NCBI GenBank assembly: GCA_963720545.1 | Contig: OY970399.1 | Span: 256,001-320,000, forward strand | Source: an uncultured Acidobacteriota bacterium | GTDB taxonomy: Bacteria > Acidobacteriota > Vicinamibacteria > Fen-336 | Reading direction: 5' to 3' | DNA: 64,000 nucleotides | In this document: positions 1-64,000 of the stretch, in pieces | Layout of the letters: the number at the start of each line of letters is the position of its first letter | How positions within the stretch are numbered: the first letter of the stretch is position 1 | Translations under genes and position numbers: made by a program | The notes under the pieces: model-generated | The model's input: the letters and a program-made list of their open reading frames with translations, nothing else | The model's database searches: none | Told to the model about the DNA's origin: nothing

Positions 1-318
1 AGCATCGAATACACGGGACGCCATGTCGAGATTCCCGAGTCGGTGAAGCGCCTCGCGGCGCGCAAGCTGCAGAAGCTCGAGAAGGTGCTGGGCGCGGGCA
101 CCAGCGCGCACGTGGTGCTGGCGATGGAGCGCAGCCGCAGCCAGGCCGAGGTGACCCTGGTCTCGCCACACCTGACACTGCAGGCGAAGGAGCGCGGTGC
201 CGACTTCGGCGCGGCGCTCACCGCGAGCATGGACAAGCTGGCCCGCCAGGTGCAGACGCGCATCGGCAAGCTGCAGTCGAAGCGCCGCCGCGCTGCCCGC
301 ACCGGCACCGCCGCCTAG
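1..318 (+). CDS. hpf: Ribosome hibernation promoting factor (short HPF/RaiA), 5'-truncated by window edge
   Basis: Frame 1 from base 1 reads SIEYTGRHVEIPESVKRLAARKLQKLEK...DKLARQV, matching the HPF pattern; lies directly upstream of rapZ. Confidence 0.85.
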   Translation, partial: SIEYTGRHVEIPESVKRLAARKLQKLEKVLGAGTSAHVVLAMERSRSQAEVTLVSPHLTLQAKERGADFGAALTASMDKLARQVQTRIGKLQSKRRRAARTGTAA

Positions 319-325
319 AGCGACC

Positions 326-1198
326 GTGCGCCGCGCCGACCGGCATCCCGCCATCCTCGTCATCACCGGCCTCTCGGGGTCGGGGAAGACGCACGTGTCG
401 CGAGCACTCGAGGACGTCGGCTGGTTCTGCGTCGACAACCTGCCGGTGGCGCTGATCCCGCCGTTCAGCGGCCTGATCCGCGGCCACGACGAGCTGCGCC
501 GTTCGGCGCTGGTGGTGGACATCCGCGCCCGCGACTTCACCGAGCGCTTTCCGGCGGTTTACAAAGAGCTGCGGCGCCGCGGGGTCGCGGTGGGCCTGCT
601 GTTCCTCGAAGCCGACGAACGCACATTGGTGCGGCGCTTCAGCGAGACGCGCCGGCCGCACCCGCTCGCCATCAACCAGCCCGCGGTGGACGGCATCCGC
701 GAGGAGCGCGAGAAGCTGCGGCCCATCCGCACCCTCGCCGACCAGATCCTCGACACTTCCGGGATCACGGTCCACCAGCTGCGCGACTGGGTGCGCGAGC
801 ACTACGACGTGCGCGCCGAAGCGCCGCCGCTGGTGGTGTCGGTGATGTCGTTCGGCTACAAGTACGGCGTGCCGGCGGAGGCCGACCTGGTGTTCGACGT
901 GCGCTTCCTGCCGAACCCCAACTTCGTGCGTTCGCTGAAGAAGCTCACCGGCAAGGACGCGCGCGTGGTGCGCTACATCCGCCGCGGGCCCGATGCCGAG
1001 GCGTTCCTGAAGAAGATCGACGCGCTGCTGCGCTTCATGCTGCCGCGCTTCGTCCGCGAGGGCAAAAGCTACCTGACGATCGCGATCGGCTGCACCGGCG
1101 GCCGGCACCGCTCGGTGATGATGGCGGAGGCGCTCGGCGCACGCCTCCGCAAGCGCGGCCTGCCGGTGAACATCCGCCACCGCGACGTGAAGCTGTAG
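326..1198 (+). CDS. rapZ: RNase adapter RapZ (P-loop nucleotide-binding protein)
   Basis: ITGLSGSGKT, FCVDNLP, RRFSETRRPHPL, SFGYKYG, DVRFLPNP, IGCTGGRHRSV; GTG start at 326 chosen. Confidence 0.95.
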   Translation: MRRADRHPAILVITGLSGSGKTHVSRALEDVGWFCVDNLPVALIPPFSGLIRGHDELRRSALVVDIRARDFTERFPAVYKELRRRGVAVGLLFLEADERTLVRRFSETRRPHPLAINQPAVDGIREEREKLRPIRTLADQILDTSGITVHQLRDWVREHYDVRAEAPPLVVSVMSFGYKYGVPAEADLVFDVRFLPNPNFVRSLKKLTGKDARVVRYIRRGPDAEAFLKKIDALLRFMLPRFVREGKSYLTIAIGCTGGRHRSVMMAEALGARLRKRGLPVNIRHRDVKL

Positions 1199-1224
1199 GC
1201 AACGAGGGAAGGAGCGAAACGCGC

Positions 1225-1587
1225 ATGCGCCGGGTCGACAAGCCGTGGGGCCACGAACTCTGGTGGGCGTTCACCGACCGCTACGTCGGCAAGCTCCTGC
1301 ACATCGAGAAGGGCGAGAGCCTGTCTCTGCAGTACCACGAAAAGAAGGACGAGACCATCTGGGTGCAGTCGGGCAGGCTGCTGTTCGAGACGCGCGCGAC
1401 ACCGGCCGACGGGCCGCTCGAGCGCCGCGAGCTGGGCCCGGGCGACGCCTTCCACATCACGCCGTTCACCGTGCACCGCATGACGGCGCTCGAAACCTGC
1501 GACATCCTCGAGGTCTCGACGCCCGAGGTCGAAGACGTGGTCCGCCTCGAAGACCGCTACGGCCGCAAGGGCACCTCCGCCCCCTAG
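1225..1587 (+). CDS. Cupin domain protein (mannose-6-phosphate isomerase-like)
   Basis: KPWGHE, SLSLQYHEKKDET, HRM, EVSTPE..DVVRLEDRYGR; GGAG RBS. Confidence 0.85.
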   Translation: MRRVDKPWGHELWWAFTDRYVGKLLHIEKGESLSLQYHEKKDETIWVQSGRLLFETRATPADGPLERRELGPGDAFHITPFTVHRMTALETCDILEVSTPEVEDVVRLEDRYGRKGTSAP

Positions 1588-1660
1588 CGTTACTCGCGGT
1601 AGTCGAGCGGCGGGTGGCGCTCGCCGACCAGCGACCGATACACCAACTCTCGCGGCCGGT

Positions 1661-3766
1661 TCAGTACTTGCGCAGGGCCAGGGCGGCGTCGACGATGGTC
1701 GCAACCTGCGGCAGGATGGCGTCCTCGAGCACCGGCGCGTAGCCGACGAAGGTGTCGAGCGCGCCGATGCGGCGCACCGGCGCGTCGAGCCATTCGAAGA
1801 GCTCGTCGCCGATGCGCGCGGCGATCTCGGCGCCGTAGCCCCAGGAGAGGCTGTCCTCATGGGCGACGATGACCTTGCCGGTCTTGCGCACGCTCTGCGC
1901 GACCGCTTCCCAGTCGTAAGGCTGCAGCGTGCGCAGGTCGAGCACCTCGAGCGAGACGCCCTGCGCCTCGAGCTGGCGCGCCGCGACCAGCGAGCGCTGC
2001 ACCAGCGCGCCGAAGGTCACGACCGTGACGTCGGCGCCGGCGCGCTTCACCGCCGCCTTGCCGAACGGCACCATGTAGTCGGGGCCGGGGTAGACGCCCT
2101 TGTTGTAGGTCTGACGGTAGAGGTGCTTGTGCTCGAGGAACAGCACCGGGTCGTCACAGCGCAGCGCGGTGCGCAGCAGGCCGTTCGCGTCCTCGGCGTT
2201 CGACGGGATCACGACGCGCAGCCCCGGCGTGTGCGTGAACAGCACCTCGCCGCACTGGCTGTGATAGACGGCGCCGCCCTGCAGGTAGCCGCCGTAGGTG
2301 ACGCGGATGACGACCGGGCACTTGAAGGCGTTGTTGGAGCGCCAGCGCAGCAGCGCCAGCTCGTTGCGCATCTGCATGAACGCCGGCCAGATGTAGTCGA
2401 AGAACTGCACCTCGGCCACCGGCTTCAGGCCGCGCGTGGCCATGCCGATGGCGCGGCCGACGATGCTGGCCTCGGCGAGCGGCGAGTTGTAGACGCGGCT
2501 GCTGCCGTGGCGGCGCTGCAGGTTGTGGGTGACCTTGAAGACACCGCCCTTGCCCTTCACCTGCTCCAGGCTGCCCTCGCGGCTGCAGTCGGCGACGTCC
2601 TCGCCGAAGATGACGATGCGCGGGTCGCGGCCGAGCTCGTCGTTGAGGCAGGCGTTCAGCAGGTCGACGACCGTCTTGGGCCCGCCGTCGGGTTTCGCCT
2701 CGGTGGCAAACGCCGCGGACGTCGGATCGACGTCTTCCGAAAACACGTAGCGCCTGGCGGAGCCGGCTTCCGGCGGCGGCGAGGCAAGTGCCTCGTCGGC
2801 GGCGGCGTTCACTTCGGCATCGACCGACTCGCGCACCGCGGCGAGTTCCTCGGCGCTCGCGAGGCCTTCGCGCAGCAGGAACTCGGGAAACGCGGTGAGC
2901 GGATCGCGGCGCGCGTCCTGATCGCGCTCGGAAGGCGGCCGGTAGTTGGTCTCGTCGTCGGAGAGCGAGTGCGAATAGGGGCGGATGACATGCGCATGCA
3001 CCAGCGCCGGGCCCTTGCGCGCGCGGCACCACTCGGCCGCCTCGCGCAGCACCAGCAGGCTCGCGACCGGATCGCAGCCGTCCACCTCGCGCACGTAGAG
3101 GTCGGGGAACGAGCGCACCAGCTTCGAGATGCTGCCGCCCGCGGTCTGCACTTCCACCGGCACCGAGATCGCGTACTTGTTGTCCTCGACCAGGTAGAGC
3201 ACGGGTGCCTTGAGGTTGCAGGCGCTGTTGAGGCTCTCCCAGAACTCGCCCTGCGACGTCGTGCCCTCGCCGGTGGAGCAGTAGACGATGTCGTCACCCG
3301 CCGCGGCGCTCCCGCCGGCCTGAACCGCCGGGTTCTTCGCGAGGTACATCGAAGCTTCGGCGCAGCCCACCGCCTGCAGGAACTGCGTGCCGGTGGGCGA
3401 CGACTTCGACACCACGTTCAGCTCCGGGAAACCCCAGTGCGACGGCATCTGCCGGCCGCCCGACGCCGGGTCGGCGGCCGCGCCGACGGCGCCCAGCAAC
3501 ATCTGCACCGGGGTGACGCCGAGCTGCAGCATCAACGCGCGGTCGCGGTAGTAGGCGTAGAACCAGTCGCGCCCCGGACGCAGCACCATGCCCGCCGCCA
3601 CCAGCACGGCCTCGTGGCCCGCGCCGCTGATCTGGAAGTAGATGCGGTTCTGGCGCTTGAGCTGGATCTCCTTGTCGTCGATGCGGCGCGACAGGTAGAT
3701 GGTGCGGTACATCGAAACGAGGGTCAGACGATCGACGCCCAACGAATCGGCTACCGACGTTGCCAC
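1661..3766 (-). CDS. 2-oxoacid (branched-chain/pyruvate) dehydrogenase E1, fused alpha+beta subunits
   Basis: TPP motif [12 protein letters not shown]...EDNKYAIS; beta-part [28 protein letters not shown]. Confidence 0.92.
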
Positions 3767-3854
3767 TCTTCGCTCCTATGAGGCCGCTGCGCCTTTGGTG
3801 AGGGTATGCCTGCCTATCTTAACCACGCCCGCGCCGGGCCGCCGCCTGTGCGCA

Positions 3855-5033
3855 TCACGCGCGCAGCAGGTCGAACAACATCCCGAGCCGCAGCGCCGCC
3901 TGCGCCGGCACGAAGTCGCCGGCGACGCCGACGAGGGTGTCGGCGAGGTCGGGGCGGCGCTGCAACCTGGCCGCCATCTGGTTGGCGAGGCCGGGGCGCG
4001 CCACCACCTGCTGCAGCAGCCGGTTGAAGCGGAACTTGGCCCGGGTGCGCTCGCGCCGCCGCGTCTCGTACACGGACAGCGCCGTGCCGGCGCGCAGGTG
4101 GTCGTCGATGGCCTCGGCGGCGAGCAGCGCGCTGCGCAGGGCGAGGGTGACGCCTTCGCCGGTGAACGGATCGTAGAAGCCCGCCGCGTCGCCGCACAGC
4201 ACCAGGTTGCCGAGCGTGAGCCGCGACACCTCGGAAGCGAGCGGCCCGGTGGCCTGCGGGGGGGCCATGAGCGATGCTCGTTCGAGACGCGCTGCGACCC
4301 GCGGCCAGCGGTGCAGCGTTGCGCGGTAGAAATCCTCGATGCGCCCGCCGGCCGCCGCCATCTCCGAGGCATCGAGGACCAACGCGAGGTTGGCCTCGCC
4401 GCGCCGAAGCGACAAAGGGGCGACGCCGCAGTAGCCGCCGCCACCGACGTGCATCTCGCCCAGATCACCCAGGGCGGCGACGCCTTGCCAGTGGCCGCGC
4501 ACCGCGAACTTGCGCAGCCGCGCCGGCCGCGCCAGGCCGAGACGGCTCGTGAGGGCGCCGCCACGGCCGTCGGCGCAGACGACGACGCGAGCACGAACCA
4601 TCTCCCTGGTGTCGCCGTGCGCGCCGGCTATCCGGACCTCGGCGCCGCCCGGTGCCAACGGCTCGGCGCGGGTCGACTCCAGCACCGAGACCCCGGCGGC
4701 ACGAGCGTGTGCGAGGAGCGCTGCGTCGAGATGCAGCCGGCGCACGCCGAGCCCGGCGTGGCCCTGGTAGCGGCCCTCGAACGAGGTGCCGTCCGGCGCG
4801 GTGAGGCGCATGCCGAGGAGCGGCTGCGGCTCGAGCGCGGCCACGGCTTCGGCCGCGCCCAGTTCGCGCAGGGCCGTCCACGCCTCGGGCGAGAGGCCCT
4901 CGCCGCAAATCTTCTCGCGCGGGAACGCCGCCTTGTCCACCAGCACCACCTCCCGCCCGCGCTGGGCGAGCGCGGTTGCGGCCGCGGCGCCGGCCGGTCC
5001 GCCGCCGACGACCAGCACGTCGCAAACGCTCAC
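3855..5033 (-). CDS. FAD-dependent oxidoreductase (geranylgeranyl-reductase/hydroxylase-like)
   Basis: DVLVVGGGPAG, FPREKICGE, ADG, GDAAGFYDPFTGEG; GTG start overlaps the stop of the upstream gene. Confidence 0.88.
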   Translation of the reverse strand: MSVCDVLVVGGGPAGAAAATALAQRGREVVLVDKAAFPREKICGEGLSPEAWTALRELGAAEAVAALEPQPLLGMRLTAPDGTSFEGRYQGHAGLGVRRLHLDAALLAHARAAGVSVLESTRAEPLAPGGAEVRIAGAHGDTREMVRARVVVCADGRGGALTSRLGLARPARLRKFAVRGHWQGVAALGDLGEMHVGGGGYCGVAPLSLRRGEANLALVLDASEMAAAGGRIEDFYRATLHRWPRVAARLERASLMAPPQATGPLASEVSRLTLGNLVLCGDAAGFYDPFTGEGVTLALRSALLAAEAIDDHLRAGTALSVYETRRRERTRAKFRFNRLLQQVVARPGLANQMAARLQRRPDLADTLVGVAGDFVPAQAALRLGMLFDLLRA

Positions 5034-5716
5034 TGCGCCTTCCTCGCGACCGCAACGAGCCGGTAGGGAAAGACGCGCCGGATCTCGACATCGCCGTCGC
5101 GCACGCCCGCGGCGGCGAACGCGGCGCGCAACTCCGCGACTGTGAAGCTGCGCCGGATGGAGAGCAGGCCGTCGTGGATGCTTACCCTGCTGCGAAACAC
5201 CAACGGGAAAACCATGCGTCCGAAGGCCCAGGGCACGACGGCCCGCCGCAGGTCGTTGACCACCAGCGCCTGGCGCGCCTGCGCATAGAGGCCGCGCAGC
5301 ACCTCGGCCACCGCATCGCCGTCGAAATGATGGAGGAACAGCGAGCAGATGACGACGTCGAAGGAGGGTTCGCGAAACGGCAGGCGGCGCACGTCGCCGG
5401 CAACCGTTGCGACGCACTTCGGCACCTGCCGCAAATGCGCCGGCTTGAGGTCCAGGCCGGTTGCGGCGATCCGTCCGCTGCCCCAGGCGACGAGGTCGGC
5501 CGCCACGTCGCCGGAGCCGCAGCCGGCGTCGAGGAGTCGCAGCGAAGCGGGCGAGCCGCGCAGCAGCGGTGCCATGGCCCGGCGAAAAGATCGCAGGCCG
5601 CCGAGGTTGCGGTTGACCCAGCGGATGTCGCTGAGGCTCGCAGCCACTTCATCGGCAGGCAGCGCCGCGAAATCGAGCTGCTCCGGCTGCGTCGACCGTT
5701 CACGAAAGACGAGCAC
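5030..5716 (-). CDS. SAM-dependent methyltransferase (type III PKS-associated)
   Basis: LLDAGCGSGD, SLFLHHF, VVNDLRR, DGLLSIRRSFT. Confidence 0.88.
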   Translation of the reverse strand: MLVFRERSTQPEQLDFAALPADEVAASLSDIRWVNRNLGGLRSFRRAMAPLLRGSPASLRLLDAGCGSGDVAADLVAWGSGRIAATGLDLKPAHLRQVPKCVATVAGDVRRLPFREPSFDVVICSLFLHHFDGDAVAEVLRGLYAQARQALVVNDLRRAVVPWAFGRMVFPLVFRSRVSIHDGLLSIRRSFTVAELRAAFAAAGVRDGDVEIRRVFPYRLVAVARKAQ

Positions 5717-5741
5717 GCGAGAGAGCGCCCCTTCGGCCCGC

Positions 5742-6815
5742 CTAGAACTCGACCAGCGCCATCTCGGCGCCAAACCCCGGCCCGAACGCGCCCAGCACGC
5801 CGAGCGAACCGCCCGGCGGCGCCTGCGCGCGCAGCACCTCGTGCAGCACGAACAGCACAGTGACCGAACTCATGTTGCCGTGCTCGCTCAACACGGCCTC
5901 GGTCGCCGCCATGTGGTGCGGCTGCAAGCCAAGCTCTTCCTTCATGGCTTCGATGATGCGCCGGCCGCCCGGGTGCAGGATCCAGGCCGCGATGTCCGAC
6001 GCCTTGAGGTCCTCGGGCTCCAGGAACTGCGCGGCGGTTTTGGCGACCTCGCGTTTCACGAACGGCGCCAGGTGGCGGTCGAGCACGATCTGCAGGCCGG
6101 GATTGCGCAGGCGGAAGCCCATGAGGTGGGTGGTGCCGGGAAAGAAGAAGCTGTCGGCGCGGCGAATGCGCGCGAGGCGCTTGCCGGCGAACCGCGGATG
6201 GCGCGTACCAACCAGCACCGCCGCCGCCGCGCCGTCGCCGAAGATCGCGGTGGAGACGACGTTGGTGGCGGAGCGGTCCCAGCGCTGGAACGTCAGGCTC
6301 GAGAGCTCCACCGCCAGCAGCAGCACCGCCGACTCGGGGTGCGCCGTGAGGTAGTCGTGGGCGCGCGCGAGACCGACGACGCCACCGGCGCAGCCGCTCT
6401 CGGTGATGGGCAGGCGCGCGAGCCGCGGGCCGAGCTGCAGCGCGTCGGCGACGAACGCGTCGACCGCGGGAATCATGAAGCCCGTGCACGAGACGCTCAC
6501 CACCAGTCCGAGGTCGCGTGCCTCAACCCCCGAGGCTTCGAGCGCACGCCGCGCCAGCACGGTCGTCTCGCGCTTCGCATGCTCGATGTAGAGGTCGTTC
6601 TGCGTCTCGAAATCGCCGGGAAAAAACACCCGGTCGATCGTCACCACGCTGGCGCGCGTGTCGACGCCGGCGGTGTCGTAGACCTTCAGCAGCCGCCGCG
6701 CCGCGGCCTCGCCGCCCTCACCGTCGCCGAGCCACTCGGCCACCCAGCGGGTGACTTCGGACTGCGGATAGCGGTGGGGCGGGAGGAAACGTTCGAGCGC
6801 GACGATTGCGCTCAA
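5742..6815 (-). CDS. Type III polyketide synthase (chalcone-synthase family)
   Basis: Catalytic triad motifs GCAGG (Cys), HPGG (His), GNMSS (Asn), plus FGDGAAA and FGPGF; TTG start overlaps the ssb stop. Confidence 0.95.
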   Translation of the reverse strand: MSAIVALERFLPPHRYPQSEVTRWVAEWLGDGEGGEAAARRLLKVYDTAGVDTRASVVTIDRVFFPGDFETQNDLYIEHAKRETTVLARRALEASGVEARDLGLVVSVSCTGFMIPAVDAFVADALQLGPRLARLPITESGCAGGVVGLARAHDYLTAHPESAVLLLAVELSSLTFQRWDRSATNVVSTAIFGDGAAAAVLVGTRHPRFAGKRLARIRRADSFFFPGTTHLMGFRLRNPGLQIVLDRHLAPFVKREVAKTAAQFLEPEDLKASDIAAWILHPGGRRIIEAMKEELGLQPHHMAATEAVLSEHGNMSSVTVLFVLHEVLRAQAPPGGSLGVLGAFGPGFGAEMALVEF

Positions 6816-7300
6816 AAGGGAACGTCTTCGTCGCTGACCTCGAAGTTGTCGTCAGCGCCCGAACCGCCGCCCTCACGGCCGCCGCCAGGCCCTGAGGAGC
6901 GTCCACCGCCTCCACCGCCGCCCGGACCAGAGGCGCCGCCGCCGCCGCCTTCGCCGCGGCCGCCGAGCAGCACCAGCTTCGAGTTCGGCCCGCTGATGCG
7001 GATCTTGGTGGTGTTGCGCTTGTTGCCGTCCTTGTCGGTCCACTCGTCGTAGACGATCTGCCCTTCGAGATAGACCGGGCGACCCTTGGTGAGGTAGTCG
7101 CGCGCGATCTGCGCGGTCTTGCCGAACACCTCGACGCGGTGCCAGGCGGTGCGCTCCTGCTTCTCCCCGCTCTTGTCGGTCCACCGTTCGCTGGTCGCCA
7201 CCGAGAAGTTGGCGATGGGCTCGCCACCCTGGGTGTAGCGGATCTCGGGGTCGCGGCCGAGGTTGCCGAGCAAGATCACCTTGTTGACGCTGCCGGACAT
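6812..7300 (-). CDS. ssb: Single-stranded DNA-binding protein
   Basis: SVNKVILLGNLGRDPE, Gly-rich linker, acidic tail DEDVPF. Confidence 0.97.
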   Translation of the reverse strand: MSGSVNKVILLGNLGRDPEIRYTQGGEPIANFSVATSERWTDKSGEKQERTAWHRVEVFGKTAQIARDYLTKGRPVYLEGQIVYDEWTDKDGNKRNTTKIRISGPNSKLVLLGGRGEGGGGGASGPGGGGGGGRSSGPGGGREGGGSGADDNFEVSDEDVPF

Positions 7301-7326
7301 GCTTCGTGGTCCTTTCTGATGACGGC

Positions 7327-8184
7327 CTAGGGAGTCGCCAGTTTTTCGCGGGCGATGCGTGCCGCCGGGGCGCTCGGATAGCGATCGATGACGATGCGGT
7401 ATTCGCGCACCGCTTCGGTGCGCCGGCCGAGCTTCTCGAGGGCCAGGCCCTTCTTGACGTGGGCGTCGGGCAGCTTGTCGCTCGTGGGGTAGTCGCGCTG
7501 CAGGACGCTGAGCGCGTCGACCGACTCCTGGAACTGCTGCTTGCCGTAATAGCACTCGCCGATCCAGTACTGCGCGTTGTCGGTGAAGTCGGTCTTGTAA
7601 TTCTTGACGTACTCCTGGAAGCCCTGGATCGCGAGGTCGTAGTTGCCGCGGGCGAAGTCGGCGTAGGCCTGGCTGTAGAGTTCGCGCGGCGGCGCGGCGG
7701 TGGGCAGGAGCGGCGCGGCAGGAGCGGGCGAGGCGCCTGGAGACGCGGCCGCGGGTGTGGCAGGCGCGTTGGCACCGCCGGGTGGCGGGGTCGGCGCGGG
7801 AGCGAGCGGGTCGGCGCCCGTGGGCGCGGGCACGGGCGCGGCGGGCATCGTCTGGAACTTCTCGCGCAGCTCGGAGAGCCGGTCGGACATGTCGCGCAGC
7901 GACGACTGCACGGCCTCGTCGCGCAGGCGCTGGTCCTGCTGGGCGCGCTTCTGCGTGGCGTTCGCCTCGGCGACCAGGTCGGAGAGGCGTTTCATCTCGC
8001 GCTGGATGCCCTGCACGTTGTCTTCGAGGGCGCGCTGCAGGTCGGCGATTTGCCCCTGCAGGTTGGTGATCTGCGCCTGCAGGGCCTGCATTTCCTTGTT
8101 GGCCGCCAGCGCCGCGGGTGCGAGCAGCGCACCGCCGCCGAGCACGAGCATGGTGATGACGAGTGCACGCCTCAAGACCGTCAT
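7327..8184 (-). CDS. cpoB: Tol-Pal system protein CpoB/YbgF (signal peptide, coiled coil, TPR)
   Basis: Signal peptide, coiled coil, NAQYWIGECYY, YPTSDKLPDA; downstream of tolB. Confidence 0.9.
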   Translation of the reverse strand: MTVLRRALVITMLVLGGGALLAPAALAANKEMQALQAQITNLQGQIADLQRALEDNVQGIQREMKRLSDLVAEANATQKRAQQDQRLRDEAVQSSLRDMSDRLSELREKFQTMPAAPVPAPTGADPLAPAPTPPPGGANAPATPAAASPGASPAPAAPLLPTAAPPRELYSQAYADFARGNYDLAIQGFQEYVKNYKTDFTDNAQYWIGECYYGKQQFQESVDALSVLQRDYPTSDKLPDAHVKKGLALEKLGRRTEAVREYRIVIDRYPSAPAARIAREKLATP

Positions 8185-8250
8185 GAAACTCTCCTTCGCG
8201 TCCGTCTCGCGTTCATCTTAGTACGCGGCCATGCCCGCCCAGGACCGCGC

Positions 8251-9633
8251 TCAGGGACCCCAGTCGGGGTAGACGTTGTTGCCCGGCATGTCGAGGACCC
8301 GGACGATGCGGCCGACGCGGTCGGTGAGCGTCAGCTGCCACTTGCCGTTCTTCTTGCAGGCGAACACCAGGTGGCGGCCATTGCTCGACCACGACGGGTA
8401 CTCGCAGCTGCCCATGCCTTCGCTCACCTGGCGGATCTGGCCGCTCACCAGGTCGATGACCGCGATCTCGAACGAGCCCTCGAGGCGCGCGGTGAACGCG
8501 ACCTCGCTCCACTCGCGCGACGGATTCCACGACGGCGCGTCGCTGTCCATCGAGGTCAGGCGCCGCACGTTGAGGCCGTCCTCGTCCATCACCCAGATGC
8601 GCTGCCCGCCGCTGCGGTCGGAAGTGAAGGCGAGCTCGCGGCCGGTGGGGCTCCAGGTGGGCGCCGTGTCGACGCCGGGCGACTGCGTGAGGCGCTTAGG
8701 GTTCGAGCCGTCGGCGGCCGCCACGTAGATCTCGGCGTTGCCGCCGCGCATGCCTGCGTACGCGATCTTGCTGCCGTCGCGGCTGTAGGCGGGCGCCGCG
8801 AAGTTGCCGGTCATGGTGCGCGTCATGTTGTCGCCGCGGCCCTCGAAGATGAAGGCGCGCAGGATCGAGGCGATGTAGTTGCGGTAGGAGACGTAGGCGA
8901 TGACGCGGCCGTCGGAACTCCAGCTGGGAAACAGGTTGAGCGAGCGTGTGACGGTGAGGCGGCGCGGGTTGAACCCGTCGTAGTCGGCGATGTAGACCTC
9001 CTTCACGCCGCCGGCGCCGCCTTGCGGCGCGTCGCGGTCGGAGGCGAACGCGAGCCGCGACTGCGCGACACCCTTGTACTGCGTGAGGGTCATGACGTCG
9101 TCCGAGGCGCGGTGCGCGAAGCCGCGCGGGTTGTCGTTCTTGCCGGAATACTGCTTCGCCATCATGACGGCGCCGGTGTTCACGTCCCACACCTTGATCT
9201 CGACCGCCAGGTTGCCGCCGCTCACCTCGGCGCGCGACAGCACCAGCACGCTTGCGTCCACACCTTTCCAGTCGAGAAAGTTGGGAGCGTCGAAGTTGAC
9301 GGGCGGCGGCAGCTTCTTGACGAGCGCATCCGGCACGAACTCGAACAGGCCCTCGAACTTCAGGTCGTCCTGCAGCACCTGCGCGATCGTCGCGCACGCG
9401 GGCGCGGTCGCGGCATCGCGGCCGCGCGGCATGCAGTCGGGTATCGCGAAGCGCGGCGGTGCGCCGCCGATGACGATCTGGTAGGCGCCTCCGGGACGTT
9501 GCACCTGCTGCTGCGGGCCTGGCGAAGCGGGCGGCGGCGGCGTCTGGGCGGCGAGTGCCGCGTGCCATAAGAAGGCGGCGCCGAGAGCGGCTCCGCATAC
9601 GGAGAGGATGCGCGTGCGCCTGGTGCTACGCAT
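8251..9633 (-). CDS. tolB: Tol-Pal beta-propeller protein TolB
   Basis: TolB N-domain followed by PD40 repeats (PSWSSDG, PTWSPTG, FTSDRSG), ends PDWGP. Confidence 0.92.
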   Translation of the reverse strand: MRSTRRTRILSVCGAALGAAFLWHAALAAQTPPPPASPGPQQQVQRPGGAYQIVIGGAPPRFAIPDCMPRGRDAATAPACATIAQVLQDDLKFEGLFEFVPDALVKKLPPPVNFDAPNFLDWKGVDASVLVLSRAEVSGGNLAVEIKVWDVNTGAVMMAKQYSGKNDNPRGFAHRASDDVMTLTQYKGVAQSRLAFASDRDAPQGGAGGVKEVYIADYDGFNPRRLTVTRSLNLFPSWSSDGRVIAYVSYRNYIASILRAFIFEGRGDNMTRTMTGNFAAPAYSRDGSKIAYAGMRGGNAEIYVAAADGSNPKRLTQSPGVDTAPTWSPTGRELAFTSDRSGGQRIWVMDEDGLNVRRLTSMDSDAPSWNPSREWSEVAFTARLEGSFEIAVIDLVSGQIRQVSEGMGSCEYPSWSSNGRHLVFACKKNGKWQLTLTDRVGRIVRVLDMPGNNVYPDWGP

Positions 9634-10384
9634 CGGGCTTGAAGCTCGCCTGGATCGTGATTCGATTGGTTCCATAAGTTCTCGGCAATGGCCCGAAAGG
9701 CTGGGCGGAATAAATGGCGCGTTGGGCGGAGAGGTCGATGGCGGAGCTGCCCGAGGTCTGCACGAGGCGGACGTCGGCAACCGAGCCGTCGGCGTTGATC
9801 GAGAAGGAAACGATGGCGGTCTGCGCCATGCCGCTGTGCATCTGACCCATCCACAATGACCATACCTTGCGTTGCACCCCCGCAAGATACCAGTCGCCGT
9901 TGACGTCGGTGCCCTCGGGCACGCCGGGACCGGCGGTGAGACCGACACCACCGGGCGCGGACTGCGCCGCGGCGGCCGCGGCAGGCGCCGGCGGGGCAGA
10001 GGACCGCACGTCGGGCTTCCGGCCCTTCCTGTCCGGAACCTTCTTCTGGTCGACCTCGGGGAGGCGGTTCGGGTTCGGTTCGTCCTTCGGCGGCTTGATC
10101 ACCCTTGGCGCCGGCGCCGGTTTCGCCTCTTGCTGCGGTTCTTCCTTCGGCGGCTTCACCACCGGCGGCACCGTGCGGGCCGTGACCGCACCGCCGCCGC
10201 CGCGCGGCAGCGGTGCCGCGAAGCCGTCCATCACCTTGAGGGGCGGAGTGCGGGTGAAGAGCGACAGCACGAACACGCCGGCCACCACGCCTGCGTGCAG
10301 CAGGGAAGACGTCACGACGCTGCTGCGAAAGTTGCCGTCCTCCGCCGCGCGGTCCGCGATCAAGCGGCTGACGGCATCGCTCAC
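9626..10384 (-). CDS. TolA/TonB-family protein
   Basis: TM segment with SSLLH motif, Pro/Lys-rich linker, TonB-C-like domain (FSINADGSV...SGSSAIDLSA). Confidence 0.85.
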   Translation of the reverse strand: MSDAVSRLIADRAAEDGNFRSSVVTSSLLHAGVVAGVFVLSLFTRTPPLKVMDGFAAPLPRGGGGAVTARTVPPVVKPPKEEPQQEAKPAPAPRVIKPPKDEPNPNRLPEVDQKKVPDRKGRKPDVRSSAPPAPAAAAAAQSAPGGVGLTAGPGVPEGTDVNGDWYLAGVQRKVWSLWMGQMHSGMAQTAIVSFSINADGSVADVRLVQTSGSSAIDLSAQRAIYSAQPFGPLPRTYGTNRITIQASFKPDA

Positions 10385-10863
10385 GTACCCGCCTTCTCCT
10401 GCGGCAGCACGTAGGCGAAGCCTATCTGTTCGACGCCGGCCCGCTTCAGCAGGTCGACGACCGCGATCACGCGTCCGTAGCGCAACCGCTCGTCGGCGCG
10501 CAGGTAGACGACCTTGCTGACGCGGCCCCGCATCTCGCGGTTCATGCGGTCCTCGAGAATCGCCATGTCCACCGGCCGGTCGCCGATGAACACGCGGCCC
10601 TCGCCGTCGATCGAGACCGTGATGCGGTCCTCGGGCTCGTTCTTCGGCAGGTTCGCGACCGGCAGCGACACGTCGATGCCGCGGCTCATCATCGGCGCCG
10701 TTACCATGAAGACGAGCAGCAGCACCAGCACCACGTCCACGAGCGGCGTGACGTTGATCTCGCCGAGCGCATGCGCGGCGCCGGCGCGCGAGCGCAGCGT
10801 GCGATAGGTCTGTCCGGCGCTGTGGGCGGCGCCGCCGCCTTCGCCTGGAGACGAGGCCTGCAT
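10381..10863 (-). CDS. tolR: TolR/ExbD biopolymer transport protein
   Basis: EINVTPLVDVVLVLLLVFMVTAP, LRADERLRYG. Confidence 0.9.
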   Translation of the reverse strand: MQASSPGEGGGAAHSAGQTYRTLRSRAGAAHALGEINVTPLVDVVLVLLLVFMVTAPMMSRGIDVSLPVANLPKNEPEDRITVSIDGEGRVFIGDRPVDMAILEDRMNREMRGRVSKVVYLRADERLRYGRVIAVVDLLKRAGVEQIGFAYVLPQEKAGT

Positions 10864-11610
10864 CTAGGTGAAGTTGCGCTCGACGATGTTCAGGAACTCG
10901 AGCGCGAAGTCGTCCATCATGTTGTTGAGGACGCGCACGCGGCTGTTGTAGGCGTTGTAGAAGACCGCGGCGGGAATCGCGGCAACCAGGCCGGCGGCGG
11001 TGGTGATCAGCGCCTCCGAGATGCCCGGCGCCACCACCGCGAGGTTCGCGGAGGCCATGCGGCCGATGTTCTCGAACGCGTTCATGATCCCCCAGACGGT
11101 GCCGAACAGGCCGATGAACGGCGTCACGCTCGCGGTGGTCGCCAGGAACGACAGGCGCCGTTCGAGGCGCGTCGACTCGCCGCCCGCGGCCCGCACCAGC
11201 GCGCGCGACACGGCCTCGAGCGAACGCACCACCGGCCGGGCCTGCGGATTTGCCGGCGCGTTTCGCACCTGCTGGTTCACCTCGAGGTAGCCCGCCTGAA
11301 AGACGCCCACCAGCGGACTGGCGCGCAGCTGCGGGCAGACGGCGTTCACCTCGGAGAACTTCGAGCTCTTGCGGAAGATGTCGAGGAACGTGCGGCTCTG
11401 GGCCTGGGCGCGGCGCAGGCTGACCGCCTTGTTGATGATGATGGCGAAGGACATCAAGGAGAACAGGACGAGAGTGAGCAGCACGAAGCGGGCGACCCAC
11501 CCGGTGTGGGCCAGGAGCCCGGGGATGCCGCCCGCGAAACCCTCGCCGCCGGTCGCGGCAACTTGACCCAGCAGGGCAAGGCTGCCGCTAAACTGTCCAT
11601 TTAGTATCAC
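10864..11610 (-). CDS. tolQ: TolQ/ExbB/MotA proton-channel protein (start uncertain)
   Basis: PFIGLFGTVWGIM, VAPGISEALITTAAGL. Confidence 0.92.
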   Translation of the reverse strand: MILNGQFSGSLALLGQVAATGGEGFAGGIPGLLAHTGWVARFVLLTLVLFSLMSFAIIINKAVSLRRAQAQSRTFLDIFRKSSKFSEVNAVCPQLRASPLVGVFQAGYLEVNQQVRNAPANPQARPVVRSLEAVSRALVRAAGGESTRLERRLSFLATTASVTPFIGLFGTVWGIMNAFENIGRMASANLAVVAPGISEALITTAAGLVAAIPAAVFYNAYNSRVRVLNNMMDDFALEFLNIVERNFT

Positions 11611-11621
11611 TTGGCGAGCGT

Positions 11622-11645
11622 GCCACAAGGGATTGTGGCTGTCAA
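11622..11645. promoter_or_regulatory. Inverted repeat GCCACAA-N4-TTGTGGC abutting a minus-strand TTGACA in the divergent tolQ/recN intergenic region
   Basis: gccacaa ggga ttgtggc at 11622-11639; tgtcaa at 11640-11645. Confidence 0.4.
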
Positions 11646-11731
11646 GGAGAAATCCCGAGCAAAATACCCGCAACCACTAGATAATTGGAGAGTTAGGCGG
11701 TAAAATCCCGCGCGGCCCGCGAACCAAAGTA

Positions 11732-13423
11732 ATGCTTAAACTGCTGATAGTAAAGAACATAGCGCTGAGCGCCTCGGTGGAGCTCGAATTCGCTCCCGGG
11801 CTCAACCTGTTGACAGGTGAAACGGGGGCCGGAAAGAGCCTCGTCGTCGATGCGCTGGGGCTGGTTCTCGGCGCCCGCGGCGACGCCGAACTGATCCGCA
11901 CCGGCGAGAAAACCGCGACCGTGGAAGCCGTGTTCGACGTGCCTGGAATCGGGGCGCTTCTCGAGGCACGCGGCCTCCCGGTGGACGGCGACGAGGTGAT
12001 CCTGCGCCGCGAGCTGGGCGCCGCCGGCCGTTCGCGCGCTGCCGTCAACGGCGCGCTCGTTCCCGTCGCCACGCTGCGCGAGCTGGCGCCGGCCCTCGCC
12101 GCCATCCATGGCCAGAACGAGCACCGCGATCTCCTCGACGAGGACAGCCACGGCGAGTTCCTGGACGAGTTCGCCGGGCTCCTCGCCGAGCGTGCTGCCC
12201 TCGGCGACGCGTACCGAGACCTGCGCGCGGCTGAGGCAGAGCTCGAAGCGACGACGGCGGGCGAGCGCGGCCTCGCCGACCGGCGGGAGTTCCTTTCCTT
12301 CCAGCTCACCGAGATCGACCGCGCGGCGCTCGAGCCAGGCGAGGACGAGATCCTCGCCGCCGAACGCGTGGTGCAAGCGAACTCGGGCCGCCTCGCCGGG
12401 CTCTCGAGCGAGGCATACGCGGCGCTCTACGAAGACGAGGGTGCCGTCCTCGAGAAGCTAGCCGCCATCTACCGCAAGGTGCAGGAACTCGCGGCGCTCG
12501 ACCCGCGGTTCGCGCCACACCTCGAGAGCCGCGCCGCCGTCACGGCAAGCCTCGACGAGCTGGCGCTCTTCCTGCGCGACTACAAGGACACGCTCGGCGC
12601 CGACCCCGCGCGTCTCGATGCCATCGAGTCGCGACTCGCGCTCATCGACCGCCTGAAGAAGCGCCACGGCGGCTCGCTCGTCGCGGTTCTCGAATTCGCG
12701 GAGCGCACTCGCGACGAGCTCGGCTTGTCGCGGTCGCCTGAGGAGACGCTGGCGCTCCTCGAGAAGCGCGTGTCGGACGGCCGACAACGCTATCGCGCGC
12801 TCGCAGTTGCGCTGTCGGCGAAGCGGCGCAAGGCAGCGCTCGTCCTCGAGAAGCGCGTGTTGCGCGAGCTCGGCGAGCTGGCGATGGAGAAGACGGCGTT
12901 CACCGTTGCGCTCTCTTCATCGAACGAACCCGAACTCTGGGGAGCAACCGGCTTCGACCGGCCGCAGTTCTGCATCTCGGCAAACGTCGGCGAAGAGTCG
13001 CGGCCGCTCGCGCGCGTCGCGTCGGGCGGAGAGCTGTCGCGCATCCTGCTCGCGCTGCGCACCGTGGAAGCGGGAAGGAAGAATCGCGCCACTGCGGTCT
13101 TCGATGAAGTCGACTCGGGAATCGGCGGCAGGGTTGCAGAAGTCGTCGGGCGCAAGCTGCGCGCGGTGGCGCAGTATCGCCAGGTCCTCTGCGTCACGCA
13201 CCTCGCCGCTGTCGCCTCGCAGGCCGACGCGCACTTCGTGGTGCGCAAGCGCGTGGCTTCGGGCCGCACGCTCAGCGAAGTGGCCGAGCTCGATGCGGCC
13301 GGACGCATCGAAGAGATCGCGCGGATGATGGGCGGCGAGACCATAACCGCCACCAGCCGCAAGCACGCGCGTGAGATGCTGGAGCATGCACAGGCGAAGC
13401 CGCGCGTGAAGGCGGGCGAGTGA
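11732..13423 (+). CDS. recN: DNA repair protein RecN
   Basis: LTGETGAGKS, IHGQNEH, ASGGELSR, FDEVDSGIGG, CVTHL. Confidence 0.97.
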   Translation: MLKLLIVKNIALSASVELEFAPGLNLLTGETGAGKSLVVDALGLVLGARGDAELIRTGEKTATVEAVFDVPGIGALLEARGLPVDGDEVILRRELGAAGRSRAAVNGALVPVATLRELAPALAAIHGQNEHRDLLDEDSHGEFLDEFAGLLAERAALGDAYRDLRAAEAELEATTAGERGLADRREFLSFQLTEIDRAALEPGEDEILAAERVVQANSGRLAGLSSEAYAALYEDEGAVLEKLAAIYRKVQELAALDPRFAPHLESRAAVTASLDELALFLRDYKDTLGADPARLDAIESRLALIDRLKKRHGGSLVAVLEFAERTRDELGLSRSPEETLALLEKRVSDGRQRYRALAVALSAKRRKAALVLEKRVLRELGELAMEKTAFTVALSSSNEPELWGATGFDRPQFCISANVGEESRPLARVASGGELSRILLALRTVEAGRKNRATAVFDEVDSGIGGRVAEVVGRKLRAVAQYRQVLCVTHLAAVASQADAHFVVRKRVASGRTLSEVAELDAAGRIEEIARMMGGETITATSRKHAREMLEHAQAKPRVKAGE

Positions 13424-14739
13424 CGGCACAGCCGCGCCGCTATTTCGTCGAGACGTTCGGCTGCCAGATGAACGTCAACGATTCCGAGAAGGTCATCGGC
13501 CTGCTCGAATCCGCCGGCCATCAACCGGCCGCGAGCGCGCAGCAGGCCGACTTCATTTTCATCAACACCTGTGCGGTGCGCGAGAAAGCCGCCGAGAAAC
13601 TGTTCTCGGCGCTCGGACGATTCGGCGCGCGCAAGAGGCAGGAGCCCAATCTCGTGGTCGCGGTCGGCGGCTGCGTCGCGCAGCTGCAGGGCACCGATGT
13701 CGCGAAGCGCGCGCCGTACGTGGACATCCTGGTGGGCACGCACAACTTCGGGCGCGTGCCGGAATTGCTCGACGAATTCGAGCGCACACGTTTCCGCCAG
13801 GTGGACCTCGATCGCAAGGCGAGCACCTTCGCGATTCCTACCGAAGTCGTGGCGCACGCGAATCCCGTGCGTGCGTTCGTCACAGTGACCGAGGGCTGCA
13901 ATCACGTCTGTAGCTTCTGCGTCGTGCCGCGCACGCGCGGACCGGAGGTTTGTCGGACGGCCGACAGTGTCGTCGATGAGGTGCGCGCGCTGGTGGCGCG
14001 CGGCTACCGCGAGGTGATGCTGCTCGGACAAACGGTGAACGCGTACGCTCACGACAGTTGCGACTTCACCTCACTGTTGGAACGCGTCGCGAGCATTCAC
14101 GGCCTTGCGCGCCTGCGCTTCACCACGTCCCATCCGCAACACGTCGACGAACGGTTCGCGCGTGCTCTGCGCGACATCGACGCGCTGTGCCCCTACCTGC
14201 ACTTGCCTGTGCAGACGGGTTCCGATCGGGTGCTGGCGCACATGCGCCGCGGCTACACACGCGATGAGTACTGTCGGACGGCCGACATGCTGCGCCGCTT
14301 CACTCCCGACCTCGCGCTCACGTCCGACATCATCGTCGGCTATCCCGGTGAGACTGAGGCCGAGTTCGAGGAAACGGTTTCGCTCATCGAGCAGGTCGGC
14401 TTCGACGGCGTCTTCGTATTCGCGTACTCGCCGCGTCCGGGCACCACCGCGCATCGCATCGTTGATGACGTCACCGAGGAAGAGAAGCTGCGCCGACTAC
14501 ACGTGGTGAACTCGATGCAGCAGCGGTTGCAGCACGCGCGCAACCTCGGCGCGATCGGCACCAGGCAACGGGTGCTGGTCGAGAACGCCACCGGCGCGGG
14601 CCGCGTCTCGGGCCGCACGCCGCACTTCCGCCTCGTGCACTTCGCCGGTGAGGCGTCGCAGATCAACTCGTTGGTGGACGTGGATATCACCGCCGCCACG
14701 CCGAACGCGTTGCAAGGAAACGTCGCCGGCGCGCACTGA
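13420..14739 (+). CDS. miaB: tRNA-2-methylthio-N6-dimethylallyladenosine synthase MiaB (radical SAM)
   Basis: TFGCQMN, NTCAVREKA, CNHVCSFC, YSPRPGT, C-terminal TRAM domain. Confidence 0.95.
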   Translation: MTAQPRRYFVETFGCQMNVNDSEKVIGLLESAGHQPAASAQQADFIFINTCAVREKAAEKLFSALGRFGARKRQEPNLVVAVGGCVAQLQGTDVAKRAPYVDILVGTHNFGRVPELLDEFERTRFRQVDLDRKASTFAIPTEVVAHANPVRAFVTVTEGCNHVCSFCVVPRTRGPEVCRTADSVVDEVRALVARGYREVMLLGQTVNAYAHDSCDFTSLLERVASIHGLARLRFTTSHPQHVDERFARALRDIDALCPYLHLPVQTGSDRVLAHMRRGYTRDEYCRTADMLRRFTPDLALTSDIIVGYPGETEAEFEETVSLIEQVGFDGVFVFAYSPRPGTTAHRIVDDVTEEEKLRRLHVVNSMQQRLQHARNLGAIGTRQRVLVENATGAGRVSGRTPHFRLVHFAGEASQINSLVDVDITAATPNALQGNVAGAH

Positions 14740-14741
14740 CG

Positions 14742-14771
14742 TTGACGGGCGGCTTTCACCGCCCCTATATT
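14742..14771 (+). promoter_or_regulatory. Putative sigma70-type promoter for the DUF151 gene
   Basis: TTGACG-18 nt-TATATT ending 10 nt before the ATG; no Shine-Dalgarno. Confidence 0.45.
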
Positions 14772-14781
14772 CGTCGCCACC

Positions 14782-15267
14782 ATGGAGATTGCTGTCGAGG
14801 TGCGCGGCCTGCTCGTCGATCCCACCACCAACAGCCCCATCATCGTGCTGCGCGAACGCGACGGCGGCCGGTTGCTTCCGATCTGGGTGGGTGTTTTCGA
14901 AGCGAACGCGATCGCGATGGAGATCGAAGGCGTCAGCGCGCCGCGGCCGATGACGCACGACCTCACGCTGCGGCTCATCGGTCACCTGCAGGGCCGCATC
15001 GAGAGGGTGGTCGTCTGGTCGCTGCAGGAAAACACCTTCTACGCGCTCATCTTTCTCGATGCGGGGTTGAGCGAGCCCGTGCCTGTGGACGCGCGGCCGT
15101 CCGATGCGATCGCCCTGGCGCTGCGTGCGAACGCGCCGATCTTCGTTGCCGAAGACGTACTCGCCTCGACCGCCGAAAAGACTTCCGGGCGTTCGGAAAA
15201 CGTCGATCGGTTGCGTCAGTGGCTCGAAGGCTTGCCCGACGAGGACCTCGGCAAATACAAGATGTAG
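14782..15267 (+). CDS. Bifunctional nuclease family protein (DUF151)
   Basis: LPIWVGVFEANAIA, RPMTHDL, DARPSDAIALALR. Confidence 0.92.
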   Translation: MEIAVEVRGLLVDPTTNSPIIVLRERDGGRLLPIWVGVFEANAIAMEIEGVSAPRPMTHDLTLRLIGHLQGRIERVVVWSLQENTFYALIFLDAGLSEPVPVDARPSDAIALALRANAPIFVAEDVLASTAEKTSGRSENVDRLRQWLEGLPDEDLGKYKM

Positions 15268-15286
15268 CGGATAAGTCTCACACCGC

Positions 15287-15328
15287 CACAATTTGTGCTT
15301 GACGGTTCTTCCGCGCATTTCCTATCAT
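15287..15328 (+). promoter_or_regulatory. Putative parAB promoter with an upstream palindrome
   Basis: CACAA-T-TTGTG (15287-15297), then TTGACG (15299)-18 nt-TATCAT (15323). Confidence 0.45.
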
Positions 15329-15369
15329 CCCGACGTGCCCCACTCCTTGAGCCTGACCTTGGTGTCTTC

Positions 15370-16131
15370 GTGAGCGCAACCGTCATAGCCATCGCGAACC
15401 AGAAGGGAGGCGTGGGGAAGACGACAACCGCCATCAACCTCGCCGCCGCCCTCGCCCTGCGGGGTTTCCGGACCCTGCTCATCGACCTCGATCCCCAGGC
15501 GAACTCGTCCCTCACTTACCTGGAGTTCGACGCCGCCAACCGCTCGATGTACGAAGTCCTCTCCGAGGGCGCGGGCATCGAGGAGGTCGCCCTGCCAACC
15601 AAGGTGCCGAAGCTGTTCGTGGCCCCGGCGCGCATCGGCCTTGCCAAGCTCGAGGCCAAGCTCGCGGGCGAGATGGACGCGCCGTTCCGCCTCAAGGACA
15701 AGCTCGCGGAAGTGGCCGAGCCCTACGACTACGTCGTCATCGACACTCCGCCGGCGCTCGGCATCATCACCGTCAACGCGCTGGTTGCGGCAACCCACCT
15801 TCTGGTGCCGGTGCAGTCGAGCTATTTCGCGCTCGAGGGCACCGACGACCTGCTGGAAACGGTGGAGCGCGTGCGCTCGCGGCCGAACCCGGAACTGAAG
15901 CTGCTGGGTGCCGTCATCACGCTCCACGACAAGCGCACCACGCTCGCGCGCGACGTGCAGAAGGCGATCGCCGACGTGTTCGGCAACCGCGTCTTCAAGA
16001 CCACCATAACGCGCAGCATCCGCCTCGAGGAGAGCCCTGCGCATCGCGAACCGATCTTCAGTTTTGCGCCGCAGTCGAGCGGCGCGCTTGAGTACTACAA
16101 GCTGTGTGAGGAGGTCATCGAACGTGTCTAG
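15370..16131 (+). CDS. parA: ParA/Soj family ATPase
   Basis: NQKGGVGKTTT, DLDPQAN, DTPPALG, LEESP. Confidence 0.93.
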   Translation: MSATVIAIANQKGGVGKTTTAINLAAALALRGFRTLLIDLDPQANSSLTYLEFDAANRSMYEVLSEGAGIEEVALPTKVPKLFVAPARIGLAKLEAKLAGEMDAPFRLKDKLAEVAEPYDYVVIDTPPALGIITVNALVAATHLLVPVQSSYFALEGTDDLLETVERVRSRPNPELKLLGAVITLHDKRTTLARDVQKAIADVFGNRVFKTTITRSIRLEESPAHREPIFSFAPQSSGALEYYKLCEEVIERV

Positions 16132-16972
16132 CACTCGTCGCTTCGGTTTGCCCACCGCCGTCCGCATGAGGCACGACGAGCATTTCGTCGACCGTCTCAA
16201 TCGCTCCGCCGGAATCCCGATCGGACGCCTCATCCCGATCGAGGACATCCACCCGAATCCCGAACAGCCGCGCCACGACATCGGCGACCTGTCGGAGCTC
16301 ATTGCCTCGGTGCGCGAGAAGGGCGTGCTCGAGCCGATCCTGGTGCGGCCGCGCGGCAGCGGCTACCAGATCATCGCCGGCGAGCGCCGCTATCGGGCGG
16401 CGCAGGAAGTCGGCCTCGCCGAGATTCCCTGCGTGGTGCGCGACTCCTCGGACGCCGAGTCGCTCGAGATCGCGCTCATCGAGAACCTGCAGCGCAAGGA
16501 CCTGCACGCCTTCGAAGAAGCCGAGGGCCTGCGCGTCCTCGCAGACACCTACGGCTACACGCACGAAGACCTCGCGGAGAAACTGGGACGCAGCCGGTCG
16601 TCAGTCACGGAAACGCTCAACCTCACGCAGATGCCCGATGAAGTGCGCGAGCTGTGCCGCTTCTCGAACATCACGTCGAAGTCGCTCCTGCTGCAGATCG
16701 TGCGCCTTGGCTCGGCCGAGGACATGATCGGCCTCATCAACCAGCTGCAGGAGCAGGGCACGCCCACCTCGCAGGGTGCCAGAAGGCTGCGGCAGGAGCT
16801 GAAGCCGGCGCCGGCATCAGGTGCGACGGCAAAGCCACGCCATTTCGTCTTCCGCTACCAGCCCGAGGAAAAGAACTTCCGTGTGACGCTGCAGTTCCGC
16901 AAGCAGCAGGTGCCACGCGAAGAGCTGATCGATGCCCTGCAGCGCATCATCAAGGAGCTGCGAGAAGCTTAA
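16124..16972 (+). CDS. parB: ParB/Spo0J family partition protein
   Basis: PNPEQPR, IIAGERRYRA, ENLQRKDL, HTH LAEKLGRSRS. Confidence 0.93.
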   Translation: MSSTRRFGLPTAVRMRHDEHFVDRLNRSAGIPIGRLIPIEDIHPNPEQPRHDIGDLSELIASVREKGVLEPILVRPRGSGYQIIAGERRYRAAQEVGLAEIPCVVRDSSDAESLEIALIENLQRKDLHAFEEAEGLRVLADTYGYTHEDLAEKLGRSRSSVTETLNLTQMPDEVRELCRFSNITSKSLLLQIVRLGSAEDMIGLINQLQEQGTPTSQGARRLRQELKPAPASGATAKPRHFVFRYQPEEKNFRVTLQFRKQQVPREELIDALQRIIKELREA

Positions 16973-17007
16973 GTAAAGCTCCAGGAACTCGCTACTAAGT
17001 GGCTATC

Positions 17008-17694
17008 TTAGCTGGCTTTTTTGAGACTGGAGCGTCGAAACTTGTCCCATGGGATTCGGGTGGCGTGGACGATGTCCCAGAAGCCATTGGTGAGGCCGTA
17101 GCCCGTTTCCACCCCGACCTGGCTGTGGTGGAACCAATGATGGCGCTTGATGTAGCGCCAGTACTTGGAGCGGAAGTCGTAGAAGTGCACCGATTGGTGC
17201 ACCCACTCCTCGCCGATGTAGGCCACCATGAGGCCCGCCAGGAAGGTTGGCGCGGTGGCGACGGGTGCCAGGAAGCTGAGCGCCGCCACCGGCCCCAGGG
17301 CGGGCAGGGTGTCCTTCAGGGTGCCGTTGATGTGGTTGCCGTCCCAGGGCCGGGCATGGTGCTCATAGTGCAGGTGGTCGAAAAGGTCGTGACTCACTTT
17401 TCGCATACCGGCACCCTTCGGAAAACGCCCGTGGAGGATGAAGCGGTGGACCAGGTATTCGACCCAGGTCCAGGCGGCCGCACCAGCCGCGAACCAGGCG
17501 ATGGGCTGCCACCATGCGGACGCGCTGCGAAACGCCAGGAAGAGCACGATCAGCCCGTAACCGAGGTACGTGACGGTTACCGGGTACAACCGGCGGCGCG
17601 CACGGCGAGCTTCACCTTTCCAGTCGATTCCGACCGGAAACTTCGGGGGTGGCAGGCCCAATTCGGATTTGTGATTCGAGCTAGGTCCGTTCAC
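17008..17694 (-). CDS. Fatty-acid hydroxylase/sterol desaturase family protein (FA2H/Scs7-like); start uncertain
   Basis: WTWVEYLVHRFILH, HYEHH, HQSVH, HHWFHH, GYGLTNGFWD; TATACT just upstream of GTG 17694. Confidence 0.85.
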   Translation of the reverse strand: MNGPSSNHKSELGLPPPKFPVGIDWKGEARRARRRLYPVTVTYLGYGLIVLFLAFRSASAWWQPIAWFAAGAAAWTWVEYLVHRFILHGRFPKGAGMRKVSHDLFDHLHYEHHARPWDGNHINGTLKDTLPALGPVAALSFLAPVATAPTFLAGLMVAYIGEEWVHQSVHFYDFRSKYWRYIKRHHWFHHSQVGVETGYGLTNGFWDIVHATRIPWDKFRRSSLKKAS

Positions 17695-17875
17695 GGCTGT
17701 GATCCAGTATACGTCAACGGGCGGAGTCAAGATTCCCATTTCGCTCATAAAACGATGACAAAACTGCACCCTTTCGCCGCCAACGGGCGGGCTGATAAGA
17801 TGTTGCGGCTCAGGCGGCAGTCGTCGTGCGTGTAGCGAGTTCGGCCGCTTGAGGCCGGACGACCAGGGAGGGTGT

Positions 17876-19174
17876 ATGGACGCGGCCCAAAAGGCAGCGC
17901 AGAAGGAGAACGACACGGACCGCACAACGTTCGCCGACTACGACCACAGCAACTTCTACTACGGCGCGGGGGACGACCCCCTGAACCTGCTCACCCCGTT
18001 CGCCGAGTGGTATGAAGAGGCGCTGCCCAACGGGTACTACCTGTATTCCGAGCCGCTGCACACGGCGCCAGGAACCGAAGTCACGGTCGAAAGCCGCAAG
18101 AACGGCGAAAAGCTCTCGCTCATCAACTTCGCGTCGTACAACTATCTGGGCATCTCCTACCGCGAGGAAGTCAAGGAAGCGGCCCGCAAGGCGGTCGACA
18201 AGTATGGCCTCGGCGCCTCCGGCTCGCCGATCCTGAGCGGCACCATGGACGTCCACGAGGAGCTGGCGACCGCGGTCGCGCGCTTCAAGGACAAGGAAGC
18301 GGCGATCCTCTTTCCCACCGGCTACAGCGCCAACGTCGGTTTCATTTCGGCGCTGATGCGGCCGGGCGACAACATCCTCCTCGACCAGTACTCGCACGCC
18401 TCGATCGTCGACGGCGCGATCCTCGCGAAGTCGAAGACCACCTTCTTCCGCCACAACAACCCGCTCGACCTGGAGCGCAAGCTGAACGGCTGCAAGGGCA
18501 AGAAGCTGGTGGTCGTGGAAGGCGTCTACTCGATGGACGGCGACGTCTGCCTGCTGCCCGAGATCGTCGAGGTCGCCAAGCGCCACGGCGCCCGCATCCT
18601 CATCGACGAGGCGCACTCCACGTTCCTGTTCGGTCCCAACGGCCGCGGCGTCGCGGAGCACTTCGGCCTCGACGGCGAGATCGACTTCCACCTCGGCACC
18701 TTCTCGAAGAGCCTCGGCGGCCAGGGCGGCTTCGTCTGCGGCTCGCAGAAGCTCATCGACTACGTCAACGCCTTCGGCCGCTCGCGCTTCTTCTCGTGCA
18801 ACCTGGCGCCAATGCTCGCCGCGGGGCTCACCGCCGGCATCGAGATCGTCGAGAACGAGCCGGAGCTGCGCGCGCGTCTGTGGGGCAATGTCGCATTCCT
18901 GCGCCGCCGCTTCGCCGAAGAGGGCATCGACATCGGCAAGTCCAACTCGCAGGTGATGCCGGTGATGGTGAACAACGACCAGAAAGTGTTCGCGGTCGCC
19001 GAGAAGATCCAGGAACGCGGCTTGTTCCTGCAGCCGGTCACGTATCCCGCGGTGCCGAAGCACAAGTCGCGCCTGCGGATCTCCGTTTCGGCGGCACACT
19101 CTGAACAACAGCTCGAGAGGGCGGTGGGCATCATCAAGAGTGTGCTGGTCGAAGAGGGGATATGCCGGCGCTGA
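17876..19174 (+). CDS. spt: Alpha-oxoamine synthase, probably serine palmitoyltransferase
   Basis: NYLG, DQYSHAS, EGVYSMDGD, DEAHS, PLP-lysine motif GTFSKS (SPT-like rather than BioF-like); all neighbours are lipid genes; GGAGG RBS. Confidence 0.75.
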   Translation: MDAAQKAAQKENDTDRTTFADYDHSNFYYGAGDDPLNLLTPFAEWYEEALPNGYYLYSEPLHTAPGTEVTVESRKNGEKLSLINFASYNYLGISYREEVKEAARKAVDKYGLGASGSPILSGTMDVHEELATAVARFKDKEAAILFPTGYSANVGFISALMRPGDNILLDQYSHASIVDGAILAKSKTTFFRHNNPLDLERKLNGCKGKKLVVVEGVYSMDGDVCLLPEIVEVAKRHGARILIDEAHSTFLFGPNGRGVAEHFGLDGEIDFHLGTFSKSLGGQGGFVCGSQKLIDYVNAFGRSRFFSCNLAPMLAAGLTAGIEIVENEPELRARLWGNVAFLRRRFAEEGIDIGKSNSQVMPVMVNNDQKVFAVAEKIQERGLFLQPVTYPAVPKHKSRLRISVSAAHSEQQLERAVGIIKSVLVEEGICRR

Positions 19175-19827
19175 CCCGATACGGATATTCCAACGCCATC
19201 AGCGGCTTCTTCGAGTTTCCAACCGAAAACGCGCGGCAGATACTGCCGGCGCACCTCGAGCCGGTGGAGCTGCACCACGGCACCAGCGTCTTCTCCATGA
19301 CCTGCTTCGACTTCACCGAGAGCATGGTGGGGTCGTACGGTGAAGTGGTGATGTCGGTGATCGTGGCGCCGCTTGTGAAACCGGGCGAACGCCTGCCGAA
19401 GTCGGCGTTCTACCCGTACCTTGTCGCGACCACCACGGCGGCGGCGCGCGAGCATGCGATCGAGCGCTGGCACCTGCCGCACTGGATGGAAGACGTGGCG
19501 ATGAGCTTCGACAACGCCGCGGGCATGATGACGTCACGGGTGACACTCGACGGCGAGCCGGTGGCCGAGCTCAGCATCAGCGAGCATCAGTGGCATCCGG
19601 TGTCGCATCTCTACCAGTCGTTCATGAAGGACGACTCGGGCGCTTACCTCGCCAACATCCTCATGGAAGGCCAGCAGAGCGAGCACGAGGACGAGCGCGG
19701 CAAGCTGACGCTGCACGACCATCCGTTCAACCGCTCGCTGATGATCGCCGACGTCTACGAGACGCCGTTCCGCGAGTTGTGGATGCGCGACGGGCGGCAG
19801 ACGTTCGATCCGCTGGTGACGCTCTAG
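19162..19827 (+). CDS. Acetoacetate-decarboxylase-like fold protein, function unknown
   Basis: ARQILPAHLEP, FDFTESMVGSYGE pattern; overlaps the spt stop. Confidence 0.6.
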   Translation: MPALTRYGYSNAISGFFEFPTENARQILPAHLEPVELHHGTSVFSMTCFDFTESMVGSYGEVVMSVIVAPLVKPGERLPKSAFYPYLVATTTAAAREHAIERWHLPHWMEDVAMSFDNAAGMMTSRVTLDGEPVAELSISEHQWHPVSHLYQSFMKDDSGAYLANILMEGQQSEHEDERGKLTLHDHPFNRSLMIADVYETPFRELWMRDGRQTFDPLVTL

Positions 19828-19842
19828 AACGAGCGGCGGCTC

Positions 19843-20760
19843 GTGCCCGAACCGGTCTACGTCGTCTTCAACCCCCACTCGGGCCGCGGTCGCGGCGCAG
19901 CATTGGTCGAGCCGGTGCTCGCCGCGCTGCGCAGAGACGGCGATGGCGCCATGGTCGAGCATGGGCTCACGCAGAAGGCCGGCGACGAGGCAGTGCTGGC
20001 ACGCGAGGCGCTGCGCCGCGGCTTTCGCACCATCGTGGCGGTCGGCGGTGACGGCACCTGGAGCAACACCGCGCAGGCCCTGATCGGCGCCGACACCGAG
20101 GTGCGCCTGGGACTGGTCCCCGGCGGCACCGGCTGCGACTTCGCGCGCACGCTCGGCATCCCGCAGCAGGACGTCGCCGCGTGCGCCGCCATCCTGCGCG
20201 CCGGCCACACGCGCCTCGTGGACGTCGGCCGCGTCGAGGACCGCTATTTCCTCAACATCGTCGGCTTCGGCTACGACGTCGCGGTGCTCGAGGACTCGTG
20301 GACCGTGCCCTGGCTCGCCGGCAGCGCGCTCTACACCTACTGCGCGGTGAAACAGCTCGGCCGCTTTCCAGGTTTCGAAGTCGCGCTTCGCGACGGCGAC
20401 GGCGCCGCGGCGCAGGCACCGGCACGCCGGCTGTTGATGCTGATCGTCGCCAACGCGCGAGTCTTTGGCGGCGGCTTCCGCATCGCGCCGCAGGCCGAAC
20501 TCGAGGATGGCCTGCTCGACGCCGTCGCGATCGGCGACGCGCCTTTTTTCGGGCGGCTGGCGCTGATGCGCCAGCTGATGCGCGGCACGCACGGCGCCAA
20601 CCCCGCGGTCTCGGTCGCGCAAGGCGCGTCGTTCCGCCTCGCCTTCGCGGCGCCGCCGGCTTATGAGACCGACGGGGAATGGCAGCGCGCCGCGAGCGCC
20701 GAACTCACCGTCGCCGCCGTGCCGCGCGCGCTGCGCGTGCTGGCGCCCCCGGGCAACTGA
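19843..20760 (+). CDS. Diacylglycerol/sphingosine/ceramide kinase family lipid kinase
   Basis: NPHSGRG, VGGDGT, PGGTGCDFAR, FGGG, DGLLD, TDGE. Confidence 0.9.
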   Translation: MPEPVYVVFNPHSGRGRGAALVEPVLAALRRDGDGAMVEHGLTQKAGDEAVLAREALRRGFRTIVAVGGDGTWSNTAQALIGADTEVRLGLVPGGTGCDFARTLGIPQQDVAACAAILRAGHTRLVDVGRVEDRYFLNIVGFGYDVAVLEDSWTVPWLAGSALYTYCAVKQLGRFPGFEVALRDGDGAAAQAPARRLLMLIVANARVFGGGFRIAPQAELEDGLLDAVAIGDAPFFGRLALMRQLMRGTHGANPAVSVAQGASFRLAFAAPPAYETDGEWQRAASAELTVAAVPRALRVLAPPGN

Positions 20761-20780
20761 GCGGGGCAGCGGCGGTGTCC

Positions 20781-21557
20781 ATGATCGTCCAGTTCGTCCG
20801 CGGCGTCCGCAGCCTGCTCGCGGTGCTTGGCGTGGCCTTCCTGTTCGCGGTGCCCGGCACGCTCGTGATGTACCTGTACGTGTTGCCGCTATCCCTGTCG
20901 CGCAAGCGGCGTTTCGCGGTCGGCTCCTGGTTCCTCAAATGGATGGCGCACTGGATCCTGCGCATCCTCGGCTGGGGCGGCGCCCGTTTCGAGCGCCGTG
21001 GTGTCCTGCCAACCACCGAGCCGAGTTACGTGGTGATGAACCACCAGTCGCAGCTCGACATCTGCACCGCGGCCGAGATGGGCGAGCCGTACACGCCGAT
21101 CTTCGTGCCGCGCGCCCGCTACGCGCGCTTCATCCCGCTCATCTCCAAGACCATCCGCATGATCGGCTGCCCGATCGTCGACCCGCAGCGCGACGTGCGC
21201 GGCGCCTTGCGCGCGATGAAAAAGGCGGCGGTCGAGCTGCGCGGCGCGTTGCTGGTGTTTCCCGAGGGGCACCGCAGCCGCGACGGCGAGGTGCTGCCGT
21301 TTCGCGCCCGCGGCATGGTGTCGCTGCTGCAGACGCGACGCCTGCCGGTTTACGTGATCGCGAACGATGGCCTGTGGCGCGCGCGCCGCTTCGTGGACGT
21401 GCTGTTCCACGGCGCCGCGCTGCACGGCGAGACCGAACTGCTCGGCCCCTTCCTGCCGCCCGAGGACGACGCCGCGCTCGACGCGTTCGTCGCGACGCTG
21501 CGCGAGCAGCTGGTGGCGAGCGTCCTCGCGATGCGCACGCGCCGGCGCGCGGCGTGA
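20781..21557 (+). CDS. PlsC-type (lyso)lipid acyltransferase
   Basis: NHQSQLD (HX4D), VFPEGHRS, N-terminal TM. Confidence 0.85.
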   Translation: MIVQFVRGVRSLLAVLGVAFLFAVPGTLVMYLYVLPLSLSRKRRFAVGSWFLKWMAHWILRILGWGGARFERRGVLPTTEPSYVVMNHQSQLDICTAAEMGEPYTPIFVPRARYARFIPLISKTIRMIGCPIVDPQRDVRGALRAMKKAAVELRGALLVFPEGHRSRDGEVLPFRARGMVSLLQTRRLPVYVIANDGLWRARRFVDVLFHGAALHGETELLGPFLPPEDDAALDAFVATLREQLVASVLAMRTRRRAA

Positions 21558-22537
21558 AGCTCGGCGACGCGGTCCGCGCGCACGTCACGGACACTGCCGG
21601 CCTCGACCCGGTTGCGGCGCGGCTCGCCGCGCTTTGCGCCGAGAGCGGCGGCGACGCCGTCAGCGCGGTGCTCTTCTACGGCTCGCGCAAGACCGGTGCC
21701 GCGCCCGACCCGTGGAGCGCCTACGACTTCTTCGTGCTCACGAGCGACGACCGGGCCTTCTATCGCGAAATGAAGGCACGCGGCCAGCTGCGCCGCTCGC
21801 CCGGCCTGGTCGCAGCCCTGAACGGCATGCTGCCCCCGAACCAGGTCTCGGTGCGCGACGGCGGCGGCGGCGCGGCACCCTTCGCCAAGTGCTCGGTGAT
21901 CCGGCTCGACACTCTCGAAGAGGAAACCTCCCCGCGACGGCGCGACCATTTCTGCGCCGGGCGCTTGTTCCAGCCCACGACCCTCGCGTTCGCGCGCGAC
22001 GCCACCGCCGCGGCGCGGGTGGCCGAGTGCGCCGTAGCCGCGCACCGCGCCACCTGGGAGTGGGTGCGGCCGTGGCTGCCGCCCGCCTTCGACGCGCGCG
22101 AGTACTGCCTCACGGCGCTGCGGGTGTCGCTCGGCCGCGAGATCCGGCCCGAGCCCTCGGGGCGCGCCGATGCGCTGTTCGCCGCACAGCGCGACTACCT
22201 GGTGCCCGTTTACCAGTCGCTCCTCGAAGAACTCGCAGCGAGCGGCGCTCTGGCGCCGGCGGGTGAGGGCCGGTTCGCGGCGACATCACCGGTTGAGCGC
22301 AGCGAACGCCGCCGGATCGAGGCATACTTTCGCCGGTCGAAGGCCCGCGCCACCACGCGCTGGTTCAAGTACATGTTCACGTTCGACGACTGGCTGGAGT
22401 ACATCGTGAGGAAGGCCGAGCGGCACGGCGGCGAAAAAGTCGAGCTGAGCGCACGCGAGCGGCGCTGGCCGCTCGTGTTCCTGTGGCCGCGTGTCTTCGA
22501 CTATCTGAAGCACAAGGATCGGCGGAAGCGCCCGTGA
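21554..22537 (+). CDS. Tam41/Mmp37-like nucleotidyltransferase (putative lipid-phosphate cytidylyltransferase)
   Basis: LFYGS...YDFFV (pol-beta NTase-like), AGRLFQP (compare Tam41 AGRLQKP), SLGREIRPE; GTGA-coupled on both sides. Confidence 0.6.
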   Translation: MKLGDAVRAHVTDTAGLDPVAARLAALCAESGGDAVSAVLFYGSRKTGAAPDPWSAYDFFVLTSDDRAFYREMKARGQLRRSPGLVAALNGMLPPNQVSVRDGGGGAAPFAKCSVIRLDTLEEETSPRRRDHFCAGRLFQPTTLAFARDATAAARVAECAVAAHRATWEWVRPWLPPAFDAREYCLTALRVSLGREIRPEPSGRADALFAAQRDYLVPVYQSLLEELAASGALAPAGEGRFAATSPVERSERRRIEAYFRRSKARATTRWFKYMFTFDDWLEYIVRKAERHGGEKVELSARERRWPLVFLWPRVFDYLKHKDRRKRP

Positions 22538-23277
22538 CCGGAAGTCTCGCGGCACTCCTCGCGATCCTGGCAGGGCTGTTCGTCTCGATGGCCGTGTACG
22601 CCGCCGCGGGCCGCAGGCCCGACCCCGACGCCAGCCGCAAGGGCACGCAGTTTTTGCTCGGCGCGGGCAACTTCATCGTCCACTGGTTCATGTGGCTCAT
22701 CATGCCCATCGAGCGCCTGGCGCTCGCACTGGCGCTCGGGCCGACCTTCTTCAACTTCGCCGGCCTCGCCTTTGGCGCGCTTTCCGGTGTGCTGCTTGCG
22801 ACCGGGCGGCTGGAAGCGGGCGGCTGGGCGATCGCCGCCGGCGGCGTCTGCGACATCCTCGACGGCCGCATCGCGCGCGCCCGCAACATCGCCTCGCCGT
22901 TCGGCAAGTTCCTCGACGCCTGCTTCGACCGCTTCGTCGAGAGCTTCGCGTTCCTCGGCCTCGTCTGGTACTACGCCGGCCGGCCGCACGCCGCCTTCGC
23001 GGCCGCGGCCGCCATCTGCGGCTCGCTGCTGGTGAGCTACGCGCAGGCGCGCGGCGAGACGGTGAACGTCTCGGGCTCGGGCGGCCTGATGCAGCGCGGC
23101 GAGCGCCTCGCCCTCACGTGCTTCGCATGCCTCTTCGACCGGCCACTCAGCGCCTGGCTCAGCCAGCCAACAGGCACGGTGCTCTACTGGGTTCTGGTCG
23201 TGATCGCCGCTGGCTCCTTCGCAACCGCCGCGTACCGCACCGCGTGGCTCGCCCGCGAACTGCAGCGGCGGGAATAG
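22534..23277 (+). CDS. CDP-alcohol phosphatidyltransferase
   Basis: Signature DILDGRIARARNIASPFGKFLDACFDR; SYAQARGE, MQRGER. Confidence 0.92.
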   Translation: MTGSLAALLAILAGLFVSMAVYAAAGRRPDPDASRKGTQFLLGAGNFIVHWFMWLIMPIERLALALALGPTFFNFAGLAFGALSGVLLATGRLEAGGWAIAAGGVCDILDGRIARARNIASPFGKFLDACFDRFVESFAFLGLVWYYAGRPHAAFAAAAAICGSLLVSYAQARGETVNVSGSGGLMQRGERLALTCFACLFDRPLSAWLSQPTGTVLYWVLVVIAAGSFATAAYRTAWLARELQRRE

Positions 23278-23282
23278 CCAGA

Positions 23283-24275
23283 ATGGCAGGGGCAGGCTTG
23301 CTGTTGTCGTTACTGCTCTCCGGGGCAGGCGAGGCTGGCGACGAAACCGCGCGCAAGACGGCTTACGCCGACCGGGCGCTGGCGGCAAGTGCGTACCCGC
23401 AGGCTATCGAAGCGCTCGAATGGCTCGACAAGCGTGCGAAGGGCACGAACGTCGCCGTGCGCCTCAAGCTGGCGAGCGCATACCTTGGCGCCGAAAAGTT
23501 CGAGCGCGCCGACAAGCTGGCAGGCTGGGTGCAGCAGAACGCGACCGACGACCACCTGCGGGCCCAGGCCTGGCTCGTCTCCGGCATGGCCCTCGGCGGC
23601 ACCTTGTCGTCCGAGAAGAGCCGCAGCGCGGCGGAAGCGGCGTTCCGCGCCGCGATCGCGGCCGATCCGGCGTACGGTGCCGCGCACTATCGCCTGGCGC
23701 AGGTGCTGTTCGCTGCGAGCCGGAACGACGACGGCTTGAAGAGCCTGCAGGACGCGGTGGACGTGCTGCCCGCCGGCCACGCGCTCGCCACCGCCTCACA
23801 TCGGGTCCTCGACAAGCCGCGCCTCGCGGGCAGGAACTTGCTGCCGGCGTTCACGGCCACGACTCTCGACGGCGGAACGTTCAGTTCCAGCGCCCTCGAC
23901 GGCAAGGTCGTGGTGCTCGATTTCTGGGCCACCTGGTGCGGGCCATGCGTGAAAGCGCTCCCGACGGTCAAGAGGCTGGCACGCGCCCATGCAGCGGACG
24001 ACATGGTCCTCATCAGCGTGAGCGTCGACGGTGACGTCAAGAAGGCGCGCAAGTTCGCAGCGAAGAACGGGATGGACTGGCCGCAGCTCTGGGAACACGG
24101 CGAGCAAGGCCACCTGGCGCGGGCGTTCGCGATCGAGGCGATCCCGACTTATGTCTTCATCGATCGTGACGGTGTCATTGTGTCGAAGTTCACCGGACCC
24201 GACGACGAAACCGCGCTGCGCAGCCAGCTCGATCGCCTTCTGGCGCTCCTGCTGAAGCGGGAGCCGGTGCAATAA
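23283..24275 (+). CDS. TPR-containing TlpA-like thiol:disulfide oxidoreductase
   Basis: Signal peptide, TPR helices, DFWATWCGPC, IPTYVFIDRDG. Confidence 0.88.
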   Translation: MAGAGLLLSLLLSGAGEAGDETARKTAYADRALAASAYPQAIEALEWLDKRAKGTNVAVRLKLASAYLGAEKFERADKLAGWVQQNATDDHLRAQAWLVSGMALGGTLSSEKSRSAAEAAFRAAIAADPAYGAAHYRLAQVLFAASRNDDGLKSLQDAVDVLPAGHALATASHRVLDKPRLAGRNLLPAFTATTLDGGTFSSSALDGKVVVLDFWATWCGPCVKALPTVKRLARAHAADDMVLISVSVDGDVKKARKFAAKNGMDWPQLWEHGEQGHLARAFAIEAIPTYVFIDRDGVIVSKFTGPDDETALRSQLDRLLALLLKREPVQ

Positions 24276-24288
24276 GCGAGTCGGTTAG

Positions 24289-24438
24289 TTGCACGCCTAT
24301 CCGACCTACATGGTCCTCGACCGTGACGGCGGCATCGCCGCGAATCTCTCCGGCCTGGACGAGCAGCGCTCGTTGCGCGCCCGGCTCGCACCGATCCTGG
24401 CACCGCTGCTTCAGGAGGAAGCTGAACCAGAGCCCTGA
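24289..24438 (+). pseudogene. Remnant of the C-terminus of a TlpA paralog (49 codons)
   Basis: Reads HAYPTYMVLDRDGGIAANLSGLDEQRSLRARLAPILAPLLQEE, colinear with the C-terminus of the preceding gene; no CxxC. Confidence 0.65.
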
Positions 24439-24487
24439 GGCGTCTGCGCGAGCGGAAGCAAACGAGGCCATCGGCTAGGATTGGCGG

Positions 24488-25807
24488 ATGACAAATGGCA
24501 GGAAAGTGGTCGTCCTGGGGCTCGATGGAGTGCCTTACACGCTGATAGAGAAGTTCTGTGCGGAAGGCGTCATGCCGCGCTTCGCGCAGCTGCTGGCCGA
24601 GGGCCAGGCGGCGCCCATGGATACGGTGATGCCGGAAATCTCGTCGACCGCGTGGGCGAGCTTCATGACCGGCACCAACCCCGGCCGGCATGCCGTCTAC
24701 GGCTTCATGGACCTCGATCCCAAGGCCTACAAGCTGCAGTTCAGCAACTTCAACTCTGTCAAGGCGCCGACCATGTGGGACTACATGAGCCGCGCCGGGC
24801 GCAAGTCGGTGGTGCTCAACATCCCCTCGACCTATCCGGCGCGCGACCTGCTCGGCGTGCTGGTGTCGGGGTTCGTCGCCATCGACCTGAAGCGCGCCAC
24901 CTTTCCGAGCCGGGTTGTGCCTTATCTCGAGAACCTCGGCTACAAGCTCGACGTCGACGCCACCACCTTCAAGACCTCGGTCGACGCCTTCATCGCCGAG
25001 CTGTGGGACGCGCTCGAGAAGCGCGAGCAGGCGCTCGAGCACCTGTTCGACACCGAGGAGTGGGAGCTCTACATCGGCGTCGTCACCGAAACCGACCGGC
25101 TGCATCACTATCTGTGGGCGGCGATCGCGTCCGAGGACCATCCGCTGCACGCCTTTTTCAGGGACTACTACCGCAAGGTGGACAAGTTCATCGGCCGCAT
25201 CCGCGACCGGGTGGGCGCCGACACGCTGTTCATGATCATGTCCGACCACGGCTTCTGCGAGATCCAGAAGGAGATCTACCTCAACAACTGGCTGCGCGAG
25301 GAGGGCTACCTGCAGTTCGAGCAGACGCCGCCGAAGGGCCACCAGGACATCGCCGCGACCAGCCGCGCCTTCAACCTCGACCCGGCGCGCATCTACATCC
25401 ACCGCCAGGACGCGTATGCAAAGGGCCCGGTGGCGGCGGGGGACGTGCAAGGACTGATCGACGAGATCGCGGACAAGGCGCGCGCTCTGCAGGTGGACGG
25501 CAGGCCGGTGATCGACCGCATCTACCGCCGTGACGAGCTCTACAGCGGCAATTTCCTCGCCACGGCCCCCGACTTGGTGTTCGTGCCGCACCGCGGCTTC
25601 GACCTCAAGGGCACGCTGTCGCAGCAAACGACCGCCGGCCGCAGCGTGCTCACCGGCATGCACACCCAGGACGATGCGCTGCTGTACGTGAACCGCCCGG
25701 TGACGAAGGCGGGCAAGGCCAGCATCCTCGACCTTGCGCCCACCGTCCTGTCGTGGCTGGGGGTGACGCCGCCGAAGCCCCTCGACGGCGTCGATCTCGT
25801 CGGCTAG
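24488..25807 (+). CDS. Alkaline phosphatase superfamily protein (NPP/phosphodiesterase-like), cytoplasmic
   Basis: GLDG, PEISSTAWASFMTG.NPG.H, TDRLHH, SDHG, GMH; no signal peptide. Confidence 0.88.
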   Translation: MTNGRKVVVLGLDGVPYTLIEKFCAEGVMPRFAQLLAEGQAAPMDTVMPEISSTAWASFMTGTNPGRHAVYGFMDLDPKAYKLQFSNFNSVKAPTMWDYMSRAGRKSVVLNIPSTYPARDLLGVLVSGFVAIDLKRATFPSRVVPYLENLGYKLDVDATTFKTSVDAFIAELWDALEKREQALEHLFDTEEWELYIGVVTETDRLHHYLWAAIASEDHPLHAFFRDYYRKVDKFIGRIRDRVGADTLFMIMSDHGFCEIQKEIYLNNWLREEGYLQFEQTPPKGHQDIAATSRAFNLDPARIYIHRQDAYAKGPVAAGDVQGLIDEIADKARALQVDGRPVIDRIYRRDELYSGNFLATAPDLVFVPHRGFDLKGTLSQQTTAGRSVLTGMHTQDDALLYVNRPVTKAGKASILDLAPTVLSWLGVTPPKPLDGVDLVG

Positions 25808-27793
25808 CTAGCGGCGCCAGCCCGCGTTCAGGAGCCGGGTGCGCGCGTCGCCGATGACGCCGTTCAGCGCGGCGTTGTCGATGTCGATCGGGTAGAGCTC
25901 CAGGAAGCGCGCGCCGTTGCGGATGCCGCGGTCGAGCGCGTCGCGCAGCACCGTCGGCGCCTGGCTGGCGCCGTACGGGTGGCCGCCGTTCATGCGGCCG
26001 GTCGGGTCGTTGCTGACCGACCAGAGCATCTGATAGCCGGCGTCCACCTGCGCCGCGGCCGCCGCCACGTCGAGCGAATGCCAGGTGGTGGAAAGCCCGT
26101 TGTTCTGCGCCATGAACTGGTTGACGCGGACGTTGGCCGCGCCGCCCTGGTCCGGCCCGTACACGTCCTTGCCATAGGCGACGATCTGGTCGGCGATGAT
26201 GCCGTCACCGCCGCTCGAGCTCTGGAAGACGTTGCCGTCGTCGTCGATCGCCGGGAAGTGATTCGGGCCCAGAGCAATCGTCACCTTCTGGAACGGGAAC
26301 GAGTCGGAGAAGGCGCGCATGAGCTGCTGCCAGGCGCCGCGCACCTTGGCGCGCGTGTAGCCGTCGCGGGCGCCGCCGGCATCGCGCACGTCGAGCCAGT
26401 TGTTGACGTCGGGGTCGTCGAAGGGCAGGCCGGCTTCCGCCGACTTGTGCTGGATGCCGGTCACCTTCACCTGCACCAGCGCCTCGCGTGAGGAGTAGCG
26501 GCGGCCGGCCGCTGCGATCAGCGCCTTCCAGCGGTCGAGGTAGACGGGATCCCAGGGCACCGGGATCCTGACGGTTTCGTTGCCGTCGCGGAACGTGAAC
26601 TCGACGGCGCCGTCCGCGAACACCCAGTTGGGCGTTGACACGCCCGCGGAGATGCACAGCGAGACGCGCTTGCCCGCGGCTTCGGCGCGCGCGAAATGGT
26701 CGTCGAGCATGGTCCAGTCGTAGCTGCCGCGCTGCGGCTCGAGCGTGCTCCAGCGGACCCGCAGGCTGACGCCGTCGACGCGCGGGCTGGCGAGCGAGGT
26801 GTCGGACAGCCAGCCGTCGTTGTCGGACAGCGAGTAGATCCCGTTCGGCTGGCGGAACGAGGGCGCCGCGGCCAGGGTCGCCCAGGTGTTCACCACCTCG
26901 GTGCCGCCGTCGGGATCGGTGATCGTCATGGTGATGTTCTTGCGGCCGGGAGCGACCCCCGCGGCGTACGTGTGGGTCGGGCTGAGGCCCGACTGCGGCT
27001 CGGTGCCGTCACCGAAGTTCCACGAAACGTCGAGGTGGGCGAGGTCGGCCGGGCTGGCATCGTCGATGGTGCCGAGCACCTGCATCGGCCGGCCGTTGGC
27101 GGCGACGTACGGCCCGCCGGCGTGGCCGGTGGGCGCCTCGTTGCCGACGTGGATCGAGCGTGTGATCCGGGTCGTGGCGCCGTCCTTGTCGGTCACGTCC
27201 ATCGCGACCGTGTAGGTGCCGCTGTCGGTTGGCGTGAAGATGAAGCGCGGCGAGGTGCTGCCGGCGCGGCCGGTGCTGCTCGGACCGCCGAGCACCACCC
27301 AGTCGCGGCGCAGGTGGCCGCGGTCGTCGCGGCCCGCATCGCTGACAGTGCTGTTGACCGTGATCTCGACGCCCTCGGCGCTCTGCGCGGGTGCGCCCGT
27401 GATGTTGCCCCCGGGTGCGACGTTCTGGATGGTGATGGTGCGCGGCGCGCTTTCGACACGGCGCACCTGGCTGCCGTTGCGCAGCTCGGTGACCCGGAAT
27501 CCCACGGGGTAGTTGCCGTTGTCGAAGAACAGGTTGGCAGGCTCGAGGCTGCGCTTTTCCCAGCCGCCTCCTTGGCCGAAGTTCCACTCGTACACGTAGG
27601 TGTAGTCCCTGCGCTTGCCGTCGACGGTTGCGGTGAAGACCGGGGAGGAGCCCTCACGATAAGGCGCCTGGGTCCGGATCGTGAACGACGCGGTCAGCGC
27701 CGGGTCGGCAGCGGCAGCCGGCACGGAAATGAATGTGGCGCTTGCGAGGAGGCAGACAAAGCACGACAGCATCAGCGAGGAGGGAAGTTTCAC
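25808..27793 (-). CDS. Secreted protein with PKD repeats and a C-terminal glycoside-hydrolase-like barrel
   Basis: Signal peptide; WNFG/WNFGDG PKD repeats; WSTLEPQRGSYDW, PVPWD. Confidence 0.75.
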   Translation of the reverse strand: MKLPSSLMLSCFVCLLASATFISVPAAAADPALTASFTIRTQAPYREGSSPVFTATVDGKRRDYTYVYEWNFGQGGGWEKRSLEPANLFFDNGNYPVGFRVTELRNGSQVRRVESAPRTITIQNVAPGGNITGAPAQSAEGVEITVNSTVSDAGRDDRGHLRRDWVVLGGPSSTGRAGSTSPRFIFTPTDSGTYTVAMDVTDKDGATTRITRSIHVGNEAPTGHAGGPYVAANGRPMQVLGTIDDASPADLAHLDVSWNFGDGTEPQSGLSPTHTYAAGVAPGRKNITMTITDPDGGTEVVNTWATLAAAPSFRQPNGIYSLSDNDGWLSDTSLASPRVDGVSLRVRWSTLEPQRGSYDWTMLDDHFARAEAAGKRVSLCISAGVSTPNWVFADGAVEFTFRDGNETVRIPVPWDPVYLDRWKALIAAAGRRYSSREALVQVKVTGIQHKSAEAGLPFDDPDVNNWLDVRDAGGARDGYTRAKVRGAWQQLMRAFSDSFPFQKVTIALGPNHFPAIDDDGNVFQSSSGGDGIIADQIVAYGKDVYGPDQGGAANVRVNQFMAQNNGLSTTWHSLDVAAAAAQVDAGYQMLWSVSNDPTGRMNGGHPYGASQAPTVLRDALDRGIRNGARFLELYPIDIDNAALNGVIGDARTRLLNAGWRR

Positions 27794-27915
27794 GGCACCA
27801 GCCAGAGGGAATTTTCGAGCACTAGGCGCCAGGCTCCGTTGCCGAAGCCCCGCCGGTACGACGGGAGAGAGAAGCGGAGCCTAGCGGCCTTCTGTTGCCT
27901 TGTTGGTGACCTGCC

Positions 27916-28335
27916 TCACTGGGCAGCGCACTCGAGTGATCTGGGATCGGGCAGCTCGGTGACGTCCACCACGTGAGCCAGCGAATCGCGGCCCCCGGCA
28001 TCATCGGTGATCGTCAACTGCACGTTGTACGAAGCGACGACGCAGCGCAGCCCCGTGTCAGGGAAGGTGTGGCGCACCGTGGCCCCGCCTTCGAGCGGAA
28101 CGGACCCGTCGCCGAAATCCCAGGTGTAGCGGGCGATGCTGCCATCGGGGTCGGTGCTGGCCGAGGCGTTGAACAGCACCGAGGTCTGGCCGGCGATGAT
28201 CGGCGCAACCGGATTCCAGACCCATTGCGCCTGCGGCAGGACGTTCGGATCGGGCTCGGCGGGCGTGCGGCGGTCGCAGCCCGGCTGGACGAGGGCGAGG
28301 CAGAGGATGAATGAAGCGGCGAATGTTTGTTTCAT
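27916..28335 (-). CDS. PKD-domain lipoprotein
   Basis: Lipobox-like QPGC; FNASASTDPDGSIARYTWDFGDG. Confidence 0.8.
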   Translation of the reverse strand: MKQTFAASFILCLALVQPGCDRRTPAEPDPNVLPQAQWVWNPVAPIIAGQTSVLFNASASTDPDGSIARYTWDFGDGSVPLEGGATVRHTFPDTGLRCVVASYNVQLTITDDAGGRDSLAHVVDVTELPDPRSLECAAQ

Positions 28336-28390
28336 GAAGCGCGTTGGGCGCAGTGTCCCTTCTACGGCTCGGCAAGTCAAGACCGGGAAA

Positions 28391-29461
28391 TCACTCCTGG
28401 GCCAGCATCGACGCGGCCGCGCTCATCACGGCGCGCAGCGACGGGTCCTCGATGTCGACCTTGTAGATTTCGAGGTAGCCCATCTTGTAGTCGAGCCCGC
28501 GGTTGACCGCCGAACCGAGCACCGCCGCCTTGTCATTCGGCCGCAGGCCGCACTGGTTCATCCGCTTCGGACCGTCCTGGACGTTCCACAGCATCTGCGC
28601 GCCGGCCTCCCCCGGGAACTGCAGCAACAGCGACCACTGGCCGTCGCCCTTGTCGGGCGGGAACGGCACGCAGCCGGAGAGGTTCTCGCGCCACACCCCG
28701 AACCGCCCGGGATAGGTGGCAGCGCCGTAGCGGGCGATCTCGCCGGCCACGTAGGTCGTGGACTTGCCGCTCACTTCCTTCTCGAACGGGATCGCCGCAA
28801 CCTCCGCCCAGTGGTGGGTGCGGGGCATCGAGGTGAGGAACGCGTCCACCACGGTCTGCATTGCGCTCAGCAGCTTTTCCGGAGTGTAGCCGGCACCCTT
28901 CCACGAGAAGCCGGTCTTGCCGAAGGCCTCGAGCGACCAGCCGTCGGTGACGCTTTCGGTGGAGCCGCGGGTGTAGGCGATCACGGGCTCGTCGGCGTAG
29001 CGCGCGCCGAAGGCACGGATGAAGCGGGTCCAGCGGTCGAGGAACACCGGATCCCAGGGAACCGGGATGGTGCCGTCCTTGGCGATGAAGGAGTTGGCGC
29101 CTTCGCCGTAGAGCCAGGCCGGGGTCCCGGCGATGTAGACCGAGATGCGCTTGCCGGCGGCGCGCGCGGCTCCTATCTGTGCGTCGAGATAGCCCCAGTC
29201 GTATTCGCCCGGCTTCACCTCGAGGGTCGCCCAGCGCGTGCGCACGGCGACGCCTGAGATGTCGGGGTTCTGCAGCAGGTCGTTGTCGGGCGCCCCGTCC
29301 ATCGCCTGCAGCGCGTAGATGCCCGTCGGGAAGGCGACCGCCGGCGCCGACGGTGTCGGGGTCGGCGTGGGGGTTGCTCCAGTCGGCCCACCGCCGCAAC
29401 CGGCCAGCAGGAGGCTCGACAAGATGGCCCCGCAGAGGGCGGGGGAACGGCCGGGGAACAT
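28391..29461 (-). CDS. Lipoprotein with a glycoside-hydrolase-like barrel
   Basis: Lipobox LAGC, PT linker, WATLEVKPGEYDW, PVPWD. Confidence 0.75.
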   Translation of the reverse strand: MFPGRSPALCGAILSSLLLAGCGGGPTGATPTPTPTPSAPAVAFPTGIYALQAMDGAPDNDLLQNPDISGVAVRTRWATLEVKPGEYDWGYLDAQIGAARAAGKRISVYIAGTPAWLYGEGANSFIAKDGTIPVPWDPVFLDRWTRFIRAFGARYADEPVIAYTRGSTESVTDGWSLEAFGKTGFSWKGAGYTPEKLLSAMQTVVDAFLTSMPRTHHWAEVAAIPFEKEVSGKSTTYVAGEIARYGAATYPGRFGVWRENLSGCVPFPPDKGDGQWSLLLQFPGEAGAQMLWNVQDGPKRMNQCGLRPNDKAAVLGSAVNRGLDYKMGYLEIYKVDIEDPSLRAVMSAAASMLAQE

Positions 29462-29482
29462 GCAGACAGTGTACGGCACGTC

Positions 29483-29517
29483 GGGCCCTGGCTTCTGTGA
29501 GATTTGTGCCAGGGCCC
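29483..29517. repeat. 10-bp perfect inverted repeat downstream of cysN (possible terminator or operator; no U-tract)
   Basis: GGGCCCTGGC-15 nt-GCCAGGGCCC. Confidence 0.45.
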
Positions 29518-29536
29518 CGGGCCGCGGTGGGCCTTT

Positions 29537-30697
29537 TTAGGTCACCACCGCGACGCCGACGATCTTGCCCTTCTGCTTGATGGCCATGCGGCCGAGGGAC
29601 GAATGCGACACTTCCGCGACCAGTGGCGTCTCGAGCAGCAGGCGCACCTGGCCGACCTCGCCGATACCCGTCTCCCCGAGGGCCTCGAAGCGGCCCTTCG
29701 ACTCGGCGGTGCCGCACTCGATCATGACGTCAGGCGGCGTCGCCTCGAGGAAGATCACTGGCGCCGTCACTTCCGAGCGAGGGGTCGGCGGCTGCCCGGG
29801 AGGGCACAGCACGGCACCCCGCCCGAGATCGGCAGGATGCGGCTCCATCACCAGGCCGACGTTGTCGCCCTTGCGGGCTTCGGCCACCGGCTCGTTGCCG
29901 ACCATGATCTTCACTACCGTGGCGATCGTGCCGCCGGGCGCGATCGACACGCGGTCGCCCTGGCGCAACGCACCGCTCTCGATCCGGCCCACCACCAGCC
30001 CGTTGCCGCCGTTGCGCTTGTAGACGCCTTGCACCGGCAGGCGCAGCGGTTCGCCGTGGACTTCGTCGTGCGGCTCGATCGACTCCATCGCCTCGAACAG
30101 GGTCGGCCCCTTGTACCAGGGCATCTTGTCCGAACGCGTGACGATGTTGTCGCCGGTCTTCGCTGCGACCGGAATGAACGAGATCTTCTCGTGGCCGCCG
30201 CCGAACACCTCGATGACGCCGGCCTTCATCTTGTCGAAGGCAGCCTGCTCGTAACCGACCGCGTCCATCTTGTTGATGGCCACGATCAGCCGGCCGAGGC
30301 CGAGCCAGCGCGCGAGCCGCAGGTGCTGGCCGGTCTGCGCGCCGATGCCCTCCTTCGCCGAGGCGATGAGGATGCCGGCGTCGGCATGCGACGCGCCGGT
30401 GAGCATGTTCTTGATGAGCGTCTCATGCCCGGGAACGTCGATGCAGTCGTAGAGATACCGCTTGCCCTTGATCTGGGCGTGGATGACGTCGATCGTCATG
30501 CCGTCGCGGCGTTCTTCCTGGAACGCGTCGAGCAGGAACGCGTACTCGAACTCGAGACCCAGGGAGTCGGAAGTGGCCTTGGCCTCGCGGACCTTGTCTT
30601 CCATGACGCTGCCGGTGTCGCAGAGCAGCCGGCCGATGGTCGTTGACTTGCCGTGGTCCTTGTGGCCCAGCAGCGTGATGTGGAGCCGTTTCGCCAT
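29537..30697 (-). CDS. cysN: Sulfate adenylyltransferase subunit 1 (GTPase), without an APS-kinase domain
   Basis: GHKDHGKST, ERRDGMTID, DVPGH, NMLTGAS, NKMD; directly after cysD. Confidence 0.88.
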   Translation of the reverse strand: MAKRLHITLLGHKDHGKSTTIGRLLCDTGSVMEDKVREAKATSDSLGLEFEYAFLLDAFQEERRDGMTIDVIHAQIKGKRYLYDCIDVPGHETLIKNMLTGASHADAGILIASAKEGIGAQTGQHLRLARWLGLGRLIVAINKMDAVGYEQAAFDKMKAGVIEVFGGGHEKISFIPVAAKTGDNIVTRSDKMPWYKGPTLFEAMESIEPHDEVHGEPLRLPVQGVYKRNGGNGLVVGRIESGALRQGDRVSIAPGGTIATVVKIMVGNEPVAEARKGDNVGLVMEPHPADLGRGAVLCPPGQPPTPRSEVTAPVIFLEATPPDVMIECGTAESKGRFEALGETGIGEVGQVRLLLETPLVAEVSHSSLGRMAIKQKGKIVGVAVVT

Positions 30698-31480
30698 TTA
30701 CATGTACCCCAGGGCGCGCAGGCGCTGCATGACGCTTTCCTGCTCCTTGTCCTGCATGCGGCCGGCGCGCTCCGAAGTCTTGGTGGTGCGCAGGTCCTCG
30801 ATGATCTCCTCGATGGTCGACGCGTTCGAGTCGACGCCGACCGTGCACTGCGTGCAGCCGAGGCTGCGGTAGCGGATGCCGTCGCGCGCGAAGTACAACG
30901 GGTTCACCGGGATGTTCTCCTGCTGGATGTAGAGCCACATGTCGAGCTCGGTCCAGTGCAGAAGGGGATGGACGCGGGTGTGCGAGGCCTTCTCCTCCTG
31001 GGAGATGAAGTCCCAGATCTCGGCGGCCTGGTTCTTGTAGTCCCAGCGGAACTCCTCGTCGCGCGGCGAGAAGTAGCGCTCCTTGCCGCGGATGCCGTGC
31101 TCGTCGCGGCGGATCGAGACGAACAGCGCGTCGAACTTGCGCTCGTCGAGCAGCTTCTTCAGCGCGTCCGTCTTGTTGGCGCCGCAGCAGCGGATTCCCG
31201 AAATGTCGTCCTTGATGATGCTCGGCACCGCGAGGACGTCGAGGTTCCATTCCTTGCCGAGCCGCTCGCGCAGCTCGTACGTCTCGGGGAAGTCGATGCC
31301 GTTGTCGATGTGGATCAGGGGAAAGGGCACCTCGCCAAAAAACGCCTTGCGCGCCAGGGCGACGAGCACGGTCGAATCCTTGCCGGTGCTCCACAGGGCC
31401 GCGAGGTTCTTGAACTTCGCGTTCGTCTCCCTGATCACGTAGATGCTGCGTTCTTCCAGTTCCTTCAAATGCTCGCTCAT
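30698..31480 (-). CDS. cysD: Sulfate adenylyltransferase subunit 2
   Basis: WSTGKDS PP-loop, RRDE..R.KER.FSPR, RVHPLLHWTE, YRSLGC. Confidence 0.93.
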   Translation of the reverse strand: MSEHLKELEERSIYVIRETNAKFKNLAALWSTGKDSTVLVALARKAFFGEVPFPLIHIDNGIDFPETYELRERLGKEWNLDVLAVPSIIKDDISGIRCCGANKTDALKKLLDERKFDALFVSIRRDEHGIRGKERYFSPRDEEFRWDYKNQAAEIWDFISQEEKASHTRVHPLLHWTELDMWLYIQQENIPVNPLYFARDGIRYRSLGCTQCTVGVDSNASTIEEIIEDLRTTKTSERAGRMQDKEQESVMQRLRALGYM

Positions 31481-31548
31481 TGCTCTCCTCGTGCTTCTGG
31501 TATCAGGTCAGCTGTTATGAAAGCCGTACATCCCACAATAGAACGCAC

Positions 31549-33036
31549 TTACGATTCCTGCACGGGCCGCAGCCTGAAAGTGCCCGCCACACGGGCCAGC
31601 TCCCGGCGGCTGAAGGTGCCGAGAACGCCCAGAAGAATTACGTAGACGATGAGTCCGAAGAGGCCGCCGAGCGCCACGACCGGCAGCGGCTGGTCGCGCA
31701 CCAGGTAGCAGACGGCGCCGAAGCCGGCGCCGGCGATGAGCGGCCGCCACAGGAGCCCAAGGCTCGCGAGGCCGCCGCCCAGGCGGCCGATGACCACGAT
31801 GCCGGCGATGAACAAGGCGAACTCGGAGGCCACGCTCGCGATGGCCGCGCCGCGGAAGCCGAGGCTCGGGATGAGTGCGAGGTCGAGCGCCACGTTCACG
31901 AGCAAGGAGATCCCGACGCAGGCAGTGTACGTGCGCAGGTGGCCGAGGCCGGTGAAGAGATACCGGTAGATGGAGGTCGCAAGCAGCAGCAGCGGCACCG
32001 GCGCCAGGATCTCGAGGGCGGCGGATGCCGGCAGGTACGCAGCACCGAAGAACAGCTTGAGGATACGGTGCGACAGCGTCAGCAGCACGTAGGCCGCCGG
32101 ACAGCCGAGGACGTAGAGGATCTTGAGCCCGCGCGCGTGCAGGGCGAAGAGCTCCGAAGTGGAGCGGCGCGCGAGCCGCGAGAAGCCGGGGAAGAGCGGC
32201 AGCACCATGTTGTCGGCGAGCGGCTTCATCGCCTCGATGAACTTGTAGGCGATGCTGAACAGGCCGACCGCGATCGGGCCGCCCATGGCGGTGAGCAGCA
32301 GCCGGTCCACCTGCCAGGTGAGCCGGCGCAGCACCTCGCCGACGCCGAGCGGGAACGACTCGCGCAGCAGCCGCCAGGCGGCGGGCAGGTCGCGGCTGAG
32401 GCGGGTGACGCCGTGGCTGCGCGCCACCAGTATCCGGAAGTAGAGGAACAGCACGAAGTTCGCGAGCAGCACCGCGCCGAACACGCCGCGCAGGCCCCAC
32501 GCGGTGCGCACCACCACGGCCATCGCCGCCAGCATCACCAGCTTGTGCAGCGCAAAGCCGAGGATGTCGCTCGCCATCCGGTCCTGGGCACGCAGCACCG
32601 CGCTATAGCCGAGCCCGAAGAAGGTGGCGAGCACCGCCACCCCGGCAATGCAGAGCGAGTCGCGCACCTCCGTGCTCACCGGCATCGCGTACGCGGCCGC
32701 GACGATGCCCGCGAGGCTCACGACCGACATGATGACGAGCAGCGTGCGCGCGATCGACAGGCGCTCCTTGAGGGAGCCAGGATCGACCGCGAGGTCGCGC
32801 ACCACCACGTTGCGCACGCCCATGTCGGCGAGCAGCTGGAAGACGCCCGCCACTGCCATGATGAAGGTGTAGTTGCCGAAGCCCGCGACGCCGAGATAGC
32901 GCGCCGCCAGCACCACGGCGGCGAACTGCAGGAGCGCCCCGCCCACGTAGCCCACCGAACGCAGCACGGAGTTGCGGGCGATGCGCTCGCCGCTCTCCAT
33001 GGCGGTCCCGGGGACTTCGATGACCGGATCGCCCAA
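31549..33036 (-). CDS. Wzx-like polysaccharide/oligosaccharide flippase
   Basis: Multi-TM MOP-family protein; ARYLGVAGFG, DMG, D.LL...VGLF..A, LIPSLGFRGAAIAS. Confidence 0.88.
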   Translation of the reverse strand: MGDPVIEVPGTAMESGERIARNSVLRSVGYVGGALLQFAAVVLAARYLGVAGFGNYTFIMAVAGVFQLLADMGVRNVVVRDLAVDPGSLKERLSIARTLLVIMSVVSLAGIVAAAYAMPVSTEVRDSLCIAGVAVLATFFGLGYSAVLRAQDRMASDILGFALHKLVMLAAMAVVVRTAWGLRGVFGAVLLANFVLFLYFRILVARSHGVTRLSRDLPAAWRLLRESFPLGVGEVLRRLTWQVDRLLLTAMGGPIAVGLFSIAYKFIEAMKPLADNMVLPLFPGFSRLARRSTSELFALHARGLKILYVLGCPAAYVLLTLSHRILKLFFGAAYLPASAALEILAPVPLLLLATSIYRYLFTGLGHLRTYTACVGISLLVNVALDLALIPSLGFRGAAIASVASEFALFIAGIVVIGRLGGGLASLGLLWRPLIAGAGFGAVCYLVRDQPLPVVALGGLFGLIVYVILLGVLGTFSRRELARVAGTFRLRPVQES

Positions 33037-33042
33037 GACTCG

Positions 33043-34788
33043 CTACTCCACGTACCCGAGGTCCTGCAGGCGCTTGCGCACGGCTTCCTGCTCCTCGTCG
33101 CTGTACTCGCCGCCCTCGCCGAACTCCGCTGCCTGCTCCGGACCGCCGCCAGACTGCTGGATGCGCTCGCCGCGCACGAAGTCGTCACGGAAGAGCGACG
33201 TCAGCACCCGGCCATCCATGTCCTCGGGCACCGGCAGCCCGAGGGCATAGAGCACCGAAGGCGCTATGTCGACGATGTTGGGCGCGAGCGACGGGCCGTT
33301 CACGAGTCCCGGCTTCACGAGCGGTCCGTTCGCCACCAGGATGCCGTCGTCGCGGTGGTCGCCCGACTTGGCGCTCGCCCGTTCCTTGTCGTTCACCACC
33401 GCCACCAGCGGCCGTGGGTTGCCCGGCGAGGTGATGCCGAAGAGGTACGAATAGTCGCCATCGAGGTTCCACTCGGGGATGAGGTCGGGAAACCGGTCGA
33501 GGTGCGGCCCGCTGTAGAGCTCGTTGCGGCGATGCACCTTCTTGATGAGAGCCCCGCCGTGCACCGGGTCGCGCCACGTCAGGAGCCGCGCCGCGATCTC
33601 GTCGCACAGGCGGTCGTACTCGGCCCCGGCCTCGACCGTCCCCTCCGGGTCGCGCCCACGCACGTTGATCCAGATGGTGGGGTAGTACGGGGTCTCCTCG
33701 GAGTAGGCCGAGGTCCTGCTCCAGTCGAGGCCGGAGAAGCGCAGCTGCGACTCGACCTTGTGGCCGAGCTTGGTGCGACGGAACAGCATCTGGCGGTACT
33801 TGAGCGGGATGAGGTTCTTGCGCGCGATCTTCTTGGCGAAGGCGAGCGCCGCCACCCGTGTGCGCCGCCCCAGGCTGCGGTTGAAGTGCAGGAAGCCCTG
33901 CTCCTCGAGCCAGGCGTTGAGGCGCACGATCTTGTTGCCGTTGCCGGCGTGGCCGTGGTCGGACATCACGAAAACCGTGGTGTCGTCGCCGATCATGGCG
34001 CGCAGCTTGCCGATGTGGCCGTCGATGCGCTCGTAGATGCGCTGCACCGGGCTCACGCCGGTATAGGAGCGCGACGCCTCGTTGCCCATGGGCGACACCC
34101 TGTCGTGGAAGTGCCACAGGCGGTGCGAGATCGCGTCGGTCTCGCCGACCGTGATCATGAACAGGTCCCAGGGCTCCTTGCCGTAGAGGTACTGGGCGGT
34201 CTGCATCTTGCGGTCCACGGAGACGTACGCGGCTTCCACCACCTCGTCGGCCGACGCGCTCGCCGCATGGCCCTTGAGGCTCGGCGAAACCAGGTAGCCG
34301 CCGAGCTTTTCCATGAGCTCGGCATGCAGCTCCGGCGGGTACATACCGGTGGGCTCCGCCAGGCCGCCGGCGATTCCGGGAGTGTCAATGCCCGCGATCT
34401 GCACGCCGTTCAGCTTCTCCGGCGGGAAGCTCATCGGCACGCCGATCGCGCACACGCGCAAGCCGGCGTCGCTCGCGAGGCGCCACAGCGTCGTCGCCTT
34501 GCGGAAGCGTGCGTTCACGAACTCGACCTCGTAGCTGCCCGGCTTGCGCGCAGTGAAGTCGGGGACGCCGTGCTTGCCGGGGTTCTTGCCGGTCATGAAC
34601 GAGGTCCAGGCCTGCGGCGACATCGGCGGGTAGGTGGAGCGCAGGCGCGCGTGGGCGCCGCCCTTGACGAGCGCAGCAAGGTTTGGCAGCAGGCCCTGGT
34701 CGAAGAGCGGCTGCAGCACTTCCCAGTCGGTGCCGTCCAGCCCGAAGATGAAGACCCGCCGCTTTGCGGTTGACGTTGACACTCTCAC
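33043..34788 (-). CDS. Alkaline phosphatase superfamily protein with C-terminal RLxxLGY tail
   Basis: GLDG, PPMSPQAWTSFMTGKNPGKHG, TDAISH, SDHG, GDH; ends RKRLQDLGYVE. Confidence 0.88.
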   Translation of the reverse strand: MRVSTSTAKRRVFIFGLDGTDWEVLQPLFDQGLLPNLAALVKGGAHARLRSTYPPMSPQAWTSFMTGKNPGKHGVPDFTARKPGSYEVEFVNARFRKATTLWRLASDAGLRVCAIGVPMSFPPEKLNGVQIAGIDTPGIAGGLAEPTGMYPPELHAELMEKLGGYLVSPSLKGHAASASADEVVEAAYVSVDRKMQTAQYLYGKEPWDLFMITVGETDAISHRLWHFHDRVSPMGNEASRSYTGVSPVQRIYERIDGHIGKLRAMIGDDTTVFVMSDHGHAGNGNKIVRLNAWLEEQGFLHFNRSLGRRTRVAALAFAKKIARKNLIPLKYRQMLFRRTKLGHKVESQLRFSGLDWSRTSAYSEETPYYPTIWINVRGRDPEGTVEAGAEYDRLCDEIAARLLTWRDPVHGGALIKKVHRRNELYSGPHLDRFPDLIPEWNLDGDYSYLFGITSPGNPRPLVAVVNDKERASAKSGDHRDDGILVANGPLVKPGLVNGPSLAPNIVDIAPSVLYALGLPVPEDMDGRVLTSLFRDDFVRGERIQQSGGGPEQAAEFGEGGEYSDEEQEAVRKRLQDLGYVE

Positions 34789-34791
34789 TCC

Positions 34792-36504
34792 CTACTCGAT
34801 GTACCCGAGACCGCGAAGGCGCTCGGCGACCTGGTCAGATTCGTCCTCGGAGTACGTCCTCTCGGTCCGCTTGCTGGAGTCGCCGCTGCCTGAGTCCCGG
34901 CGGGCAGGCAAGCCGTGGCGCGCGGTGTGCTCTTCGGTGAACGCCTCGAGCAGGACGCGGCCGTCGATGTCCTCGGGGACCGGCTGTCCGAGCAGGTAGA
35001 GGAGAGTCGGGGTCACATCGGTGATCTCGGAGTCGAGCGTCAGGCCGCGGCGGAACGACTTGCCGTGGAAGAGATAGATGCCGTCCATCGCATGCACGCC
35101 GCTCCATTCGCCGGCCGCAATCGGCTGGCCGCCGCGGTACTCGACGGCGGCCCGGGAATCGGAGCTTTGCTTGGCGACGAAAGACACACCCTCCCACCAC
35201 GCGAGACTAAGGTCGGGCGCCTGCGCCAGTTGTGATCCGTGATACGCCTCTTCCTTGCGCAGCACCCTGGTGATGAGGCGCTGCCCGGTGACCGGATCCT
35301 TGAGTTCGTAGAGCTTCGCGGTGATCAGGTCGAGGAGCTCCTCGTACTCGGCGCCGTCCGCAACGATGCCGTCCGGATGCACGCCCTTGCGGTTGATCCA
35401 GATGCCGGGCGGAAAGGTCAGCACCTCGTAGCAGAAGGCGCGGGTGTTTTTCCAGTCGACGTCGGCGAAGCCGCCGTACTGCGATTCCCACTTGCGGCGC
35501 AGCGACGGGAAGCGGTCGGCGATGCGCGCCTTCCACTGCGGCGGCAGGCTCTCGCGCAGCAGCTTGTCGACCACCTTCATCGCCGGGCGCGCGGCGCCCG
35601 ACAGCGACTTGCCCGAGCGGCGCAGGAGGCCGAGGTCCTCGAGGTAGCGGTTGAGGTGCACCACCCGGCCGCTCGAAGCGTGGAAGCCGTGGTCCGACAT
35701 CAGCACCAGCGTGCCGTCCTCGGCGAGCCCGTTCATCAGCCGCGCGATTGCGTGGTCCATGCGCAGGTAGACGTCGAAGATCGCGTCCTTGTAGCGCGCC
35801 GCGCCTGCACCGTCGAACTGCGGATGGCTCTCGTCCATGTAGTGGTAGAAGAAGTGCTGCACCGTGTCGGTCGAGGTGAACACCACCATCGCGACGTCGG
35901 TGGGATGCGCGGCGAGCAGGTACTCGGTCATGCGCACGTAGTGATCGTCGGCTTCGCGAAGCGTCTCGATCACCGAGTCGCGGCGCTCGTCGGTCTTGAG
36001 GAAGCCGAGGTAGCGGATCTGCTTGCTGACGCGGTCGAACTTCGTAGCGAGCTCGGCGTAGAGCTCCGGCGGATGGGTGATCGCCGTGCTGCCTTCGGGC
36101 GAGTCCATCCCCGAGATCATGTAGCCGTTCACCGGGTCGGGCGGGTAGGTCATCGGCACGTTGATCGAGCCCACCCGCAAGGACGCGGCGCTCAGGATCT
36201 CCCACAGGGTGCGGCCGACGCGCGAACGCGCATTCGCGTAACGGATCTTGTAGGAACCCGGCTGCGGCTCGACGAAGTTGTAGAGGCCGTGCTTGCCGGG
36301 GTTCTTGCCGGTCATGAAGGATGTCCAGGCAGGGGCAGTGATCGGCGGGATGCTCGAGCGCAGCGCCCCGTGGACGCCCTCCTTCATCAGGCGGGCGAAG
36401 GTGGGCAGCCTCCCGGCTTCCGCCCAGGGCCGGATGTTGTCGAAGGTGGCACCATCGAGCCCGATGATGAGCACCTTTGGCTTATCGGAGGCGCTTGCGG
36501 TCAA
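34792..36504 (-). CDS. Alkaline phosphatase superfamily protein with C-terminal RLxxLGY tail
   Basis: GLDG, PPITAPAWTSFMTGKNPGKHG, TDTVQH, SDHG, GVH; ends ERLRGLGYIE; TTG start with AGGAG RBS. Confidence 0.88.
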   Translation of the reverse strand: MTASASDKPKVLIIGLDGATFDNIRPWAEAGRLPTFARLMKEGVHGALRSSIPPITAPAWTSFMTGKNPGKHGLYNFVEPQPGSYKIRYANARSRVGRTLWEILSAASLRVGSINVPMTYPPDPVNGYMISGMDSPEGSTAITHPPELYAELATKFDRVSKQIRYLGFLKTDERRDSVIETLREADDHYVRMTEYLLAAHPTDVAMVVFTSTDTVQHFFYHYMDESHPQFDGAGAARYKDAIFDVYLRMDHAIARLMNGLAEDGTLVLMSDHGFHASSGRVVHLNRYLEDLGLLRRSGKSLSGAARPAMKVVDKLLRESLPPQWKARIADRFPSLRRKWESQYGGFADVDWKNTRAFCYEVLTFPPGIWINRKGVHPDGIVADGAEYEELLDLITAKLYELKDPVTGQRLITRVLRKEEAYHGSQLAQAPDLSLAWWEGVSFVAKQSSDSRAAVEYRGGQPIAAGEWSGVHAMDGIYLFHGKSFRRGLTLDSEITDVTPTLLYLLGQPVPEDIDGRVLLEAFTEEHTARHGLPARRDSGSGDSSKRTERTYSEDESDQVAERLRGLGYIE

Positions 36505-36655
36505 AAGTTGATAACTCCTTAGTCACAATGACAGCATTGGAAAACAGCCGCAAGCAAATTCCTGGGTGGCCGCGGGGGGGAACTGAAAGCGCGGTGTAGG
36601 GAGCCTAACCCTCAGTCTTCCAACGTTCAAGCGGCCTCACAGCCTTTGGCATTTT

Positions 36656-37864
36656 TTACTGGACCATCCGTTCGTAAACCGCGACGGTCCGGTCCGTGAG
36701 AGCCGGCCACGCGTACTGCTCGTGAATCCACTGCCTGCCGTTTTTCGCGAGGCGCGCACCGCGGGCCCGGTCGACGAGCAGCAACGCGATCGCCTCGCCA
36801 AGCGCCCGCCAGTCGCCGTCCGGCGCCAGCAGCGCGTTCTCGTCGTGGCGCAGCCCCTTTGCCGAACCTTCGAAGACCGCCACCGGCGTGCCGGCCGCGA
36901 GGTAGTTGAGCAGCTTGACCGGAAAACCGGGGCACGATGGCCGCGGCACCACGGCGGCGTCGGCGGCGGCGAGCCACGGCGGAATCTCCGCGAACGACTC
37001 GCTCACGACGATCTCGAGTGCGTCCGCGATACCGAGCTCGCGCGCCTGGCGCTTCACGGCCTCGAGCTGCTCCTCCTTGACGGCGTTCGCCACCAGCAGC
37101 AGCCGCGTGTCCGGAACCCGCGCCCGCACCACGGTCATCGCCTGCAGCAGGTAGTCGATGCGCTGCAGGCCGTCGAGGCAGCCGGTGTAGATGACAAGGG
37201 GCTCGCTGCCGCCGTGCAGCCGCTGGCGCGCGGCGTCGCGATCGACGCGCTCGAAGATGCCGGGATCGATGCCGAGCGGAATGACGTGCAGCCGGTCCGC
37301 CGGCACGCCGCGCGCGCTCAGGAAGCGCGCCAGATCGTCGGAAATCGCGACCGTGACGTCGGGCAGCCGCGGCACGAACCAGTCGAGGAAGCGCGCCAGC
37401 GCGTTCGCCATCGGCCGCGGCAGGAAACCGTAAGAGCCGAGCTCGTCGCTCATCGTGTTGCACGCGTTGTAGAGGAGCGGCCGGCCGGTGAGCAGCTTGC
37501 CCAGCCAGCCGACGAGGGCGCCTTCGTAATTGTGGGCGTGGATGAGGTCGATGCGGTGCTTGCGGATGACGCGCCACAGGGTGAAGACCATCTGCAGGTC
37601 CTGGAGCGGCTTGGCCCATGTCGGACCGACCACCACCTTGCGGCCCAGCCCGAGATCGCCGATGCGGTGGATCGCGACGCCCGCGGGTTCCGGCCCCTCG
37701 CCGAAGTGGTAGGTGACGACGTGCACTTCATGGCCGCGCGCGGCGATAGCCGCAGCCATCTCGCGGATGCTGCCCGGTGTGCCATGGTTGGCGGGGAAGG
37801 GGCTCGCCACCGTCATCGCGATCCTGAGTGCGCGTGCGGCCGGTTCCCTTACCTCATGCCTCAT
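36656..37864 (-). CDS. Glycosyltransferase family 4 (GT-B)
   Basis: GHEVHVVT, HAHNYEG, IPLGID, GFPVKLLNYLAAGTPV. Confidence 0.9.
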   Translation of the reverse strand: MRHEVREPAARALRIAMTVASPFPANHGTPGSIREMAAAIAARGHEVHVVTYHFGEGPEPAGVAIHRIGDLGLGRKVVVGPTWAKPLQDLQMVFTLWRVIRKHRIDLIHAHNYEGALVGWLGKLLTGRPLLYNACNTMSDELGSYGFLPRPMANALARFLDWFVPRLPDVTVAISDDLARFLSARGVPADRLHVIPLGIDPGIFERVDRDAARQRLHGGSEPLVIYTGCLDGLQRIDYLLQAMTVVRARVPDTRLLLVANAVKEEQLEAVKRQARELGIADALEIVVSESFAEIPPWLAAADAAVVPRPSCPGFPVKLLNYLAAGTPVAVFEGSAKGLRHDENALLAPDGDWRALGEAIALLLVDRARGARLAKNGRQWIHEQYAWPALTDRTVAVYERMVQ

Positions 37865-38765
37865 CGACGACGTGCTTCGACAGCCGCTTTTCGCCCGTGG
37901 CCGGCGCGCCTGGGGGGGTCTCGCTGACCACCCAGCGCTGGCGGCGGTCCTCGAAGTTGATCGGCAGCCGCACCCGGCGGCGCTCCTCGAGGCGTTTCGC
38001 CGCGAACTCGCCGCGCGTCTCGTCCCGGCGGCGCTCGTGGTTCACCACCACCGGCTTCACGGTGGCGAGCTTGGCGCGCAGCCGCACCAGCTCGCGAAAC
38101 GCCTTGACGATGACGCGCAGGTTGGCGCCCGTCGACTTGCCAACGACGCGCGGAAAGTGCGTGACCGGAACTTCCTTGACGAGGAAGCCCTTGCGGATCA
38201 GCTGCACCAGGATGTCGGTGTTGACCATCGCGCCGACCGCGTCGATGCGCACCGAGTCGAACACCGAGGCGCGGAACATCTTGAAGGCGCAGTCGATGTC
38301 GCGCACCCGCAGGCCCAGAACCAGGCGCACCAGGACGTTCCAGCCGAGCGCGTTCACCTTGCGGTGCAGCCGGTCGTTGCGCTTCTCACGGTAGCCGATG
38401 ACGGCGTCGTACTGCTCGACCCAGAGGAGCAGCAGAGGCAGCTCGGCAAGGTGGAACTGCAGGTCCGAGTCGGAAAAGAAGATCAGGTTCTTGCTGGCCC
38501 GCTCGATACCCGACTTGAGGGCGGCGCCGTAGCCACGGTTGCCATTGCGGTGGTGGATCGGCACAACGCGTTTGTCGCTCGCGGCGATCGCGTCGACGAC
38601 GGCAGCGGTCTGGTCGCTGCTGCCGTCGTTGACGACGATGATCTCCCAGTCCTCGGTCAGCCCGCGCAGGCAGTCGTTCGCCTGCTGGATGGCCTGGGCT
38701 ACGTTTCCCTGCTCGTTGTAGGCAGGAAAGACGACGGAAATGCTCTGCCGACTGATGAGTGCCAT
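37854..38765 (-). CDS. Glycosyltransferase family 2 (polyprenyl-phosphate glycosyltransferase/DPM-synthase-like)
   Basis: PAYNE, VNDGSSD, NRGYGAALKSG, DSDLQ, DIDCAFK. Confidence 0.9.
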   Translation of the reverse strand: MALISRQSISVVFPAYNEQGNVAQAIQQANDCLRGLTEDWEIIVVNDGSSDQTAAVVDAIAASDKRVVPIHHRNGNRGYGAALKSGIERASKNLIFFSDSDLQFHLAELPLLLLWVEQYDAVIGYREKRNDRLHRKVNALGWNVLVRLVLGLRVRDIDCAFKMFRASVFDSVRIDAVGAMVNTDILVQLIRKGFLVKEVPVTHFPRVVGKSTGANLRVIVKAFRELVRLRAKLATVKPVVVNHERRRDETRGEFAAKRLEERRRVRLPINFEDRRQRWVVSETPPGAPATGEKRLSKHVVDEA

Positions 38766-38850
38766 GTTATGAACGCCCGCCTAGATCTGGAGGAATAAAG
38801 GTGCTGCAAATGACTAAACATCTGGAGTATCGGAAGTTGTCTCCAGCTTG

Positions 38851-40098
38851 TCAATTCTTCTGGCGGAGTTTTTCGGCTGCGGCTTGGACCTGGTCGGGGA
38901 AATCCCTGACCTCGGCGGCGCCAACTTCGAAGTAACGCGCGCCGAGCGAAATTCCACGTTCGAACATGCCGGAGAAGTTGCTCTCGCGTGCCTGGGTGCG
39001 GTCGTCGTCGTCCGCCGGCGCCGCGTTGCGCGCCTCGGCCCGGCGCCCGCCCCGCCCGCCGCCGCGGCCGCCGCCGTGGCGCGAGGCCCTCGGCGGTGCG
39101 GAAGCTGAAGCGGGCGCCCCCGTCGCGGTATCGTCCGGATCGGCGCCGGCGCCGGAGCTCGCGCTGGTGTCGCGTTTGCCCTGCCGCAGCAGCTGGCGCT
39201 GGAAGCCGATCGTGGTCTTCGTGGCGTATTCCTTGAGGATCCCCCAGTCGACGCGGCGATCGTTGCTGTCGGCGAGCAGGATGTTGTTCTGCAGGAAGAT
39301 GCGCTGGCCATAGCGGCCGAAGGCGTACTTCACGACCTCGATGGTGACGTTGTTGTCGTCGATCGTCGGCGAGAGGTTCAGGACCAGAGCGCGGCCCGGA
39401 AAGGCGCGAGCATAGACGTCCACGCAGCGACGCCAGGCGTCGATGAGCTTGTCCTTGCTGTAGCCGAGCTCTTTCCAACGCGCCACGTCGTTCGGTGTGT
39501 GCGGCAGGATCATCTCGGCCGAGTGCTTGTTGGGCCCGGTGACGTGCACCATCGCGAGCGGCGCATCCTTGAGGTGCTCGCCGGCGGCCATCACGAAGCG
39601 CTCCCAGGCCGCGAGGAACGGCTCGTCCCAGGGCACCGGCAGCGACAGGTTCTTGCCGTAGGTCTGGTTGCGCTGTCCCTGCTTCGCCCCGGCAGCGCCG
39701 TGGTTCGGGTTCTCGTCGACGAAGCTGAAGCGCTTCGCGCCCTTCGTAAACAGCCACTCCGGTGTCGTGACGCCGGGCAGGAGCCGCAGGCCCACCTTGC
39801 GGTTCGCCTGCTTCGCGACCGCGATGCGCGAGTCGAGCGCCGACCAGGAATAGGCGCCCTGGCTCGGCTCGAGGTCGGACCAGGAGGCCGTGAGCGCCAC
39901 GCCGGCGATGCCCTCCGCGGCGAGCACGCGCTGCCAGGTGCTGGCGTCGCGCTCGCCGGTGATCACGTAGATGCCGTACGAGCCGCGCGGATCGAAGCTT
40001 GCGCCGTCAGCCGTGGCGGCGGCTGTCGCACCGAACAGCGGCGCCAGCCCCAGAAGCGCGGCGGCCAGCGCCGCGCTGCGAAGGTTCCGGATCGTCAT
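38851..40098 (-). CDS. Secreted glycoside-hydrolase-like barrel protein with a low-complexity insertion
   Basis: Signal peptide; WSDLEPSQGAYSW, PVPWD; GGAG RBS before ATG 40098. Confidence 0.75.
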   Translation of the reverse strand: MTIRNLRSAALAAALLGLAPLFGATAAATADGASFDPRGSYGIYVITGERDASTWQRVLAAEGIAGVALTASWSDLEPSQGAYSWSALDSRIAVAKQANRKVGLRLLPGVTTPEWLFTKGAKRFSFVDENPNHGAAGAKQGQRNQTYGKNLSLPVPWDEPFLAAWERFVMAAGEHLKDAPLAMVHVTGPNKHSAEMILPHTPNDVARWKELGYSKDKLIDAWRRCVDVYARAFPGRALVLNLSPTIDDNNVTIEVVKYAFGRYGQRIFLQNNILLADSNDRRVDWGILKEYATKTTIGFQRQLLRQGKRDTSASSGAGADPDDTATGAPASASAPPRASRHGGGRGGGRGGRRAEARNAAPADDDDRTQARESNFSGMFERGISLGARYFEVGAAEVRDFPDQVQAAAEKLRQKN

Positions 40099-40100
40099 CG

Positions 40101-43100
40101 CTATCGCTCCCATAAATAAATGCGCATGCCGTAGGTTTCGAACACCACCTTCGCCGAGCGGTTGACGAAATCGAGCGTGACTGCGTCGTTCGAGCCGTCG
40201 AAGGCGGCGGCCGGCGTCGCCATGATCCAGGCGCGGCGGTGCTGGTTCAGGACCTCGGCCAGTTCCTTCTCGCTGCGCAGCACGGTCGAGCCCGCGAAGC
40301 GGTCCATGTAGCGCGGGTTGGCGTCGTTCATGTCGTACATCACGAGGCGGCTGGTGTACGACTGCAGGTAGTAATCGGGCGCGAAGTTCGCGTAGTAGAG
40401 GAGCGCCTGCGGCATCAGCGCGATCACCGTATCGCCCTTGCGCCGGTTCTGCGCGACGAACTCTGCGGCGCTGCGGTAGTCGAGGCCGCCGACCTCGGGC
40501 GTCACGTCGGGCAGCATGCGGCCGGCGCGCGCCCCGAGCCGCTCGGTGCGCAGCACCAGGCTGTTGCTCGAGGCGAGGACGCCGGTCGCGGCGAACGCGA
40601 CGCAGCACGCGACCGTGACCCGCAGGAACCCAGGCAGCACCGCAGGCGCCCGCGAGCGCAGGTAGTCGGCGCACAGGAACAGGCTGGCGCAGGCCGGCAG
40701 CAGCAACAGCGGCTGCGCGAAGTACGCATACCGCGGCGATTGCGGCACGACGAAGTTCGTCAAGGTCATGAGTACGGCCACCAGCAGGATTACATAGTAC
40801 TGGACCGCACGGTTGCGAATCGCCACAGGAAGTCCAACGATGAGAAGAAGCGTCAGGATGAGGTGATGTGGCGCGAGCAGGAAGGTCTGCACGTACGCCC
40901 ACGGGTTGTAGGTGGTTGCGAGGAACCCGAGGCTCAGCGCGTTGCCGGCGATCGACGAGCCCACCGCGAGGAAGGCGCGCGAGTCGAGCGTGCGCCGCGC
41001 CAGCTGGCCGATGACCACGATGGACACGGCGCACGCGGCGAGCCACACGAACGGTTCGCGCAGCCAGGACAGGTGCCTGCCGCGCTGTACCAGCAGGCAC
41101 AACACCAGCGCCGGCAGCAGCACGCCGGCGCCTTCCCAACTCAGGTACATGAAGCAGAACGACACCGCGGCCGCGGCGAGCGGCAGCCGGCGCACCGGGC
41201 CGGGCCCCGTGCCGAACGCGAGATAGAAGAGCCAGGTGGTGAGCAGCGCGAAGAACTGCGCCTGCTGCGGGTGGAACGCGTTGGCGCCCCAGAAGATCGA
41301 GAACGGCGAAAGCGCATGCACCGCGGCCGCCATCAAGCCCACTCCCGGGCGCCAGGTGGTGGTGCCGATGACGTAGAGCAAGAGCGTCGTGAGCATGCCG
41401 AAGACGATCGCCGGCAGCCGCGCTGCGAACTCGCTCTGCCCGAACGCCTTCATCGACAGCCAGATGGGATAGGGCAGCAGTTCGTACGTGGTGAGCCGCT
41501 TCTTCAGGGGGCCGACGTAGCGGATGGGGGAGCCGAACTCGTCGATTGCCTGGGCGAAGCGCACCATGCTGAGTTCATCGTGGCCGAACGACGCGGCACG
41601 CGCCTTCTCGGTGCGCAGGAAGGCACCAGTGACGAGCAGCGGCGCCAGGCACAGGAGCGCCAGGCCATGGCGCAGCCACGCGGCGCGCACGAACGCGATG
41701 GACGGTGCGAACACCGCACGCCGCCGGTGCGCGAGCGCCAGCCACGCGACCAGCAGCAGGCGCAACGCCAACAGCACGCCCACGGCGGCGAGCGTGAAGT
41801 TGGGCCGGAACGCGAACCCGGGATCGTTGCGCTCGTCGGTGCCGATCACCCAGAGGGCGGCGAACAGCAGCAGCACCGGCAGGCGCAGCAGCGCGTCGTA
41901 GCGCAGCGCCGTCGTCCAGCGCACCTCGCTTGCGACCGAGCGCAGGATCAGTCCCATGATCACCCAATCGGCGAGCGCCAGGCACAGGATGCCGAAGCCG
42001 AAGAACAAGGCGCCGGCGGCGGCGCGCGCGAGCCATGGAGACGGCAGGGCATCGACGCGCAGCTTCTTCGGCAGCGGCTGCGCGAAGCCGGCCGGACCGC
42101 CGTACGCCGCGCCCGCCTCGACGGGCGGCAGCGCCGCCGCCGGCTGTCGCGCCCTGCCGCTGGCGCTCACGGTCCAGGTCGGCGTCCACGAAACCGCGTC
42201 GCCGCCCGTGCCGGAGCGGTCGATGATGAGGTCGAGCGCTATGCGCGGCAGGGACGCCGGCGACGAGACGCGCACGTCGAGCGTGTTGCGGCCGCGATTG
42301 ACGAACGGCGTGATGTCGTGGATCTCGAGGATCGGCGCCGGATCGACGCGGCCGAAGATCCGCACCCCGTTGAGCGCGAGAGCGTAGCCGTCGGGGCAGG
42401 CCACGCGCAACCAGATCGTGCGGAAGCCGACGGCCACGTCGAACACCCCGGAGAAGACCGCCGAGGTGCTGGACGGATCGGGGGTGGTGATCCACGGCGG
42501 GGTCGCGACGGAGAAGAGCGCGGCGTCCACAGGCAGGTGCGGCAGCTGTTTCGGGTCGGGCGCCTCGCCGCCAAGCGCCGGCGTCTCGTGCTGCTGGATG
42601 TAGCGCGAGTCGTACCACGGAATCTCGAGATTGCCCTGCGCCTCGAAACGCGACGCCGCCGACCAGCTGCTGTCGGAGCTGAAGAGGGTCTCGCTGCCGG
42701 CGACGTCGCGATAGCCGCCGGCGACCACGGCGCGCGCGGGCAGGGAGTAGTTGGCGCTGCGCACGTTGAGTGCCAGTGCGTTCTTGCCGGGTTTGAGATA
42801 GGGGGTGAGGTCGTAGATCCCGGCCGCGTTGCGGTCGAGCACCCAGGACTCGCCGACGATCTCGCCGTTGACGCGCAGCTTGAAGTTGGCCTCGCCGGCG
42901 GCGATCGTGACCCAGGCATCCTTGACGCGCCTGTCGACGTAGAGCTCCTTGCGGAAGTACGCGACCGGCGCCTGGTCGGGCGTCGTCATCCAGCGCGCGC
43001 CGCGCAGCGCCAGCGGCGAGAGGTGCGGCGTCAGCCCTTCCGCCTTGCAGAAAAGCAGCGCTGCCGCCACCAGCGCGGTGCCGAGCACCAGCACCATCTC

Positions 43101-43139
43101 GACGCCCAGCGAGCGCAGTCCGACGAGGCGCTCCCTCAT
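40101..43139 (-). CDS. Large GT-C (PMT/ArnT-like) membrane glycosyltransferase with two N-terminal jelly-roll (rhamnosidase-N-like) domains
   Basis: YFRKEL...VNG...YDLTPYLKPGKN repeated as LNG...HDITPFVNRGRN; then many TMs, SFGHDE, FGQSEFAARLPA. Confidence 0.75.
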   Translation of the reverse strand: MRERLVGLRSLGVEMVLVLGTALVAAALLFCKAEGLTPHLSPLALRGARWMTTPDQAPVAYFRKELYVDRRVKDAWVTIAAGEANFKLRVNGEIVGESWVLDRNAAGIYDLTPYLKPGKNALALNVRSANYSLPARAVVAGGYRDVAGSETLFSSDSSWSAASRFEAQGNLEIPWYDSRYIQQHETPALGGEAPDPKQLPHLPVDAALFSVATPPWITTPDPSSTSAVFSGVFDVAVGFRTIWLRVACPDGYALALNGVRIFGRVDPAPILEIHDITPFVNRGRNTLDVRVSSPASLPRIALDLIIDRSGTGGDAVSWTPTWTVSASGRARQPAAALPPVEAGAAYGGPAGFAQPLPKKLRVDALPSPWLARAAAGALFFGFGILCLALADWVIMGLILRSVASEVRWTTALRYDALLRLPVLLLFAALWVIGTDERNDPGFAFRPNFTLAAVGVLLALRLLLVAWLALAHRRRAVFAPSIAFVRAAWLRHGLALLCLAPLLVTGAFLRTEKARAASFGHDELSMVRFAQAIDEFGSPIRYVGPLKKRLTTYELLPYPIWLSMKAFGQSEFAARLPAIVFGMLTTLLLYVIGTTTWRPGVGLMAAAVHALSPFSIFWGANAFHPQQAQFFALLTTWLFYLAFGTGPGPVRRLPLAAAAVSFCFMYLSWEGAGVLLPALVLCLLVQRGRHLSWLREPFVWLAACAVSIVVIGQLARRTLDSRAFLAVGSSIAGNALSLGFLATTYNPWAYVQTFLLAPHHLILTLLLIVGLPVAIRNRAVQYYVILLVAVLMTLTNFVVPQSPRYAYFAQPLLLLPACASLFLCADYLRSRAPAVLPGFLRVTVACCVAFAATGVLASSNSLVLRTERLGARAGRMLPDVTPEVGGLDYRSAAEFVAQNRRKGDTVIALMPQALLYYANFAPDYYLQSYTSRLVMYDMNDANPRYMDRFAGSTVLRSEKELAEVLNQHRRAWIMATPAAAFDGSNDAVTLDFVNRSAKVVFETYGMRIYLWER

Positions 43140-44380
43140 GTGCCGCCGAGGCTGCGGAACATCCGGTAGTTCTGCGACGGGTCGAGGCGCCGCGCCGCCT
43201 CGTACGCGAGCCGCGCCTCCTCCAGCCGGTTGAGGCGCATGAAGCTGTCGCCGATGTTGCACTGCAGGTCGGCGCGGATGCGCCGGTCGCGGATCGCGGT
43301 GCTCGCAAAGCGGCCCATCGCGATGCCCTGTTCGTAGCGGCCGACGTCGAAGTAGGCGCGGCTCAGGTAGAACGCCGCCTGCGCCTGCTCGGGATCGAGC
43401 GCGAGGGCCCGCTCCCAGAGACCGATCGCCTGCGGCACGCGCTTCTCCTGGTACGCGGCGCGCGCCTTCTCGATGAGCGCCGAACTGAGTTCGCGGCGGG
43501 CCAGCGAGCGCAGCGGCTCGGATGCGTCCTGCGCCAGCGGCATGTAGACGCCGATGCCCTGGTCGACGTCGCCCATGGCGGTGGCGCGCGCGGCGACGTA
43601 GAAGCGCGCGCTCGGATCGTTGGCGCGGCCGAGGCGGTACTGCGCCTCGCCGATGCGCCGCCAGATCGGCTCGCTGTAGGCCACCTGCGCCGAGTCGCGC
43701 TGCGCGCTCGCATACTGGCGCAGCGCCGCGTCGAAGCGCGCGTAGGTCAGGTCGCGATCGGCGCGCGCCGCCGACAGTTCTCCCGCGAGCGGCTGGCGCA
43801 GCAGCGCCGCGGCGCCGAACAGCGAGACGCCGAGCGTGATTGCCGACCAGGCGCCGGCGGCGAACGGCCGCGCCCACACGCAGGCGAGGAGTGCCAAAAG
43901 GGCGCCGGAAAGGCACAGCCACCAGCCGCGGCCCATGAAGTAGACGCTCGCGGCGACGCGGTCCGTGAGGCCGTCGGTGACGAGGTCGTGCTCGAGCAAC
44001 GGGTCGGCGCCCTTGTTCCAGGGCAGGAACAAGTCGGAGAAGCGGATGATCGCCGAGTACTGGGCGTTGTCGTTGACGAGCGCCCACAGCCGCGCGTCGC
44101 GCAACGACAGGCTCGCGAGCACGAACACGCACAGTGCCAGCGCCAGGCTCGCGGCGACCGCCGTCAGTCGCACCAGGCCGAGCAGGCAGCAGGCACCCGC
44201 GACCACGGCGAGCAGCAAGGCAATCGTCAGGTGCGAGGCCGCGGCGCCGCCGCGCAGCGGCGACTCGATCCAGGCGAGAAAGGCCGACGCCGCAATCAGC
44301 AGCGAGCCGATGGTGCCGACGATGCGGGGAACCGGCCCGCGGCCGGGCTCAGCGGCGCGGGCGAGCGGCTCCGCCGCCAT
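43136..44380 (-). CDS. Membrane protein with C-terminal TPR repeats
   Basis: N-terminal TM helices; AIGLWERALALDP, ARLAYEAARRLDP. Confidence 0.75.
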   Translation of the reverse strand: MAAEPLARAAEPGRGPVPRIVGTIGSLLIAASAFLAWIESPLRGGAAASHLTIALLLAVVAGACCLLGLVRLTAVAASLALALCVFVLASLSLRDARLWALVNDNAQYSAIIRFSDLFLPWNKGADPLLEHDLVTDGLTDRVAASVYFMGRGWWLCLSGALLALLACVWARPFAAGAWSAITLGVSLFGAAALLRQPLAGELSAARADRDLTYARFDAALRQYASAQRDSAQVAYSEPIWRRIGEAQYRLGRANDPSARFYVAARATAMGDVDQGIGVYMPLAQDASEPLRSLARRELSSALIEKARAAYQEKRVPQAIGLWERALALDPEQAQAAFYLSRAYFDVGRYEQGIAMGRFASTAIRDRRIRADLQCNIGDSFMRLNRLEEARLAYEAARRLDPSQNYRMFRSLGGT

Positions 44381-45740
44381 CCCAGTCGCCGTTCAGGATC
44401 TGAAGCTGCGCCCCTGCATAGCGGCGCTCCCACGTGTTCTCGTTCTGCGCCAGCTGCAGTTCGAGCAGCGCGACCTCGGCGCGATTGACGACGTCGACTG
44501 AGGTGAGGCTCGCACCCGCCTGGCCGCGGGCACGCAGCAGCGCCTCGTTTGCCTGTTCCACCTGCGCCTCGAGGAGCTTCGCGTCCTCGCTCAGCTGCTG
44601 GTAGCGCGCGTGCACCTCGCGCAAGCCGCCTTCGAGCAGCAGCCGTTCGTTGCGCGCCTTCGCCTGCTCCTCGCGCTCACCGGCCGCCGCGACCGCGGCC
44701 TGCCGCGACGACAGCCCCGAGTCGAAAACCTTCCAGATGAGCTGGAACGAAACCGAGCCCTCGTCGGCGATCGGCGGGCGGTAGTCGTCGGCAAGCGCGT
44801 AGCGCGCCAGGATCGAGGCGGTGGGCAGGCGGTCCTTGCGCAGGCTCGCCGCCTCCTCGCGCTGCGACTGGGCGCTCAGCTCCGCCGACTTGACCGCCGG
44901 CGATTCGCCGATGCGGGCGAGCAGCTGCTCGATCGGCGGCGGCGGCGCCGGCGCCTGCGCCGGCTCGCGGATGTCGATGGGGCTCAGCATCGACATGCCG
45001 AGCGCGGTCGCGAACTCCTGTTCGGAGCTGCGCTGCGCGAGCTTCGCCTGGGCGACCGCGTGGCGCGCGGTCGCGGCTGCGACCTCGACGACGAGCGCAT
45101 CGCTGCGGGTGATGAGCTTGCGGTCGAGCTGCGCCTGCGCCATGCGCACGTCGGCCTCGCGGAACTGCACTGCCTTCTCCAGCAGCGGCACCTGGTGGCG
45201 GTACTTGAGGACCGCGAAGTAGGCGGTCGCGACGCGCTGCGCGACCTCGCGGCGGGTGACCCCTTCCGCGAGCGCCTTGGCGCCCGCGTCGAGCCGCGCG
45301 GCGTTGGTGTAGCGCGAACCGCCGAGGGTGAGCGCGCCGTGCGTGAACGCCGGGATCTCGAGCACAGCCTCGCCGGTGTAGTACGTGCCGCGCACGAAGC
45401 GGCGCACGCCGAACTGGTCGATGCCGCCGAGGCCGACGAACGGGCTGGTCGGCGAGCCGCGCAGGTAGCCGCTGCTGCCGCCGATGGTGAGCGACGGCGC
45501 CTTTTCCGCCGAGCGCGCGCCAATCGTCGCCTGCGCTGCTTCGGTGCGCGCCTTGGCCGCATCCACTTCGGGATGGCGCGTCAGCGCGTAGGTGATGCAG
45601 CCGGCCAGCTCGCAGGAGAAGTTGCCGGCGGGCGGGGCGGCGGGCGCTTTGGCCTGGGCATGCAGTTGCGGCGCCAGCGCCAGCGCGATGGCGGCGCTAG
45701 CGGCTGACCTCGCTCGGAGCGTTTGTCTCAGTGTCTTCAT
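44349..45740 (-). CDS. TolC-family outer membrane channel
   Basis: Signal peptide; ALTRHPEV, VATAYFAVL, two OEP-like halves (LPT...WKVFDSG). Confidence 0.85.
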   Translation of the reverse strand: MKTLRQTLRARSAASAAIALALAPQLHAQAKAPAAPPAGNFSCELAGCITYALTRHPEVDAAKARTEAAQATIGARSAEKAPSLTIGGSSGYLRGSPTSPFVGLGGIDQFGVRRFVRGTYYTGEAVLEIPAFTHGALTLGGSRYTNAARLDAGAKALAEGVTRREVAQRVATAYFAVLKYRHQVPLLEKAVQFREADVRMAQAQLDRKLITRSDALVVEVAAATARHAVAQAKLAQRSSEQEFATALGMSMLSPIDIREPAQAPAPPPPIEQLLARIGESPAVKSAELSAQSQREEAASLRKDRLPTASILARYALADDYRPPIADEGSVSFQLIWKVFDSGLSSRQAAVAAAGEREEQAKARNERLLLEGGLREVHARYQQLSEDAKLLEAQVEQANEALLRARGQAGASLTSVDVVNRAEVALLELQLAQNENTWERRYAGAQLQILNGDWDGGGAARPRR

Positions 45741-46920
45741 TTCCCAATCTCACCTTGTCCCCATCCCGAAGGTTGAGCTGTCCAACCGTGACGACGCGAT
45801 CCCCTTCGGCGAGGCCGTCGACGATGGCCGTCTGGCCGTCGCCCACACCCCCCACCTTGACACGCCTGAGCCTGGCCAGGCCTTTCTCGACGACGAACAC
45901 CGCGCTCTCCTGCGGACCGGCAGGATAGATGAGCGCAACGCTCGGCACCAGCAGCGCCGTGCTGCGCTCGCGCTGCAGGCGCACGAACGCCGTCAACCCC
46001 AATTTAAGGCGCAAACCGTTGTTTGCGAGCTCGACAAATGCCTGGAAGGTCTTGGTGTCGGCGCTGGTGGTGGGGTCGACGCGCACCACCTTGCCGGTGA
46101 ACTCTTCGTTGAGGAAGGCGCTGAAGGTCACCGTGGCCGGCTGGCCGATGCGGATGATTCCCAGCTGTTCCTCGGAGATCTGCGCGGCCACCAGCACCGG
46201 ATTCATGCGTCCGATGACCATCAGCTCGGCGCCGAGGCCCGGGGTTTCGCCGCGGTTCGTGAGCCGCTGGGTGACGACACCGGTGACCGGCGAGGCGATG
46301 GCACTGTAGGAAAGGGCGCGGCTGGCCTCGGCGCGCTTGGCCCTGGCCGCCTCGAGCGTGGCGGTCGCGGAGTCGAGGGCCTGCTGCGCCTTCTCGACCT
46401 CGGTGACCGCGAGGAAGCCCTGCTTGAAGACGCCCTCGACGCGGTCGCGCTGCACGGCCGCGCGCTCGCGCTCGGCCGAGGCGCGCACCACTTCGGCGGC
46501 GGCGCTGTCGGCAACGGCACGCAGCGACTCGGTCTCGAAGCGCACCAGCACCTGGCCCTGGCGCACCATGTCGCCGAGGTTGGCGCTGATGTCCGAGACG
46601 CGCGCCGAAATGCGCGAGGTCAGGTGCACGTAGTCGGCGGGCACGACTGCGCCGGTTGCGCCCAGCGACTCGTTCAGCTCGCCGCGACGCGCGGCCGTGA
46701 CCATGACCGGGATCGGGTTGCCGGTGCGGCGCGCCATCACCGCGTCGGTGCGCACCATGTGGGGCAGGACCTCCTGCCACAGGTAGCGAGCGCCGAGCGC
46801 ACCGCCTGCCACCAGAAGCAGGGCGCCACCCAGGAAGCCGGTAAGCCGGACAGGACTCATTAGAGGATGCGCGGCGCTTTGCTTCGAGGGCCCACGGCGA
46901 AGGAGCTTATCATCCGACAT
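45697..46920 (-). CDS. Periplasmic adaptor / membrane fusion protein (RND/MacA-type)
   Basis: N-terminal TM, lipoyl halves GDMVRQGQVL and IASPVTGVV, VPSVAL, GLAEGDRVVTVGQ. Confidence 0.9.
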   Translation of the reverse strand: MSDDKLLRRGPSKQSAAHPLMSPVRLTGFLGGALLLVAGGALGARYLWQEVLPHMVRTDAVMARRTGNPIPVMVTAARRGELNESLGATGAVVPADYVHLTSRISARVSDISANLGDMVRQGQVLVRFETESLRAVADSAAAEVVRASAERERAAVQRDRVEGVFKQGFLAVTEVEKAQQALDSATATLEAARAKRAEASRALSYSAIASPVTGVVTQRLTNRGETPGLGAELMVIGRMNPVLVAAQISEEQLGIIRIGQPATVTFSAFLNEEFTGKVVRVDPTTSADTKTFQAFVELANNGLRLKLGLTAFVRLQRERSTALLVPSVALIYPAGPQESAVFVVEKGLARLRRVKVGGVGDGQTAIVDGLAEGDRVVTVGQLNLRDGDKVRLGNEDTETNAPSEVSR

Positions 46921-47094
46921 TGCGCCCTTGCAGGCGCGAAGGTAATGTCGTAGCGGTCGTCACAACCGGTCGGTCGTGAGTGCGTTTACCCTCCGTAAAG
47001 CCCCGCGCCGACAACACTTGATTGCAACTGGGGCCTGATGTTCACGGATAGTGTCCATAGAGGCGGAGCCGCGTTCGACGCTGGGGAGGCACGT

Positions 47095-48399
47095 GTGTCC
47101 GGGGGTTTGTGGAGCACCATCACGCCGCACCTGCGGGTGCGCCACACGCGGAGCCCGGCGCCGCGCGTGGACGCGTGGGTACTCGACCCCCAGTTCCGCC
47201 AGGCGCTCGCGACCGTGCGCAGCCTGGGTGCCGCCGGCCGCTACGTCGGCACTGCCTGCTGCCTGCCGCAGGCCCGCTGGGCACCGGCGGCCGCATCCCG
47301 CTGGTGCGGCGCCAACGCTGTCCTTCCCGACTTCACGGTGGCGCCCGAGAACTATGTGGCGGCGCTCCTGCACCTGCTCGACGAACATCCGGCGCGGGTG
47401 CTGATCCCCGGGCACGACGGCTCGATCGCCACCATCCGCGCGCACCGCGCCGAGTTCGAGAAGCGCACCGTAGTTGCGCTGGCCTCCGAGGAGGCGCTCG
47501 CGATCGCGGGCGACAAGGTGCGCACCCTCGAGATCGCAAAGCGCCTCGGGATCGCGGTGCCGCGCAGCGTGCTGGTGCACGACACCAGCGAAGTGAAGGC
47601 CGCCGTCGAGCACCTCGATTGCCCGGTGGTGGTGAAGCCGACGAGCTCCTGGGCCACGAGCGGCTCGGTGGGCACGCGGCTCTTCAGCATGGGCGCTCGC
47701 AGCCTCGACGAGGCCACGCGCAAGGTGGACAGGATCGTCGCCAGCGGCGGCAGCGCCTTGCTGCAGGAGTGGCTGCCGGGACGACGGGACGCCGTCAGCC
47801 TGTTCGTGGCCAAGGGCGAAGTGACGGCGCGCTTCGCGCAGTCGTCGCGGCGCGAGTATCCGCCGCTCGGCGGCAGCTCGGTCTTCTGCGAGAGCCTGCC
47901 GCTGCAGTTGGACATCGTCGCACCGGCGGAGAAGCTGGTGCGCGAGATCGGCGCCGAGGGCTATTCGATGGTCGAGTTCCGCCGCGACCGCAAAGGCCTG
48001 CCCATCCTCATGGAGGTGAACGCACGGATGGCGGGCTCGGTGCAGCTGGCGCGCTCCTGCGGAGTCGACTTTCCGGCGATGACCTACGCGTGGGCGCTCG
48101 GCGAACCCCTGCCTGCGGCGCGCGCCTATCCCGTAGGCCGACGCCTGCGCTGGCTCGGCGGGGAAGCGCGCGCGCTGCGCGTCATCTTCCGCGACCACGG
48201 CCAGCTCGACGTGCCCGCGCGCGGCGCGGCCCTGGCGGCCGCGATCGGCGACTTCTTCCTGCGTCCGAGCCGCATGGACGTGATCGACCTGCGCGACCCG
48301 CGGCCGGCGATCGTCGAGGCGGGGTACATGCTGGACGGGGCGGTGCGCGTGCTGTTCGGCGCCGAGGTGCCGGGCGAGGCCGAGGGGACTGCGGCATGA
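47095..48399 (+). CDS. ATP-grasp domain protein (carboxylate-amine ligase-like)
   Basis: PVVVKP, LQEWLPG, MVEFR, MEVNAR; GGGGAGG RBS before GTG 47095. Confidence 0.85.
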   Translation: MSGGLWSTITPHLRVRHTRSPAPRVDAWVLDPQFRQALATVRSLGAAGRYVGTACCLPQARWAPAAASRWCGANAVLPDFTVAPENYVAALLHLLDEHPARVLIPGHDGSIATIRAHRAEFEKRTVVALASEEALAIAGDKVRTLEIAKRLGIAVPRSVLVHDTSEVKAAVEHLDCPVVVKPTSSWATSGSVGTRLFSMGARSLDEATRKVDRIVASGGSALLQEWLPGRRDAVSLFVAKGEVTARFAQSSRREYPPLGGSSVFCESLPLQLDIVAPAEKLVREIGAEGYSMVEFRRDRKGLPILMEVNARMAGSVQLARSCGVDFPAMTYAWALGEPLPAARAYPVGRRLRWLGGEARALRVIFRDHGQLDVPARGAALAAAIGDFFLRPSRMDVIDLRDPRPAIVEAGYMLDGAVRVLFGAEVPGEAEGTAA

Positions 48400-49625
48400 G
48401 CGGCGCCCTGGTGGACGTCGCCATCATCGGCGCCGGCCCTTACGGCATGTCGCTGTCCTCGCAGCTGAGCGCTGCGCGCATCGACCACCGCATCTTCGGC
48501 CTGCCGATGCAGACCTGGCGCGACATGCCGCCGGGAATGTTCCTGAAGTCCTTCGGCTTCGCGGTCACGCTCCCGAGCCCCTATCCCGAACGCAATCTGC
48601 CGAGCTTCTGCCGCGCCGAAGGCATCGAGCACTTCGAGCCGGTGCCGACCGCGGCGTTCGTCCGCTACGGCGAGCAGTTCCAGCGCGACCTGGTGCCGCA
48701 TCTCGAGAAGACCATGGTGCTGCGGCTGCTGCGCGACGGCGACTTCGTGCTGGAGCTGGAGAACGGCGAGAGCGTGCGCGCGCGCCGTGTGGCGATCGCG
48801 ACCGGGCTCAACCACCTCGCGTACGTTCCCGAGCAGCTCGCCGCGCTGCCGGCGGGGCGGGTGAGCCATCCGTCGCGCCGGCTCGACTACGCGCTCTATG
48901 CGGACCGCGACGTGGTGGTGGTGGGCCGCGGTCAGTCGGCGATCGAGGCCGCGGTGCTGCTGCACGAACACGGCGCGCGCGTGCGGCTCCTGGGGCGCAA
49001 GCGGCTCGACTGGAGCCAGCGCTTCGACCGCAACCGCTCGCTGCTGCGCCGGCTGATGCGGCCGAACTCGGTGGTGGGAGCCAGCTGGGTCAGCTACCTG
49101 CTGCAACACTATCCGATGCTCGGCTATCACATTCCCGAGCGGCTGCGCCTGTGGCTCACCCGCACCTACCTCGGGCCTGCCGGCGCCTGGTGGGTGCGCG
49201 ACCGCTTCGAGCACCGCGTGGCCTTCGACGACGACGTCGCCGCACTGGCGGCAGCGCCCGAAGGCGACCGCCTGCTCATGACGATCACCACGGCATCCGG
49301 CTCGCGCCGGCGTTTCACGGCCGACCATATCGTCTCCGGCACCGGTTATCGCTTCGAACTCGATCGCCTGCCGTACATGGACCCGGCGCTGCGCGGCTCC
49401 CTGCGGCGGATCGCGCTCGCGCCGGCGCTCGACCGCGACTGCCAGTCGTCGGTGCCCGGGCTCTACTTCATGGGTCCGCTCGGCGCACCGACTTTCGGAC
49501 CGATGCAGCGCTTCGTCGCCGGCTCGCGCTTCGCGACACCCACGGTCTTCCGGCACATCAAGGCCGCGCTTCGGGCAGCCGCCTCGGTCCCGGCCACGCG
49601 CCGCAGCGAGCGCGCCACCCAATGA
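48396..49625 (+). CDS. FAD/NAD(P)-dependent oxidoreductase (class B flavoprotein-like)
   Basis: IIGAGPYG, MPPGMFLKS, IATG, VVGRGQSAIE, GTGYR, SSVPGLYF; ATGA coupling. Confidence 0.85.
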   Translation: MSGALVDVAIIGAGPYGMSLSSQLSAARIDHRIFGLPMQTWRDMPPGMFLKSFGFAVTLPSPYPERNLPSFCRAEGIEHFEPVPTAAFVRYGEQFQRDLVPHLEKTMVLRLLRDGDFVLELENGESVRARRVAIATGLNHLAYVPEQLAALPAGRVSHPSRRLDYALYADRDVVVVGRGQSAIEAAVLLHEHGARVRLLGRKRLDWSQRFDRNRSLLRRLMRPNSVVGASWVSYLLQHYPMLGYHIPERLRLWLTRTYLGPAGAWWVRDRFEHRVAFDDDVAALAAAPEGDRLLMTITTASGSRRRFTADHIVSGTGYRFELDRLPYMDPALRGSLRRIALAPALDRDCQSSVPGLYFMGPLGAPTFGPMQRFVAGSRFATPTVFRHIKAALRAAASVPATRRSERATQ

Positions 49626-51313
49626 CCAAGCCGCCGCGGGTGCTGATCGTCGGGGTGGATGGCGCCACCTTCGACAACATCAGGCCGTGGGCCGAGGCGG
49701 GGCTGCTGCCGAACTTCAGGAAATTCCTCGACCAGGGCGCCGCGGGCACGCTCCGCTCCACCATCCCGCCGCTGACGGCGCCGGCGTGGACTTCGTTCAT
49801 GACCGGCAAGAACCCGGGCAAGCACGGGCTCTACAACTTCGTCGAGCGCAAGCAGGACAGCTACGAGATCCGCTACTCGAACGCGCGCACCCGCCATGCG
49901 AGCACGCTCTGGCAGATCCTCAGCGACGCCGCGCTGCGCGTCGGCGTGCTCAACGTGCCGATGACCTATCCGCCCGAGGCGGTCAACGGCTACATGATCT
50001 CCGGACTGGACGCGCCGGAGGACGGACCGGCCGCGGTCTATCCGCGTGAGCTCCACGCCGAACTGAAGGAGCGCTTCGGTCCGATCAACCGCCAGTACCG
50101 CTACCTCGGCAACCTCACCGACGACCACCGCAAGAGCGTCCTCGACACGCTCGAGGAGATCGACGGCCACTACCACCGCGTCGCCGACTACCTGCTCGAG
50201 GCGCACCCGGTGGACGTCGCGATGGTCGTGTGGACCTCGAGCGACACGGTGCAGCATTTTTTCTACCACTACCTCGACCGCTCGCACCCGCAGTACGACG
50301 CGGCGGGCGCCGAGCGCTACGGCGACGCGGTGCTGCGCACCCACCAGCGCATCGACGCCATCATCGGCGCGCTGGCGCAGCGGCTCGACGGCGACGGCAC
50401 GCTCATCGTCATGTCCGACCACGGCTTCCGCGGCACCAGCGGCAGGCTGTTGCGCCTCAACCGCTTCCTCGAGGAACTCGGGCTCATGAAGCGCAAGGCG
50501 CCGGCGACCCAGCCGGTGGCGCCGGTGTTCGGGGTCGTCGACCGGCTGCTGCGACGGCACCTCACCTCGCGCAACAAGGAGCGGCTCGCCGCCTGGTTCC
50601 CGCGCCTGCGCGCCAAATGGGAATCGCAGTCGCGCGGCCTGCACGGCGTCGACTGGGGCGCGACCAAGGCGTTCGCCAGCGACCTCGAGATCTTTCCGCC
50701 GCGCGTCTGGATCAACCAGCAGGGCGTCTTCCCCTCGGGAATCGTCGCCGCCGCCGACAAGGAGCCGCTCCTCGACTTCATCGTCGAGAAGCTCTACACG
50801 CTCAAGGACCCGCTCACCGGCAGGCAACTGATCGAGAAAGTCTGGCGCAAGGAAGAGATCTACCACGGCGACGAGCTCGATCGCGCGCCCGACCTGACCA
50901 TCGGCTGCTGGGACGGCATCAGCTTCGTCGGCGCCGGCACCCGCCGCGGCACCGACACCGTCTCGATCGTGAGCGGCGAGCCCGGCGCCGGCGAATGGAC
51001 CGGGGCGCACGCGATGCAGGGAATCGTGGGCTTCCTCGGCAAGGCGTTCCGCCCGACGGCCCTGCAGGGAGCCGACATCGTCGACGTGGTGCCGACAGTG
51101 CTGCACCTGCTCGGCCTCGAGATTCCCGAGGACATCGATGGCCGGGTCCTCGACGAGGCGTTCACCGACGAGTTTCGCCAGGTGCGCGGCGCTCCGCGGC
51201 GCGGCAGCCCCCGGGGCGGCGACGCCACCGCCGCGCGCGAGGCCGAAACCTACACGGACGACGAGAGCGAGAAGGTGGCCGAGCGCCTGCGCGGCCTCGG
51301 CTACACCGAGTAG
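49622..51313 (+). CDS. Alkaline phosphatase superfamily protein with C-terminal RLxxLGY tail (close paralog of 34792-36504)
   Basis: GVDG, PPLTAPAWTSFMTGKNPGKHG, SDTVQH, SDHG, GAH; ends ERLRGLGYTE. Confidence 0.88.
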   Translation: MTKPPRVLIVGVDGATFDNIRPWAEAGLLPNFRKFLDQGAAGTLRSTIPPLTAPAWTSFMTGKNPGKHGLYNFVERKQDSYEIRYSNARTRHASTLWQILSDAALRVGVLNVPMTYPPEAVNGYMISGLDAPEDGPAAVYPRELHAELKERFGPINRQYRYLGNLTDDHRKSVLDTLEEIDGHYHRVADYLLEAHPVDVAMVVWTSSDTVQHFFYHYLDRSHPQYDAAGAERYGDAVLRTHQRIDAIIGALAQRLDGDGTLIVMSDHGFRGTSGRLLRLNRFLEELGLMKRKAPATQPVAPVFGVVDRLLRRHLTSRNKERLAAWFPRLRAKWESQSRGLHGVDWGATKAFASDLEIFPPRVWINQQGVFPSGIVAAADKEPLLDFIVEKLYTLKDPLTGRQLIEKVWRKEEIYHGDELDRAPDLTIGCWDGISFVGAGTRRGTDTVSIVSGEPGAGEWTGAHAMQGIVGFLGKAFRPTALQGADIVDVVPTVLHLLGLEIPEDIDGRVLDEAFTDEFRQVRGAPRRGSPRGGDATAAREAETYTDDESEKVAERLRGLGYTE

Positions 51314-51316
51314 GCG

Positions 51317-52966
51317 CTAGAAGAGCCCGACGACCTTGCCGTCGACGAGGTCGATCGACTCCGCAGCCGGCACCTTCGGCAGCCCCGGCATCGTCATCAC
51401 CTCGCCGCAGATCATCACCACGAACTCGGCGCCGGCCGCGAGCCGCACCTCGCGCACGTTGACGACATGCCCCGAGGGCGCGCCGCGCAGCTGCGGGTCG
51501 GTCGAGAACGAGTACTGGGTCTTGGCGACGCACACCGCGTAGCGGCCATAGCCCTGGTCCTGCAGCCGCTTGACCTGGTTGCGCACCTTGGTATCGGCGG
51601 TGATCTCCGAGGCGTGATAGACGGTCTTCGCGATCTTGCCCATCTTGGTCCACAGCGTGTCGTCGTCCTCGTAGACGAAGCGCATGGTGGACGGCTGCTC
51701 GCACAGCGAGACCACGATCTCGGCGAGTTCGGTGGCGCCCGCGCCACCGTTGGCCCAGTGCGTGGACAGCACCACCGGCACGCCCAGCGCCGCCATCCGC
51801 TGCCGTACCGCCTCGACCTCCGCCGGCGCATCGAGCGTGAAGGCGTTGATCGAGACGACGCACGGCAGCCCGTAGGCATCGCGAATGTTGGCGACGTGGC
51901 GTTCCAGGTTGACGAGGCCCTTGTGCAGCGCGGCCAGGTCTTCGCCGCCGCCGTGATGCTTCAGCGCGCGGATGGTCGCGACCAGCACCGCGGCGCTCGG
52001 CCGCAGGCCCGCCTTGCGGCACTTGATGTCGACGAACTTCTCGGCGCCGAGGTCGGCGCCGAAGCCGGCCTCGGTGACCACGTAGTCGGCGAGCTTCAGG
52101 GCGTTGCGGGTCGCGACCACCGAGTTGCAGCCGTGCGCGATGTTGGCGAACGGGCCGCCGTGCACGAATGCCGGCGTGTGCTCGAGGGTCTGCACGAGGT
52201 TCGGCGCCAGCGCGTCCTTCAGCAGCACCGCCATGGCGCCGTTGGCCTTCAGGTCGCGAGCGGTGACCGGCTGCCAGGCGCGGGTGTAGCCGACGACGAT
52301 GTTGCCGAGGCGCTCCTTGAGGTCGGCGAGCGAGGTGGCGAGGCAGAAGATCGCCATCACCTCGGAGGCCACCACGATGTCGAAGCCGTCCTCGCGCGGC
52401 GAGCCGTTGGCGCGTCCGCCGAGCCCCACCACGATGTTGCGCAGCGCGCGGTCGTTCATGTCGACGACGCGCCGCCACTGGATGTGGCCAAGGTCCACGC
52501 CGAGCGCGTTGCCGTGGTTGATGTGGTTGTCGAGCAGCGCCGCCAGCAGGTTGTTGGCGAGGCCGATGGCGTTGAAGTCGCCGGTGAAGTGCAGGTTGAT
52601 GTCTTCCATCGGCACCACCTGCGCGTAGCCACCGCCGGCAGCGCCCCCCTTCATGCCGAACACCGGGCCCAGCGAGGGCTCGCGCAGGCAGATCATCGAC
52701 TTCCTGCCGATGCGCCGCAGCGCGTCGCCGAGGCCCACCGTCGTCGTGGTCTTGCCCTCGCCCGCGGGCGTCGGCGTCACCGCGGTGACCAGCACCAGCT
52801 TGCCGTCGGGCCGGTCCTTGAACGACTCGAGATAGTCGAGTGGCACCTTCGCCTTGTAGTGGCCGTAAGGAATGAGCCGCGCCTGGTCGAGGCCCAGTTT
52901 CTCCGCGGCCACCTGGGCGATCGGCTGCAGCGTCGCGGCTTGTGCTATCTCGATGTTCGAAGTCAT
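51317..52966 (-). CDS. fhs: Formate--tetrahydrofolate ligase
   Basis: [51 protein letters not shown]. Confidence 0.97.
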
Positions 52967-54246
52967 GCGCTCTCCGGTCTGATCCTGCCTGCAGGTGTGC
53001 GGCGCGCGTTCCAGGCGTAGAGCGCGCCGATGACGATGAGCACGAGCAAGGCGCTGAACGCCAGCGAGCGGTGCACGCCGATTGCCGCCCCGAGGAGTCC
53101 GACGCTGACGCCGGCGAAGGTGCGCATGCCGAGTGATGACGTCGCGTAGAGTCCGATCACGCGGCCGCGGATGTGGCTGGGCGCGCGCAGCTGCACGATC
53201 GTCTGCGCCATCGAGTTGAAGGCGAGCTCCATGAAGCCGGTGACGAACAGCATCAGCAGCGCCAGCTGGTAGCTGCCGGCGAATGCGAAGGACGCGATCG
53301 CCGCGCACCACAAGGCACCGAGGCCGAGCGCCGTTGCCGGCGTCATCGGCAGGATGCGCCGCGCCTCGAGCACCAGCGCGCCGAGCAGCGCGCCGGCAGC
53401 GTCGGCGGCGATGAGGGCGCTGTAGGCGATGCCGGCGCGGCCGTGGCCAAGCTCGTTGGCGAACGCCGGCATCTGCGCCTGATAGGCGTTGCCGACGAAG
53501 AACGCGGCGCCGCCGCTCAGCAGGATCATCGCCATGAGCGACCGGTCGCTCGCGACTTCGCGCAGCGTCTGCACCAGGTCGCCGAGGCTCTTCATCGCCA
53601 CGCGTGCGACCGCGGGACCGACGCGGTGGCGCGGGCCATAGGGCGCCCGCCACAGCCACAGGATCGACGGCAGGTAGAAGACCGCGTTGAGGAGGATGCC
53701 CCAGGTGGGGCCGAGCGCGATCATCAGGATGCTGCCGAGCGCGGGCCCGGCGAGCAGGCCGAGGTAACGCGCGGTGGCATTGAGGCGGACTGCGCTCGGC
53801 AGCTCGTCGGCCGCGACTATGTCATAGAGAAGCACCTGGCCGACCGGCCCCCAGAAGACCCCGGCGATGCCGTGCAGGCTCAGCAGCACCACCGCGTGCC
53901 AGACGCGCAGGACATCGAAGAGGAAGAGCAGCCCCCAGATGAGCGACACCGACATGAAGATCGACATGCCGATTTGGATGAGGCGGCGCGGGTCCTTGCG
54001 GTCGGCGAGCGAACCGGTCCAGACGGAGAACAGCAGGTAGGGAAGCCAGTGCGAGATCACGGCGAAACCGCCGAGCGCCGGCGAGTGGAACTTCTGGAAC
54101 ACCACCCAGTAGCTGATCACGTGTTCGCAGCTGTCCGCCATCATCGCCAGCATGTTGGTGGTGAAGAAGGCGCGATAGCCGGGTTTGCGGAAGGCGGCGA
54201 ACGAACGCACCGGCGCGGTGGTGCTGGCCATGGGAGCTGCGGACAC
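52963..54246 (-). CDS. MFS transporter
   Basis: About 12 TMs; [19 protein letters not shown]. Confidence 0.88.
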
Positions 54247-54256
54247 GACCCTCGGT

Positions 54257-54670
54257 CTACTTCTTCGCGGCGCGCCGGCTCTGTGCCGCGGCGTTTTTGG
54301 CCACCGCTGCGCGAATCAGCGCCTTGAAGGCGGCCGCGTTCAGCACTTCACCCTCGCGAATGTCGATGGCACGGCGCGTGTTTCCTTCGAGGCTCGAGTT
54401 GAACAGCTTGCGCGGGTCGGGCAGCGAGGCCCCCTGGAAGAAGGTGAGCTTCACGACCTGCTTGTACGACTCGCCGGTGCAGATGCCGCCGTCATGCGAC
54501 CACACCGGCGTCCCCATCCATTTCCACTCTTCCCGGACCTGCGGGTCGACGGCGTGAATGAGTTCGCGAACCCGGGCGAGTGTGGTGCCGCGCCAATCGC
54601 CCAGCGACTCGATCTTCTTCGTGATGTTCTTCGCAGCGGCTGCGCCGCTCGGGCCCTTGGTCGCGGTCAT
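54257..54670 (-). CDS. DUF1801 domain protein
   Basis: DWRG...EEWKWMGTPVW...KLTFFQGASLPDP..LFNSSLEGNTRRAID. Confidence 0.85.
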   Translation of the reverse strand: MTATKGPSGAAAAKNITKKIESLGDWRGTTLARVRELIHAVDPQVREEWKWMGTPVWSHDGGICTGESYKQVVKLTFFQGASLPDPRKLFNSSLEGNTRRAIDIREGEVLNAAAFKALIRAAVAKNAAAQSRRAAKK

Positions 54671-54704
54671 CGAAACGGAAGGCTAACATTTGCCGCGAAC
54701 CCTC

Positions 54705-55448
54705 ATGAAGCACGCCGGCATCCTCGCGCACAGCGCCGACGGCGCGTCGCTCTGCTTCCTCGAAATGTGCCGCGAGGGCGAGCGCGTGCTGGGCAGCCAC
54801 CAACACCCGGAGATCACGCTCAGCATCCAGCCGATGGGCGAAGCGCTACCGGCATGGGAACGCATGGACCTGGCGTTTCTCCGCGACTACCTTGCACAAA
54901 CTGCGGCGCGCCTCGCTGCGGCCGGCTGCGACTTCTTCCTGTGTCCCGACAACACCGCGCACCTGGCGCTCGAGGCAGTGGGGAAGCCGGCCCTGCCGCT
55001 GCCCGGTCTGCACATCGCCGAGCTCGTGGCCGAGCGCGCCCGCTCCGAGGGCCGCAGGCGCCTCGGCCTGCTCGGCACCAGCTGGACCATGGAGGGTCCG
55101 ACCTATCGAGACGCGTGCGCGCGGCGCGGCATCGACGTGCTCACTCCGCCGCCCGAGGAGCGCACCCTCGTCAACCGCATCATCTTCGATGAGCTGTGTC
55201 GCGGCATCCTCGCGGACGAGTCGCGCGCTGCGTATCTGCGTGTCATCGAAGGCCTGCAGCAGCGCGGCTGCGACGCGGTGGCGCTCAGCTGCACCGAGAT
55301 CCCGCTGCTGGTCACGCCGGAGGTTTCGCCGCTGCCGACCCTCGACTCGACGCGCCTGCTGGCGCGAGCAGCAGTCGCGGTGGCCGCCGGCCTCGCGCCG
55401 ATGCCCGTTTGGCGCGGCGGCCCGCTGGCTGCCCCTGCAGACGCCTAG
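54705..55448 (+). CDS. Aspartate/glutamate racemase family protein
   Basis: CPDNTAH, LGLLGT.WTM, IIFDEL..G, SCTEIP, DSTR. Confidence 0.85.
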   Translation: MKHAGILAHSADGASLCFLEMCREGERVLGSHQHPEITLSIQPMGEALPAWERMDLAFLRDYLAQTAARLAAAGCDFFLCPDNTAHLALEAVGKPALPLPGLHIAELVAERARSEGRRRLGLLGTSWTMEGPTYRDACARRGIDVLTPPPEERTLVNRIIFDELCRGILADESRAAYLRVIEGLQQRGCDAVALSCTEIPLLVTPEVSPLPTLDSTRLLARAAVAVAAGLAPMPVWRGGPLAAPADA

Positions 55449-56920
55449 CGAAAAGCTGCGGCCAGCCGGCCGCGCCGGAACGCATGGCGCAGCGCGAATA
55501 CCGCAACGGCGGCGGTGAGGATCTGCGGCACCAGATTGACTACCGCAAGCAGCCGCGGACCGACGATCCGCCAGTCGATGGGGTAGTAGACGTTGAGCCC
55601 GGCCCAGACGAGGAGCACAATCGCCATGGTGCGCGGCCGCGGCTGCTGCTTCGCGGCCACCAGCGTCAGGAGCCACAGCACGGGAAAGACGCTGTAACCC
55701 TGCGGCAGGAACGGGCTGCGCAGCGTCGCGAGCGTCAGCAGCGCCAGCCAGACGAGCGGTTGGTCCTCAGCCTGCACGCGGCGGCGCGCCGCTGTCAGGA
55801 CCACGGCCACGAGCACCACCGTGTAGACCCAGCCGAGCGCCTTCGACGCGACGAAGCCCATGCCGGGCACGCCGAACAGCTTGAGCTTGAAGACGAGGCC
55901 GGGAACGGAGCCGTTGATCGCTGTCGCGGCGGGATTGCGAAACGCCGGAAACGCCTCGCCGCCAAGCAGGCCTGAGAGGTGCGACAGAAATTCTCGATAC
56001 GGCCCGATGCCGGTGTCGGCGAGGCTCGCCGCCAGGAGCACGACGCCAAAACCGGCGGTCCACGCAGCAGCCCGCCAGCGGCGGCTCGCGAGCAGGTACA
56101 GCACGAGCATCCCGGGATAGAGCTTGCTCACGGTCGCGAACGCCAGCAGCAAACCGCCGGCGGCGAACGACTGGCGCTCGAACAGCAGCATCGCGAGCAG
56201 CGCGGCCGCGATGACCACCTGCTGGACGTTGCCTTTCTGCAGCGTGTTGAGCGTGGCGATGCCGGCCCAGATGAGCGGGATCAGCAGCACCGCCCGGTTG
56301 CCCTCGGGAGGCGGCAGCGCGCGTGCCACTGTCATCATCGCCACCAGCAGTGCCGCGATCGACAACCCGAACCACAGCGCCCGCATGCCATCGAAATCTC
56401 TCGCCAGGAGCAACAGCGCCCGCGGCAGCAGCAGGAACGGTGGCGGATACTCGAACACGTCCACGTTGAACGGCCCGAGCCGCAGCGGACGACGCGGTTT
56501 CGCGGGGTCGTCGCCGGGTTCCGTGTAGAGCGAGGTGTCGTAGACGCTGCGAGCGCCGAGGTTGCCGGCCGCCACGTAGTAGGCCGTGAAGCACGAGTGG
56601 CGAACCTCCCACTCGCTGCCCGGCACCGTCGACCAGGCGCTCTGGGCGGGTGCGACCATGAACACGGCAAGGCGCGCCACCTGCCACAAGGCAACAAGCG
56701 CAGCCACCGCGCAGGTCGCTTTCAGCCAGCGCGGTTCGGCGGCGACGGTGGGACCGAGCGGCGGCCGGTTGCGAAGCAAGGCCGCGACGCCGAGCGCAGC
56801 GACACCGAAGGCAACCCACGCCAGCGTTTGCGACGCAGTGATGCCGAACGCCGCCGCGTAGCCACAGATGCCTGCGGCTCCGGCAAGGATGAGGACAACA
56901 ACCAGGTTGGCGCGGGTCAA
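55445..56920 (-). CDS. GT87/DUF2029-like GT-C membrane glycosyltransferase
   Basis: FEYPPPF, LQKGN, KLYP, NGS; many TMs. Confidence 0.75.
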   Translation of the reverse strand: MTRANLVVVLILAGAAGICGYAAAFGITASQTLAWVAFGVAALGVAALLRNRPPLGPTVAAEPRWLKATCAVAALVALWQVARLAVFMVAPAQSAWSTVPGSEWEVRHSCFTAYYVAAGNLGARSVYDTSLYTEPGDDPAKPRRPLRLGPFNVDVFEYPPPFLLLPRALLLLARDFDGMRALWFGLSIAALLVAMMTVARALPPPEGNRAVLLIPLIWAGIATLNTLQKGNVQQVVIAAALLAMLLFERQSFAAGGLLLAFATVSKLYPGMLVLYLLASRRWRAAAWTAGFGVVLLAASLADTGIGPYREFLSHLSGLLGGEAFPAFRNPAATAINGSVPGLVFKLKLFGVPGMGFVASKALGWVYTVVLVAVVLTAARRRVQAEDQPLVWLALLTLATLRSPFLPQGYSVFPVLWLLTLVAAKQQPRPRTMAIVLLVWAGLNVYYPIDWRIVGPRLLAVVNLVPQILTAAVAVFALRHAFRRGRLAAAFR

Positions 56921-57040
56921 GGTGGGCGAACCCTAGCAAGGCGCAGTTGGGCTAATCCGGTTAGAAACCTCAGAAAATTCTAAAACCGCCAAATTGCTGT
57001 CTTGGTCCGGCCTGCGAAGGCGTCCGCGAGCAGCCGCGGA

Positions 57041-58978
57041 CTAGAGGGCGAGCCCCATGCGCCGCAGCAGGTCTCGGAACCGCGGATCGGCGCGAAGGGA
57101 ATCGTAGACGGGATCGACTTTGAGGTTAATGAGCGTGATCGAGTGCTCGCGATACGCGTGCTCGAGCGCGGCGAAGACGCGGTCGCGGTCGTTCGTGGCG
57201 ATGTAGCCGTAGGCGAGGGCGAGGGGATCGACCGGTTGGCGCCGGCTCAGCTCCTCGAGCGCGACCAGTGCGGCCCGAGCTCCCTCAGGTCGGCCGGCTC
57301 GTCCTTCGACGTAGGCCTTCTGGGCCCACAGCCAGGGACCGTCAACGCCGTTTGTCTGCCACGCGTCGAGGAGCTTCTCGGCATCGGCGTACATGCCGTT
57401 TGCCGCGTAAGCGTAGACGATCGCCGCACCCCGGGGGAAGAGCGGCTCCATGTCGAGCACCGCGCGCAGCTGTTCGATCGAGCGTTCGTATTGCCTCTCG
57501 TAGTAAAGGATGACTCCGTTGTCCGCAGCGACGATGAGCGACAGCGGGTCGAGCTGCCGGGCTCGCTCCATCTCGCGGTGCGCGTCGTCGAAGCGCCCCG
57601 TCAGAGCCAGCAACTCCGCGAACCAGTGATGCGCGGTGGCGTAGTTGGGGTCGAGTTCGATGGCCCGCCGATACTCGCGCTCGGCGGCCGGCCAGTCCCA
57701 GTCGAAGTCCTGCGCGACGACCGCCATCGACGTGTGCGCGATCGCCAGGGAATCGTCGAGCGCGACAGCGCGCCGCGCCGCCAAGCGCGCCTTGAGCATC
57801 GAGTCCTTCGGTGGCTTGCCCGCGTAGCCGCTCATCAGCACGTAGGAGTCGGCGAGGCCGCTGTAGGCGGGCGCGTAGGTGGGATCGCTGGCGATCGCCT
57901 GGTCGAAGTGCTCGACGGCGTGTTCGAACCCGTCCCGCGTCCTCTTGTTCCAGAAGTACCGCCCGCGCAGGTAGAGATCGTGCGCACGGGACGTGCTCGC
58001 CGACAACGGGCGCGAAGACACGGACGTATCGCGCCGCGAATCGTCGAGAGTGATCTCGATCTCGCCGGCGATCGCTCGGGCGATCTCGGCCTGCAGCGCC
58101 AGCAGGTCGTTGAGCTTGCGGTCATACTGTTTCGACCAGACGTTCGTCTGGCTGGCGGTTTCGACGAGCTGCGCCGAGACGCGAACCACCTCGGCGTCGC
58201 GACGCACGCTCCCTTCCAGCACATAACGGACCCCGAGGTCATGGCCGACGCTCGAAATCTCCCGGCCGTCGCGCTTGAAACGCATCACCGATGCTCGGGC
58301 GATGACGCCCAGATGGCGGGGGTCGAAACGTCCAAGCTGGCCGATCATTTCCTCGGTCATGCCGTCGCTGAAGTAGTCCTGCGAAGCGTCTCCGGTGAGG
58401 TTCTCGAATGGCAGGACGGCGATCATCACCCGCTCGCCTTGCGGCCGCCGCGGGGCAACGGAGTGCGATCCGCCGAGACGGGCCGCCAGCGCTACGACGA
58501 CGGTTGCTACGACTGCCGCGCCGACAACCCACTTCCACATCCGCCGCTTGCCGACCGGCCTGCGCCGGCCAAACGCGGCTTCGTTCGTGTCTGGCGAGGG
58601 CGGAAGGGGAGGGACCGCGTCAGCGCCAGCGCGCGGTGACGAGTGCGCGGTGACTGCGGCAATCATCCGGTACCCGACCCTGGGCAGGGTCTCGACGTAT
58701 CTGGGTTGCGCCGCAGAGTCGTTAAGGAGGCCGCGCAGCTCCTTGACCGCCGTGTTGAGACCGTGCTCGAAGTCCACAAACGTGTCTTTCGACCACAGCA
58801 GCTCGCGCAGCTCGTCTCTCGTCACTACGTCGCCAGCTCGCGCCGCGAGCAGCTGCAGAACTTGAAACGGCTGCGGGCGCATCTTGACCCGCATGCCCTC
58901 CTTGTAAATCTGTCGCAACCTGACCCGGATTTCGTAGGGGCCAAAGCGATAGATCGAGGGAGCCAAAGCCAAGTCCAA
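57041..58978 (-). CDS. CadC/ToxR-like membrane regulator: winged HTH + TM + TolB-like/adenylate-cyclase-associated domain + TPR
   Basis: YRFGPY...VVTRDEL...ETLPRVGYR; IAVLPFENL...YFSDGMTEE; TPRs; LKVDP..D.LR.DPRF. Confidence 0.9.
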   Translation of the reverse strand: MDLALAPSIYRFGPYEIRVRLRQIYKEGMRVKMRPQPFQVLQLLAARAGDVVTRDELRELLWSKDTFVDFEHGLNTAVKELRGLLNDSAAQPRYVETLPRVGYRMIAAVTAHSSPRAGADAVPPLPPSPDTNEAAFGRRRPVGKRRMWKWVVGAAVVATVVVALAARLGGSHSVAPRRPQGERVMIAVLPFENLTGDASQDYFSDGMTEEMIGQLGRFDPRHLGVIARASVMRFKRDGREISSVGHDLGVRYVLEGSVRRDAEVVRVSAQLVETASQTNVWSKQYDRKLNDLLALQAEIARAIAGEIEITLDDSRRDTSVSSRPLSASTSRAHDLYLRGRYFWNKRTRDGFEHAVEHFDQAIASDPTYAPAYSGLADSYVLMSGYAGKPPKDSMLKARLAARRAVALDDSLAIAHTSMAVVAQDFDWDWPAAEREYRRAIELDPNYATAHHWFAELLALTGRFDDAHREMERARQLDPLSLIVAADNGVILYYERQYERSIEQLRAVLDMEPLFPRGAAIVYAYAANGMYADAEKLLDAWQTNGVDGPWLWAQKAYVEGRAGRPEGARAALVALEELSRRQPVDPLALAYGYIATNDRDRVFAALEHAYREHSITLINLKVDPVYDSLRADPRFRDLLRRMGLAL

Positions 58979-59289
58979 GCCTCAATTGGACTCTAACGCA
59001 CCCCTGGTCGGAAGATCCGCCGCGCGTCGTAAGTCGAGATCAGCCAGCAAGATGGATCTTCATCTACTTTCCACGGTTTCATCACCAGGCCGCCATTGCA
59101 CGACATTCACCGGATCCGTACCTTGCCCGTGACGAATCAAGCCAGTCGTTCGGAGTCTCTCAGTCGCTCCTGAGGACTCGCAGTTCTTGATCTGTGTTCC
59201 CTCATCCAACCTCCTCGCTCTGCGGACCGATAGGAAGCCGTCGTCCGCCGGAGACAACGCCAGTCGGCTTCCGTCACGAGGATGGTCAT

Positions 59290-59805
59290 ATGCAGATGAC
59301 ACGATCGATTTCGTTGTGCGCCGTCGTGCTCGCCGGTGCGAGCGTTGCTGCCCCGAGCGCTCAGGCCGGCATCCTGCGCGATGTGCGACAGGCCACGCGG
59401 CCGTTCCTGGACGTCGCCGAAGCGACCGCCGTCGGCTACGGTCCCTTTCTCGGCTGTGTCAGCGGCCCGGACGAAGGAGCCATGGGGATCCACTACGTGA
59501 ACGGGGCCCTGGTGGGCGACGGTGAGCTCGACGTGGCTGCGCCAGAGGCGCTTCTCTACGAACCGAGGAACGGGAATCTGACGCTGCTCGGCGTCGAATA
59601 TATCGTCGACGTCGCAGCCTGGCACGCCAACCATCCGAACCCGCCAGTGCTCGGCGGACAGGTGTTTCACTACGAGGGAAGCCCCAACCGCTACGGCCTC
59701 GCGCCGTTCTATGCACTGCACGTGTGGGCGTGGAAGAACAATCCCAAGGGACTGTTCGCGGACTGGAATCCGCGCGTGGCGTGCGCGGAGGCGTCGAACC
59801 AGTAG
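59290..59805 (+). CDS. Secreted hypothetical protein (His-containing conserved motifs)
   Basis: Signal peptide; GAMGIHY, PEALLYEP, LGVEY, LHVWAW..NP.G.F..WNP.V.C. Confidence 0.75.
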   Translation: MQMTRSISLCAVVLAGASVAAPSAQAGILRDVRQATRPFLDVAEATAVGYGPFLGCVSGPDEGAMGIHYVNGALVGDGELDVAAPEALLYEPRNGNLTLLGVEYIVDVAAWHANHPNPPVLGGQVFHYEGSPNRYGLAPFYALHVWAWKNNPKGLFADWNPRVACAEASNQ

Positions 59806-59812
59806 AACGGCA

Positions 59813-59899
59813 GCGACGCGTAGCCGCGCGTCGCCCCGAACCGGCGACGACGCTTTCGTCGCGGACGCCGAACTGGCGCCGAAAGCGTCGTGACGCCGG
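59813..59899. terminator. Two GC-rich stem-loops after the secreted gene
   Basis: GCGACGCG(59813-20)/CGCGTCGC(59827-34); ACGACGCTTTCG(59847-58)/CGAAAGCGTCGT(59880-91), extended by CCGGCG/CGCCGG. Confidence 0.45.
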
Positions 59900-60110
59900 C
59901 TTGCCTCGCCACAGCGCAAACGATTCGCAAGAAACGGGCAAGAATTCGCGTCCGATCAACGTCCGATAAGATATGTTATGTAAACACGCCTTGCGTGCAG
60001 AACTTCGCCGTGAGTGGCTCGCTTCAGTGCAACAGCTTGAAGACAACGCTCGTCATCAGCGCGACCCATGACCGCACGCAAGCGCGCTGCCGATTAAAAT
60101 CGTGCGCGCG

Positions 60111-63100
60111 ATGATGCCCGAAGCGAGGGTTGCGCCGAGACTGCCTACCGAAGAAGCGGTCCGCCTGGCCCGGCAGCTCTACGGCCTGGAAGCCGCAGCA
60201 GAACGGCTGCCCGGCGAGTACGACGACAACTTCCGGCTGTCAGCCGGCGACGGCCGCGAGTATGTGCTGAAGGTGATGCACCCCGCCCGGGAGCGATCTC
60301 TGGTCGCGCTGCAGTGCGAAGCGCTCGCTCACCTGGCGCTCCGTGCGCCAGCATTGACGCTGCCGCGCGTCCAGCTGGCTTCAAACGGCGCGGCCTTCGC
60401 CGCGGCCGAGCTCGCAACCGACGCCACGCGCCGGCTGGTCTGGATGCTGAGCTTCGTTCCCGGAACGCTGTTGGCCGAAGCCAAGCCCCATGGCCCGGAC
60501 CTCCTCCGCAGCCTCGGTCGGCTCGTAGGCCAGATCGATGCCGCCCTGGTCGATTTCTCGCATCCCGCGTCGCACCGCGACTTGAAGTGGGATCTGTCGC
60601 GGGTCGCGTGGGTGCGCGAACACGTCCATCTCGTGAGCGGCGCGGAGCGTCGCGCTCTCGTTGAGCGCTTCCTGGCGTTGTACGAAGCGCGCGTCACGCC
60701 TGTGCTCCCGCGCCTGCGTCGCAGCGTCATCTACGGCGATGCGAACGACTACAACGTGCTCGTAGGCGCGCCGCACACGCAGCCGCGCGAAGTGGTGAGC
60801 GTCATCGATTTCGGCGACATGCACCACGGCCTCACCGTCGCGGAGATCGCCATCGCCATTGCCTATGCGATCTTCGGCCAGCGCGACCCGCTGGCTGCCG
60901 CAGTCCAGGTCCTCGCCGGGTACCACCAGGCCTGGCCCCTGCAAGACGCAGAACTCGAAGTCCTCTATGCGCTGGTGGGCGCAAGGCTCGCCGTCAGCGT
61001 AACGAACTGCGCCCGGCGCAAGGCGCTGCACCCCGACGACCCGTACGTAACGGTCAGCGAAGGACCTGCCTGGGAGGCGCTCGCGCGGCTCGCGGAGGTG
61101 CAGCCGCGTTTCGCGCACTACGCGTTCCGTGATGCATGCGGCCAGTCAGCCGCGCCACAATCCGAGAGTATCGCCCGCTGGCTCTCGACCCAGTCACCGG
61201 CGGCCGTCCTCGATGTCGATCTGCGCCACGCGCCGTGCGTGGTGTTCGATCTCGGCATCGGCAGCCGCCTGCTCGGCGCGGACCCGGAAGCGGCGGAATG
61301 CGCAACGCTGACGGCGACGCTGTTCACAGAGATGGCCCGTGCGGGCGCGACCGTCGGCGTGGGACGCTACGCTGAGCCGCGCGCAATCTACACTTCCCCG
61401 CTGTTTGGCGGCGGTGAGTCGCCGCTTGCCGAACGCCGTACGCTCCACCTAGGCATCGATCTGTTCGCGGCGTCGGGCTCGCCGGTGCGCGCGCCGCTCG
61501 ACGGCTTCGTTCACATCCTGGCGAACAACCGGGCCCCGCTGGACTACGGGCCGCTCGTGATCCTGCGGCACCCGGTCGACACCGAGCTCGAATTCTTCAC
61601 GCTGTACGGCCACCTCAGCGAGGACACCCTCACGGCGCTGACCGTAGGCCAGCGCATCCGGCAGGGCCATACATTTGGGCGCATCGGCGAACCGCCCACG
61701 AACGGCGGGTGGCCGCCCCACGTCCACTTCCAGATCATCGTGGACTTGTTGGAGCTCGCCGCCGACTTCCCCGGGGTCGCCTTCGCCAGCCAGAAATCCG
61801 TCTGGATGAGCCTGTCGCCCGATCCCAACGGGGTGCTCGGGATCCCGGCCGAACGGTTTCCACCGCGCGACACGACCCGGGCAGAAACGCTCGCGGTCCG
61901 CCGTTCCCGGGTGGGTCCGAACCTGAGCTTGTCGTATCGCGAACCGCTCAAGATCGTCCGGGGGTTCATGCAGTACTTGTACGACGAAACGGGCCGTCCC
62001 TATCTCGATTTCTACAACAACGTGCCACTCGTCGGCCACAGCCATCCGCGCGTAGTCCAGGCGGCGCAGCGACAGCTCGGCTTGCTCAACACGAACACGC
62101 GCTATCTGCACGATACGATCGGGCGCTACGCCGAATGCCTCACCCGATCCCTTCCAGAGCCCTTGCAAGTCTGCTTCTTCTTGAACTCGGGGAGCGAAGC
62201 CAACGACCTCGCCTTGCGGCTGGCGCGGGTGCGCACCGGCTGCGAAGACGTCATCGTCCTCGAACACGCGTATCACGGCCACACGACCACCCTCGTGGAC
62301 GTCAGCCCGTACAAGTTCGACGGTCCCGGCGGCGGTGGTCGTCGCGCCTGGGTGCACGTCGCCCCTCTGCCGGACGACTATCGAGGGCGCTACCGCCGCG
62401 GCGATACGCAGGTTGGAGCGAAGTACGCGCAGCACGTTGCCGAAATCGTCAACGGTATGCGGCGGCAAGGGCGCGGCCCTGCCGCGTTCCTGGCCGAGAC
62501 ACTGCCGAGCGTCGCCGGGCAGATCGTCCTTCCCGCCGGTTATCTCGCAAGCGTGTACGACCTGGTGCGCGGCGCGGGCGGCGTGTGCATCGCGGACGAG
62601 GTCCAAACAGGTTTCGCGCGTCTCGGCTCACACCGCTGGGGCTTCGAAACGCAAGGTGTGGTCCCCGACATCCTGGTGCTCGGCAAGCCGATCGGCAACG
62701 GCTTCCCGCTGGCCGCGGTAGTGACAACACCGCAGATCGCCTCGGCCTTCGACAACGGTATGGAGTTCTTCAGCACGTTCGGCGGCAACCCGGTGGCGTG
62801 CGCGGCGGGTCTCGCCGTTCTCGAGGTGGTCGCTGTGGACGGCTTGCAGGCCCGCGCGTTGCACGTCGGCGGCCATCTCGAGGCTGGCCTCCGACGGCTC
62901 ATGCGGCGCCACGAGGCAATAGGCGACGTACGGGGCAAGGGACTGTTCCTTGGCATCGAGTTGGTGCGCAGTCGAAGGACGCTCGAGCCGGCGCGCGCGG
63001 AGGCGTCTTATGTCGTCAATCGTCTTCGCGAGCGTGGGATCCTGACCGGCACCGACGGTCCGTTCGAGAACGTGATCAAGCTCCGCCCGCCGCTGATCAT

Positions 63101-63176
63101 CGTCGAGCGCGACGCCGATCGGTTCCTCGACGCCCTCGACTCCGTCCTCGACGAAGACGGCGCGCAGCCCGGATGA
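60111..63176 (+). CDS. Fusion of aminoglycoside-phosphotransferase-like kinase, M23-like domain and class III aminotransferase/phospho-lyase
   Basis: YGDANDYN, IDFGD; HLGID, YGHL, PPHVHFQ; NSGSEAND, DEVQTGF, LGKPIGNG, STFGGNP. Confidence 0.9.
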   Translation: MMPEARVAPRLPTEEAVRLARQLYGLEAAAERLPGEYDDNFRLSAGDGREYVLKVMHPARERSLVALQCEALAHLALRAPALTLPRVQLASNGAAFAAAELATDATRRLVWMLSFVPGTLLAEAKPHGPDLLRSLGRLVGQIDAALVDFSHPASHRDLKWDLSRVAWVREHVHLVSGAERRALVERFLALYEARVTPVLPRLRRSVIYGDANDYNVLVGAPHTQPREVVSVIDFGDMHHGLTVAEIAIAIAYAIFGQRDPLAAAVQVLAGYHQAWPLQDAELEVLYALVGARLAVSVTNCARRKALHPDDPYVTVSEGPAWEALARLAEVQPRFAHYAFRDACGQSAAPQSESIARWLSTQSPAAVLDVDLRHAPCVVFDLGIGSRLLGADPEAAECATLTATLFTEMARAGATVGVGRYAEPRAIYTSPLFGGGESPLAERRTLHLGIDLFAASGSPVRAPLDGFVHILANNRAPLDYGPLVILRHPVDTELEFFTLYGHLSEDTLTALTVGQRIRQGHTFGRIGEPPTNGGWPPHVHFQIIVDLLELAADFPGVAFASQKSVWMSLSPDPNGVLGIPAERFPPRDTTRAETLAVRRSRVGPNLSLSYREPLKIVRGFMQYLYDETGRPYLDFYNNVPLVGHSHPRVVQAAQRQLGLLNTNTRYLHDTIGRYAECLTRSLPEPLQVCFFLNSGSEANDLALRLARVRTGCEDVIVLEHAYHGHTTTLVDVSPYKFDGPGGGGRRAWVHVAPLPDDYRGRYRRGDTQVGAKYAQHVAEIVNGMRRQGRGPAAFLAETLPSVAGQIVLPAGYLASVYDLVRGAGGVCIADEVQTGFARLGSHRWGFETQGVVPDILVLGKPIGNGFPLAAVVTTPQIASAFDNGMEFFSTFGGNPVACAAGLAVLEVVAVDGLQARALHVGGHLEAGLRRLMRRHEAIGDVRGKGLFLGIELVRSRRTLEPARAEASYVVNRLRERGILTGTDGPFENVIKLRPPLIIVERDADRFLDALDSVLDEDGAQPG

Positions 63177-63195
63177 CGCGTTGACGCGTGCCCAC

Positions 63196-64000
63196 GTGAC
63201 AATCGCACGGAGTCTGCCGATCCTCCTCGCTCTTCTGACCGGCCTTGGCAAACTGGCCGGCGCGCAAGCCGCACCGAGCCCTGCGCCCGACTGGGGTGCG
63301 CGCATCGAAGCGATCCGAGCCGGCTTTCCCGGCGACATGGCGGTCTTCGCGAAGCACCTGGGCACCGGCGAAACGTTGGCGCAGGACGCCGACACGGTCT
63401 ACGAGACATTCAGCGTGATCAAGGTTCCGATCATGGCCGAGGTCATGCGCCAGGCGGAAGCCGGCACCTTCTCGCTCGACGACCGCATCGCCTACAAGAG
63501 CCCCATGGCGCGCCTGCCGTCCGGACTGCTCTACATGATGGACGAAGGGTTGCAACCAACGGTGCGCGACCTCCTCAAGCTGATGATCGTCATCAGCGAC
63601 AACAGCGCGACGGACATCCTCGGCGACAAGGTCGGGCGCGACAAGGTGACGCAGTTCATGGGCAACCTCGGCCTCGCGCGCACCGAGGTCCGCTATTCGG
63701 ACCTCGAGTGGGATCGGCGCTGGCTGGGGTTTCTCGATCCCGCCTACAGCGGCGCGAGCGGCGACCGCACGATCGACTTCCCCATGGACAAATACGAGCC
63801 AGCGGCCATCAGCGCGGCATTCCGCAAGGTCATCTATGAGACCGAGGTCTACTTCGGCCACAGCACTGCGCGCGAGACCGGCCGGCTGTTCGAGTTGATG
63901 GCGCGTGGCGAGCTGGTGTCGAAAGCCGCCAGCGCGGAGATGATCCAAATCCTCAAGCGCCAGCAGGTCAACAACCGCATCCCGCGCTACCTGAAGGCCA
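63196..64000 (+). CDS. Class A beta-lactamase-like serine hydrolase, 3'-truncated
   Basis: Absent from the ORF track; the frame reads signal peptide, then TFSVIK (SxxK) and MIVISDNSATD (SDN). Confidence 0.85.
   Translation, partial: MTIARSLPILLALLTGLGKLAGAQAAPSPAPDWGARIEAIRAGFPGDMAVFAKHLGTGETLAQDADTVYETFSVIKVPIMAEVMRQAEAGTFSLDDRIAYKSPMARLPSGLLYMMDEGLQPTVRDLLKLMIVISDNSATDILGDKVGRDKVTQFMGNLGLARTEVRYSDLEWDRRWLGFLDPAYSGASGDRTIDFPMDKYEPAAISAAFRKVIYETEVYFGHSTARETGRLFELMARGELVSKAASAEMIQILKRQQVNNRIPRYLKA

Follow-up and report, generated by a model that had tools for sequence, protein, structure and literature searches.

Gene content of the surface-glycan locus

The surface-glycan locus studied here (24488..51313, about 27 kb) lies within a 64,000-nucleotide stretch of DNA from an uncultured Acidobacteriota bacterium, referred to as the window, and carries cysD, the gene of a short CysN-like GTPase and four PF01663 paralogs of the AP superfamily, designated AP1 to AP4. 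Window ORFs were called by a GC3-based procedure and then assigned with Pfam and NCBIfam profiles. The other glycan-locus genes, identified by Pfam, paralogy search and N-terminus check, encode a Wzx flippase, GT4, GT2 and PMT_2-type GT-C glycosyltransferases, OEP and MFP proteins and three secreted GH-like paralogs. The features are as follows.

24488..25807, plus strand: AP1, short PF01663 enzyme (439 aa) without tail, cytoplasmic; Pfam 162 bits, nucleophile Ser52 in PEISS
25808..27793, minus strand: secreted PKD and GH42-like protein (661 aa); Pfam PKD and Glyco_hydro_42, signal-like N-terminus
27916..28380, minus strand: small PKD-domain protein; Pfam PKD_4, 65.7 bits
28391..29479, minus strand: lipoprotein-like protein, paralog of two GH-like proteins; lipobox-like LLLAGC, tblastn paralogy to 25865-26842 and 39397-39975
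29537..30697, minus strand: CysN/EF-1alpha-like GTPase (386 aa) with putative short, divergent C-terminal domain; GTP_EFTU 139 bits, G1 GHKDHGKST
30698..31480, minus strand: CysD, ATP sulfurylase small subunit, C-terminus ...VMQRLRALGYM; NF003587 296 bits, 1ZUN 199 bits
31549..33036, minus strand: Wzx/MOP flippase; Polysacc_synt 76.8 bits, 11 TM-like segments
33043..34788, minus strand: AP2, long PF01663 enzyme (581 aa) with LGY tail; Pfam 131.7 bits, in tail-bearing clade
34792..36504, minus strand: AP3, long PF01663 enzyme (570 aa) with LGY tail; Pfam 154.6 bits, in tail-bearing clade
36656..37864, minus strand: GT4 glycosyltransferase; Pfam
37854..38765, minus strand: GT2 glycosyltransferase, ArnC/polyprenyl-phosphate-sugar-synthase-like; Glycos_transf_2 97.5 bits
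38851..40098, minus strand: secreted GH42-like protein (415 aa); frame plot, Pfam, signal-like N-terminus
40101..43130, minus strand: GT-C (PMT_2) membrane glycosyltransferase, start approximate; frame plot, PMT_2 52.9 bits
43136..44380, minus strand: membrane protein with TPR repeats at the C-terminus; Pfam, TM-like segments
44349..45740, minus strand: TolC-like outer membrane factor; OEP 89.4 bits
45697..46920, minus strand: periplasmic adaptor (MFP), opening the minus-strand run; HlyD_D23, TIGR01730 206 bits
47038..48399, plus strand: ATP-grasp enzyme, opening a divergent three-gene unit; Pfam, NCBIfam
48411..49625, plus strand: flavin-dependent oxidoreductase, Lys/Orn N-monooxygenase-like; Pfam
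49622..51313, plus strand: AP4, long PF01663 enzyme with LGY tail, 57% identity to AP3; Pfam 131.9 bits, in tail-bearing clade

The 15 genes on the minus strand are closely packed, all genes are intact and their GC3 (0.86-0.94) is host-like; promoter and terminator scans for the operon ends gave nothing, and the window holds neither an Rfam match nor a tRNA. AP4 starts at about 49622, not at 49151, and overlaps the stop of the preceding flavin oxidoreductase gene. The top NCBIfam match of the GT2 protein was ArnC (90 bits, under its cut-off), the GT-C protein carries about 12 TM-like segments and a sugar-binding-like domain at its N-terminus, and the protein encoded at 28391..29479 had no family match in Pfam or NCBIfam.

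Sulfate activation without the usual follow-up enzymes

CysD passed the NF003587 profile (296.3 bits, cut-off 195) but not the narrower profiles TIGR02039 (227.8 versus 396.6) and NF009214. It has an xGKDS PP-loop and resembles the solved CysD of P. syringae (1ZUN; 199 bits in two stretches, residues 3-259) over its full length, including the C-terminal TSERxGR...GY segment, and in the CysD alignment (A4) G33, K34, D35 and S36 of the PP-loop as well as the tail are invariant. The stop of cysD at 30698 abuts the start of the GTPase gene at 30697, and the same pair was found in loci L003, L006, L090 and L091. The GTPase itself failed the CysN profile TIGR02034 (238.6 versus 336.1) and was matched better by EF-1alpha models (310.6, also under cut-off); as to a three-domain EF-Tu-like build with domain III, the profiles stop aligning near residue 320 of 386 and leave the final 66 residues unassigned, while the motifs GHKDHGKST, DVPGH and NKMD are conserved in the GTPase alignment (A3). 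An APS kinase domain (PF01583) was not detected in the protein encoded at 29537..30697, and no window ORF corresponded to cysC, cysH or a P-loop sulfotransferase (PF00685, PF13469, PF03567), so that the Pfam searches bear out the preliminary description on both points.

The genome, a single contig of 4.09 Mb, gave no match to PF01583, PF01747, PF00685 or PF01077, and only the cysD of the locus matched PF01507. Profile searches thus detected neither APS kinase nor Sat, CysH or sulfite reductase, and tblastn did not reveal the kinase either, its best leftover being a P-loop match at E = 0.005; the genome therefore has no other known producer or consumer of APS. PF03567 gave no match in the genome, but neither did its control. 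Of the genes that might serve the locus in trans, cysC was not found, but an ORF adjoining a Wzy_C gene at a distance of 2.9 Mb gave one Sulfotransfer_3-like PF13469 match (38.5 bits) and has an SHSGST loop. No complete genome among the relatives is smaller than this one; of 40 relatives, 29 have a strong APS kinase match (E<=1e-50), in some cases beside CysH-like genes, and 32 in all have an APS kinase match. Given the lack of APS kinase, Sat, CysH and sulfite reductase here and the strong kinase match in those 29 relatives, CysDN is, judged from gene content, not assimilatory and without another job in this genome. The best CysD among the 40 relatives was 44% identical and the best AP1 32%, and CysD from Nitrospirota showed 82-84% identity; with no close CysD or AP1 in the relatives, the module seems to have been acquired as a unit.

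Four cytoplasmic PF01663 enzymes, their neighbours and a shared tail

AP1-4 belong to the NPP/PhnA-type PF01663 enzymes by profile score (131.7-162 bits, cut-off 23), fold, Ser/Thr nucleophile and two-metal ligands. Alignment of the four paralogs placed S, S, T and T in the nucleophile column (PEISS, PPMSP, PPITA and PPLTA), and D13, D203, H207, D253, H254 and H392 (AP1 numbering) were invariant across them and 11 AP1 homologs, S52 likewise being invariant in the homologs. A motif check found no [CS]xPxR motif in AP1-4, and PF00884 reached only 23.1 and 19.6 bits in AP3 and AP4 (gathering score 25) and did not match AP1 or AP2; none of the four qualifies as a type I (formylglycine) sulfatase. 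They have neither a hydrophobic N-terminus nor a TM-like segment, the first metal-binding Asp lying within residues 1-20. Profiles and alignments thus agree with the gene content and the four cytoplasmic paralogs with intact sites and without CxPxR that had been described before.

The AlphaFold2 model of AP1 (pLDDT 86) found PhnA and ENPP1 as best folds (Foldseek E ~1e-14), the nearest folds, phosphonoacetate hydrolase and nucleotide pyrophosphatases, showing 15-17% identity at a TM-score of about 0.6. In the AP3 model (pLDDT 83) the core is confident, the insert 299-345 and the linker 540-550 are low, and a terminal helix spans 553-565. Sequence searches of the PDB returned PhnA alone for AP1 (E=1.4e-4) and nothing for AP3, and the ESM Atlas clusters retrieved were annotated only as 'alkaline phosphatase family protein'. 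Two types can be distinguished within this PF01663 subfamily, namely the short, tail-less one (AP1) and a long one (AP2-4), which has an insert of 45 residues and ends in a portable tail. By tblastn, four of the five members of the subfamily in the 4.09-Mb genome fall inside the 27 kb, and this clustering at one locus is not due to chance. A search for AP1 fusions (>=770 aa) gave two matches, both with PF01663 alone. A 601-aa ORF in one of 80 loci (L043) combining PRSGTS-loop sulfotransferase and AP1-type domains was not counted as a fusion, because it lacks the first strand with its Asp ligand and may reflect a deletion or an assembly error.

The genomic association with sulfate activation on which the earlier proposal depended was recovered: in at least 50 of 80 AP1-homolog loci a CysD-like, APS kinase, P-loop sulfotransferase or CysN-like gene is located at most two ORFs away (CysD-like 29, APS kinase 14, PRSGTS-loop sulfotransferase 7, CysN-like 2), and 30 of the 80 have no sulfate gene within this distance. 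The CysD-CysN-like-AP1 triad was present in all four loci long enough to judge (L003, L006, L090 and L091), the last two of which came from a reverse search seeded with GTPase alignment A3; a metagenome-contig scan with the single GTPase protein gave 118 pattern matches, none of them confirmed. L090 is a full EPS locus with neither kinase nor sulfotransferase within 10 kb on either side. Elsewhere, APS kinase directly adjoins AP1 (14-16 loci), and tandem AP paralogs follow the kinase in L013, L015, L030 and L036, an arrangement that looks like a donor enzyme with several acceptor-specific transferases. Moreover, an APS kinase match was obtained in 48 of the 49 other AP1-bearing genomes (40 at E<=1e-30). 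By these kinase data, the independence of PAPS put forward earlier is not a property of the AP family, which normally lives with PAPS, and use of APS would be special to this genome. No column separated the CysD-linked (28) from the kinase- or sulfotransferase-linked (23) AP1 homologs at the 80% level, partner type was not monophyletic, and no other neighbour cluster was common to more than 8 of the 80 loci; no alternative tail receptor (e.g., a TPR protein) stands out.

The long AP enzymes share their acidic RLxxLGY tail, absent from AP1, with the enzymes of sulfate activation. It ends all 32 CysD-like ORFs, 12 of 16 AP-adjacent APS kinases, all seven small sulfotransferases and 28 of 103 AP ORFs, as against none of 20 APS kinases distant from AP genes. 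Within the genome, 7 of 19,296 ORFs end in the tail, these being CysD, AP2-4 and three sulfatase-family proteins without CxPxR. Tailed APs form one clade (31/31, support 0.95). A role of the tail as a structural latch of the AP fold was rejected, since CysD-like, APS kinase and P-loop proteins terminate in it too. Furthermore, the predicted AP1+CysD complex scored 0.54, with at least 60% of contacts agreeing between runs and a partner pLDDT of at least 70; the best of three controls scored 0.00, and no interface is given. Of 157 solved complexes 116 attained the mark, compared with 2 of 215 mismatched pairs; only 18 of those 157, along with both passing mismatches, did so at a score of 0.60 or lower. 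The prediction is a weak pass and lends the complex weak support.

A candidate route to sulfated surface glycans

The sole sulfate activators in the genome of this soil bacterium, standing beside four phosphatase-like enzymes and without the usual follow-up enzymes, point to an undescribed route of sugar sulfation. With confidence slightly short of even, we propose on the strength of gene content and linkage that the locus is a self-contained surface-glycan sulfation module whose AP-fold enzymes transfer sulfate, in this genome from APS. CysD and the short CysN-like GTPase would produce APS in the cytoplasm, from which AP1-4 may move the sulfuryl group onto a sugar, probably still attached to a lipid carrier or nucleotide, the likely route being a sulfo-Ser/Thr enzyme at the two-metal site. 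Wzx would then flip the sulfated product, which would be completed outside the cytoplasm by the GT-C enzyme together with the secreted GH-like proteins. Enzymes that make and use scarce APS are probably kept together by the RLxxLGY tail of CysD and AP2-4, with AP1, which lacks the tail, as the best candidate docking partner. It is possible, though rather doubtful, that the assembly is a kinase-free machine in which AP1 acts as a hub binding the tails of AP2-4 and of the donor-supplying enzyme (CysD here, APS kinase or a small sulfotransferase elsewhere); with both kinds of tail held by AP1, APS would be passed on without release and used directly via sulfo-Ser/Thr at a two-metal site. Sulfotransferases would then include a second class, of AP fold, whose donor is APS in place of PAPS.

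To our knowledge, every carbohydrate sulfotransferase characterised in bacteria and eukaryotes is a PAPS-requiring P-loop enzyme, and searches of the literature on AP-superfamily sulfotransferases and sulfated-EPS clusters turned up neither PF01663-type sulfotransferases nor this module. The CysDN(C)/NodPQ complexes feed PAPS-dependent P-loop sulfotransferases (NodH-type systems). They resemble the present pair in joining CysD with a translationally coupled GTPase partner inside a glycan-modification locus; here, in contrast, no CysC domain or gene exists genome-wide, the GTPase is short and EF-1alpha-like, and AP-fold enzymes sit after or near cysN in place of kinase and P-loop sulfotransferase. 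The closest published case is that of Agl30 (VNG1056C) and Agl31 (VNG1057C) of Halobacterium salinarum, AP-superfamily N-glycan sulfotransferases according to deletion and heterologous expression (PMC11980604). As far as the available text of that paper describes them, they are likewise encoded in a glycosylation cluster, with several paralogs for different glycan positions, one is soluble, and they are both necessary and sufficient for sulfation of the sugar; compared by this text alone, they differ from AP1-4 in being archaeal and sulfatase-like (best folds GAG and ulvan sulfatases), and the same text contains no CysDN link, no tail and no mention of APS or PAPS (PMC11980604). The NPP/PhnA branch (Xanthomonas NPP 2GSN, ENPP1, PhnA 1EI6/3SZY) shares fold, Ser/Thr nucleophile and full two-metal ligands with AP1-4, which are set apart by the low identity and TM-score given above, a cytoplasmic location, the link to sulfate activation and, in the long type, insert and tail. 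LtaS, EptA and OpgB follow the proposed logic, their Ser/Thr nucleophile accepting a group from an activated donor and handing it to a lipid or glycan; unlike AP1-4, which have no TM segment, they are membrane-anchored, periplasmic-facing PF00884 enzymes using lipid donors.

Sequence does not discriminate between a sulfuryl and a phosphoryl transferase, and an NPP-like attack on APS at phosphorus would free sulfate instead of transferring it. The AP enzymes, above all AP1, might be accessory sulfonucleotide hydrolases (PAP/AMP phosphatase, pyrophosphatase or APS/PAPS hydrolase) that pull or tidy up sulfate activation, with the Sulfotransfer_3-like P-loop ORF as the true sulfotransferase in trans. 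This explanation, which we judge unlikely, would suit a fold typical of nucleotide pyrophosphatases and the usually single AP1 per system beside APS kinase or PRSGTS-loop sulfotransferase, a number that fits a shared housekeeping role equally with a transferase; a non-canonical PAP phosphatase is moreover encoded beside ATPS and APSK in a methanogen, according to the available part of PMC10322725. CysQ exceeded its cut-off in only 5 of 34 genomes, but no more than 3 of 14 control genomes passed either, and the test does not discriminate. Without APS kinase there would be no PAPS or PAP in this genome, APS hydrolysis would be futile, the GTPase already drives APS synthesis here, and a single by-product would hardly require three to four tandem paralogs in one locus.

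Somewhat less probable still is that the AP paralogs, like LtaS, EptA and OpgB, are phosphoester transferases or hydrolases adding or trimming a phosphate decoration of the glycan, or nucleotide-sugar processors, CysDN feeding a separate step. Several AP-superfamily transferases do work via a Ser/Thr phospho-intermediate, the nearest folds are phosphonate and phosphodiester hydrolases, and the 30 loci without a nearby sulfate gene would be accommodated; on the other hand, the long AP enzymes are placed in the sulfate group by the tail they share with CysD, APS kinases and small sulfotransferases, CysD-CysN-like-AP1 triads occur without another sulfate user nearby, and AP1-4 have no N-terminal multi-pass membrane domain of the LtaS or EptA kind.

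We consider it quite improbable that the module needs PAPS and is here an orphan without its kinase, silent or non-functional. The kinase match in nearly all other AP1-bearing genomes and in 32 of the 40 relatives, and the small size of this genome, would be in line with such a loss, but the tightly packed one-strand genes are intact with host-like GC3 and every catalytic residue is kept. Additionally, near-identical pieces of the locus occur in contigs from one soil RNA library (e.g., 31286-31502, 0 differences), a weak hint only, because DNA carry-over is possible and contigs give no level. That the divergent CysD/CysN-like pair adenylates a non-sulfate substrate (another oxyanion), whose product the AP enzymes use, is very improbable, for even though the EF-1alpha models outscore CysN for the GTPase, which stays under every cut-off, CysD misses TIGR02039, and the CysD-like partners in Nitrospirota are about 32-41% identical to the window CysD with CysN over cut-off in none of those five genomes, CysD matches the solved CysD over its whole length and passes NF003587, and elsewhere APS kinases and sulfotransferases take the same place beside AP1.

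If the proposed sulfation module is real, an AP-fold family taking sulfate from APS or PAPS would be a second enzyme class, possibly with a second donor, for carbohydrate sulfation. Such a family would explain the many polysaccharide loci of Nitrospirota, Acidobacteriota, Thermodesulfobacteriota and further groups in which sulfate-activation genes occur without a sulfotransferase, and would bear on the non-canonical sulfotransferase proposed for methanogens in the available part of PMC10322725. The RLxxLGY tail would serve as a marker for finding members of the system. Since APS kinase, Sat, CysH and sulfite reductase are all missing from the genome, any glycan sulfate must come via CysDN without PAPS, which would make this bacterium a natural test case for PAPS-free glycan sulfation.

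Organization of the glycan locus and its enzymes

The genome containing the window (G000:C1:256001-320000) is a single contig of 4,089,372 bases with a marker-based completeness of 94.8% and a G+C share of about 69%, and because of its high G+C content genes were called by third-position G+C and a frame plot and named by Pfam and NCBIfam. The glycan locus contains 15 tightly packed minus-strand genes, a convergent gene for AP1, the short PF01663 paralog, and a divergent unit, with the long paralogs AP2 to AP4 distributed over the last unit and the run.

Genes of the glycan locus in window coordinates, the minus-strand run listed in order
24488-25807, plus: AP1, convergent with the end of the minus-strand run
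46920 to 25808, minus, genes 1-3: MFP, TolC-like OEP, TM and TPR protein
minus, next: GT-C (PMT_2) protein of roughly 1000 aa
minus, next: secreted GH42-like protein
minus, next: GT2 (ArnC-like), then GT4
minus, next: AP3, then AP2
minus, next: Wzx
minus, next: CysD, then the 386-aa CysN-like GTPase
minus, next: lipoprotein-like paralog of the GH-like proteins
minus, last: PKD protein, then PKD and GH-like protein
from 47038, divergent, three genes: ATP-grasp protein, flavin oxidoreductase, AP4

The ATP-grasp and Lys/Orn N-monooxygenase-like flavoenzyme genes (47038-49625, plus strand) lie directly upstream of AP4 and overlap it; an ATP-grasp homolog (33%) is also present in the CysD-like/AP1 locus L023. 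Elsewhere in the window, a type III polyketide synthase (chalcone/stilbene synthase-like) gene with an adjoining methyltransferase gene (5030-6815, minus strand) and a 1024-aa ORF combining APH-type phosphotransferase, peptidase M23 and class-III aminotransferase domains (60102-63176, plus strand) were observed. The frame of a formate-tetrahydrofolate ligase (51317-54246, minus strand), in which PF01268 spans aa 234-780 counted from the open frame, overlaps with the 3' end of the frame of an MFS transporter gene, which places the true ligase start far downstream of the first start codon.

All four AP proteins passed PF01663 in Pfam with 131.7-162 bits (cut-off 23), the nucleophile column reads S/S/T/T in AP1 to AP4, the residues D13, D203, H207, D253, H254 and H392 (AP1 numbering) are invariant, and a motif check detected [CS]xPxR in none of the four. 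Neither a hydrophobic N-terminus nor a transmembrane segment was found in AP1-4, CysD, the GTPase, GT2 or GT4, and signal-like N-termini are present on the GH-like and PKD proteins. The preliminary description of four AP-superfamily paralogs with a Ser/Thr nucleophile, intact metal ligands, no CxPxR motif and no signal peptide is thus borne out, as is that of a CysN lacking a fused CysC, since the GTPase contains no APS kinase domain; the AP4 start was corrected from 49151 to near 49622. The AF2 model of AP1 (pLDDT 86) is nearest in fold to phosphonoacetate hydrolase, ENPP1 and Xanthomonas NPP, with E about 1e-14, TM-score about 0.6 and 15-17% identity. As judged from its sequence, the window CysD is genuine: it scored 296 bits against NF003587 (cut-off 195) and 199 bits against 1ZUN over the whole length. 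The GTPase has intact G motifs, scores under every NCBIfam family cut-off, and has a higher score for EF-1alpha than for CysN.

Sulfate genes in the genome and its relatives

Six-frame searches of the whole genome returned no match to PF01583 (APS kinase; control positive in 11 of 14 genomes), PF01747 (Sat), PF01077 (sulfite reductase) or PF00685 (sulfotransferase); PF03567 (sulfotransferase) was also without a match, but its control was positive in no genome and the result is uninformative. The sole match to PF01507 (PAPS reductase/CysD) was the window cysD, and the genome therefore has no cysH. A tblastn search with an APS kinase query yielded nothing but a 34-residue P-loop match (E=0.005). 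For PF01583 and PF00685, the absence of cysC and of a sulfotransferase gene noted earlier for the window extends to the whole genome; one ORF encoded in trans speaks against the earlier proposal:

G000:C1:~3179043-3181403 (L001:1342-3702): Sulfotransfer_3-like ORF, 38.5 bits, SHSGST loop, Wzy_C gene adjoining

This 786-aa frame may contain two genes, because its GC3 dips at aa 301-400.

Among 40 related genomes, PF01583 was matched in 32 (E<=1e-50 in 29), mostly in ORFs of 550-650 aa, some of them beside CysH-like genes. Comparison of these relatives with the present genome, which has no APS kinase, Sat, CysH or sulfite reductase, indicates that the ordinary PAPS route was lost in this lineage, and by the same family searches its only sulfate-activating genes are those of the glycan locus. 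The enzymes are intact, and the searches show no other known APS producer or consumer in the genome. No close CysD (best 44%) or AP1 (best 32%, the others matching the C-terminal half only) was found in the relatives; the closest CysD proteins, with 82-84% identity, are from Nitrospirota. In L117 (G063:C68:929-4822), from a relative within the same family, two long AP genes ending in the LGY tail lie in tandem, although this relative yielded neither a close AP1 nor a close CysD.

Linkage to sulfate activation and the LGY tail

A pattern scan for AP1 over 185,579 species genomes gave 544 confirmed relatives; the 80 best loci were retained, and their neighbours were analyzed by a crude ORF caller and clustering, followed by Pfam on representatives. 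In at least 50 of these best 80 of 544 loci a sulfate gene lies no more than two ORFs from an AP ORF, and the true number is higher, as several loci were miscalled or are truncated at the AP gene. A genomic association of the kind that the preliminary description proposed to test, there with cysDN, was thereby recovered, and no other neighbour was common to more than eight of the best 80 loci.

Neighbour classes in the best 80 loci
CysD-like PAPS_reduct-family protein: 29 loci
APS kinase: 14 loci
226-aa P-loop sulfotransferase with PRSGTS loop: 7 loci
CysN-like protein: 2 loci

Many of these are exosortase/PEP-CTERM polysaccharide loci, and APS kinase followed by tandem AP paralogs is a common arrangement (L013, L015, L030, L036). 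The reverse search from the GTPase (alignment A3) retrieved 23 metagenome loci, four of them with a CysD of at least 82% identity: two have the order CysD, CysN-like, AP1 (L090, L091) and the other two contigs stop at the GTPase gene. Counting L003 and L006 as well, 4/4 informative loci have the triad; the EPS locus of L090 is complete, and neither a kinase nor a sulfotransferase is encoded within 10 kb of it on either side. Of 19 loci from a clade further removed (CysD 59-65%), 2 have AP genes nearby, and L095 echoes the window by uniting TauE, CysD, the GTPase and GT4 with a PF01663 protein and a GT-C of the PMT_2 family. In Nitrospirota PEP-CTERM loci (L007, L009, L011, L014, L031-L033, L037, L043, L044), a tailed enzyme and AP1 lie between a PrsK-like 7TM histidine kinase and a PrsR-like sigma-54 regulator, the tailed partner being CysD-like, APS kinase or sulfotransferase interchangeably. 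A 601-aa ORF (L043:9419-11224) contains a PRSGTS-loop sulfotransferase domain together with an AP1-type domain that is missing its first strand and Asp ligand; it represents either a true fusion or the product of a deletion or an assembly error.

The C-terminus of AP2-4 consists of a poorly conserved linker and then ...E-x-V-x-x-R-L-x-x-L-G-Y-x-E, and CysD ends in ...VMQRLRALGYM. Within the best 80 loci this tail is carried by 32/32 CysD-like ORFs, 12/16 APS kinases, 7/7 small sulfotransferases, 28/103 AP ORFs and two further ORFs. The genome of the window has it on only 7 of 19,296 ORFs of at least 100 aa, namely CysD, AP2-4 and three PF00884 proteins (L112-L114; about 151 bits, ...RL+ALGY, no C/SxPxR in the domain), which may belong to the same sulfate protein group:

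G000:C1:1626909-1629359, minus: tailed PF00884 ORF
G000:C1:1767774-1769516, minus: tailed PF00884 ORF
G000:C1:2603295-2605859, minus: tailed PF00884 ORF

In a tree of 105 AP sequences (101 of the 103 cluster ORFs, of 380-720 aa, plus AP1-4), one clade with support 0.95 holds all 31 tailed sequences and no tail-less member; the 74 tail-less ones, AP1 among them, have a median length of 447 aa. The profiles of both types align over their whole length, the long type having in addition an insert of roughly 45 residues, the linker and the tail. AF2 modelled AP3 (pLDDT 83) with low confidence for insert and linker and with a helix at residues 553-565. In APS kinases, the tail resembles the last helix of the kinase itself, of which tailed kinases bear a second copy behind it; the tail is absent from 20/20 APS kinases that are not close to AP genes, taken from genomes of the same kinds, and three of these kinases are adjoined by a tailed sulfotransferase.

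The occurrence of the tail on unrelated folds conflicts with a role as structural latch of the AP fold. CysN over cut-off was found in none of five Nitrospirota genomes with a CysD-like/AP1 pair, so the partner of the tail there is not CysN. Complex prediction for AP1 and CysD scored 0.54 (best of three controls 0.00), with agreement between runs in at least 60% of contacts and partner pLDDT of at least 70. Among 157 solved complexes, 116 reach the mark applied, as do 2 of 215 mismatches; only 18 of the 157 reach it with a score of 0.60 or less, and so do both passing mismatches. The prediction thus weakly suggests an AP1-CysD complex. We know of no like complex.

Possible route of sulfuryl transfer

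The PAPS-independent route put forward in the preliminary description is not general to the family: 48 of 49 other AP1-bearing genomes have an APS kinase match (40 at E<=1e-30), and the kinase often adjoins AP1. APS-linked and PAPS-linked AP1 homologs cannot be told apart by any residue column. Sulfuryl transfer is further disfavored by the nearest fold relatives of AP1, which attack phosphorus, and by the P-loop sulfotransferase-like gene in trans. One AP1 per system would also suit a by-product hydrolase, comparable to the non-canonical PAP phosphatase that a methanogen encodes next to ATPS and APSK (PMC10322725); in the genome of the window, however, PAP cannot arise.

The closest published case to AP1-4 is that of Agl30/Agl31 from Halobacterium salinarum, sulfatase-like AP-superfamily proteins needed for, and able to confer, N-glycan sulfation, for which PMC11980604 names no sulfate donor. 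AP1-4 differ in belonging to the NPP/PhnA branch, in being tied to CysDN or APS kinase and in comprising tailed and tail-less types; moreover, they are bacterial. The literature searched contained no description of such AP-fold (PF01663) sulfation enzymes.

We propose that CysDN would make APS, whose sulfuryl group AP-fold enzymes would move in the cytoplasm onto a sugar, plausibly on a polyprenyl-phosphate carrier made by the ArnC-like GT2, ahead of Wzx and GT-C. The long paralogs would serve different positions, and the tail would hold APS makers and users together, with AP1 as candidate docking partner. We give this reading as a whole, from APS synthesis through sulfuryl transfer to tail-mediated docking, a little less than an even chance. 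The genomic evidence argues strongly for a real, non-random module; gene neighbourhoods show the AP family to be linked to sulfate activation and the group to be marked by a portable tail, and in this organism the sulfate module is a dedicated and probably acquired one.

Follow-up and report, generated by a model that had tools for sequence, protein, structure and literature searches.

A short C-terminal motif, [IV]xx[RK]L[RK]xLGY[LIVM], is common to a CysD-type protein and to three of four NPP-type paralogs (PF01663) of the alkaline phosphatase (AP) superfamily encoded in the window, the 64,000-nucleotide stretch of DNA that was analysed. The explanation that we favour, tentatively and at somewhat less than even chances, is that this LGY helix (a working name, there being no curated family) binds the core of AP-fold enzymes, in cis where an enzyme has its own tail and in trans where CysD meets a partner without one. 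The features concerned are:

24488..25807, plus strand: tail-less NPP-type paralog P0005, 439 aa, PF01663, candidate receptor of the CysD tail
28391-29479: 362-aa protein downstream of the GTPase, lipoprotein-type N-terminus, no family match
29537..30697, minus strand: CysN/EF-1alpha-like GTPase, 386 aa, abutting cysD, PF00009 and PF03144
30698..31480, minus strand: short-type cysD (P0001), 260 aa, PF01507 and NF003587
31549..33036, minus strand: Wzx-type flippase, PF01943, with NF041871 under cut-off
33043..34788, minus strand: tailed NPP-type paralog P0002, 581 aa, PF01663, tail at about 33046-33105
34792..36504, minus strand: tailed NPP-type paralog P0003, 570 aa, PF01663, tail at about 34795-34854
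49619..51313, plus strand: tailed NPP-type paralog P0004, 564 aa, PF01663, tail at 51251-51310

According to the translations, CysD ends in ...KEQESVMQRLRALGYM (the tail being its last 15 codons, 30701-30745), P0002 in ...YSDEEQEAVRKRLQDLGYVE, P0003 in ...YSEDESDQVAERLRGLGYIE and P0004 in ...YTDDESEKVAERLRGLGYTE, while P0005 ends in ...PLDGVDLVG and carries no tail. All four tails match the core motif at or near the domain end. Together with the Pfam assignments (131.7-162 bits for the four paralogs against a cut-off of 23), the translations bear out the earlier note, in which the tail was described on CysD and three AP paralogs and as absent from a fourth. The ORF of P0004 spans 49151-51313, with the true start probably being the methionine at 49619. 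The CysD tail is identical to the AP tails at 8-9 of 14 residues. At the DNA level the identity is only 26-31 of 42 positions, which gives no sign of recent copying, and recent gene conversion between cysD and the AP tails was ruled out on this ground.

The helix is a widespread add-on and not special to this locus. A search of the 4.09-Mb genome with the pattern L..[LIVM]GY.{0,3}$ on stop-to-stop ORFs of at least 100 aa returned 11 of 19,296 ORFs, all 11 being CysD or AP-superfamily proteins. With an HMM of the AP tails, CysD ranked seventh among 46,787 genome ORFs and the best 16 matches were all AP proteins or CysD, the four window tails scoring 32.8, 29.3 (P0002), 28.7 (P0004) and 14.4 bits. 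About 29 AP-superfamily proteins of this genome carry the helix, 14 of them at the C-terminus and 15 internally, the internal copies mostly preceding a TPR domain; it was also found on predicted exported (periplasmic) lipoproteins. The pattern, Pfam and HMM scans agree with the statement in the earlier note that other sulfatase-like proteins carry such tails, and they extend the tail beyond this locus and these four proteins. In a sulfatase that carries the tail, no Pfam match reached into the tail at E values up to 1. Among 43,795 smaller ORFs of this genome (25-99 aa) there were three matches to the pattern, none looking like a real gene, so the small RHH-like partner known from other genomes was not found here.

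The common core recurs in three unrelated families, namely the P0003 family (140 tails), short-type CysD (120 tails, invariant in 120/120 homologues) and the small RHH-like proteins (63 tails), the last assigned by sequence pattern and by weak PF01402 matches in two of four tested (E 0.014 and 0.16), all under cut-off. Across these families conservation is 96-100% at L-4, L-1, G and Y, with the Tyr reaching 100% in each; position -8 is I or V, except in 13% of the RHH-like tails, which have L, and position -5 is mostly R or K. In these alignments the conservation of the two Leu, the Gly and the Tyr equals that of catalytic residues, in keeping with the suggestion of a functional module on unrelated folds.

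In the P0003 family (136 sequences) D17, D213, H217, D271 and H272 are invariant and T65 and H471 at least 90% conserved; we take T65 to be the nucleophile and the conserved D and H residues to be metal ligands. The AF2 model of P0003 has a mean pLDDT of 93, with the tail helix (residues 553-565) at 86-90, a high value that does not prove packing on the core, and the low-complexity linker ahead of it at 66. A PDB sequence search with P0003 gave no usable relative (one match, E 0.0087). By structure the model matches ENPP7 and Xac NPP (Z 27-28) over residues 3-533 only, so the helix lies beyond the region matched by the solved NPPs listed and appears to be an add-on to the core. The tail ends 138 of 150 representatives of the P0003 family and is present in 75 of 102 members away from cysD; in the P0005 family an LGY-type tail was found in 0 of 119 members.

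P0001 is, by model score, predicted fold and GTPase neighbour, a CysD-type sulfate adenylyltransferase subunit 2, its activity being a prediction. It lies above the curated NF003587 cut-off (296.3 bits against 195) and under the narrower models TIGR02039 (227.8 against 396.6) and NF009214 (226.8 against 413), and has the PP-loop STGKDST at residues 31-37. Its model aligns to 1zun_A with Z 23.9 (rmsd 2.1, 190 residues, 46% identity) and to the PAPS/APS reductases 4bwv and 2goy with Z 20-21. Short-type CysD has four invariant Cys (C98, C99, C209 and C212); the last 45 residues of P0001 contain none, and the reductase-type ECG[LI]H motif is absent. In the monomer model the tail has a pLDDT of 54-62 and is not confidently placed. 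Neither an APS kinase nor a second PF01507 protein was found in this genome.

The GTPase is without an APS kinase domain and falls under the curated CysN and EF-1alpha cut-offs (TIGR02034, 238.6 against 336.1). A homologue directly follows cysD in 70 of 75 untruncated loci and is nearby in three more. A Wzx-type flippase is encoded between cysD and the tailed paralogs and identifies the operon as one for a polysaccharide, and according to Pfam the window also encodes TPR proteins.

AP-superfamily ORFs flank short-type cysD in 37 of 80 loci (46 ORFs), and one directly follows the GTPase in 29 of the 60 loci with enough downstream DNA; the LGY tail is on none of these ORFs (0/46). Because kin are not independent, this tail-less state may reflect the archaeal lineage instead of a partnership. 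The window itself breaks the complementarity, three tailed AP paralogs sharing an operon with a tailed CysD. The absence of AP-tail enrichment near sulfate-activation genes had been named beforehand as one of the outcomes that would speak against the proposal in the earlier note, and this is what was found: cysD occurs in 0 of 80 metagenome loci of the P0003 family, and only three of the roughly 29 carriers in this genome are near it. The small RHH-like proteins that carry the tail are encoded next to cysD in 66 of 80 loci and come first in cysD operons. The two domains are also fused, P0429 and P0454/P0455 being Sulfatase plus CysD and P0438 a P0005-like domain (hhalign probability 93%, E 3e-7) plus a CysD ending in RLRALGYM. 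A literature search gave no work, by title among the matches listed, on sulfate adenylyltransferase and sulfation in Micrarchaeota; in five of five Micrarchaeota genomes with an AP-less cysD locus, tail-less AP proteins are encoded elsewhere.

The tail-less paralog does appear to be special, as had been proposed. Its close relatives directly follow cysD-GTPase in three other genomes (L002, L011 and G029), and the CysD tail is weakly predicted to dock on it (see below). Thirty other genomes of the phylum sample encode more distant P0005-like proteins (35-47% identity), and of these genomes only G029 has a full-length short-type CysD match; the GTPase lies within 1.5 kb in 1 of 29 of their loci, again in G029, and a strict partnership with cysDN was ruled out for these distant proteins. 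Within the sample of 151 genomes of the phylum, CysD ends of the LGYM type are confined to two, the genome studied here (G000) and G029, both with AP neighbours; the GTPase of the former is kinase-less, and for G029 the scanned reading frame of the GTPase shows no kinase. DGYM ends occur in six genomes, the GTPase running into APS kinase in two of four scanned, and EGYF ends in 17 loci of 14 genomes. Within this sample the hydrophobic CysD tail is thus found only with a kinase-less GTPase and AP neighbours.

A complex of P0005, the GTPase and CysD residues 216-260 was predicted alongside three controls. The prediction scored 0.56 (best of the three controls 0.00). By the calibration of the tool, scores of 0.60 or less are wrong in most cases, unless there was good reason to expect the interaction in advance. 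Of 157 solved complexes 116 reach the score mark, as do 2 of 215 mismatched pairs; 18 of these solved complexes and both of the passing mismatches score 0.60 or less. At least 39% of contacts recur between runs, and the partner pLDDT is at least 45. Exchanging P0005 while retaining the GTPase brought the score to 0.00. The model lends weak support to docking of the CysD tail on the tail-less P0005, the GTPase being a less likely receptor, and it may simply rebuild the usual arrangement of an AP core plus helix.

Under the explanation that we favour, the tail would be a portable amphipathic docking helix closed by a Gly cap and then by Tyr and a hydrophobic residue, with the catalytic core of AP-superfamily enzymes as its likeliest receptor. 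On the three tailed paralogs and some 26 other AP proteins it would be the family's own add-on, held on a flexible linker and folding back onto its own core or a sister subunit, and there would be nothing in it specific to sulfate activation. The mobile C-terminus common to all CysD would have been remodelled into the LGY helix on short-type CysD, where it would most likely insert, in trans, into AP-type partners that have no tail, the P0005 family for example. Docking of this kind would bring a GTP-driven APS synthase that has no kinase together with an AP-type enzyme that decorates a glycan from APS. The RHH-like tails sit awkwardly here, since for a repressor CysD would be a more obvious docking site than an AP enzyme. 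A bolder form, which we regard as unlikely, makes the helix a detachable AP-fold adaptor by which CysD and RHH-like regulators reach tail-less AP enzymes, so that glycans could be sulfated from APS without PAPS or classical sulfotransferases and a repressor could sense free enzyme through tail mimicry.

The strongest rival, itself unlikely, is that these are independent structural helices, each packing on its own protein, so that the tails of CysD and of the AP enzymes would have come to resemble each other by convergence and would have no partner in common. L-x-x-L-G-aromatic is a classic Schellman capping pattern, the tail is a fixed trait within each family, and the lack of DNA-level copying in the window, the P0003-family tails unlinked to cysD and the internal helix of the 15 AP-TPR proteins are all in its favour. 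However, seven positions are held in common, including the basic -5 and -3 and the I/V at -8, which is more than a capping rule requires. Convergence is also hard to square with a hydrophobic CysD version that tracks AP neighbours and a kinase-less GTPase, with the same tail on RHH-like proteins adjoining cysD, and with a CysD tail that is not confidently packed on its own core.

Slightly more doubtful is a general form of the docking idea, in which a common hub such as a TPR scaffold, or tail-to-tail bundling, would unite the LGY proteins. A motif common to many proteins is what homotypic or hub systems show, the helix leads into a TPR domain in 11 of the 20 carriers scanned with Pfam, and the window brings together TPR proteins and, in one operon, tailed AP enzymes and tailed CysD. 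Tail-to-tail pairing, however, does not predict the tail-less AP genes adjoining cysD, and the weak docking signal was gone once P0005 alone was replaced.

It is rather improbable that the CysD tail is a lid that closes its own active site, with the RHH-like and AP look-alikes plugging into open CysD. The C-terminal arm of PAPS/APS reductases does close over the active site, and the reductase fold of CysD, the unmodelled C-terminal third of 1zun_A, the invariance of the tail on short-type CysD and the position of the RHH-like proteins at the head of cysD operons would suit such a role; yet it leaves unexplained that about 26 AP proteins encoded at a distance from cysD have the tail, that predicted lipoproteins have it too, that internal copies exist and that the hydrophobic face is restricted to loci with AP neighbours. 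A swinging carrier arm, its invariant Tyr sulfated at CysD and delivering the sulfo group to an AP active site, is very improbable: the full conservation of the Tyr, the flexible linker, the genome without APS kinase and the sulfite carried by related reductases on a C-terminal Cys speak for it, but the helix is also present on lipoproteins predicted to be periplasmic and, as an internal copy, ahead of TPR domains, with no APS at hand, on RHH-like proteins of DNA-binding type and on a P0003 family unlinked to cysD, the AP partners of cysD lack the arm, and a docking helix suits the AP-TPR, lipoprotein and RHH-like contexts better than does a Tyr that carries sulfate in every case.

If the helix docks on AP-fold enzymes, it would offer a handle on thousands of uncharacterised proteins of polysaccharide loci that are annotated as "sulfatase" or "alkaline phosphatase family". 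Such docking would also account for a sulfate-activating enzyme at work in genomes without APS kinase and APS reductase, the tiny ones of Micrarchaeota and Patescibacteria included, and would be a simple sequence marker of a PAPS-independent sulfation route. Whatever the receptor, the motif is strongly conserved, and a phrase search of the accessible literature gave no description of it, the one match being an unrelated paper.

Among known systems, the PAPS/APS reductases carry a C-terminal arm with an ECG[LI]H motif. They share with CysD the fold family and a flexible C-terminal segment acting at a distance; the arm has a Cys where the CysD tail of the window has none, so a Tyr there would have to act by a different chemistry. 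In two CysH-CysD fusions, P0401 and P0410, the CysH portion retains ECGIH and the CysD portion carries a degenerate tail. In the CysE-CysK cysteine synthase complex the C-terminal tail of CysE docks in CysK, and regulators copy this tail. The analogy is that one sulfur-pathway enzyme uses its C-terminal tail as a peptide for docking on another; neither sequence nor fold is related, and the CysE tail is extended and enters the active site whereas LGY is predicted to be a capped helix.

Closest to the CysD tail is the canonical CysD end (...SMExKKREGYF; P. syringae CysD-CysN, PDB 1ZUN), which holds the homologous position, HMMER aligning the window tail to the end of 1zun_A. Both finish in GY plus a hydrophobic residue on a mobile segment. 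At the positions of L-4 and L-1 of the window tail the canonical one has K and E/Q, and it lacks the I/V at -8; short-type CysD is about 30 residues shorter with its four extra invariant Cys. In 1zun_A 204 residues have coordinates and the aligned range stops at residue 211, so the C-terminal third of canonical CysD is unmodelled even with CysN bound. By sequence comparison the short-type tail is a hydrophobic remodelling of this mobile end (...KKREGYF). Two papers citing the 1ZUN study make no mention of the tail.

The window paralogs resemble Xac NPP and ENPP1-7 in core fold (Z 27-28, rmsd 3.3 over about 350 residues) and in the conserved Thr and metal-ligand set; all 50 NPP chains listed stop aligning by residue 535, and none spans the P0003 linker or helix. 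Agl30 and Agl31 of Halobacterium salinarum are described in PMC11980604 as sulfatase-fold N-glycan sulfotransferases, that is, AP-superfamily proteins of a glycosylation cluster which add and do not remove sulfate. The text of that paper has 0 occurrences each of 'PAPS' and 'APS' and mentions no tail, and according to it the C-terminally tagged proteins remain active. By analogy, Agl30 and Agl31 are a precedent for AP-type enzymes beside sulfate activation.

A C-terminal tail common to a CysD-like protein and three PF01663 proteins, described in the earlier note, was found in the translations of the window, as was a fourth PF01663 paralog which lacks a tail and ends directly after its catalytic domain. 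The genes concerned are as follows.

24488–25807, plus strand, tail-less PF01663 paralog (P0005)
29537–30697, minus strand, 386-aa EF-Tu/CysN-like GTPase
30698–31480, minus strand, CysD-like protein (P0001), C-terminus QESVMQRLRALGYM
33043–34788, minus strand, tailed PF01663 paralog (P0002)
34792–36504, minus strand, tailed PF01663 paralog (P0003)
49619–51313, plus strand, tailed PF01663 paralog (P0004)

The three tailed paralogs terminate in RLQDLGYVE, RLRGLGYIE and RLRGLGYTE, with an acidic, low-complexity linker preceding the tail in each. The minus-strand operon runs P0003, P0002, a Wzx flippase, cysD and the GTPase, with glycosyltransferase genes upstream on the same strand, while P0004 and P0005 lie outside it. 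The Met at 49619 is most likely the true start of ORF 49151–51313, the 156 residues ahead of it being Arg-rich with no match to anything. The P-loop of the GTPase (GHKDHGKST) is conserved in 42 relatives; its Pfam matches are to the G domain and domain 2 only, and EF-1alpha models score best, yet under every curated cut-off. The place held by a P0005-like gene in relatives is taken here by a predicted lipoprotein of 362 aa (28391–29479) that matches nothing in Pfam or NCBIfam; genes for PKD-domain and GH42-like proteins come next. A full-text literature search on the name of the LGY motif found no description of it.

Across the whole 4.09-Mb genome, a simple end pattern matched 11 of 19,296 long ORFs, all of them encoding CysD or proteins of the alkaline phosphatase (AP) superfamily. 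An HMM built from 138 tails of the tailed paralogs' family was used to score 46,787 ORFs of the genome; the three paralogs ranked top (33–29 bits), other AP proteins followed and CysD was seventh at 14.4 bits. The CysD and AP tails have 8–9 of 14 residues in common. Recent copying between them was rejected as the source of this likeness, as DNA identity is no more than protein identity predicts. Among the 48 AP-superfamily ORFs, a core pattern picked out 13 whose C-terminus carries the helix, and the simple end pattern added one that it had missed (1245739–1247268). In 15 the helix is internal with 20 to 541 residues beyond it, sulfatase-type examples being 2977680–2979830, 526599–529058 and 1001825–1004206. 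A Pfam scan of 20 carriers gave 19 PF00884 sulfatase-type proteins and one PF01663 protein, with TPR repeats beyond the helix in 11. Several sulfatase-type carriers were read as having lipoprotein-type N-termini or signal peptides, and several carriers as having Thr in place of the sulfatase formylglycine Cys. The sulfatase C/S-x-P-x-R site reads ...PWTTPSH... in, for example, 1245739–1247268 and 1766189–1769516; carriers with this motif are probably Thr-dependent and not genuine sulfatases.

The family of the three tailed paralogs returned 20,239 matches at E up to 0.001, and the tail ends 138 of the best 150 representatives (34–71% identity). Across 136 aligned members L563 and Y568 never vary, like the catalytic Asp and His residues. 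The family was also examined at 80 metagenome loci (720 kb in total, 26 of them 10 kb or longer); of its 102 complete ORFs there 75 are tailed, and neither cysD nor the GTPase was found at any locus. The AP tail is therefore a family trait and shows no enrichment near sulfate activation. With 3 of about 29 tail carriers in the genome near cysD, the tie to sulfate-activation neighbourhoods proposed in the earlier note, which had itself named a lack of enrichment as evidence against it, does not hold for the AP tails.

The CysD-like protein scores above the cut-off of NF003587, the NCBIfam model for CysD, and its predicted model superposes on solved CysD (1zun_A) with Z 23.9 and rmsd 2.1 over 190 residues. 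It is of a short type (259–262 aa) that occurs mainly in Micrarchaeota and also in Nitrospirota and Patescibacteria, the best 120 homologues (64–85% identity) all terminating in [LI]GY[ML]. Among 80 short-type cysD loci, the GTPase lies directly after cysD in 70 of the 75 that are untruncated and nearby in three more. At the head of the operon in 66 of the 80 (loci L003–L081), no more than a few hundred bases upstream of cysD and either co-oriented with it or divergent, lies a gene for a protein of about 75 aa ending in ...KL[RK]ALGY[ILM]. The N-terminal half of this protein reads as a ribbon-helix-helix DNA-binding domain, with weak Pfam support (PF01402, E 0.014 and 0.16 in two of four tested, below cut-off), and its gene was not found in the window's genome. 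The flanks of 37 of the 80 loci hold 46 AP-superfamily ORFs, none of which has the LGY tail, although this count of tail-less genes carries a lineage confound. An AP ORF lies within 5 kb in 23 of 42 loci having 5 kb on both sides, and directly after the GTPase in 29 of 60 with sufficient downstream DNA. At two Nitrospirota loci (L002 and L011) the gene in this position is closely related to P0005 (E 5.5e-165 and 7.1e-147), whose family has no LGY tail in 119 members. Five Micrarchaeota genomes with no AP neighbour at the cysD locus all encode tail-less AP-superfamily proteins elsewhere.

Among 60 longer CysD relatives (E up to 0.001), several have an AP domain fused to the N-terminus of a short-type CysD. 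In P0429 a Sulfatase domain (2–319) precedes PAPS_reduct (381–594); P0454 has the same order, and P0455 has these two domains by its precomputed Pfam list. P0438 begins with a domain that hhalign aligns to the profile of the P0005 family (probability 93%, E 3e-7). The tail is retained in P0438 (RLRALGYM) and variant in the other fusions. Two further proteins, P0401 and P0410, are fused to an APS-reductase-like domain and have the degenerate tails TQGFM and SGGYM. In many longer homologues CysD is interrupted by intein and LAGLIDADG endonuclease domains (PF14528, PF14890). Further fusions join CysD to CysH-like domains, to a sulfite reductase, or to a GTPase together with an APS kinase.

A sample of 151 genomes from the phylum (tail-class loci L229–L252) contained three classes of CysD tail. 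LGYM is confined to this genome and one other, in which cysD, with a sulfatase-type gene just upstream, precedes a GTPase whose reading frame shows no kinase domain and then a P0005-like gene. AP neighbours and a GTPase in which no kinase domain was found thus characterize this class. The form ...L[RK][RK]DGYM occurs in 6 genomes, the GTPase continuing into an APS kinase domain in two of the four scanned, and canonical ...KK[RKQ][ED]GYF at 17 loci in 14 genomes.

The reading that fits most of these results, and is tentatively preferred, is that the helix binds an AP-fold core. On tailed AP enzymes it would be bound in cis or between subunits, and from CysD it would be bound in trans to tail-less AP partners. 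The predicted fold of P0003 has a mean pLDDT of 93, with 66 for the linker and 86–90 for the tail helix (553–565), which in this model likely packs on the core. Solved relatives among the matches listed (Z 27–28 to ENPP7 and Xac NPP) align within residues 3 to about 533 and no further, so the helix is an add-on to an NPP-type core. Complex prediction of P0005 and the GTPase with CysD residues 216–260 as partner scored 0.56 (runs 0.56, 0.54 and 0.60), the best of three controls scoring 0.00; in one of these three, also at 0.00, P0005 was replaced and the GTPase kept. Contact agreement was at least 39% and partner pLDDT at least 45. The outcome was classed as weak support. Of 157 solved complexes 116 passed the mark, as did 2 of 215 mismatched pairs; only 18 of the solved complexes, but both of those mismatches, passed at 0.60 or under. 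This pass may simply reflect the usual helix-on-core arrangement, found within one chain in many AP proteins, and that likeness is what the docking proposal holds. Against binding to an AP core stand the three tailed paralogs beside the tailed CysD in the window, the mostly unlinked distant P0005-like proteins (linked to cysDN in 1 of 29 loci), the lineage confound and the weak fold support.

Independent origin of the CysD and AP tails is a rather unlikely alternative. L-x-x-L-G-aromatic is a classic Gly-capped helix end, but seven positions are common to three families (counting back from Gly, I/V at −8, R/K at −5, L at −4, R/K at −3 and L at −1, then Gly, Tyr and a hydrophobic residue), and the Gly-cap rule explains neither the basic residues nor position −8. 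It is unlikely that a third protein, or pairing of tails, unites the LGY proteins. Quite improbable is a lid function in which the CysD tail closes its own active site and look-alike tails plug into CysD. That the tail Tyr carries a sulfo group is very improbable, its invariance being the sole point in favour.

HMMER aligned the CysD tail with the canonical 1ZUN end (...GSMEEKKRQGYF); the tail is thus homologous to the ordinary CysD end, from which it differs in that positions −4 and −1 are Leu and −8 is Val. The canonical end is mobile, 1zun_A having 204 residues with coordinates and its alignment ending at residue 211. In the AlphaFold model of the window's CysD the last 20 residues are helical with a pLDDT of only 54–62. 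Four Cys (CC...CxxC; P0001 residues 98, 99, 209 and 212) are invariant among 75 aligned short-type homologues, whereas 1ZUN CysD has just one of them. The pattern is reminiscent of the Fe-S motif found in APS reductases, and C209 and C212 align with GCxxCT in the M. tuberculosis enzyme (7lhr). The window's genome (completeness 94.8%) yielded no APS kinase (PF01583), and as cysD encodes its only PF01507 protein, it also lacks a PF01507-type APS or PAPS reductase. Sulfate seems to be activated here (cysD and the GTPase, 29537–31480), within a polysaccharide operon, by a route that dispenses with the usual kinase or APS/PAPS reductase. In Halobacterium salinarum, sulfatase-fold proteins are glycan sulfotransferases (PMC11980604); by analogy, and given the lack of APS kinase and reductase, it is plausible that an AP-type enzyme receives APS from a tethered CysD.
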